DNA from: Octopus bimaculoides
Lineage: Eukaryota
NCBI RefSeq assembly: GCF_001194135.2
Contig: NC_068998.1
Span: forward strand, 10,742,378-10,781,930
Length of the DNA: 39,553 bases
Direction of reading: 5' to 3'
In this document: positions 1-39,553 of the stretch, piece after piece
Numbering within the stretch: position 1 is the stretch's first letter
Layout of the letters: each line of letters begins with the position of its first letter
Translations under genes and position numbers: made by a program
The notes under the pieces: generated by a model
The model's database searches: none
What the model was told of the DNA's origin: nothing
What the model saw: only the letters and a program-made list of their open reading frames with translations

Positions 1-75
1 AAAAATGTCGCTAAGCATTTTTTTTTTTTTTTTGTCCATCGTGCTAATGGTTCTGTCAGCCTTTAATGGTTTCAT

Positions 76-325
76 TTCAGCTCAAGGCCAGCGATTTCAA
101 GGCGGAGGGTTGGGGGACAAGTCAATTACATTGACTCTAGCGCTTGACTGGTATTTATTACATCGACTCCGGCAGAATGAAAGGCAAAGTCGATCTCGAA
201 AACAAAAAAAAAAAAAAAAAAAAAAAAAAAACATAAGTACAGGCATTGCTTCGTTCGACTAAAATCCTTCAAGGTGATGCTCCAGCATGGCCGCAATCCA
301 TGACTAAAACAATTAAAAGCTAAAA
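76..325. mobile_element. SINE family C fragment (76-198, -) plus family D 3' fragment (about 225-325, +)
   Basis: Partial matches to both consensus sequences seen elsewhere in the window. Confidence 0.6.
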
Positions 326-663
326 GTTGTGAAGTGAGTTTTTTTAATTTTTTATTTATTTACATTGCCTCATGAAGTCAAAAGCTAATCGCAAACTTCT
401 GTTCTAGACCTTTCCTCGATGGTTCGTAACGAAAAAAAAGGTCCATTCAAAGATACCAGTTCACTCTTGCTCCTTTCTATTTATGTCTCGTTTCTGCGAT
501 CTACGAAAATATGTCTTCAAAGTTCTTATTTGTGAGTCGACAGAGACAGTTACAATGGCTTCCTCATATTTTCAGCATTGATATAAAAAAAGGCACAAAT
601 AACACGTCTTCTTCTTCTCCGTCTTCGTTGAGGCACAAATTCAGAAAGTAATACATCAGAAGA

Positions 664-1520
664 AATGCCGCTGAACATTTTGTCCGATGTGCCAACGATT
701 CTACCAGCTCAACGCCTTAATAGTAATCCTTTCAGCTTTAAGCACAAGGTCTGAAATTTTGTGGGAGGGGTAAGTCGATTTCATCGATCCCAGTGCTCAA
801 CTGGTACTTTATCTTATCGACCCAGAAAGGATGAAAGGTAAAGTCGGCTTCAGCGGAATTTGAACTGAAAACGTAAAGACGGACGAAATACCGCTAAACA
901 TTTTGCCCGACGTGCTAACGATTCTGCCAGCTCACCGCTCTATTAACGATAATACAGTAATCCCCCGACTATCACGAGAGGTGAAAATCCTCCCACGATA
1001 GGTGGAGGTATTTCGTCTGTCTTTATGTTCTGAGTTCAAATTCCGCCGAGGTCGACTTTGCCTTTCATCATATTTCGGGATCGATAAATTAAGTACCAGT
1101 TGCGTCTGGGTCGATCTAATCGACTGGCCCCCTCCCCCAAAATTTCGGGCATTGTGCCTAGAGTAGAAAAGAATATTTTCACTGCCGTCGACTTTGCCTT
1201 TCATTCTTTCGGGCTCGATAAATTAAGTACCAGTTACGCGCTGGGGTCGATGTAATCGATTATCCTCCTCCCTTAAATTTCAGGCCTTGTGCCGATAGTA
1301 GAAAGGATTATATTTACTGGTTCGTGAGCACGCCGGGCAAAATGCTTAGCGGTATTTCGCCAGTCTTTACTTCCGAGTTCAAATTCCGCCGAGATCGACT
1401 TCGCCTTTCATCTTTTTGGGGTCGATAAATTAAGTACCAGTTGTGCACTGGGTCGATCTAATCGACTGGCCCCCTTCCCCAAAATTTTCGGGCCTTGTGC
1501 CTAGAGTAGAAAAGAATATT
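664..1520. mobile_element. Cluster of five SINE family C copies or fragments (664-720 -, 724-942 -, 1006-1177 +, 1183-1311 +, 1320-1520 +)
   Basis: Repeated consensus of about 215 nt: (taaggcggcgagctggcagaatcgttagc)...gagttcaaattccgccgaggtcgactttgcctttcatcctttcggggtcgataaattaagtaccag...gtgcctagagtagaaaagaatatt. Confidence 0.85.
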
Positions 1521-1841
1521 CTCTTGGTTGAATCATGAATATCGATGTAAGTTAGGCTTAATACCCATCAATCACAAAGCTACGTGGCTAGATTAAGCAA
1601 GTTTCCTGGCTCAATGCCCCACCCAAACTGGACGTTTTTCCACTCCCTCTTATAATGATGCTATCAGACCCGGATGTTATTTTGGGTCTATTCTGATCTA
1701 AACCTCTGTGATGTCTACGAGGAGGGATTAGAAAATGATGTACATGTTCTTCAGGCTGTTTGAAAAAGTTTGAGTCAGACTATATAGCGATCTAAATTTA
1801 AAATCGAAGTCTAATCGCGACGATGATGAAAATAATGATTA

Positions 1842-2001
1842 ATCATCATCATCGTCGTCGCTAACACAAACCATCATTACCACCGCCACCATAATTTTCA
1901 TCATCATCGTCATCATTATCATCATCCTCCCTTCCTCCTCCTCATCATCATCATCTTCATCTATCACCAGCATCATCATTGCTGATGTCGACGTCATCAT
2001 T

Positions 2002-2033
<32 letters not shown>

Positions 2034-2065
2034 TATCATTATCATTATCGTCACCATCATCATCA
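1842..2065. repeat. (CAT)n compound microsatellite
   Basis: Direct inspection. Smaller (GAT/GGT)n, (TACA)n and (TA)n tracts follow at about 2270-2510. Confidence 0.95.
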
Positions 2066-3804
2066 ATATTGATTTTTTTTTATTATCATAGATACAAGGC
2101 CACGAATCGATCGATTTTCTTTGCTGATATTCTATTTTATCGAACCCTCTCATTCACGTCCTGAAGAATAATGGGCAAAGCTAACGTCAGCGTGATTCGA
2201 ACAAAAGAACGTATAGGTATTCTGTCCGTTGCTCTACCGAATATGCCATTTCACCATGGTAATGATAATGTCATTGATGATGATGATGGTGGTGGTGGTG
2301 ATGATGACGATGGTGATTGATAGTAAACTGCATAGTATCGGGATAAAAAATAAAACGAAAAGAAAAACAGAAAAAACAAAACAAGAAAATGTCGATTTGA
2401 CTCTTATTCTTTATGTTAAATCAATGAGAATAAATATACGTACATACATACATACATACATACATACATACATTACGTATGTACGTTTGTGTGTATATAT
2501 ATATATATACACAATATATAATCAGATAGAAAGGAGAATAAGTCCCTGTACACAACAACTTAGCGGTTTAATTAATAGAGCAACATGAAATATAGAGATT
2601 GATAAAAAGAGAACAAATTTCAGGATTCAGAATTTATTTCTCAGTAGATTTCTCAACATCGGAATGCTTCATAAAAATATACGTAAATATAAATATGTAG
2701 ATACAATATAAGATATAAAACATAAATAAACTCGCATGACATCGTATGAAATTGTATGCCCGTGTTTGAAATCAATGAGAAAACTATTATATATGCAAGG
2801 TCGATATTGCATTAATCGAAATTATCAAATCGATGAAAGAGTGGTTCAAAATGAATTTAAGAGGATTCCAAAGATAAATCCAGTTTCAAGAACATGTGGT
2901 ATGAAATGGGGCGAACCATTTCCATCCGTCTCAGTTATCCACTTTTCTTTCTTCAGAAGATGACTTAAGACGATTTAAAAGAACTTTAAAGATTTAAAAA
3001 TAAATTTTAGAAATATATTCCAAAAATATTTTAATTTTAAAAAATTGAAGTTTGGAGCGAGAGTACATGCTGTTCAGGCGCATGAAACAACAAAAAGAAA
3101 AAGTCCGTGTATAGCTTTGTTAAGCTATACTCAAACAAACTAGTGAAGACGAGAATACATCTATCAAAGGTTTATTACTCTACGTACCTCAGGGCTTAAA
3201 GTCGTCAGTTGTTTCTGTTTAACTCACTCAGATTCGTTTCACACTCACCGTTGACGTTCTTTTGTTTTCCTTCTAACGCAAGGTCCTTTTCTTTTCTTGC
3301 TGACCAACTTCCTAGCTAGCCCGCAGCGAAGTTTCTGTCTACAGTTCGTCTGTCACGAATCTTGCCCAACATGTGCACGCATAATAATTTTCTCATTGAT
3401 TCCAGGTTAGCACTGATCAAGCAGATATGAAGGAAAAGCATTCCGAGCGTGACCATCCGGTCTCTCCAGCCCTTATTGCGGGGATCCCAAGACTACATTA
3501 CCAAGATTCCCTTTCCTGAATCTATGGCGGTGTGATTCATGAGAGTTTGTCTTCTATTGCTGGCCGATTGTACGATTACATAGAGACTCCAATGCTGGAT
3601 CGAATATTGTACGATGATCGAATGCAGGATGATGAAACGAGGTTCAGAAGAAAAGTCAATGATGACGATATCAACGAAATTGGTGATGATGACACCAGTT
3701 ATGATCTCATATATTAATAGCCGTATACATACATGCATACAGATACACAGATGCACACACATATATACATATATAAACATCTCTCTTTCTTTCTCTCTCT
3801 CTTT

Positions 3805-3852
<48 letters not shown>

Positions 3853-5149
3853 NNNNNNNNNNNNNNNNNNNNNNNNNNNNNNNNNNNNNNNNNNNNNNNN
3901 NNNNNNNNNNNNNNNNNNNNNNNNNNNNNNNNNNNNNNNNNNNNNNNNNNNNNNNNNNNNNNNNNNNNNNNNNNNNNNNNNNNNNNNNNNNNNNNNNNNN
4001 NNNNNNNNNNNNNNNNNNNNNNNNNNNNNNNNNNNNNNNNNNNNNNNNNNNNNNNNNNNNNNNNNNNNNNNNNNNNNNNNNNNNNNNNNNNNNNNNNNNN
4101 NNNNNNNNNNNNNNNNNNNNNNNNNNNNNNNNNNNNNNNNNNNNNNNNNNNNNNNNNNNNNNNNNNNNNNNNNNNNNNNNNNNNNNNNNNNNNNNNNNNN
4201 NNNNNNNNNNNNNNNNNNNNNNNNNNNNNNNNNNNNNNNNNNNNNNNNNNNNNNNNNNNNNNNNNNNNNNNNNNNNNNNNNNNNNNNNNNNNNNNNNNNN
4301 NNNNNNNNNNNNNNNNNNNNNNNNNNNNNNNNNNNNNNNNNNNNNNNNNNNNNNNNNNNNNNNNNNNNNNNNNNNNNNNNNNNNNNNNNNNNNNNNNNNN
4401 NNNNNNNNNNNNNNNNNNNNNNNNNNNNNNNNNNNNNNNNNNNNNNNNNNNNNNNNNNNNNNNNNNNNNNNNNNNNNNNNNNNNNNNNNNNNNNNNNNNN
4501 NNNNNNNNNNNNNNNNNNNNNNNNNNNNNNNNNNNNNNNNNNNNNNNNNNNNNNNNNNNNNNNNNNNNNNNNNNNNNNNNNNNNNNNNNNNNNNNNNNNN
4601 NNNNNNNNNNNNNNNNNNNNNNNNNNNNNNNNNNNNNNNNNNNNNNNNNNNNNNNNNNNNNNNNNNNNNNNNNNNNNNNNNNNNNNNNNNNNNNNNNNNN
4701 NNNNNNNNNNNNNNNNNNNNAACAACTTTGATATGTAAGTAATATCAATTAGTCACGTCTGTTTGGCGCGCTTCGTTTTTATGGCGTGTTTGACAAAAAG
4801 AAAATAGAAGAGAAAAAATAACAAAATATGTTTAATTCGTAAAATAAAATGTAACTGGACAAACTAAACTACAAAACAAAGCAAACTGGAAGTGGTTAAA
4901 TTTATCGCAATTCTTGTTATGTGACTCACTTGAAGGAAAGAAGGAAGGAACAGAAAAAGGAGGAATAACAGAAAGAATATATTGGTAGTGGAATGACAAA
5001 ATCGGCAGACGAGCGAAAAAGATAATAGTGACTTCAAAGCCTTAAGGTCACGAGGTCCCTCTCACCTCGATAAGATAGGTGAAGTATTTGTTAAATACTG
5101 TGGAGGTTAATTTAATCGATTATACTCGGTAGAGTAGTTGAGGATCGGA

Positions 5150-5312
5150 GGCAATCGGGGGGACGGTCCCCTTTCCCCTAGCAGCACTTTTATAGAGATG
5201 GCACTTTGGGGCTTGCTATATAAGCCTGTACAGGTCTGTAGGAGGGGGCGAGGGAGAGGGGTAGATAACTCAAGCACTGCCCCGGAGGGCACATGCTCTA
5301 GCTACGCCGCTG
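5150..5312 (+). mobile_element. Short dispersed repeat with hAT-like terminus (GCTACGCCGCTG); second diverged copy at about 35327-35440 (-)
   Basis: cactttggggcttgctatataagcctg...actcaagcactgccccggagggcacatgctctagctacgccgctg aligns loosely with the reverse complement of 35327-35440. Only one terminus is recognisable. Confidence 0.4.
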
Positions 5313-5402
5313 ACTGTATCCCCACCCACATCATATTAAACACGATACTCCAGATTGGCCAGAGTCCAATAACTGAAATTAATAAATGAATTTAAGAAAA
5401 TC

Positions 5403-5553
5403 CAGTTTCCGCCAACCAAATCCACTCACAAGGCTTTGGTCGGCCCGAGGCTATAGTAGAAGACCCTTGCCCAAGGTGCCACGCAGTGGAACTGAACCCA
5501 GATCTGTGTGGTTCAGAAGCAAACTTCTTGCCACACGCTTACGCCTGCGTCCT
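5403..5553 (-). mobile_element. SINE family D, head fragment
   Basis: cagtttccgccaaccaaatccactcacaaggctttggtcggcccgaggctatagtagaagac...ccacacgcttacgcctgcg. Confidence 0.8.
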
Positions 5554-7736
5554 GTTCATGATTTTACAGTGGTAATTTTAGACATACAGAAAGTGAACTT
5601 GCGGTGAAACGCCTGCCATCAAAAATGGGAAACGATATGCATATTCAGCCCCAGGGCCTCCGATAAAAGTTCTGGAGTTTGGTATATAAGTCTGTTTCCG
5701 GGTCCCACGGATGGGAAATGAAAACCCTTTAAAAATCAAGAAGAGGAGAACCCGTAATATATTCACGGGGTTCCTCTTTGCTTCTCCGGTCCCCGGACCA
5801 ATGCATCTTTTGACCCCGTCTCTCATCGGCCCTGCTCAGTTCTCTAGGATATTACTTCATTGAGATATTATTTCAAACTACTGCATCTCCTTACTTCACA
5901 ACCTTGCAAATTAATTAAACACATCCCCCGTTCTTGAGTAATACACTTATCCACCGCTTAGGGGTTGTATGTGTGTGTGTGTTGTTTTCTTTCTCTAAAA
6001 GGAAAATTTCAATTCATTTACACCTTTTTGCGTTACATTATTTAGTACACCAGCACCTACGACCTGAAATATGCACATATATATGCATCATTGAGTTTAC
6101 ACTGCATATATTATGTGGCACCAGACGGCAGTTGTTATTATAAACTATAATAGTCACTAAGCTGCTTCTGTCGCCTGCCTGCATAATTAGTCAGAAGAAA
6201 CAACCAAAAACTTACTTTAGCATAAAATCTTGACTGAATTGTTCTATAAAAATATCTGCGAAGTATTTATTTAGTTAAAGTTTAGTCAGAGGAGGAAGGG
6301 CAGCGTCAGTGACCTTCTGCAAGGTTTACGTGACTATTGGAAAAACTGGTGGTGGCGGGTGGAGGGCCCACGACTAATTGTGCTATTGCTGTAGAAAGCT
6401 GCACAAAATATCGAGTTATTCTAAGATCCGGGACCTGGTTCGAATACTTGCAACAGAATAGTCTCCACTGAAAGAAATACATAACGTCAAGTGATGATGA
6501 CGGGCTAAAGACAATTCATTTTACTTATGTCACAATCATCTAGTGGGGAAGTGTGGAATACAGAATCGCATTCCTTCCGCGATAAACTTGAGACTTCATG
6601 TTATGTCATCATCCAGTTAACTAGATGTTGACAGAACATGGAGTGGGTTGTTGAGAAACAAGTACAATCCAGAGGGAAAGAGAGAGATAAAGACGGATAC
6701 TTGTACTAGACTTATAGTGAAATTTATCGATCCCGAATGGGCAAAAGTCGATGTTGTCTTCAGTGGGATTTTAACTAAGAATGCTGGAACGGGTACTTGA
6801 AGGAAGTGGGTCCAACACTCTAACATAGTACCAGTTTTATTACAACTTTTACCAAAATTGTAATAAATGAATTCCAAAACAGATATACGATATTGTATAC
6901 AAGAAGACGTATAAAAGTTAGCATTTTTTAAGACTACTTAGGTTAATCATCAAGTCACAGACGATTATTGTAAGACGTTGAGTCTTGTATTCTCTAGGAT
7001 TTGTTTCAACTTGCAGTTCTTAAAAACTTGAAACGAACTCACGAATTCGAACCGACTGACTGAACTGACTTCTGCTCAAAGATGTTCACCCAATGCTAGC
7101 TGCCGAAAATATTGTATACAGCCGTCATCCCAACTACGCGGATTTTAAAAAAATCGATATTAACATTTGGATGTGTGGAAAGAATTTGTACCCGGGCGGG
7201 AAAGGGTGACAATCCCCAGAAAACGACAATATAACGATGATACGGATAGAAAGCCTTGCTGTGTTTCGTTCCGATTCCCTGCACTCTGCATTGAAATCCA
7301 CCAGAGTTCAAGTTAGTCATTCATGAAACTGTCGTAATATAAATCAATGACGAAATTGATTAATTTATGATGATGATGGCGGTGGCGGTGGCGGTAGTGA
7401 GTACTTGTGTAAACCTAAGTTATGTATGTGCTTGTACATACTAGCCTGTGTTATCGTGTTTCTGTGTGGTGTGCGTAGATGTGGTGAGATGTGCGTAGAT
7501 GTGGTGAGATGTGCGTCTGTATGGTGGTGTGGGTTCGCGTATGTGACTGCGTAGGATGTGCTTGTGCGAGCATGCGTTTTTTTTAATAGATATATTTCAT
7601 TGTTCTGTCAACTGCTATGGATTAAAATTTATGATGGTGGTGGATATGTAGGTAAGGGTACGTGGGTACCAAGGTCGTTATATTCCTTGTAATATAATAT
7701 AATATAAAATAATATAACATATATATATATATATAT

Positions 7737-8445
7737 TCTTTTATTCTTTTACTTGTTTCAGTCATTTGACTGCGGCTGTGCTGGAGCACCGCCTTTAGTC
7801 GAACAAATCGACCCCAGGACTTATTCTTTGTAAAGCCTAGCACTTATTTTAACGGTCTGTTTGCCAAACCGCTAATGTTACGGGGACGTAAACAGAAAGC
7901 CGATGTTCGAGAAGAGAAATGCCTGGGAATGGTGATTCATTCCTGAGCGAGGGAGTGGATACATTAAGAGAGACGAACGGTGGAAAGACAAGGAGTCAGA
8001 GTGCTGGATTAGTGGAGGTACGAGATTAACCAGTCCCAAGGAAAAGAGATCATTCTACTTACGCTATTGTTAGTCTGGTAATCTGTTATCTGTCTTATTT
8101 TATTGATAATTATTTGCGTGGCGGCGAGATGTCAGAATCGTCAGCGGGTCGGACAAAATACTTAGCAACATTTCGTCTAGCTCTCAGTTCAAATTCCTAT
8201 CGGTCTTATGGGAACGTAAAGATATCAAAACCGGTTGTCAAGCCGTAAATGGGGGACAACCACAATGACACACACACACACACACACGACGGGATTCCAC
8301 TCAGTTTCCGTCTACCAAATTCACTCACAAGGTATTGTCCGGCCTTTATTTATAGTAGAATACACTTGCCCAAGGTGCCGGGCAATGGGACTGAACCACG
8401 TGGTTGCAAAGCGAGCTTCTTAACCACACAGCCATGCCTGCGCCT
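7737..8445 (-). mobile_element. SINE family D in two pieces (7737-7894 3' part; 8197-8445 5' part) separated by unrelated sequence and a family C head (about 8115-8196)
   Basis: Both pieces match the D consensus. Either one interrupted copy or two partial copies. Confidence 0.72.
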
Positions 8446-9104
8446 ACATATGATAGATTTATGTAATACTCTATCAATAAGTTCGTATTGAATATCGAGC
8501 ATGCCAATGCATGCGGTGCACTGGGGATAAATTTGTTTACGCTGCACATAAATCATAAACATGCAACAGTATTTATGTCATCATCTCTTATCTCATAAGA
8601 GTTTCTTTTATTTCGTTTATTCATAGAAAAATCTAGAATTTCACAAAGAGAGAGAGAAACACCTGTTCAGTTTACTTTGCTTTATTTCCCTGCAATGGTC
8701 GATAGAACAAACACCAGTATTACGTTTGAAGAAGAAGAAGAAGAAGGTGGTGGTGGTGATCAACAAAAGCGTGCAGAAAAAGATGCTCCAAAAAACCTGA
8801 ACGCTTCTTCCATGAAAACAAAAGACTTGAAACTAATTTCAATTAAATTTTAAGTGAATTTTAATGCCGACACATTTTACAGGGATATTAGCAAATAAAT
8901 GAATGAATAAATAAATAAAACCGTCAAGAATAATTAATTTACTGACAAAAAAGAAACAAAGAAAAATCTTGACATTAGAAAACATAAACACACCTATGAG
9001 AATTCAAAACTGCTGGAATGAAATATAAAATAAAATAATTTAGTAATAATACAAACCAAAAGCACAATAGATTAGAGGGGGTAAAGGATTAAATATATAG
9101 TAGC

Positions 9105-9414
9105 TTGTTGTTGTTGGCACTCCGTCGCTTACGACGACGAGGGTTCCAGTTGATCCGATCAACGGAACAGCCTGCTCGTGAAATTAACGTGGAAGTGGCT
9201 GAGCACTCCACAGACACGTGCACCCTTAACGTAGTTCTCGGGGATATTCAGCGTGACACAGTGTGACAAGGCTGACCCTTTGAATTACAGGCACAACAGA
9301 AACAGGAAGTAAGAGTGAGAGAAAGTTGTGGTGAAAGAGTACAGCAGGGTTCGCCACCATCCCCTGCTGGAGCCTCGTGGGGCTTTAGGTGTTTTCGCTC
9401 AATAAACACTCACA
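9105..9414 (-). mobile_element. SINE family A, head lost in gap
   Basis: Reverse complement of the family A tail and body (ttgttgttggcactccgtcgcttacgacg...aataaacactcaca) running into the N gap. Confidence 0.88.
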
Positions 9415-9803
9415 NNNNNNNNNNNNNNNNNNNNNNNNNNNNNNNNNNNNNNNNNNNNNNNNNNNNNNNNNNNNNNNNNNNNNNNNNNNNNNNNNNNNNN
9501 NNNNNNNNNNNNNNNNNNNNNNNNNNNNNNNNNNNNNNNNNNNNNNNNNNNNNNNNNNNNNNNNNNNNNNNNNNNNNNNNNNNNNNNNNNNNNNNNNNNN
9601 NNNNNNNNNNNNNNNNNNNNNNNNNNNNNNNNNNNNNNNNNNNNNNNNNNNNNNNNNNNNNNNNNNNNNNNNNNNNNNNNNNNNNNNNNNNNNNNNNNNN
9701 NNNNNNNNNNNNNNNNNNNNNNNNNNNNNNNNNNNNNNNNNNNNNNNNNNNNNNNNNNNNNNNNNNNNNNNNNNNNNNNNNNNNNNNNNNNNNNNNNNNN
9801 NNN

Positions 9804-9985
9804 GGGGGGGGGTGACCCCTGTTGCACTCTTTTGCCCAAACTTTCTCTCACTCTTTCTTCCTGTTTCTTGAGTAACGCTGCGATGGACTGGCGTCCTGTC
9901 CAGCTGGGGGGAACACATAGCCATAGAAACAGGGAAACCGGGTCCATGAGCCTGGCTAGGCTTTGAAAGGGCGACGTTTATCGTT
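9804..9985 (+). mobile_element. Chimeric SINE 3' part: family A body joined to family B tail
   Basis: gacccctgttgcactctttt...aactttctctcactctttcttcctgtttc (A body) directly followed by acgctgcgatggactggcgtcctgtccagctggg...gagcctggctaggcttt (B tail). Confidence 0.75.
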
Positions 9986-10994
9986 TATTAACAAAATACA
10001 TCAATCGTGCAGTACTAAAGTAGACAAGAGAAGACAAAGACAGCCCTGCACTTAAGAGTAATCTCGGCTTATTTATTATCTCCCCTGCTCTTATACCTAA
10101 CTTTGTTTCCTTTGACAAATTTGTTGAATGAAACAACCAATGACTACAAACGCCACGAACAAACACTAAAATAAAACGGCTTGTAAATATTGGCTTCAAA
10201 TTTTGGCACAAGGTCAGCAATTTCAGGTGAATGGATAAATCGATTACATCGACCCCAGTGATCAACTGATACTTATTTTATCGACCTCAAAGTACAAAGC
10301 ATAAATTCATTATACATAAACTACATCTTTCAACTTTATCTTCCTCCATTTCAACTGTGTAACTGTTTATGTTATGGTTTAAGATGTAAAACTCATATTT
10401 TTGGCTACGATATTTTGTGTTATTGAGATCGGCTGCCTGAATTGTGCTCCGCCGTTATGATTTTGTTGTCATCCACTCATTCCAAATAGCTAAAAGGCAG
10501 GTGAAAGTGTAACATTTGTAAGAGAATTTTTTTTTTTATTAAGACAATTAAAAGATGTTTCTTAAATGTCACACAATCATTAAATAATGTTAGACATATA
10601 TCAGGTGTGGGTTATGTTTGCTGAGGAAGGAGATAAGTACAGTGAAATTATGTAACCTTCCCTCATAATTACCGACCGACTATGGGCAAGTTTCCCTAAA
10701 TTTGTGTTGACTGTGGAATTTTGGTTTGCTTTCACTATTTTATTAGCAGTAACAATTATTGTGTCTAGTGGGATTATGTTCATCTTGTTCCTTAGTCTAT
10801 GGTGCTCAGGTATCCATTGCCATGCGTCTAATACGGCTGCATTAGACGCATGGCAATTTTGGATACATTTAAAATTTTAAAAAAAAGCGTGTCATATACA
10901 TCGGCAAATCCGGTAAGTGTAAAAAAAAAAACTCATCAAACGCGGTACATGACTGGGACATGTCTTCAGTCATTTGCAATATGTCTGCATAGAC

Positions 10995-11290
10995 AAGGAG
11001 TACAAGGTAAACTGTACTGATATTACGAGAATTATTATAAATACTTGAAGAAAAATGTCTGTTCTTTTAAGAAGGTGGAAAGATTATCACAGTTGAGGGA
11101 TCTTGAAACTGAAATAAACCAGATGTGGAGCATGAAAGTGAAAGCAGTACTATTAATAATTGGCGCAGTTGATATGCTAAAACGTACAAACAATACTAGA
11201 GCTTGCCATATTAAGCACAGACTAATTAATAGCTACGGTAGGCATGGTCCATATCCTTCACAAGACACTTTCTATTCAATAGCATAGATC
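10995..11290 (+). mobile_element. 3' remnant of an R4/Dong-like non-LTR retrotransposon (restriction-like endonuclease region)
   Basis: ORF 11045 reads ERLSQLRDLETEINQMWSMKVKAVLLIIGAVDMLKR, resembling the remembered EKxxKYxDLxxExxxxWxxxxxxxPxIxGALG motif of RLE-type LINEs. After a frameshift it reads GMVHILHKTLSIQ* (cf. GTAHILRKxL). Family assignment is from recalled motifs. Confidence 0.7.
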
Positions 11291-11772
11291 AAACAGCACA
11301 CAATGCAAACCGTATACATATTAATTACTGGTAGGGACATTGTATTTCATTATTCAGTGCTGGCTTAAATTACTATATAAAAATCTGTAGAGAAAACCTT
11401 AGGAAGTTATGCCCTATACAATCACTAGGCAATAGAATAACAGAAAACCCCTATCCATTTAAATGTCTGTGTTGTATTACATGAAGCTATTTCGCTACTG
11501 CCCCTGCCACTTCCCCTCCCCAAGCTTTCAGTTAGACTGTAACATCTGATCTCGCCTCAGGATGCTGAGTGTGTCTCGACAAGTGATTGTAACAAACATG
11601 CAGATTAAAAGTAAATAACAACAACAACAACGATAATAATAATATTAATAATATAAGACTCCAGGAGCTCCAACAAAACCTGTAATAATGAGAAATAATA
11701 ATAATAATAATAATAACTGATCCAGCATACCCACAGCCTTAGGGCTGAAACATATATATACAAAAAAAAATT

Positions 11773-12150
11773 GGCGTGGTTGTGTGATAAGAAGCTTGCT
11801 TCCCAACCGCACGGTTCCGGGTTCAGTCCCGCTGCGTGGCATCTTGGGCAAGTGTCTTCTATTATAGCCTCGGGCCGACCTAGGCCTTGTGAATGGATTT
11901 GGTAGACGGAAACTGAAAGAAGATCGTCGTAAATATATGTGTGTGCGTGCGTGTGCTTGTGTGTGTGTGTGTGTGTGTGTGTGTGCCCCATCGCTTGACA
12001 ACCGATGCTGGTGTGTTTATGTCCCCCGTAACTTAGCGGTTCGGCAAAAGAGACCGAAAGAATAAGTACAAGGCTTGCAAAGAATAAGTCGATTTCTTCA
12101 AGGCGGTGCTCCAGCATGGCCGCAGTCAAATGATTGAAACAAGTGAAAGA
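11773..12150 (+). mobile_element. tRNA-derived SINE family D with internal (TA)/(TG)n microsatellite, full length
   Basis: Head GGCGTGGTTGTGTG..AAGAAGCTTGCTTCCCAACC...GGGTTCAGTCCC, CORE-like cttgggcaagtgtctt, (TG)n at about 11936-11985, tail ...ccagcatggccgcagtcaaatgattgaaacaag. Confidence 0.88.
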
Positions 12151-13176
12151 GTAAAAAAAAAAAAAAAAAANNNNNNNNNNNNNNNNNNNNNNNNNNNNNN
12201 NNNNNNNNNNNNNNNNNNNNNNNNNNNNNNNNNNNNNNNNNNNNNNNNNNNNNNNNNNNNNNNNNNNNNNNNNNNNNNNNNNNNNNNNNNNNNNNNNNNN
12301 NNNNNNNNNNNNNNNNNNNNNNNNNNNNNNNNNNNNNNNNNNNNNNNNNNNNNNNNNNNNNNNNNNNNNNNNNNNNNNNNNNNNNNNNNNNNNNNNNNNN
12401 NNNNNNNNNNNNNNNNNNNNNNNNNNNNNNNNNNNNNNNNNNNNNNNNNNNNNNNNNNNNNNNNNNNNNNNNNNNNNNNNNNNNNNNNNNNNNNNNNNNN
12501 NNNNNNNNNNNNNNNNNNNNNNNNNNNNNNNNNNNNNNNNNNNNNNNNNNNNNNNNNNNNNNNNNNNNNNNNNNNNNNNNNNNNNNNNNNNNNNNNNNNN
12601 NNNNNNNNNNNNNNNNNNNNNNNNNNNNNNNNNNNNNNNNNNNNNNNNNNNNNNNNNNNNNNNNNNNNNNNNNNNNNNNNNNNNNNNNNNNNNNNNNNNN
12701 NNNNNNNNNNNNNNNNNNNNNNNNNNNNNNNNNNNNNNNNNNNNNNNNNNNNNNNNNNNNNNNNNNNNNNNNNNNNNNNNNNNNNNNNNNNNNNNNNNNN
12801 NNNNNNNNNNNNNNNNNNNNNNNNNNNNNNNNNNNNNNNNNNNNNNNNNNNNNNNNNNNNNNNNNNNNNNNNNNNNNNNNNNNNNNNNNNNNNNNNNNNN
12901 NNNNNNNNNNNNNNNNNNNNNNNNNNNNNNNNNNNNNNNNNNNNNNNNNNNNNNNNNNNNNNNNNNNNNNNNNNNNNNNNNNNNNNNNNNNNNNNNNNNN
13001 NNNNNNNNNNNNNNNNNNNNNNNNNNNNNNNNNNNNNNNNNNNNNNNNNNNNNNNNNNNNNNNNNNNNNNNNNNNNNNNNNNNNNNNNNNNNNNNNNNNN
13101 NNNNNNNNNNNNNNNNNNNNAGACAGGAATTTCTCACATGAAGATCCAAGTGATACCGATTTTATCGACCTTAGAA

Positions 13177-13365
13177 TAGTGATTTTAAGTTTTGGCACAA
13201 AACCAGCAATTTTAGGGAAAGGTGTAAGTCGATGTCATCAGCTCTAGCGCTCGACTTGTACTTATTTTATCGACTCCGAAAGGATAAAAGGCAAAGTCGA
13301 CTTCAACGGCATCTGAATTCAGAACGTAAAAAACTAAACGGACGAAATGCTAACGAGTCTGTCCG
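13177..13365 (-). mobile_element. SINE family C, diverged
   Basis: ttttggcacaa...cttattttatcgactccgaaaggataaaaggcaaagtcgac...gaattcagaacgtaaa. Confidence 0.75.
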
Positions 13366-13756
13366 TTTGCTACCTTTATTGACCCCAGAATAATATAAAG
13401 CAAATTCCACATCCGCATAATTCGAAATAAGAACGTTCAAATATTTAGACGAATACCGAAAACCATTTTGTCTGTCGGTTTTCTGTCTAACTACTCACCA
13501 TCGTATTAAACTTCTATAATGACATTTTGAATATAACAGTCTTTTGTATTTTTTTTTCTTATAATGGCTTTGTTATATAAGAAGCATCACCAAATTATTT
13601 CACGGCCTTCGTAACTGGAGGGAAGAAGGGATGAAATTATCCTCAGATACGAAACCCTGGTCGAAATGTTTGCAATAGAGCAAGCTCTGTAGAAGGTGCT
13701 GAAGGGCCAGGTAATGGAAATAAGCCAAGTAAAAGATTAAGTCCACATGGTCTTCC

Positions 13757-13910
13757 ATGCCGTTTCTATCTGCCAAAATGTCTCTTTCAAAGGTTTGGTC
13801 GACCCGAGTTAGTGGTAGGAGAGATTTGTCAAGGCTACTGCACAGTAGTATCGAACTCGAAAGCCCATAGTTGTGAAGCAAGTTATTAGTTATACAGTAA
13901 TGTCTGCGCC
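13757..13910 (-). mobile_element. Degenerate SINE family D head
   Basis: gtttctatctgccaaa...aaggtttggtcgacccgag...gaagcaagttattagttatacagtaatgtctgcgcc resembles the D consensus. Confidence 0.5.
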
Positions 13911-14068
13911 CATGTTAAAGTTCGTGCCAACATTTGATAGAGAGAGCATTAAAAAATCTGTAAATATTTAAGTGAAAATGCAAAGATTTATATTAATGAG
14001 CACCGTTATTTCGGTGTGTTTGCATCAAGTACGGGAGATAACCCTGGATATGTTTTGGTATTATTATC

Positions 14069-14517
14069 TAAGGCGGCAAGCTAGCAGAACCGTTTGCACA
14101 CCGGATAAAATACTTAGCGGCATTTCATGTCTTTATGTTCTGAATTCAAATTCCACCGAGGTCGACTTTGCCTATTATCCTTTCGGGGTCGATAAAATAA
14201 GTACCAGTTGAACATTTTGGTCAACGTATCCGACTTTTCCCTTCCCTCAAAAGCTGCTGGCCCTGTGCCAAAATTTGAAACCATTATCACCTCATTATAA
14301 GGCAGCGAGCTGGTAGCATCGCTATCACGCTCTCCGAAATGTTTAGCGGCAGTTCTTCCGGCTCTACGATCTCGGTTCAAATCTCGCTGAGGTCAACTTT
14401 GCCTTTAATCCTTTGGAGGTTGTTAAAATAAGCACTAGTCGCGCACCAGGTTCCATGCAATCGACTAGCCCACTTCCCCAAAATTTCTAGCCCTGTGCCA
14501 ATCGCAGAAAGAATTAC
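14069..14517 (+). mobile_element. Two tandem full-length SINE family C copies (14069-14287, 14298-14517)
   Basis: Both begin TAAGGC(G/A)GC, contain the B-box-like GTTCAAAT and the gcctt..tcctttcggggtcgataaaataag core, and end with the ...gtgcca... tail. Confidence 0.8.
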
Positions 14518-14666
14518 TATCACATCATCAGCTCCTGGTAGCTTTTGATAAACCCGACCTGAAATATGCTAACACTAACTAAACTATTCTTTTTTCAAGA
14601 GATTGGCGTTCCTATTTATTTTATAACAATATTAGCGAACGTAAGAACCTCGACCATCCATTATGA

Positions 14667-15100
14667 GAAGCACCACCAAATTATTTTCACGACCTTCGTA
14701 ACTAGAGGGAAGAAAGGATGAAGTTATCCTCGGATAGGAAACATTGGTCAAAATGGTTGCAATAGAGCAAGCTCTGTAGAAGGTACAGAAGGGTCAGGTA
14801 ACGGTAGCAAGCCGAGTAGTGTCGCTAGTCGAACCACCAATTATAGTTCCGAAGGCTGCTGGAAAACTGCTTTACCCTCAGTTTCAGAAGCGAATAACGA
14901 CAGAGCTTCTACCCGAGCAGTACTGTCTCATCATCTTATGAGGACCAGATAGGGATGGGAAATGAGCAAAAGGGGCAAATTGCCACTGAGAGCATCAAAG
15001 GTAAAACGAGAAGACTTCAAAGAAGAAAAATTTACCTAATCATAGGTCTGCCCAATTAGAGTCCGCCTAGGGCTAAACCACCAACACCACCACCACTATT
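14667..15100 (+). mobile_element. Probable non-LTR retrotransposon 3' end with (CAA/CAC)n tail; its 5' 150 bp recur at 13581-13731
   Basis: About 150-bp direct repeat pair 1086 bp apart. Translation LRNWREEGMKLSSD.K.WSK.LQ* resembles LINE C-termini (NWR...A.DR..W). Ends ...gtccgcctagggctaaac followed by caccaacaccac. Confidence 0.4.
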
Positions 15101-15546
15101 ATCACCACCACCATCACAACAACTGTTACTACATGTTTCATCGATTAATTCACTAAGGAGATAACACATTCGATTATATTCGTATTAAACCTGTTAGATT
15201 TTCCTTGTATTTGATAACAGTGAAGTGGCTGGAGTTTTATGACAGAAGATGGGTAAATACTTAAAATACGTTAACAGGTAGAAGCTTATAGCATATTGAT
15301 TTTAATCTGATCACAGCTAATTCACAAATAAGTAATGAACCAAATTTAAGGAAATATTCTTAAACATTGACAACTTAATCCTGTTTAAGCTTCATATTTG
15401 TGTCTAAGCAATTGTCTTCGTTATCGCATTCATTCACAGGTGTTGTGGACTTCATAAATCTTCGTTAAATAAAATTGAATATATTTTTTAGATATTTTAA
15501 AGAATTTCATAAAGCTTACATAATCCCTTTGTCAAGAATATTTTTC

Positions 15547-15582
15547 TATATAAAGAGAAGTCTGTTAGTCTGTGGTACATTC
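15547..15582 (+). promoter_or_regulatory. Candidate TATA box with initiator-like element
   Basis: TATATAAAG at 15547-15555 and CATT(C) at 15578-15582, so A15579 lies 30 nt from TATAAA at 15549 and 25 nt upstream of the ATG. Alternative reading: tcttctttcag| at 15591 is a splice acceptor of a 5'UTR intron. Confidence 0.45.
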
Positions 15583-15603
15583 TTCTTTCAGTGAACTCTC
15601 ACC

Positions 15604-15658
15604 ATGAAGATTGTATTGCTCCTAGTTAGCTGCCTGTGTGCCGTTGTCTTCTGTCAGA
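15604..15658 (+). CDS. Exon 1 (signal peptide) of a secreted PAN-PAN-VWD-C8-TIL-EGF-VWA protein (zonadhesin/FCGBP/VWF-like)
   Basis: accATG start context. Translates MKIVLLLVSCLCAVVFCQ, a basic residue followed by a hydrophobic core. Ends at a consensus donor A|GTAAGT in phase 1, matching the phase-1 acceptor of exon 2. Too short to appear in the ORF track. Confidence 0.8.
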
Positions 15659-15687
15659 GTAAGTAGAATTTTGACTTGGTAGAATTT

Positions 15688-16004
15688 GGAACCTCGGTTT
15701 CCGAAATTAATTCGTTCCTGAAGGTCGTTCGTCACCCGAAATGTTCGTCCACCGAAACTATTTTTCCCTTAAGAAATTCAAGAGAAGGCATGGCGAATTC
15801 GAGCGGGTATGTCCACTGAGCCAAAGTTAGACAACAACCAACATTCTCTTTCTGATACTTCCAGCTTTGTCGCCAACATTTGTTCCTGGCTTGCGTGTTT
15901 GTTATTCGAGACACCGTTCGTCACCCCGAGACTTTATATTTGAAAAATTGTTCGTAAATCGATTTATTTGTGATGAGAGGCATTCGTAAACCGAGCTTCC
16001 GCTG
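15688..16004. mobile_element. Tigger/pogo (Tc1-mariner)-type MITE in intron 1
   Basis: GGAACCTCGGTTTCCGAA at the left and TTCGTAAACCGAGCTTCCGCTG|TA at the right are inverted repeats. The right end has CTG plus TA; the outermost left bases are missing. Confidence 0.6.
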
Positions 16005-16132
16005 TATTTCTTTCATGTGTGACTAACACGCGATTTGTAATGCAAGAAGTGACAAACTATGTTCACATTTAGTCGATACAACATGACTTCTACTCTCCTC
16101 TCAAGCCAGTTTTTTTTTATCTTTCACTTCTG

Positions 16133-16957
16133 TCTTTTACTTGTTTCGGTCATTGGACTGCGGCCATGCTGAGGCATCATCTTGAAGGGTTTAGTCGAAC
16201 AAATCGTTCCCAGTACATTTTTTAAAAGTTTTGTATTTACGTTTTTTCGTCTTTTTAGCAGAGCCAACCGCTCCGTTACGGAGACGTCAACAAACAACGA
16301 CACAAAGACAGACAGGCAGACACACACACACACTCACACCTACACATACACACACATATATATACTATATACAACGAGCTTCCAGACAGTTTCCGTCTAT
16401 CAAAATCACTCACAAAGCATGGGTCAGCCCGGGCCTATAGTAGAAAACAGACGCCCAAATTTTGCACAGTGGGACTGAATCCAAACTATGTGCTTGCAAA
16501 ACATGCTTCTTAACCATAGCCATGCACCTGCCAGCACAAGACTAGAAATTGCCAAACTCAAAGAAAATTCTAGAATAAGAGACTGGTAGATTCCAATGGC
16601 AGTAAAGTGTTCTTTTATCCTTTACTTGTTTCTGTCATCAGACCGTGGCCATGCTGGGGTACCGCTTTGAAGAATTTTAGTCAAACGGATCGACCCCAGT
16701 GCTTAGTTTTTAAAAGCCTGGTACTTATTCTATCGGTGTATTTTGCCGAAGCGCTAAGTTACGGTTTGTCAAGCGGTGGGATGGGGGACAAACACACATA
16801 CACACACATATACGACGGGCTTCTCTCAGTTTCCGCCTACCAGATATGATCACAGGGCCTTGGTCGGCCCGAGGCTACAGTAGAAGACACTTGCTCAATG
16901 TGCGACGCAGTGGGACTGAACCCGGAACTAAGTAGTTGAGAAGCAAACTCCTTACTG
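16133..16957 (-). mobile_element. Two tandem SINE family D copies (16133-16530, 16611-16957)
   Basis: Each starts tcttttacttgtttc.gtca..gac..ggccatgctg, has an internal (CA)/(TA)n tract and ends in the reverse-complemented tRNA-like head. Confidence 0.82.
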
Positions 16958-18690
16958 GGACATCAGGCCTGACGAGTAGGCAAGTGAATATCGATATCGT
17001 GTCCTGCTACCAATGCCACGGCATGTTTCTCCTAAGAGTAATTTCTACAAATTTTGTAAGACAGGAAGATGCAAGATCTTAGTATATATAAGAAGTTAAA
17101 ATAATTTCTCAATAATAGATTATAATATTAGGCAAGTCATTCACCTCTGATGCAGACAGTCTGAACTTCAATTAGACCATCTAGATATCGTGCGATTTTA
17201 TAACAAAGTCGATACCAATTTTATTATTAACAATGACTCATGTACTAAGTGAGTATATAGGTACTTGTTTAGTACATTAGATGCGGTTAGGTTTATGGTA
17301 TATCTGATGAGGATTTTATAAACTTGCTGTGAAGATTCTCCCATGAGAGAAACCTATAATAATTCAGAGTTTTTTATCAAGAGAAATGAGAGAACCTTTT
17401 TCATTCAAAAGGGTGAAAACTAGAATAAGCTCGGGAATATTTCAGTTATACCGCAAGCGGCTTGCTACTTTTGTGAAGAGAGTGTCCTGACAGCCAAGAG
17501 GGTTTAAAACAAGACCTGTTGAAAGGTAGATGACTTTCCTGTGAGCCAACGGCCATCCAGTTGGGAAAGGCAATGACAAACTACCCCAGTATCTCTGTCA
17601 AGGAAACAGCATGATAAAAACAGAACGAAGTAACGCTATAGCTTCACCCGATGGGAGAGCTCGCGCTTATCGGGAAAGCTTTCGTTGTAATGTTGTTAAT
17701 TTGGGGCCCTAGCCTGTGTATAGACTATGGATGATTAAATTACAACAGTGGTTATAATCCATTGTTTGTATCATAGTGCATTGTTGTGTCATTCAAAACA
17801 TTTTATTCTTTACGTAATTCTTTGTTTGTATGTTGTTTTTTAATTTTTTAAAATCTTTTTATACTAGACACTACGCCCGATGGATTGAACCGTTACCGAA
17901 GGGATATTAAGTATGATAAATACTTAATGAACGTTGAAATACCTGGAAGTAAGTATTCCTGCCTTTCTTCCTGCTGCCCTCCCTTCTTTCCTTCTTTCTT
18001 TCCTTTCTCGGTGGGGGCTTTTCTTTCTATATGGAGTCGTAGAAGCATTGTCGTATAATATACGGCTGGTCTTAGCGTCGGGTGGGGAAACAGCATTTTA
18101 TAAACCTGGTTGAACCTCTTCTTCTCTATGTCTAATCACAGCCGATTTCTCCCAGAGGGAGAGAGAAACGCGAGTGGGACAAAGTGAGGTAAAGAGAAAG
18201 AATAAGATAGGAATAAAGCGGAGCCTGACTAGAATCAAGATTAAAACCGGTTCTCGTATGTCAAATCAGTGCATCTCAGGGATTCTTTTATCTCTACCAA
18301 ATTAAAAGAAGCTTATAAATTCATATACTAAAAGAACATGGCCCATTTCTGCTTCACTTTTTCTATATACACCAAACCAAAGAGAAGTTTTTGTTTTTTA
18401 TAATTCTCTTTTTATTTTCTAATTTACTCACCTGTTCGTCTGAACTGATTCTTATAACATGAATGCTATTGAAAGTTTCTTTTTACAGCCGAAACGGTGC
18501 AAGGTTTCGACCAACTATTGGTCATTTCAAGAACTGTATGCATTCATTTCGATAATTTCTATCCATGTTCTTAATCAAGGGATCTTAATTATACAGTATA
18601 TTTCTTGTTGATAAGTTTCCCTACGCATTTGTGCGCAGAAGCTTTTACAAACACTTTGTAATCTTTCTTTTTTTTCTTTCTTTTTTTTTT

Positions 18691-19065
18691 ATCTTTTACT
18701 TGTTTCAGTCAATAAAACTGCAGTACCACCTGGAAGATATTTTTAGTTGAACAAATCGATCCCAGCCCTGTTTTTTTTATTTTATTTTATTTTTTTAAGC
18801 CTAGTACTTATTCTATCTGTCTCTGTTGACTAACTTTTAAGTTACAGAGACATAAACACCGGTTGTCAAGTGGTGCAATGGGGAAAACACGCGCGCGCAC
18901 GCGACAGACTTCTTTCAGTTTCTGTCTACCAAATCCACTTACAAGGCTTTGGTCGGCCCGAGGCTATAGTAGAAGACACCTGCCCAAGGTGCGACGAAGT
19001 GGGGATGAACCTGAAACCGTGTGGTTGGGAAGCAAACTTCATACCGCACAGCCACGCTTGCTCCT
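18691..19065 (-). mobile_element. SINE family D
   Basis: atcttttacttgtttcagtc...ccggttgtcaagtgg...acaaggctttggtcggcccgaggctatagtagaagacac...cacagccacgcttg. Confidence 0.82.
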
Positions 19066-19860
19066 ATTGTTAATAAAATTATTCTAATGTATAGTGACCC
19101 CTTTGTCAATTTTACTTTAGCCTATATTACAAATACCATTTTAAAGAATAATCGTCTATTCGGTCCGCAAGATCTAGTTTGNNNNNNNNNNNNNNNNNNN
19201 NNNNNNNNNNNNNNNNNNNNNNNNNNNNNNNNNNNNNNNNNNNNNNNNNNNNNNNNNNNNNNNNNNNNNNNNNNNNNNNNNNNNNNNNNNNNNNNNNNNN
19301 NNNNNNNNNNNNNNNNNNNNNNNNNNNNNNNNNNNNNNNNNNNNNNNNNNNNNNNNNNNNNNNNNNNNNNNNNNNNNNNNNNNNNNNNNNNNNNNNNNNN
19401 NNNNNNNNNNNNNNNNNNNNNNNNNNNNNNNNNNNNNNNNNNNNNNNNNNNNNNNNNNNNNNNNNNNNNNNNNNNNNNNNNNNNNNNNNNNNNNNNNNNN
19501 NNNNNNNNNNNNNNNNNNNNNNNNNNNNNNNNNNNNNNNNNNNNNNNNNNNNNNNNNNNNNNNNNNNNNNNNNNNNNNNNNNNNNNNNNNNNNNNNNNNN
19601 NNNNNNNNNNNNNNNNNNNNNNNNNNNNNNNNNNNNNNNNNNNNNNNNNNNNNNNNNNNNNNNNNNNNNNNNNNNNNNNNNNNNNNNNNNNNNNNNNNNN
19701 NNNNNNNNNNNNNNNNNNNNNNNNNNNNNNNNNNNNNNNNNNNNNNNNNNNNNNNNNNNNNNNNNNNNNNNNNNNNNNNNNNNNNNNNNNNNNNNNNNNN
19801 NNNNNNNNNNNNNNNNNNNNNNNNNNNNNNNNNNNNNNNNNNNNNNNNNNNNNNNNNNNN

Positions 19861-20052
19861 ATTACCGCTCCGGGCAAAATGCTTAGTGGTATTTCGTCCG
19901 CCTATACGTTCTAGGTTCAAATTCCGCCGTGATCGACTTTACCTTTCATCCTTTCGAGAACGATAAAATAAGTACCAGTTGAGCACTGATGTCTATGTAA
20001 TCGACTCACTTCCTTCTCCGAAATTGCTGGCCTTCTGCCAAAATTTGAAACC
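19861..20052 (+). mobile_element. SINE family C (5' end in gap)
   Basis: cgggcaaaatgcttagtggtatttcg...ggttcaaattccgccg...gccaaaatttgaaacc. Confidence 0.8.
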
Positions 20053-20141
20053 TTTGATTTGAAAGGGGGGGAAAAAACCTAGAAATTGTGTGTTCTGTGT
20101 TATTTTTTTTCTCATTGTTTGTTTTCTTCTTCTTCTTCCAG

Positions 20142-20381
20142 GTGTCATTACGAAAACATGGTTTATTGAAGTCAAGTACTGTTACGTACCACTCCACACC
20201 TATATCGACATTCACAGAAACATGTCGCTCAAAGACTGTGCTTACCAATGTCTTCTTACGCACGGTTGTCGGTCATTCGAATTTGGGAGAAAGAATAACA
20301 ACTGTTTCCTCTCTTACCACAATGGGCAACAAACCAAGGCCAAATACAGCCACTATAGAGATTTCTACCAGTTGCTTAACC
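20142..20381 (+). CDS. Exon 2: PAN/apple domain 1
   Basis: Pyrimidine tract ending cttccag|, donor C|GTAAGT, phase 1-1, 240 nt. Translates VITKTWFIEVKYCYVPLHTYIDIHRNMSLKDCAYQCLLTHGCRSFEFGRKNNNCFLSYHNGQQTKAKYSHYRDFYQLLN, with the PAN pattern S-x-x-x-C-x3-C...C-x-S-F-x-F...C-x-L...DFY. Confidence 0.9.
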
Positions 20382-20441
20382 GTAAGTATTCTAGAGTTAA
20401 ACTATTCTTAACATATTTTGTAGAGGGATTATTAAAACAAC

Positions 20442-20831
20442 TGTGGAGGTGCAATGGCCCAGTGGTTAGGGCAGCGGACTCGCGGTCATAGGATCGCGGT
20501 TTCGATTCCCAGACCGGGCGTTGTGAGTGTTTATTGAGCGAAAACACCTAAAGCTCCACGAGGCCCCGGCAGGGGATGGTGGCGAACCCTGCTGTGCTCT
20601 TTCACCACAACTTTCTCTCACTCTTACTTCCTGTTTCTGTTGTGCCTGTAATTCAAAGGGGCAGCCTTGTCACGCTCTGTGTCACGCTGAATATCCCCCC
20701 GAGAACTACGTTAAGGGTACACGTGTCTGTGGAGTGTTCAGCCACTTGCACGTTAATTTCACGAGCAGGCTGTTCCGTTGATCGGATCAACTGGAACCCT
20801 CGTCGTCGTAAGCGACGGAGGGCCAACAACA
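20442..20831 (+). mobile_element. tRNA-derived SINE, family A, full length
   Basis: TGTGGAGG start, A box TGGCCCAGTGG, B-box-like GGTTTCGATTCC, 3' hairpin CGTCG-TCGTAAG-CGACG, (CAA)n tail. 11-bp TSD with one mismatch: ATTAAAACAAC (20431-20441) and ATTAAAACAGC (20832-20842). Confidence 0.9.
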
Positions 20832-20864
20832 ATTAAAACAGCAATCGCAATGTCAATCATTGAG

Positions 20865-21566
20865 TAAGGCGGCGAGCTGGCGGAATCGTTAGCAGGCCGG
20901 GTAAAATGCTCAGCAACATTTCGTCTGTCTTTACTTTCTGAGTTCAAATTCCGCCAGTGTCGATTTTTGTCTTTCATCTTTTCGGAGTCGATAAAGTAAG
21001 CATCAGTGGAACACCGGAGTCAATGTAATCGACTTAACCCTCGACGATGTTGCTGGCCTTGTGCCGAAATTTGAAATCAGTATTAACCATTGAGTAGCAT
21101 TATCTATGATATTCTTTTCTACTCTAGGCACAAGACCCGAAATTTTTAGAGAGGGAGCCAGTCGATTAGATCGACCCAAGTAGGCAACTGGTACTTAATT
21201 TATCGACCCCCGAAAGGATGAAAAAGCAAAGTCGACCTCGGTGGAATTTGAACTCAGAACGTAAAGACAGACGAAATACTGCTAAGCATTTCGCCCGGCG
21301 TGCTAACGTTTCTGCCAGCTTGCTGCCTTATTTATCTATGACATCATTAAGGCGGTGATTTGGCAGAATCGTGAGCATGTCAGATAATGCTTAATGGCAT
21401 TTCTTCCGGCTTTACGCCCAGAGTTCAAATTCTACCGGGGTCGACTTTACCCTTAATTCTTTCGAGATCGATAAAATAAGCATCAATTGAGCACATGCAT
21501 CAATGTGATCGACTATTCCTCTCCCAGCAAATTCCAGGCGTTGGGCCTATAATAGAAAGAATTATC
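20865..21566. mobile_element. Three SINE family C copies: 20865-21080 (+), 21110-21330 (-), 21348-21566 (+)
   Basis: Consensus matches. The minus copy is flanked by TTATCTATGA (21100-21109 and 21332-21341), a likely TSD. Confidence 0.85.
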
Positions 21567-21610
21567 TGTGTTATTGTTTCTCCCCACATGAGTTCGAGTA
21601 TTATGCTTAA

Positions 21611-21874
21611 CTATGGAACCAAATCAAAGACTATAATCGAATTCTTTTTAACGTAACGAGAGAAGAATGTTGGGCGTTTAACAATGAAATCAAAGACATT
21701 GTGGCAATCTCTAATGTAACAAATGAAAGTTATCCATCCGTCTTCTCTGCATACTATTCGTAGGAGGGTTATGAATGTAGTGCTCAGGTATCTTCTCCAT
21801 AGGGTCCTATCAGAAGTAGCCGTCATTATATTTTCCGGCTGGGTTCCCTTGTGACCAACTGAGACTATGGGCAT
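21611..21874 (-). mobile_element. Possible degenerate Penelope-like reverse transcriptase remnant
   Basis: LWRRYLSTTFI...EDGWITFICYIRDCHNVFDFIV resembles WxRYxDDTFxI...E.L..F...LN..H..IKFT. The catalytic DD is not preserved, so this is weak. Confidence 0.35.
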
Positions 21875-22674
21875 TTTCCAGCCATCTCGTTCTTGGTCTA
21901 CTCTTTTGGTCTCCTGCCTTTTGGCTCGGCTTAAAGGATCCGCCCTGCAGTTCTTTCCTGCGACGTTCTAATCACAATGAGGAGAAATAGCGGCTCGATT
22001 TGGAGAAACTTCCGGATCTTTCAACTACACATCCCATCTTGTAACCTTCTTCTAGAAATCCTTAAAAATAAGGATATTTATAACATGGGATATTTCCTCG
22101 GATCCTGCTGGCTTTAATTACCTCGCCTAATGTGTGAAATAATCCCAGATCTTTAGATCTTTTTTTATGTCCTCAACAGCAAGCCATGGACTTCACCATA
22201 TCTGCCAGAGTAAAGTTGCAAGAATATAGGCTAGCAACGTAATCAAATAGAATTGTTCAAATAATTACTTGACACTTTCTCTTTGATACTATGATTACTC
22301 GTATGTATAGCTAATTATCAATGGCCAGTTCTGGTTATCTTAGACAACAAATATAAGTATCTGATACCTAATTTCTCAGCAACAATATAAAACGAAGCAA
22401 TGTAAATGAAATAAAGTGATCTACCGATTTTAAACCCAACGAAAAGCATGCAGTTGATTTGAACTCGTGGACTATTTGTAAGCAATAAGGTGGCGGCAGA
22501 TCTGTAGAGTCATTAGATCGTCGGTAAAAAAAAATACCTTATGTTATTTGTTTTGTCTGTTTTCGTACTGAGTTCAAATCCTACCGAAGTCAACTTTCGT
22601 TTTGATTCCTTCCGGGTCGAGTGAAGTCTGTGCTTTTGTTTTATATTTTTTGTCCACCCTTTTTTTTCCTTGTC

Positions 22675-22755
22675 ATCGTCGTCATCCTCATTACCCTCAC
22701 CACCACCACCACCACCATCATCATCATAATTTATGTCGTCATCATCGTCATCATT
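22675..22755. repeat. (CAT)/(CAC)n microsatellite
   Basis: Direct inspection. Similar tracts at about 15080-15120 and 28140-28200. Confidence 0.9.
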
Positions 22756-22829
22756 CCTGTTTACGTCGTCAACACGATTTAGAATTTTTACTTTGTTTAA
22801 TTTTTTTTTTTTTTTTTTCATTATTCCAG

Positions 22830-23060
22830 CTAATGAAGAATATATCAAGATACTCGGAGTTTCAATCAGAGATCATGACCTGGAGAGACTACGCAACGTC
22901 AGTGTGGAAGAATGTCTTGATAAATGCAGGACTTTGCCATACTGTAATGTGATGGAATACAAAAAACAGCATAACAAATGTGACTTATCGAACGTGACTT
23001 ATTCTAAATATCCGCTCAGTGTGAACTTCTTTGGTTGGGACTTCTACCAGAAGAATCCGA
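22830..23060 (+). CDS. Exon 3: PAN/apple domain 2
   Basis: Poly-T tract then ttccag|, donor A|GTACGT, phase 1-1, 231 nt. Translates NEEYIKILGVSIRDHDLERLRNVSVEECLDKCRTLPYCNVMEYKKQHNKCDLSNVTYSKYPLSVNFFGWDFYQKNP, with four PAN core cysteines and the terminal WDFY motif. Confidence 0.9.
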
Positions 23061-23113
23061 GTACGTGGCCCAAGTTCCTTTAAAATTATAATTTAGCTTA
23101 TTATACCACCTGA

Positions 23114-23505
23114 TGTGGAGGCGCAATGGCCCAGTGGTTAGGGCAGCGGACTCGCGGTCATAGGATCGCGGTTTCGATTCTCAGACCGGGCGCTGTGAGT
23201 GTTTATTGAGCGAAAACACCTAAAAGCCCCACGAGGCTCCGGCAGGGGATGGTGGCGAACCCTGCTGTACTCTTTCACCACAACATTCTCTCACTCTTAC
23301 TTCCTGTTTCTGTTGTGCCTGTAATGCAAAAGGGTCAGCCTTGTCACACTCTGTGTCACGCTGAATCTCCCCGAGAACTACATTAAGGGTACACGTGTAT
23401 GTGGAGTGCTCAGCCATTTACACGTTAATTTCACGAGCAGGCTGTTCCGTTGATCGGATCAACTGGAACCCTCGACGTCGTAAGCGACGGAGTGCCGACA
23501 ACAAC
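23114..23505 (+). mobile_element. tRNA-derived SINE, family A, full length
   Basis: Same head, body and tail as 20442. Perfect 11-bp TSD ATACCACCTGA at 23103-23113 and 23506-23516. Confidence 0.92.
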
Positions 23506-23516
23506 ATACCACCTGA

Positions 23517-23760
23517 AGGCGCCTGACCTAGTAGTTAGAGGTGTTGCTTTTACGATCTCAAGATCGTGGTTTCAATTCCCAGACCGGGCGGTGAACTGTA
23601 TTCTCGAGCACAACACTTCTTTTCACATTGCTTTAGTAACGTTCTCTCGTTGTAAATGAGTTACCCTGCGCTAGACTTGGAGTGGTGTGATTTGATTTTC
23701 CTCACTTACACGCCATGGAAACTGAGTGACAAGCTCTATGAGTCTTATAACTCGAGACAG
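23517..23760 (+). mobile_element. Degenerate family B-like SINE
   Basis: Diverged head (aggcgcctgacctagtagttagaggtg...ggtttcaattcccagaccgggcg), CORE-like centre and cgccatggaaac...tatgagtc tail. Confidence 0.6.
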
Positions 23761-23819
23761 TAATGTCCAGAGGAACTTCCTTATCATGAGAGAGGAACAT
23801 AGCTCACTAGGCTTGCTTT

Positions 23820-24400
23820 GCTAACGTTGTGACTGCCCGTCAAAAGTGATGACAGCGTCGATCCATGACGTTCATTCTTCTCTGCCTCCAATATATCGTT
23901 TCTCGTGGGATCGGGCGTGGCTGGAAGATCGATACGAGACAGGCAGATCCTATGGCATTGAGGACACTGAGAGTGATCCCGAACAACAACTGCAGTGAGG
24001 TTGATGACCACATCTCTTCCTCCCTCATAGTTCCTCGCATTCAAAGCGTTCTACTCAAATTCCACCAGTGTCGATTTTTGCCTTTCATCCTTTCGGACTC
24101 GATAAAGTAAGCATCGGTGGAACACCGGAGTCAATGTAATCGACTTAACCCTCCACGAAATTGCTGGCCTTGTGCCGAAATTTGAAATCAGTATTAAACA
24201 TTGAGTAGAATTATCTATGATATTCTTTTCTACTCTAGGCAGAAGACCCGAAATTTTTAGAGAGGGAGCCAGTCGATTAGATCGACCCAAGTAGGCAATT
24301 GCCACTTAATTTATCGCCCCACGAAAGGATGAAAAGCAAAGTTGACCTCGGCGTTCTACTGCTTTTCGATCGTTTCATCGGTGAGAAATAACAGCCTAAT
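23820..24400 (-). mobile_element. 3' remnant of an RTE-clade LINE ORF2, interrupted by the 24056-24350 insertion
   Basis: Minus strand gives CPQCHRICLSRIDL (RTE-type C-terminal CxxCxRxCxSRIGL zinc-finger-like motif). Removing the insert and one TSD copy restores RKAVERFE across the junction, resembling the RTE ...GxxxFExxR segment. Confidence 0.62.
24056..24350 (+). repeat. 295-bp duplicate of 20945-21240 (tail-to-tail SINE C pair plus unique spacer) flanked by a 10-bp direct repeat
   Basis: About 18 differences in about 296 nt by manual alignment. Shares private variants and the spacer cagtattaa.cattgagtag.attatctatgat. GCGTTCTACT lies at 24046-24055 and 24351-24360. Confidence 0.9.
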
Positions 24401-24882
24401 CTCCCTTAAATTACACATCAGCGTCTGAAAATAAAAACAGAGCACACATTTGGTATTGTAGTCCGAGANNNNNNNNNNNNNNNNNNNNNNNNNNNNNNNN
24501 NNNNNNNNNNNNNNNNNNNNNNNNNNNNNNNNNNNNNNNNNNNNNNNNNNNNNNNNNNNNNNNNNNNNNNNNNNNNNNNNNNNNNNNNNNNNNNNNNNNN
24601 NNNNNNNNNNNNNNNNNNNNNNNNNNNNNNNNNNNNNNNNNNNNNNNNNNNNNNNNNNNNNNNNNNNNNNNNNNNNNNNNNNNNNNNNNNNNNNNNNNNN
24701 NNNNNNNNNNNNNNNNNNNNNNNNNNNNNNNNNNNNNNNNNNNNNNNNNNNNNNNNNNNNNNNNNNNNNNNNNNNNNNNNNNNNNNNNNNNNNNNNNNNN
24801 NNNNNNNNNNNNCACACACACACACACACGCACGCGTGCATACTCATGGAAACATGTGTAATATATATCTATGTGTCTAGAT

Positions 24883-25124
24883 CAGGGGTTTTCAAACTAT
24901 GGTCCGCGGACCACAGAGGGTCCGCAAGGACAAGACAGGGGGGCCGTGGACAGCAAATACTTTTTATGGGCAATTTGATTTTATATATGTTTTTTAATCG
25001 AAATCTTTTAATTGACAATAAACCTATTTGTTAAATACTGTTAAATAAATAAATGTAAAAATATATGTTATTTTAAGCAAATATTTATGTATAAATTTCA
25101 TAAGCGTTTATAAGGGGGTCCCTG
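24883..25124. mobile_element. hAT (Charlie-type) MITE
   Basis: Starts CAGGGGTTTTCAAACT and ends CCCTG. Exact 8-bp TSD GTCTAGAT (24875-24882, 25125-25132) fits the NTCTAGAN preference. The 3' TIR is partly deleted. Confidence 0.8.
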
Positions 25125-25710
25125 GTCTAGATAGAGAGAAAGAGATATATACTTTTGTATGCTTATGCATATAAACACATACAGACAGACAGACCTGATT
25201 AAATTGGGTTTTTAGTAAGGCCAACAAATTATATAGACTGTTACAATAATTAGACAGTGACAAATTATATATATGGATAAATATTTCTTTCAAAGAAAGG
25301 TTTTCCTTAATACATTAAGAAGAATGGGGTCATTTTATCTTGAGGCGATAATATATGACTGACGATTTCATTTCTTTTCTTATTTTGCTTTGGTGAAACA
25401 AAAGAAAATATTTTATATTAAGAAAAAACAAATGAAGAAACAAACCGTATAAACAAACGTACAAATAATTAAGAAATATTTGAATAAACATGTACTCTAA
25501 TGAGAAAAAATCAAGGACGTTGAGAGTTCGTCTGGTTTCTGTTTGTGAATGGTGGATGAAACGGTGACAGTACACACACACACACACAAATTAAAATGTG
25601 AGGCTAGAAATGAATAGATGAATAAAGAAAGAAGTCTACTTATTTGTTGAAAAGGTCAAGTGATGGTACGCAGGTCACCTAGTTTAGAAAGACACAAAAA
25701 TAGAAACGTG

Positions 25711-25885
25711 GAAAAATTTGTGGTGGAAGAGTACAGCAGGGTTCGCCACCATCCCCTGCCGGAGCCTCGTGGAGCTTTAGGTGTTTTCGCTCAATAAACA
25801 CTCACAACGCCCGGTCTGGAAATCGAAACCGCGATCCTATGACCGCGAGTCCGCTGCCCTAACCACTGGGCCATTGCGCCTCCAC
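25711..25885 (-). mobile_element. SINE family A, 5' half only
   Basis: Reverse complement of the tRNA-like head through ...gtactcttccaccacaaa. The 3' half is absent. Confidence 0.88.
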
Positions 25886-26149
25886 TACATACATACATAC
25901 ATACATATACACATACATTCACACATATATATATATGGTGGGGCGTACACACGTGTGTAAGTGATACGCCAATAATTTGATTATTAAAAAAAGTAAAGTT
26001 TAAACTGTTTGATAATTGTAATAATTGTAAAACTTATTTTCTAAAACTATTTAGAATTTTCTTTAGAAATACCAAAAGTTAGAAATATTGCCCGCGTATT
26101 TAATTATCCAATGTATTTGTTTCCCTGCAAAAGAAGAGAATTTTAATCA

Positions 26150-26303
26150 CCATGTGGCACCCATATGATTCTGATGCATGTGCCTGGTGTACCCTTATCA
26201 GACGGGTAGTCATGGTAAGTATACTGGGCTTCGTAAATTTTACCCCAGTGTCACTTTGATGGCATGCACTGCTCTCTCACTCAATAATAATAATAATAAT
26301 AAT
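26150..26303 (+). mobile_element. Retroelement 3' end with (TAA)n tail
   Basis: ...cccagtgtcactttgatggcatgcactgctctctcactc followed by (AAT)n at 26283-26303. Recalled as a common Octopus LINE 3' end; (TAA)n tails are typical of R4/Dong elements. Confidence 0.5.
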
Positions 26304-26325
26304 TACAAACTTGTTTCTGTTACAG

Positions 26326-26588
26326 AAAAACCGCCTCTCAAGGGCAAAAATTGCAAATGTTCAGCTTCTGGAGATCCTCACTACCGAACCTTTGACGGCC
26401 AACTGATCCACTTTATGGGAACGTGCAAATATACTTTGGCAAGATCTCTGCAATCCAAAGGCGCTAGATTTTTCAATGTTGAAGTGAAGAACGAAAACAG
26501 AGGTAACAAGAAAGTGTCTTACACCCGTATGGTTGACATTATTCTGAACGGTGTCCGTATCCGTTTATTGCCAAAACTCAAGATGAGG
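26326..26588 (+). CDS. Exon 4: N-terminal half of a von Willebrand factor type D (VWD) domain with GDPH motif
   Basis: Acceptor ctgttacag| (phase 1), donor AGG|GTAAGT (phase 0). Translates KPPLKGKNCKCSASGDPHYRTFDGQLIHFMGTCKYTLARS...FNVEVKNENRGNKKVSYTRMVDIILNGVRIRLLPKLKMR. C-x-x-S-GDPHYxTFDG...F-x-G-x-C-x-Y-x-L is the canonical VWD start. Confidence 0.93.
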
Positions 26589-27216
26589 GTAAGTGTAATG
26601 AAGGTTTCTTTCAGTGATACTTGATATTACAGTTAAATGTTTCGTTTAAAATGGCCGATAGGTTGGCTGAATAGGATAACGATTCTACCAGTTCGCCGCC
26701 TTACGCCAACAACCACAGCGACAATATGTATGTATGTATGTGCAGATTTGTATGTGTTGTTTTATGTATGTATTTTCATGTATATAGTTGCATATCTAGA
26801 CATGCTCATATATACTTAAATGATAAACTTCTGGAAAGCTTTACAAATTTTTACAGCTCCAGTGTTGGATTGAGTTTGTAGTCTTCGAATCAGCTTTCTC
26901 CTTTCAGATTTTGAGAAGCCTAATTTCTCAAGATTGTTAATTAGGCAGTGTGTTACGTATCCCAGAGCCCCGTATATATGTATGTATGTATGTATGCATG
27001 CATGTATGTATATCACTCTTAGTGCTTCTGGAAACAGGTAACCTAGTACAACTTGTCGCATCGTTGGGCCGTCTAAACAAGCAACACTACCTAGCCTGCT
27101 TGATAAGAAGGGTGGTTTGCGTTGGACACCCAGCAGGATGAAAAATAACACCTCTTTTACTTGGACTCAACAACTAAACCAATATTTACTTCGATGCTAT
27201 GTATGTATGTATGTAA

Positions 27217-27515
27217 TGGAGGCGCGTGGCGTAGTGGTTAGGGTGTTGAACTCATGATCGTAAGATTGTGGTTTCGATTTCTGGACCAGGCGGCGCGTTG
27301 TGTTCTTGAGCAAAACACTTCATTTCACGTTGCTCCAATCCACTCAGATGGTAAAAATGACTAATCCTGCAACGAATCGGCGTCTCGTCCAGGTGGAGAA
27401 TATATACACCATGGAAGCCGGGAAAATATACACCATGGAAGCCGGGAAAATATACACCGTGGAAACCGGCTCTTATGAGTCGGTATGACTCGAAAAAGTA
27501 ACTTTACCTTACTTA
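27217..27515 (+). mobile_element. SINE family B variant with internal 24-bp tandem repeat and different 3' tail
   Basis: Head and centre match 32730. ATATACACCATGGAAGCCGGGAAA occurs about 2.8 times at 27402-27469. Tail is ...gactcgaaaaagtaactttacctt. Confidence 0.8.
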
Positions 27516-27967
27516 AGGTATGTATGTATGTATGAAATGTATGTTAAAGCCATTGAGAGGTTCCTTCAAAGTCCCTCGAACTGTTAGAAACAGTAGCTAA
27601 AACTTAATCGAACAACGTATACTGCCTTTGAAACAGGACCCAGAAGATAATATAATATCCTAGATACATTATATTTGAAGATAAGGTGGGGTGGTCACGG
27701 TTCAGCTTCTTAAAAATAGCAGCCAAATCACTATCGAACTATGGCCCTGACTTAAATAAAGGGAACACATATTGCATAATGTATACCTAGATAAACTATG
27801 TCAGAAAGACAAGATTGACCCAAGGCTAAACAGCAATAATAACGGACCCTCACTTGACTTGCTAGAAATAGCAGCCAAATATGTCTTAAAACACAACGTT
27901 TTAAGAGAAGGAAAGGATACATTTCAGATAATGCAGTGCTTAGACTGTATGGAAGGGGTTACAATTG

Positions 27968-27999
27968 AAACCTCCTTGAATAATTATTCAAGGAGGTTT
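27968..27999. repeat. Perfect 32-bp palindrome
   Basis: AAACCTCCTTGAATAA|TTATTCAAGGAGGTTT has no spacer and no mismatch. Confidence 0.95.
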
Positions 28000-28277
28000 A
28001 GATCGGAGCTGACTAAGGACTAAACTACAACAATAATGGCAGCAGCAGCATGATTATCCTTAAATCTACATCATGTAATCTTCAATTATCTCATCATATT
28101 CTTAATCATGACCATTTCACTTATGATGATTATTTCACTACTCATCGCCACCACCACCACCAAAATCATCATCATCATCGTCATCATTATCATCATCAAC
28201 AACGTGTCTATTTAAATACGACTAAAATTTAATTCTTTTATTTGTTATCTTGGAGGTGGAGGCAGTCGGTCTTATTA

Positions 28278-28572
28278 TTGTTGTTGGCACTCCGTCGGTT
28301 ACGACGACGAGGGTTCCAGTTGATCCGATTAACGGAACAGCCTGCTCGTGAAATTAACGTGCAAGTGGCTGAGCACTCCACAGACACGTGTACCCTTAAC
28401 GTAGTTCTCGGGGATATTCAGCGTGACAAGGCTGACCCTTTGAATTACAGGTACAACAGAAACAGGAAGAAAGAGTGAGAGAAAGTTGTGGTGAAAGTGT
28501 ACAGCAGGGTTCGCCACCATCCCCTGCCGGAGCCTCATGGAGCTTTAGGTGTTTTCGCTCAATAAATACCCA
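28278..28572 (-). mobile_element. SINE family A, head lost in gap, small internal deletion
   Basis: Matches 9105-9414 except for loss of the segment between two GTGACA repeats. Confidence 0.88.
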
Positions 28573-29051
28573 NNNNNNNNNNNNNNNNNNNNNNNNNNNN
28601 NNNNNNNNNNNNNNNNNNNNNNNNNNNNNNNNNNNNNNNNNNNNNNNNNNNNNNNNNNNNNNNNNNNNNNNNNNNNNNNNNNNNNNNNNNNNNNNNNNNN
28701 NNNNNNNNNNNNNNNNNNNNNNNNNNNNNNNNNNNNNNNNNNNNNNNNNNNNNNNNNNNNNNNNNNNNNNNNNNNNNNNNNNNNNNNNNNNNNNNNNNNN
28801 NNNNNNNNNNNNNNNNNNNNNNNNNNNNNNNNNNNNNNNNNNNNNNNNNNNNNNNNNNNNNNNNNNNNNNNNNNNNNNNNNNNNNNNNNNNNNNNNNNNN
28901 NNNNNNNNNNNNNNNNNNNNNNNNNNNNNNNNNNNNNNNNNNNNNNNNNNNNNNNNNNNNNNNNNNNNNNNNNNNNNNNNNNNNNNNNNNNNNNNNNNNN
29001 NNNNNNNNNNNNNNNNNNNNNNNNNNNNNNNNNNNNNNNNNNNNNNNNNNN
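28573..29051. other. Assembly gap predicted to hide the missing VWD exon(s)
   Basis: Only uncalled sequence between exon 4 and the C8 exon. Other gaps: 3853-4720, 9415-9803, 12171-13120, 19182-19860, 24469-24812, 34167-34458, 38097-38350. Confidence 0.7.
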
Positions 29052-29103
29052 GACTAAATATTTCGTCCAGCGTGCTAACGACTCTGCCAGTTCGCCGCCT
29101 TAG

Positions 29104-29326
29104 CCCATTCGATACCAACCCGGCCTGAAACCGCCTCTGGCTCTGTAGTACAAATGTCTTGCTTTCCTAAGTTTTGAATTAAAATCTTCCACCAAACCTT
29201 AGTCACAATTTATGTTCTTAACACTAGCTGAATGATAACTAAGGTATTTTACTAAATTCTTTATTATATCTAAAACTAACTGAAAGAAACACAGAGCATC
29301 TCAAAATAAATACGGTAATGAAAGGG
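29104..29326. mobile_element. piggyBac-type MITE
   Basis: Ends CCCATTCGATACC and GGTAATGAAAGGG are imperfect inverted repeats with CCC/GGG termini. Flanked by TTAG (degenerate TTAA, 29100-29103) and TTAA (29327-29330). Confidence 0.7.
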
Positions 29327-29448
29327 TTAATCAACAATATAATAATTAGACTTACTTTATCACGTTCATTTAAGCTTCTAGCCTCTCTCCTCTCCTGCTT
29401 TTTCTCTCTTTTCGTCTTCATCTGTACATTAATAATCTCTAATGTTGC

Positions 29449-29657
29449 TAAAGCAACGAGCTGGCAGAAACGTTAGCATGCCGGGAGAAATGCTTAGCGG
29501 TATTTCGTCTGTCTTTATGTTCTGAGTACAAATTCCGCCTTACATCCTTTCGGGGTCGATAAAATAAGTACCAGTTGCGTACTGGGGTCGAGCTAATCGA
29601 CTTCCCCCCCTCCTCCCCCAAAATTTCGGGTCTTGTGCCTAGAGTATAAAAAAGAAT
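29449..29657 (+). mobile_element. SINE family C immediately upstream of the C8 exon acceptor
   Basis: Full head to gtgcctagagta...aagaat tail, with a short deletion after the B box. Confidence 0.82.
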
Positions 29658-29688
29658 CTCTAATGTTTCTATAACTTTTGATATTCAG

Positions 29689-29966
29689 ATGTGAAGAGAA
29701 AGATCCTAACCCTGATGAGGTATGTAAAATAAACGGAGAAAAATACTGTAATATTATCCGCAATCCAAGAGGGATGTTTGGGAAATGCATCGAAAAGCTG
29801 GGAGCAGAGGATGTCAGAGAATTCTATGAGTCTTGTTTGTACGATTATTGCTTTTATGCCAATTCGACATTCATCGAAAGTATTGTATGCGCCGCCCTGG
29901 AGAGTTTTGCTGCAGAATGCGAAGCGGCTGGAGTCGTCTACAATTGGAGGTTTCTTGTCAATTGTC
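29689..29966 (+). CDS. Exon encoding end of VWD linker plus C8 domain
   Basis: Acceptor atattcag| (phase 2), donor C|GTGAGT (phase 1). Translates CEEKDPNPDEVCKINGEKYCNIIRNPRGMFGKCIEKLGAEDVREFYESCLYDYCFYANSTFIESIVCAALESFAAECEAAGVVYNWRFLVNC. The C..F..C..D.C...C..L..FA..C...G...WR...C pattern is typical of C8. Confidence 0.92.
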
Positions 29967-30051
29967 GTGAGTGGAATTAAAAATTTCATACGTTCCTATT
30001 TTATTTTTTTTTACTTTTATTTTTGCATCTCAGACATTTTATTTATTTATT

Positions 30052-30374
30052 TTAATTGTTTCTGTCATTAGACTGCGACCATGCAGGGGCATCACCTTGA
30101 ATTTTAGTCGAGCTAATCAACCCCAAGACTTTCTTTTTGAGTCTGGTTCTTATTCTATCGGCTTCTCTTGCCGAACCGCTAGGTTATGCGGACGTAAACA
30201 CACCAACACTGGTTAGACAGACACAAAGATACACGCACAGGCTTCTTTCGGTTTCCGTCAACTCACAAGGCTTTGGTCGGCCCGAAGCTATAGAAGACAC
30301 TCGCCCAAAGTGTCATGCGGTGGGAATGAACTGGGAATCATGTGGTTAGGAAGCAAATTTCTTACCACACAACC
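30052..30374 (-). mobile_element. SINE family D
   Basis: ttgtttctgtcattagactgcgaccatgc...gccgaaccgctaggttatgcggacgtaaacacacc...cttaccacacaacc. Confidence 0.8.
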
Positions 30375-30459
30375 ATTTTCCGTCTTGCTACTCTATTGGC
30401 GTTTTGTTGTTGCAGTTGTTGCTGCTGTTGTTTTTCTTAGACGCTCCTATTTTAAAAGG

Positions 30460-30844
30460 AACAAGAGCACTCAGTGGGCGCAAACCTCCGTCAAGGCAAC
30501 ACCAAAGTCCTCTCAACGATTAGCCAGAGTTGATTTTTTAAATGAGAATATCTAAAATAAACTCGACTGCTCTCACAAATGAGAATACTAAAAATGAATC
30601 CGACCGCTCTAAAATATTAAATTTAAAAAAAAACAAAAAAACAGGAAAAATAATTCAGAATCCTTGTCCGGTACAAGATCAATCCCAAAATCTAATCAGT
30701 TTGTGCCAGTCACGAGGTCAAACATTCCTGAAAGTTTCATCCGAATCCCTCCAGCGGTTCTTGAGATATCTTGTCCACAGACGAACGAACAAACAAACAC
30801 GACTGAAACAATACCTCCGCCTTCGCTAAGGCGGAGGAGGTAAC
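30460..30844. mobile_element. Non-autonomous Helentron/DINE-1-like (HINE) element
   Basis: Subterminal ACCTCCG at 30484-30490 and 30813-30819. 3' hairpin CCTCCGCCTT-cgct-AAGGCGGAGG (30814-30837). Short (GAAC/AAAC)n microsatellite before the hairpin. No transposase. Confidence 0.6.
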
Positions 30845-30871
30845 AATGGTCGATTAGTTCAGCCAGTGTTC

Positions 30872-31107
30872 AGGCATGGCTGCAGAGTTAACAAACATAT
30901 TTTCAACCACGGGGTTTGTATTTCAGTCCAACTGCGCAGCGCTTTGGGCGAGTGCTTTCTGCTATAGTCCCAGGTTAAAGGTCAACTCTGCCTTTCAAGC
31001 TTCCAGGATCGGTAAAATAAAATACCAGTTGAGTACCGGGGTTGATAGTATCGGCCTGTCCCTTTTTCTTAAATTTGCCGGCGTTGTGTCTAAATCAGAA
31101 ACTATTT
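30872..31107 (+). mobile_element. Chimeric SINE: family D head joined to family C 3' half
   Basis: ggcatggctgcagagttaac...ttcagtccaactgcgcagcgctttgggcgagtgctttctgctatagtcccagg (D head) then ggtcaactctgcctttca...ggtaaaataaaataccagttgag...aaatcagaaactatt (C core and tail). Confidence 0.6.
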
Positions 31108-31476
31108 TCAGATATAGCGAACATGCCACATATACACACACGTGTATTTACTTATGTATGCGTGTATGTGTGTGTGTATATATATACTCTTCGAAACGCC
31201 AGTGTTAGAATGGAGGCAGCTGATGAAGGATATGTTCTCTATGTGGCCTGTGTGTTTTCTATACTCTGTTTATCATTTGTCTACGTTTTGTTTGCAACGT
31301 CCTGTACCCAGATATGCATCTATTTATACATGTAGATGTTGGTATGTACATACATGTACGTATATATGCATATACCCATTTATTATTTGTATTATATATG
31401 TATGTATGCATGTTAAATTGTTTCGTGTCTCTAAGTGCTTATATGTAAGAGCATATAAAACATGTACTTCATCTAG

Positions 31477-31670
31477 CCATGGATTGCCCGGACAACATGG
31501 AATACAAGTACAAAGCTAGTGGATGCCAACCAACCTGTGTAGAGGCGAGCCCAGATTGTATCAGAGAAGAAATTGAAGGATGTGTGTGCAAACATGGTTA
31601 CGTCCTCAGTGGAGAGAATTGCATTAAACCACGTGACTGTGGTTGTACCTACGACGAATTTTACATCAAG
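31477..31670 (+). CDS. Exon encoding TIL (trypsin inhibitor-like Cys-rich) domain and start of TILa/E module
   Basis: Acceptor catctag| (phase 1, joins NC|P). Translates MDCPDNMEYKYKASGCQPTCVEASPDCIREEIEGCVCKHGYVLSGENCIKPRDCGCTYDEFYIK. It is an 8-Cys TIL lacking both partners of the usual C2-C6 pair. The 3' end is placed at a non-canonical AAG|GCAAGC donor (phase 0), required by the next exon's phase. Confidence 0.88.
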
Positions 31671-32729
31671 GCAAGCAGTATTTCTTTCTCTTGTCCATTC
31701 TGCTCTGTTCTCCACTTACGTTTCTCTTATCTATTTTGCTTTCTCTCCTCCATTCTGCTCTATGTAGTCCACTCTATCCTCTACGTGTATTTGCAAGCTG
31801 ATTTAATTTCTACTGAAGTATGTAATTGCAGCCAATAACTCGGGTTCCTTTTATTGAGCCTGGTCGCAGTTCATTTATTTTCCTTCGGTGTCTGGCGGTC
31901 ATCGTAGAGGTGCCCTGTGTCAAAAAGTATCATTCATAGCAGACGTTCTCTCGAGCACCTGACTCGGTCTCAGAAATTGCAGCCCGAGTTGTTATCTATA
32001 ATCGTAAAAATTAAAAGTAATTCAATGTTTTCTTGAAACAATAAATTTCTAGGATTTTTTTGGTTTGACGGGCAACACTTGTTTTCTTAACGAAACACTT
32101 TCAAACTTGGGACACCTGGTAGAATGTGTCATATAAAACAACTTTTTCTCTTAGCCTTCTTAACAAAAAATTGTACATCGCAAGTTATTTCATGTTAAAG
32201 TTGTCGTATTTCTGTAATTTCAACCAATCACTGACGTCTATTCAGCTCTATAGAGATTAGGATTTAAATTTCAATCTATGAAAAGTTTCCGTTTTACAAT
32301 GTTCTTAAAGGAGCGAAAAGTTATCCAGCAATTCGGGCTAATACGAACGAGCCTAGTAGGTGTAAAAAAAACTAACTGACATCTCTTGTCAAGAGTACAG
32401 ACACTGTCGTTATTTGATTACTGTTATTCTGTGCGTCTGTGTGCAAAGATCAGTTGTGTCTTGCAGGGCTGTTTTATTTTTACCCTTAACTTAGAAATGG
32501 AGAAAGGCATAGTGCTAAATATAAAAAATAAGCCATTTGTGGGATTAGAAATAAAGCAGGAAAACGTGTAATTTTTCGAGCAGGCATATATGTCATATGC
32601 GAAATCTGTGATGAGGAGCCCGAGTGACGATGATGACCTGAAGTCGCCTCTGATATGTATGTCTGTGTAATAAGAAGTAAAAACGATTTTAAAAATCCAG
32701 GCAGATATCTATTAAGCACTCAGTGTTTA

Positions 32730-32992
32730 GTGGAGGCGCGTGGCTTAGTGGTTAGGGTGTCAGCATCATGATCGTAAGATTGTGGTTTCGATTCCTGGAC
32801 CGGGCGATGCGTTGTGTTCTTGAGCAAAACACTTCATTTCACGTTGCTCCAGTCCACTCAGCTGGCAAAAATGAGTCACGCTGCGATGGACTGGCGTCCC
32901 GTCCAGCTGGGGAACGCATACGCCATTGAAACCGGGAAACCGGGCCCATGAGCCTGGCTAGGCTTTAAAAGGGCGCATTTATTTATTTATTT
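32730..32992 (+). mobile_element. tRNA-derived SINE, family B (CORE-like centre), full length
   Basis: Head TGGAGGCGCGTGGCTTAGTGGTTAGG...GGTTTCGATTCC, CORE-like ttcttgagcaaaacactt...aaaaatgagt, then ctgcgatggactggcgtcccgtccag and an (ATTT)n tail. TSD ACTCAGTGTT at 32718-32727 and 32993-33002. Confidence 0.85.
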
Positions 32993-33064
32993 ACTCAGTG
33001 TTAAACGAATTTGGTAAATTATATCCAATAATCAGAGACCAATAGATACATGCAAGTATACATA

Positions 33065-33290
33065 TTTTCTTTTTCTTTTTCTCGCTTTCTTTTCTTTTCT
33101 TTTTTTTCACTTTCTTTTCTTTTTTTTCACTTTCTTTTCTTTCTTTTCACTTTCTTTTCTTTTTTTTTCACTTTCTTTTCTTTTTTTTTTCACTTTCTTT
33201 TCTTTTCTTTTTTTCACTTTCTTTTGTCCTCTTTTTTCACTTTCTTTTGTCCTCTTTTTTCACTTTCTTTTGTCCTCTTTTTTCTTCATT
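33065..33290. repeat. Near-pure pyrimidine minisatellite, unit about (T)nCACTTTCTTTT(C/GTCCTC)
   Basis: About 9 imperfect units. The only regular purine is the A of CACTTT, plus G in the later units. Confidence 0.9.
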
Positions 33291-33448
33291 CTACTTCCTT
33301 TTTACCCTTTTATCACATTTTCCCCTCCTTGTTATTCCCTACAACCGGAAACCTATGTGTATAGATGTGCAACCTCCATCATTTCTTCAGTCGTAATTTG
33401 GTTGAAGATCATGAGCATTAACGGACGAAACTCAGAGTAATAAGAGAC

Positions 33449-33449
<1 letters not shown>

Positions 33450-33496
<47 letters not shown>
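33450..33496. repeat. (TG)n microsatellite
   Basis: Direct inspection. Confidence 0.95.
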
Positions 33497-33498
<2 letters not shown>

Positions 33499-33599
33499 TT
33501 GTCTTAGGAACAAAATCGAAACGGAGATTTCTTTTTAGTTGCACCTATATATATCGCTGCATAATTATCATTGTAAGATTCCATCAATGTTACTTTCAG

Positions 33600-33804
33600 T
33601 TGGGCAGCAACTTGACCCTACCCGGTTGCACTAAGATAGCTGTGTGCGAAAAAGACGGAACAGCAAGAGGACAACAGAAAATTGTTGATATTGAAGGCTG
33701 TGTGGAGAATTCACAGTGCATCACTCGGGAAGGAGTCTGGCAATGTGTCTGTAATAAAGGATTCGCATACAATGACAACAAGACCGAATGTGAGAAAGTT
33801 CCAG
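33600..33804 (+). CDS. Exon encoding rest of TILa/E module plus EGF-like module
   Basis: Acceptor tactttcag| (phase 0), donor G|GTAAAG (phase 1). Translates LGSNLTLPGCTKIAVCEKDGTARGQQKIVDIEGCVENSQCITREGVWQCVCNKGFAYNDNKTECEKVP, including the EGF-type C-x-C-x2-G-F...C motif. Confidence 0.88.
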
Positions 33805-33994
33805 GTAAAGTCGAAACGACGTTTGTATTTCACAGGGTTGTGAGAGACGTAATTACATTTCTGTATGTTTGCACATCTACGTGTGTCGTGTGCGTGTGTA
33901 CACACACACACACACACACACACTCATTAATAGACAGAAATACGTACATACATAATATATACATTTATACATGTATGTATGTATGTATGTATAC

Positions 33995-34606
33995 TCTTTT
34001 ACTTGTTTCAGTCATTTGACTGCGGCCATGCTGGAGCACCGCCTTTTAGTCGAACAAATCGACCCCAGGACTTATTCTTTGGAAGCCTAGTACTTATTCT
34101 ATCGATCTCTTTTGCCGAACCGCTAAGTTACGGGGACGTAAACACACCAGCATCGGTTGTCAAGCGNNNNNNNNNNNNNNNNNNNNNNNNNNNNNNNNNN
34201 NNNNNNNNNNNNNNNNNNNNNNNNNNNNNNNNNNNNNNNNNNNNNNNNNNNNNNNNNNNNNNNNNNNNNNNNNNNNNNNNNNNNNNNNNNNNNNNNNNNN
34301 NNNNNNNNNNNNNNNNNNNNNNNNNNNNNNNNNNNNNNNNNNNNNNNNNNNNNNNNNNNNNNNNNNNNNNNNNNNNNNNNNNNNNNNNNNNNNNNNNNNN
34401 NNNNNNNNNNNNNNNNNNNNNNNNNNNNNNNNNNNNNNNNNNNNNNNNNNNNNNNNNNATATATATATACATATATATATACGACGAGCTTCTTTCAGTT
34501 TCCGTCTACCAAATCCACTCACAAGGCTTTGGTCGGCTCGAGGCTATAGTAGAAGACACTTGCCCAAGGTGCCACGCAGTGGGAATGAACCCGGAACCAT
34601 GTGGTT
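33995..34606 (-). mobile_element. SINE family D whose internal microsatellite is an assembly gap (34167-34458)
   Basis: Near-consensus 3' part before the gap, and (AT)n plus the head part after it. Confidence 0.88.
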
Positions 34607-34849
34607 AAAAATATAAAGACAGATGGAAATGCCCGCAAATATATTGGTCTTACACTTTAAAAATCAAAATCACCCTGTCTTAAAATACAAATATCAATTT
34701 GATTAATTACATACTGGAGTCGATAAATCGATCATATCCTCCCCAAGCATGTTCGGCTCTGCTGGCCTTACTAGCCTTACGCCTATTTTGGGAATTATTA
34801 TATTTGTTTTATAAATGATAAATGTTACAAAAGCATAAATATTAAAGAT

Positions 34850-35295
34850 GGCCTAAAACTTTTTGCAGAATCGTTAGGGTCGAGTAAATCACCTTGTCGT
34901 ATTTAAATATGTCCTTTACGTTCCGAGTTCAAATCTCGCTGATGTGAACTTTGTCTTTTATCATTTCAATATCAGTAAAATAAAGCATCAGTGCACTACC
35001 GAGTTCGATTCTTCTCTGTTACTCTCTTTTCCCCGCTTTCTCTCTCTCACTCTGTCTTTCTCTCTTTCCCTCTCTCTCTCTCTCCCACTCATCGTCTTTC
35101 CTTATCTCTCTGTCCTTCTCCTCTCCCCTCTCTCTCTCTCACGATTGTGCAAGTTATCCAAAGTCTCACATCTAGACAGATCATGGCACACTGATTCAGC
35201 CCAAGAACTACGTTAAAGTTACATGTGCCTGCGAAATACTCAACCGCTTACAGGTTAATTTCAGTTGGTCAAACAACCGAATGCCCCTTGTCGAA
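34850..35295 (+). mobile_element. Degenerate composite: family C head and core, (CT)n tract, family A-like tail
   Basis: gcagaatcgttagg...gagttcaaatctcgctgatgtgaactttgtctttta...; (CT)n at about 35011-35141; then cccaagaactacgttaaagttacatgtgcctgcgaaatactcaaccgcttacaggttaatttca, resembling the A tail gagaactacgttaagggtacacgtg...cacgttaatttca. Confidence 0.5.
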
Positions 35296-35657
35296 ATAGA
35301 CGGAGAACCTGTCCCAATTCCCACTAGAAGTTGCGTAGTTGGAATGTGCACCGCCCGGGGCTGTTCTTCAGTTTGCATCTACTTTCTCTGGCCCATAAGC
35401 CTATATAAGCTTATACAACAGACCCAAAAGTTGCATTCCCGTCAAAGCATCGCTCGGAGCTCGAACGCTCCTCTCCCCCTCTCCCCGCTGCTGTCCACCA
35501 GTCGGTTGTTGAACACACAGCAAGAAGTTTTGCTTGAACCAGTGTTAGAAAATAATACATATCAATTGATATAGCATCATATATATATTTATATAACATC
35601 AAATATAATTTTCTATAATGAATTGTTAATATGTTATGTTGTTTGTCACCCTGCTAG

Positions 35658-35887
35658 TCTGTGGAGTTGAACCTATTGACATCCAGTTTGTGGTTGACAT
35701 ATCCAGCAGTATTAGAGAAGAAGGACTCTACGAAACCAAAAAATTCCTTACGGAATTTGTCAACGCTTCGGTCATTTCTCCTACACAAGCTCAATTAGGA
35801 ATTCTGCTATTCAATTCTAAAGTCACCAATAAGTTTTACATTGAAGACTCCAAGACTAAGGAAGAAATCAAAGATGCTATCGAAACG
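35658..35887 (+). CDS. Exon encoding N-terminal part of VWA domain
   Basis: Acceptor ccctgctag| (phase 1), donor ACG|GTAAGT (phase 0). Translates CGVEPIDIQFVVDISSSIREEGLYETKKFLTEFVNASVISPTQAQLGILLFNSKVTNKFYIEDSKTKEEIKDAIET, with the MIDAS DxSxS (DISSS). Confidence 0.92.
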
Positions 35888-36804
35888 GTAAGTATTTATT
35901 GACTTCCAGTGATTTCTTCCCCCGTCTTCGAATATCATCGTTCGCTTTGTTTGAGAGGGTACCAAATTTCAAAGAATAGTATTGGCAGTTTATATTCAAG
36001 ACAGTATCGTTGTTCGGGATTAAGAAACCGACCGTAAATCTTAGCATATAAAACGCAATTTTTTCTCCAAAAATAATATCACAAAAATATCATCCCCAGT
36101 GATATTTTTGTGTTGGGCTCCGATAACATGGTTTAATGTTGGGCCCCTATAACAAGCTTTAATGCACTAAAGCCCGTTTTTCTTGACTTTGACTATCTGT
36201 TAGTTCTCTCTTTGCCATGGAGCAGATGAGGTTCCTCTGAACGAAACCATAGTAAAGGAAAACAAACACGCCATAAATATCCTCGAGATTGTAATTGATT
36301 CGCTCTTTAATGTGAATGAAATGTCTCACTTCATAATAAATCTAAAGAAAAAGTTACAGATTTTGATGATTTCTAGAAAGAATTAAATAGTGCTATACAT
36401 AATCGCTACCAGCAAGAAATTATCACAACTTCGAAATAAAGAAAATAAATGAATAAATAATATGTGAACTCTATTCACATTCTTTTATGTATTCCTCAAT
36501 TTCAAATCCCTCCTCATGGTGTGAGGGGACGGTTATCTCCCTTTTATTAACAGTCTTTGCCAGAGGGAACCACATGTATAATTAGGGAGAATTTACGAAA
36601 AAAACAACAGACGAGGACAGGTGGTCTAAACAACAAAAGGATGTATTAGTTTAACGCTCGGAAATAAGAAAATCTTTAACGTTTCGAGCTACGCTCTTCC
36701 ACAGAAAGAATATGGAGAAAACAAGGAGAAAAACAATTGAATGTTTTGGTCAGCGATCTATCATGGCGACTCATGTATAATCACCTTTATTGTCATTACT
36801 TCTT

Positions 36805-37027
36805 GGGCAGTAAGTTGACATAATTGTTACCCCACTGGGCAAAATGCTTCGCGGTATTTCTTTCGGTTATTTACTTTCTGAGTTCAGGTGTCATTGAGGT
36901 CAACTTTGTCTTTCATCCTTTCGGGGTCGATAAAACAAGTACCAGTTGAGCACTGGGAGTCAATGTAATCGATTTTATCCCTCCTCTTAAAATTGTTGGC
37001 CCTGAGCCCAAATTAGAAAGAATTATT
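36805..37027 (+). mobile_element. SINE family C immediately upstream of the terminal exon acceptor
   Basis: gggcaaaatgcttcgcggtatttc...gaggtcaactttgtctttcatcctttcggggtcgataaaacaagtaccagttgagcactgg...ccaaattagaaagaattatt. Confidence 0.8.
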
Positions 37028-37059
37028 ACAATAGCTTTTGTTTCTATTCCCATTTCTAG

Positions 37060-37389
37060 ATCGGACCCGTACACAGTGGAACAAGACTTGGTGCTGCTCT
37101 CCGGTTCACGTCAACCTCTGCGCTCTCACTACACACCGTTCGAAAAGACGTCAAGAGAGTGGTAATAGTCATCACTGATGGTCAAATCTCAAACGTGCCG
37201 GAAATCGCACGCTGGAGTAAACATATACACGTTGTCCAGAAGGCCAAGATCGTAGTCATCGCTGTCGGGCGCAAAGACGATACAGGTCTGCGTGAAATGA
37301 GACGCGGCGGAGGCAAGGTACTACATGCGTCACGTTACAACATCATACAACGAGTAATTGACGAACTCTACCTAGTGGTTTGTAAATAA
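37060..37389 (+). CDS. Terminal exon: C-terminal part of VWA domain and stop
   Basis: Acceptor catttctag| (phase 0). Translates IGPVHSGTRLGAALRFTSTSALSLHTVRKDVKRVVIVITDGQISNVPEIARWSKHIHVVQKAKIVVIAVGRKDDTGLREMRRGGGKVLHASRYNIIQRVIDELYLVVCK*. It has the MIDAS T (GT) and D (ITDG), and a C-terminal Cys able to pair with the Cys before the domain. No transmembrane segment. Confidence 0.92.
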   Translation: MGPVHSGTRLGAALRFTSTSALSLHTVRKDVKRVVIVITDGQISNVPEIARWSKHIHVVQKAKIVVIAVGRKDDTGLREMRRGGGKVLHASRYNIIQRVIDELYLVVCK

Positions 37390-37558
37390 AAACCCGATCA
37401 TGAGGTGGTGGTATTGCTACTACTATTACTACTACTACTCAAAGAAAACCATATGATTAAAATAATTGATTTAGTAACGATAGTCATATATAATGAAATA
37501 GTGATTAAAACTGATTAAAATTATAAAATGATGATTATATAAATCTAAAACTGATAAC

Positions 37559-37564
37559 AATAAA
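37559..37564 (+). promoter_or_regulatory. Candidate polyadenylation signal
   Basis: AATAAA about 170 nt after the stop codon, just before SINE copy 37631. A second AATAAA (37385-37390) overlaps the stop codon itself. Confidence 0.35.
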
Positions 37565-37630
37565 CGATATATTGCAGCTAAATTTGTTTGGTTGTTCGTT
37601 TTGATTTTTTTTTTGTTTATTATTGTTTGG

Positions 37631-37990
37631 AGTGGAGGCGCAATGGCCCAGTGGTTAGGGCAGCGAACTCGCGGTTTCGATTCCCAGACCGGGCGTTGTG
37701 AGTGTTTATTGAGCGAAAACACCTAAAGCTCCACGAGGCTCCGGCAGGGGATGGAGGCGAACCCTGCTCTAATCTTTCACCACAACTTTCTCTCACTCTT
37801 ACTTCCTGTTTCTGTTGTGCCTGTAATTCAAAGGGTCAGCCTTGTCACACTCTGTGTCACGTTGAACATCCCCGATAACTACGTTAAGGGGTACACGTGT
37901 CTGTGGAGTACTCAGCCACTTGCACGTTAATTTCACGAGCAGGCTGTTCCGTTGATCGGATCAACTGGAAGCCTCGACGTCGTAAGCGAC
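37631..37990 (+). mobile_element. SINE family A in 3' flank of the gene
   Basis: Head and body match family A. Has a 14-nt deletion between TCGCGGT repeats in the head and lacks the (CAA)n tail. Confidence 0.88.
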
Positions 37991-38441
37991 TGCTTTTCAA
38001 ATTTCCACACTTGTCTCGCTCATATGTCCAGAGATGTGCAACAACAAAAAAAGCAGCAGCAGCAGCCAGTATATAAAGAAGGACAATAAAATATTTNNNN
38101 NNNNNNNNNNNNNNNNNNNNNNNNNNNNNNNNNNNNNNNNNNNNNNNNNNNNNNNNNNNNNNNNNNNNNNNNNNNNNNNNNNNNNNNNNNNNNNNNNNNN
38201 NNNNNNNNNNNNNNNNNNNNNNNNNNNNNNNNNNNNNNNNNNNNNNNNNNNNNNNNNNNNNNNNNNNNNNNNNNNNNNNNNNNNNNNNNNNNNNNNNNNN
38301 NNNNNNNNNNNNNNNNNNNNNNNNNNNNNNNNNNNNNNNNNNNNNNNNNNGGTGCTGTCTTTCTCACAGATGGTGCCCAACTGACCCTACTTTTCAACTG
38401 ACCTTACTATACTGTGTAGTTGACAAAATCAAAAACAAACG

Positions 38442-38688
38442 GGTAATCTTCAAGTTTAGGGGGATAAAAAAAAAAAAATTCAAGGGAAATAACTGAACGA
38501 CTTACCAGTATTATCCGTTTTCTTCTAGCTGTTAATAAATTAATCACACCCTAACCCTAACGTCAATCAAATCACGTGTGTGATTTATTTATAAACAGAG
38601 ATGTACGGAGAATACTGGTAAGACGTTCAGTTACTTCCCTTGAATATTTATATTTATTTTTTTTATTCCCCTAAACTTGAAGATTACC
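38442..38688. mobile_element. Mutator (MULE)-type MITE with long TIRs
   Basis: TIRs of about 80 bp starting GGTAATCTTCAAGTTTAGGGG and ending CCCCTAAACTTGAAGATTACC. Exact 9-bp TSD AAACAAACG (38433-38441, 38689-38697). Confidence 0.85.
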
Positions 38689-38796
38689 AAACAAACGATA
38701 TGCATGCGCGAAATTAAAAATATAATATGGCGACAATTTACCCATCGCATCCTATGCATATACAGTGAGAGAGAGAGAGAGAGCTCTAGGAAGTGC

Positions 38797-38893
38797 AGGC
38801 GCGTGACTTACTGGTTAGCGTATTCGGCTCACGCTCGTAAGGTAATGAGTTCGATATCCAGCAGTACGTTGTATCCTCGAGCAAGACACTTTA
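38797..38893 (+). mobile_element. Family B-like SINE head fragment
   Basis: aggcgcgtgacttactggttagcg...gagttcgatatcc...cctcgagcaagacacttt. Confidence 0.55.
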
Positions 38894-39553
38894 TTGAATG
38901 TAAACGAAGCCAATTCAAATAACTCCCAGCTGATTATGGACTATGTCTACTCACAAATATCCGAAAACCGTTTCAAGTTTCCATTAATGTAAATAATGCA
39001 AGGAAGATAATTCACATGCTACAGAATTCCTCTGACATTATCGTTTCGTGATGTTCATTAATAAAATGTGTGTAACTCCTAGCAAACTGGATAAGGTTCT
39101 TTCTTGATCCCTTTTAATATAGTTATATACATAATTATTTATTTAGCATATAAATAAATAAATAAATAAGGTTTTATTTCATGCTGACCACTAGATATAA
39201 TCATTAACGTGATTTTATCCCGAACTCTATTAAGAATAAATATATATGGATATATATATATATGTATTATATACATAAATACATATATATATATAAATTC
39301 ATAATAAAATATTAGGCTAAAAATCACGTTAATGATTTTTATCAAGTAGTCAGCATACTATAAAAATTTATAGGCAATTTATACATTAAATTAATAATAA
39401 TATACATATGTATGTAATTATACTAAGAGAGTAAGGGCAAAACACTGGGGATAGGTGGTTTTCGTCCTAGCTCCATTAATATAATTATATACATATGTAT
39501 ATTATTAATTTAATATATATATATATTTATATATATATATATTTATATATATA

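Follow-up and report, generated by a model that had tools for sequence, protein, structure and literature searches.

The Octopus bimaculoides locus analysed here is one 12-exon gene for a secreted cysteine-rich mosaic protein of about 840 amino acids. It lies in a stretch of 39,553 nucleotides (the window; NC_068998.1, positions 10,742,378 to 10,781,930). Ten of the 12 exons can be read in the window, while the other two, coding for an EGF-like module and the second half of the VWD domain, very probably sit inside assembly gaps. The order of the protein is signal peptide, 27-aa linker with an RYRR motif, PAN, PAN, EGF-like, VWD, C8, TIL, E, EGF-like and VWA. On balance we favour a joint reading in which this single orthologue gene encodes an extracellular adaptor that would be autocleaved at GDPH, would carry its PAN pair and VWA domain as binding modules and would operate in a mucus or matrix setting.

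Gene Structure and Domain Content

The initial annotation had joined nine exons in frame, apart from one gap, from the ATG at 15604 to the TAA at 37387-37389. All nine were found on the plus strand and are real; an additional exon at 17868-17948 had been missed, and two further ones are very probably hidden in gaps. Acceptors are AG at every exon and donors are GT throughout, with the exception of a GC donor (AAG/GCAAGC) after the TIL exon, which is conserved in O. sinensis. The chain of phases holds as proposed: exon 1 ends in phase 1, both PAN exons are 1-1, the first VWD exon is 1-0 and, after a break, the C8 exon is 2-1, TIL 1-0, E/EGF 0-1, the first VWA exon 1-0 and the second 0-stop. The PAN2-to-VWD join, however, passes over the hidden EGF-like exon and seems continuous only because that exon is itself 1-1. 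Each N-terminal module is encoded by a symmetric phase 1-1 exon. This pattern fits assembly by exon shuffling, which may be how this part of the gene arose.

Each of the ten readable exons has one counterpart, of identical length and with the same splice dinucleotides, in the O. sinensis locus sequence used for exon mapping (L001), which has no gaps. Since this agreement is accompanied by a dN/dS of 0.44 overall (0.60, fairly high, for the 3' half), the locus is far beyond chance. The 134 bp in front of the ATG (15470-15603, plus strand) are about 98% identical to O. sinensis, compared to about 88-92% in introns, and contain a TATA element, TATATAAAG (15547-15555). This proximal promoter/5' UTR region presumably acts as the promoter.

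Exon 1 (15604-15658; L001 10001-10055) provides the ATG and the signal-like peptide MKIVLLLVSCLCAVVFCQ. This is the sole Kyte-Doolittle hydrophobic stretch of the protein, in agreement with its earlier description as secreted and free of transmembrane segments. Exon 1b (17868-17948; 81 nt, phase 1-1, AG/GT) encodes NTTPDGLNRYRRDIKYDKYLMNVEIPG with the dibasic RYRR at 17891-17902. It has a tblastn match to the O. sinensis orthologue, is present in RefSeq models P0220 and P0001 and is missing from the Argonauta model. Exon 2 (20142-20381; 240 nt, 92.9% nucleotide identity to L001 17830-18069) codes for the first PAN module (Pfam PAN_1) and exon 3 (22830-23060; 231 nt, L001 21131-21361) for the second (PAN_1, PAN_4). 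The label "apple" given to these modules is too specific, because they have five and four cysteines, respectively, instead of the six of the apple pattern.

Exon 4 (26326-26588), assigned by Pfam VWD and alignment to FCGBP, codes for a linker and the first half of VWD and includes the GDPH motif (26370-26381). Exon 6 (29689-29966; L001 28117-28394) encodes the end of the VWD-C8 linker and the C8 domain. It is followed by the TIL exon 7 (31477-31670), whose GC-donor junction at 31671 is confirmed by public proteins P0215 and P0216. Alignment to the TIL-E-linker region of FCGBP places an E module and a small EGF-like module in exon 8 (33600-33804), a region that the structural model of the orthologue predicts with a pLDDT of about 90. 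The VWA domain is divided between exon 9 (35658-35887; Pfam VWA, alignment to PTMP1 and collagen VI) and exon 10 (37060-37389), which also contains the terminal cysteine and the stop codon. The MIDAS-type residues that had been noted are all present, with DISSS at 35696-35710, SGT at 37075-37083 and TDG at 37174-37182. An AATAAA at 37385-37390 overlaps the stop codon.

The Pfam matches (PAN_1 1.7e-15 over two stretches, C8 5e-12, TIL 3e-7, VWA 5.5e-26, and VWD 2.4e-15 covering only the first half, positions 1-73 of 156, of the profile) support the proposed set of a PAN pair, one D assembly and a C-terminal VWA. EGF_3 and cEGF matches were below the curated cutoff. The overall order of the initial annotation also stands, although it lacked the EGF-like module before VWD and the 27-aa RYRR linker.

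Exons Probably Hidden in Assembly Gaps

Comparison with O. sinensis divides the gaps into those which are purely intronic (19182-19860 and 34167-34458) and those which replace exon-bearing segments (24469-24812 and 28573-29051). The hidden exons were placed by collinearity with this sister species and not read in O. bimaculoides. The gap at 24469-24812 is flanked by 24360-24468, corresponding to L001 21939-22047, and by 24813-24859, corresponding to L001 22779-22825. Between these aligned flanks O. sinensis has a 114-nt, phase 1-1 EGF-like exon (L001 22560-22673; FCDLKCGPMERCKIENSQKKCVCYPGCIKLPSGKGCY), for which tblastn found no match anywhere in the window. Similarly, the flanks of the gap at 28573-29051 (28205-28271 and 29052-29102) correspond to L001 26985-27051 and 27546-27596, and the segment it replaces includes the 314-nt, phase 0-to-2 exon for the second half of VWD (L001 27089-27402). 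This exon includes the cysteine of GLCGDC, partner of the cysteine preceding GDPH. Both missing exons are exactly bracketed by the gap flanks and have the phases that the window requires, so far as collinearity can tell. A repeat at 28275-28572 extends into the second of these gaps.

Orthologues and Public Annotation

The locus is already annotated, though split and automatically named. The window is identical to O. bimaculoides chromosome CM046618.1 (GCA_001194135.2), and the annotation of this assembly divides the locus between LOC128249920 and "cartilage matrix protein-like", two genes whose products P0220 (291 aa) and P0216 (383 aa) are two halves of one locus. Public annotation splits the gene because the assembly gaps hide two exons. 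The orthologues are uncharacterised and carry the automatic names "zonadhesin" and "zonadhesin-like": XP_029645815.1 of O. sinensis ("zonadhesin"; 844 aa) is 87% identical, and the protein of Argonauta hians has 815 aa. In both species a single full-length model comes from one gene. When the PAN-PAN-EGF region was the query of an exhaustive profile search, this PAN pair occurred together with VWD/VWA solely in the cluster of octopod orthologues, which bears out the earlier impression that this combination of domains falls outside the characterised named families.

Could the NCBI annotation be right, with separate genes for SP-PAN-PAN-half VWD upstream and C8-TIL-VWA downstream? Both models do rest on GCA_001194135.2, and an older UniProt entry spans TIL-VWA only, but we regard two genes as highly improbable. 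The split coincides exactly with an assembly gap, the 291-aa model stops in the middle of VWD, and the 383-aa model begins at an internal methionine encoded by the C8 exon and lacks a signal peptide. Moreover, the phases across the gap require an exon of 3n+2 nucleotides, which the 314 nt of O. sinensis satisfy, and two independent annotations of other octopods have one protein here. We give little more credence to a decaying gene, in which deletion or breakage of one or both hidden exons would leave a pseudogene or a truncated product. Such decay would be compatible with neither exon being readable in the window, with the repeat inserted beside the gap at 28573 and with the dN/dS of the 3' half. 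Against it, all ten exons that can be read are intact: their splice sites are conserved, and their frames are free of stop codons and frameshifts. The overall dN/dS (0.44) and the conservation of the promoter (about 98%) also count against it, as does the collinearity of the flanks with O. sinensis on both sides of each hidden exon.

Relationship of the D Assembly to FCGBP

By sequence and predicted fold, the D assembly is nearest to FCGBP and not to VWF or zonadhesin. Each FCGBP D unit matches it at about 1e-40 to 1e-46, and Foldseek aligns the orthologue model to 8r0t_B with a TM-score of 0.77 (rmsd 4.2 Å, 26% identity). The pLDDT of this model exceeds 90 over residues 205-655; PAN and VWA are poorly modelled (below 60). 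The likeness to FCGBP covers VWD-C8-TIL-E and both flanking cysteine-rich linkers, at only about 26-29% identity, and both proteins are secreted and lack a CTCK. FCGBP differs in having 7-13 D assemblies instead of one and an N-terminal PF17517 domain absent from the octopus protein, and in lacking the two PAN modules and VWA.

In FCGBP, all GDPH-containing VWDs are cleaved and then held by one disulfide, C472-C611, and the cleavage gave no covalent cross-links (PMC8267560). The cleavage needs the Asp and His of the motif (PMC10880436). The window gene has C-S-A-S-G-D-P-H, with the cysteine at -5 as in FCGBP, and the partner cysteine also aligns (C389 of the orthologue with FCGBP C611). Residue +14 from the GDPH Asp is Met, compared to Gln in FCGBP D10, where mutating this Gln partly lowered cleavage (PMC10880436). 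By analogy, autocleavage of the octopus protein is probable, with one disulfide holding the parts together.

The VWA Domain

Judged by sequence, the VWA domain is nearest to collagen VI and mussel PTMP1, and not to VWF or matrilin. Among solved structures it matches collagen VI alpha-3 and PTMP1 best, then the collagen-binding integrin alpha-1/alpha-2 I domains and VWF A3, and its DxSxS, T and D residues align with theirs. The name "mini-VWF" used initially is thus an analogy only, given the nearest relatives of the D assembly and of VWA. PTMP1, a molluscan matrix protein of the VWA type, has a metal-occupied MIDAS in structure 4cn9. Like matrilin and PTMP1, the octopus protein has a matrix-type VWA with MIDAS residues adjoining an EGF-like module; it differs in having a single VWA combined with a D assembly and PAN modules, and lacks a C-terminal coiled coil, ending two residues past the last VWA cysteine.

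Proposed Function

After entry into the secretory pathway, VWD would cut itself between the Asp and Pro of GDPH, as in FCGBP, giving a chain of about 27 kDa (PAN-PAN-EGF) and another of about 65 kDa (VWD to VWA). The two would stay joined by a shared beta-sheet and one disulfide, between the cysteine five residues before the Asp and that of the GLCGDC motif. RYRR is a predicted dibasic cut site. The cleaved protein may serve as an extracellular adaptor in mucus or another secreted matrix, with the PAN pair binding a protein or glycan partner and VWA binding, via its metal site, a matrix partner (a collagen-like or other acidic ligand). The roles put forward initially, in mucus, adhesive, egg casing or wound plugging, are candidate functions, and indirect evidence for them comes only from a domain-permuted paralogue in octopus skin mucus (see below).

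The same protein could instead serve gamete adhesion or the egg coat, as a product of reproductive tissue. This is suggested by the automatic naming of the orthologues and by "zonadhesin"-annotated transcripts that are regulated in the oviducal gland and the white body of O. maya (PMC8976471, PMC6522055), but we consider it unlikely. The name stems from generic VWD similarity, there are many "zonadhesin-like" genes in Octopus, and the O. maya qPCR primers are unmatched at the locus even when three mismatches are allowed. Mammalian zonadhesin does share VWD-C8-TIL and an EGF-like module with the octopus protein, but it has several D assemblies instead of one and no PAN or VWA, while its MAM domains, mucin-like region and transmembrane segment are absent from the octopus protein. 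A similarly low probability applies to a clotting or wound-plug factor of haemolymph or haemocytes, comparable to VWF or insect hemolectin. In its favour, VWA directly follows the D assembly, as in VWF D'D3-A1, with termini stapled by cysteines in both proteins; the solved relatives of VWA are collagen binders, and in a Foldseek comparison the model aligns with the VWF D1-A1 tubule (E = 1e-27). The TM-score to VWF is low, however, and as a single unit the model fits FCGBP best. The octopus protein lacks A2/A3 and D4 as well as the D1-D2 propeptide, CTCK and C domains that serve multimerisation, and the VWF A domains are weak matches to its VWA (about 1e-5), poorer than collagen VI or PTMP1. 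Nor is VWF one of the proteins for which GDPH has been reported (PMC10880436).

A Permuted Paralogue and Skin Mucus

Overall, the product of the window gene may be a secreted mucus or matrix adaptor, a function suggested by analogy. The paralogue LOC115209496 (P0012), like the related proteins P0015 and P0024, is built from the same modules (VWA, EGF, D assembly and a PAN-PAN-like pair), with a GDPH-carrying D assembly about 50% identical to the window gene in VWD. LOC115209496 is located on another chromosome and its order is permuted (VWA-EGFx4-VWD-C8-TIL-TILa-PAN-PAN), with only 22% identity in VWA and 25% in the PAN pair. The accessions and tryptic peptides of the window gene's orthologue did not turn up among those skin-mucus supplement entries of PMC10138644 that the comparison covered. 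The same source reports LOC115209496 as identified by mass spectrometry in O. vulgaris skin mucus, in a proteome enriched in VWD and VWA domains (PMC10138644).

Exon structure and contents of the assembly gaps

All nine exons which the initial annotation had placed between 15604 and 37389 are present on the + strand. They begin with E1 (15604-15658, ATG, MKIVLLLVSCLCAVVFCQ) and the two PAN exons, E2 (20142-20381, 240 nt, PAN 1) and E3 (22830-23060, 231 nt, PAN 2), both in phase 1-1. E4 (26326-26588) opens the VWD domain and ends in phase 0, and E6 (29689-29966), which needs two bases at its start, encodes C8. They are followed by E7 (31477-31670, TIL), E8 (33600-33804, E and EGF-like), E9 (35658-35887, first half of VWA) and E10 (37060-37389, second half of VWA and the TAA stop). 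Acceptors are AG throughout and donors are GT, with the sole exception of AAG/GCAAGC following the TIL exon.

Three pieces found in the orthologues were missing from this model: a 27-aa segment, an EGF-like module and the second half of VWD. The first is encoded by exon 1b (17868-17948, + strand, 81 nt, phase 1-1, AG/GT), which places NTTPDGLNRYRRDIKYDKYLMNVEIPG after the signal peptide; RefSeq includes this exon in both Octopus species, and the Argonauta model lacks it. The other two pieces were not found by tblastn of the whole window, which has eight N runs (39% G+C overall). L001, the O. sinensis locus, has no gaps and runs collinear with the window, with about 88-92% of nucleotides identical; gap contents were placed by fine alignment and exact exon mapping. 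The flanks of gap 24469-24812 (24360-24468 and 24813-24859) correspond to L001 21939-22047 and 22779-22825, between which lies a 114-nt phase 1-1 EGF-like exon (L001 22560-22673). The flanks of gap 28573-29051 (28205-28271 and 29052-29102) correspond to L001 26985-27051 and 27546-27596, enclosing a 314-nt exon running from phase 0 to phase 2 (L001 27089-27402), exactly as E4 and E6 demand. Gap 19182-19860 covers intron sequence only. Gap 34167-34458 is inside a repeat insertion (33992-34606) absent from O. sinensis, where L001 positions 36179 and 36184 are contiguous; the intron that separates TIL from E is about 4 kb longer in O. sinensis (L001 30592-34565).

The initial annotation had described the exons as joined in frame apart from one gap. 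The phases do chain except between E4 and E6, but the PAN2-to-VWD junction passes over the hidden EGF-like exon and only appeared continuous because this exon is symmetric and keeps the frame. The gene model can therefore be improved from nine to twelve exons. Each N-terminal module (linker, PAN1, PAN2 and EGF-like) is encoded by a symmetric phase 1-1 exon, with lengths of 81, 240, 231 and 114 nt, the last placed from O. sinensis. This is the pattern classically left by exon shuffling, whereas phases are mixed among the exons of the D assembly and of VWA. We rejected chance ORFs as an explanation of the locus, and likewise a bacterial-style interpretation of the ORF list. No further gene was detected within the window, and tRNA and Rfam scans of it were empty.

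One gene annotated as two

The public annotation (GCA_001194135.2, CM046618.1) divides the locus into two genes. LOC128249920 codes for a 291-aa product with a signal peptide, two PAN domains and half of VWD, ending in ...KLKMRM. XP_052830235.1, a 383-aa 'cartilage matrix protein-like' product, starts inside the C8 exon, at an internal Met. In UniProt, the older entry A0A0L8GUU7 is limited to TIL-VWA. As the two-gene split halves VWD and leaves the 3' model without a signal peptide, it is best explained by the assembly gaps, and single models exist in O. sinensis (XP_029645815.1, 844 aa, named 'zonadhesin', 87% identical) and in Argonauta hians (815 aa, 'zonadhesin-like', 67% identical). The ten readable exons have the same lengths and the same splice dinucleotides as in O. 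sinensis, including the GC donor. When the O. sinensis EGF-to-VWD segment was used as a protein query for a transcript-derived, gap-bridging O. bimaculoides protein, only the truncated LOC128249920 product was returned. Repair of the gene model joins LOC128249920 and the adjacent 'cartilage matrix protein-like' gene as halves of one gene.

That the gene is live is also supported by dN/dS against O. sinensis, which is 0.44 overall, with 0.32 for the PAN exons, 0.21 for the first VWD exon and 0.60 for C8-to-VWA, the last value being compatible with relaxed constraint and positive selection alike.

Domain composition

The architecture of the product is signal peptide, linker (RYRR), PAN, PAN, EGF-like, VWD (with GDPH), C8, TIL, E, EGF-like and VWA. 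In comparison with the order proposed initially, the PAN, VWD, C8, TIL and VWA modules were recovered with Pfam, while the first EGF-like module and exon 1b had been missed. The spliced product matched PAN_1 (1.7e-15, two stretches; 57 bits, the cutoff being 21.4), C8 (5e-12), TIL (3e-7) and VWA (5.5e-26, 92 bits). VWD scored 2.4e-15 over profile positions 1-73 of 156 only in the window product and was found in full (positions 1-156) in the orthologue. EGF_3 and cEGF remained under the Pfam curated cutoff, and TILa had no match. The D assembly expected by the initial annotation is present: VWD, C8, TIL and E are contiguous and ordered, the second half of VWD being seen in the orthologue and falling into a gap in the window. 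The E region aligned to FCGBP and has a pLDDT of about 90 in the model of the orthologue. The only hydrophobic stretch is N-terminal, in agreement with a secreted protein having no transmembrane segment.

Membership of the PAN modules in the PAN/apple superfamily is clear, but the name 'apple' given to them initially does not hold. The apple domain proper of factor XI and prekallikrein has six cysteines in three disulfides, C1-C6 among them, while PAN1 has five, without a C6 partner, and PAN2 has four; by cysteine pattern both are generic PAN domains. The first Cys of PAN1 is an orphan, and in the mature orthologues P0001 (O. sinensis) and P0002 the number of Cys is odd (49 and 47), a hint of a free thiol or of a disulfide between molecules.

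The MIDAS of the VWA domain is intact as reported, with DISSS, SGT and TDG aligned with those of the mussel byssal protein PTMP1 and collagen VI. Its residues are kept in all three orthologues, and the metal site is putative. The closest solved relatives of this domain are collagen VI alpha-3 and PTMP1, followed by the I domains of the collagen-binding integrins alpha-1 and alpha-2 and by VWF A3. The protein ends (...LYLVVCK) immediately past VWA.

Relation to known D-assembly families

When the stretch that runs from the EGF-like exon through E8 was compared with solved structures, FCGBP came top, each of its D units at about 1e-40 to 1e-46, followed by MUC5AC, VWF, MUC5B and MUC2. The flanking EGF-like modules align with the Cys-rich linkers which separate successive D assemblies of FCGBP, and the core thus looks like one excised FCGBP-type repeat. 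The AlphaFold model of the orthologue exceeds a pLDDT of 90 for residues 205-655 only, PAN and VWA being too poorly modelled for use; its best single-unit superposition was on FCGBP 8r0t_B (TM 0.77, rmsd 4.2 A, 26% identity).

None of the five named families compared here accommodates the protein, in line with the initial annotation, which had seen no match to a named family. FCGBP proper combines FCGBP_N with 7-13 tandem D assemblies, while here there is one VWD and no PF17517 match. The description of the protein as a 'mini-VWF' holds only as an analogy, since the D assembly is closest to FCGBP and the VWA domain to collagen VI and PTMP1. VWF is built of a D1-D2 propeptide, D'D3, A1-A2-A3, D4, C domains and CTCK; the octopus protein has one VWD and one VWA, no VWC or CTCK, and lacks the D1-D2 propeptide, A2/A3 and the C domains. 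Zonadhesin is excluded by a single D assembly with no MAM match, no mucin region and no hydrophobic segment beyond the signal peptide. Gel-forming mucins have PTS regions, several D assemblies and a cystine knot, no such regions being present in the 844-aa orthologue. Matrilin (cartilage matrix protein) has VWA-EGF(-VWA) followed by a C-terminal coiled coil for oligomerisation, but the octopus protein stops straight after VWA. Both 'zonadhesin' and 'cartilage matrix protein' are misleading names. In its mode of working the octopus protein would most resemble an FCGBP-type protein of mucus or matrix to which two further binding modules had been added. With this gene the D-assembly family of FCGBP, mucins and VWF gains a compact member restricted to one lineage.

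GDPH motif and a possible two-chain molecule

VWD GDPH motifs were reported to self-cleave between Asp and Pro in FCGBP, MUC2, MUC5AC, MUC4, BMPER and RGM, among others (PMC10880436). In FCGBP every GDPH is cut early in biosynthesis, and the fragments are held by one disulfide between the Cys five residues before Asp and a Cys of the CGLC region; cleavage stabilises the domain and creates no covalent cross-links (PMC8267560). In the window, GDPH is located at 26370-26381 and E4 encodes C-S-A-S-G-D-P-H, so that a Cys stands at -5 of Asp with the same spacing as FCGBP C472-D477. The partner position belongs to the gap-hidden exon, and orthologue C389 aligned to FCGBP C611. GDPH at the beta1-beta2 turn, the upstream Cys and, from the orthologue, the partner Cys are thus all in place, and a two-chain molecule is predicted. 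Self-cleavage (GD/PH) would yield a PAN-PAN-EGF chain (about 27 kDa) and a VWD-to-VWA chain (about 65 kDa) tethered by the disulfide, with one binding module at each end. Anhydride cross-linking is not claimed here, as FCGBP cleavage proceeds without covalent cross-links. The RYRR motif of exon 1b is a candidate convertase site.

We infer the function of the gene product from the families of its modules. The PAN-PAN-EGF 'hand' and the D-assembly-VWA 'hand' may each hold a ligand and so connect the two within mucus or some other secreted matrix. The complete scenario, which we consider improbable as it stands, is of an octopod-specific two-chain cross-linker, GDPH-cleaved, tethered by one disulfide and a shared beta-strand, with a ligand link that reduction or force could release, and made by shuffling phase 1-1 PAN/EGF exons onto an excised FCGBP-type repeat. 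For the study of GDPH cleavage, a protein carrying just one D assembly would be far more tractable as a model than the 13-D FCGBP.

Distribution and paralogues

We searched 1.84 billion representative proteins exhaustively with a PAN-PAN-EGF profile. Among its 166 hits no non-octopod orthologue was detected, and VWD, C8, TIL and VWA were absent from all 148 other representatives listed (phmmer, run without a positive control). The best hits beyond the orthologue cluster were very large octopus proteins, in which as many as 21 PAN modules are combined with Sushi repeats, along with unrelated mosaics containing PAN. Of the D-assembly hits, only those from octopods had both VWD and VWA. The C-terminal profile search matched only the window's own fragment and is silent on distribution. 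The initial observation was accurate and its interpretation is supported in part. The architecture is unusual and octopod-restricted within searchable data; however, every module is standard, and the sequence is already public, like its orthologues, under automatic names. Full-text literature search on the accessions of the gene and its orthologues gave no mention, and a search for an octopus PAN/VWD/VWA architecture gave no paper.

The paralogue LOC115209496 (P0012), on another O. sinensis chromosome, has the same modules in a permuted order, VWA-EGFx4-VWD-C8-TIL-TILa-PAN-PAN-like. Octopods thus reuse the same modules, namely a PAN pair, EGF, a D assembly bearing GDPH and VWA, in at least two orders. 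P0012 and P0218 lie on one chromosome of O. sinensis, and the relatives P0015 and P0024 on one of O. vulgaris, which suggests a paralogue cluster.

The LOC115209496 peptide SYQVPDDSDKPEK was detected in the skin mucus of O. vulgaris, which is enriched in VWD and VWA domains (PMC10138644); this is the sole, indirect hint at where the PAN/VWD/VWA family works. The orthologue accession and six tryptic peptides had no match in the searched parts of the supplements to the skin-mucus proteome from O. vulgaris. VWD mosaics recur in limpet adhesive mucus (PMC7333891). The O. maya 'zonadhesin' qPCR primers (PMC6522055) had no match in the window at up to three mismatches, so the published 'zonadhesin' expression data concern another gene. 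Peptides of the gene product suited to proteome matching are TFDGQLIHFMGTCK and VVIVITDGQISNVPEIAR.

Flanking sequences and repeats

The 134 bp before ATG (15470-15603) are about 98% identical to O. sinensis, far over the intron background, and contain TATATAAAG at 15547-15555, so that the segment looks like a conserved core promoter. A candidate alternative first exon (ATG, MGNEQKGQIATESIK) lies at 14955-15000, with a donor GT at 15001 in phase 1. In model P0003 of O. vulgaris it replaces the signal-peptide exon, but since the resulting protein would have no signal peptide, it is probably an annotation artefact. At the 3' end, AATAAA (37385-37390) overlaps the stop TAA (37387-37389) and another AATAAA follows about 175 bp downstream, their role in polyadenylation being putative.

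A SINE-like dispersed repeat of about 300 bp, with copies 89-93% identical, occurs at 9105-9412 and 28275-28572 on the + strand and at 20524-20833, 23196-23504 and 37699-37990 on the - strand, with a partial copy at 25711-25804. Two copies enter gaps (at 9415 and 28573), which is the probable reason for the assembly breaks there. Other repeat families occupy most introns, none overlapping an exon. The next gene downstream (L002 26404-27616, about 8.8 kb past the 3' end of the window) is on the minus strand and codes for a CoaE (dephospho-CoA kinase) domain.
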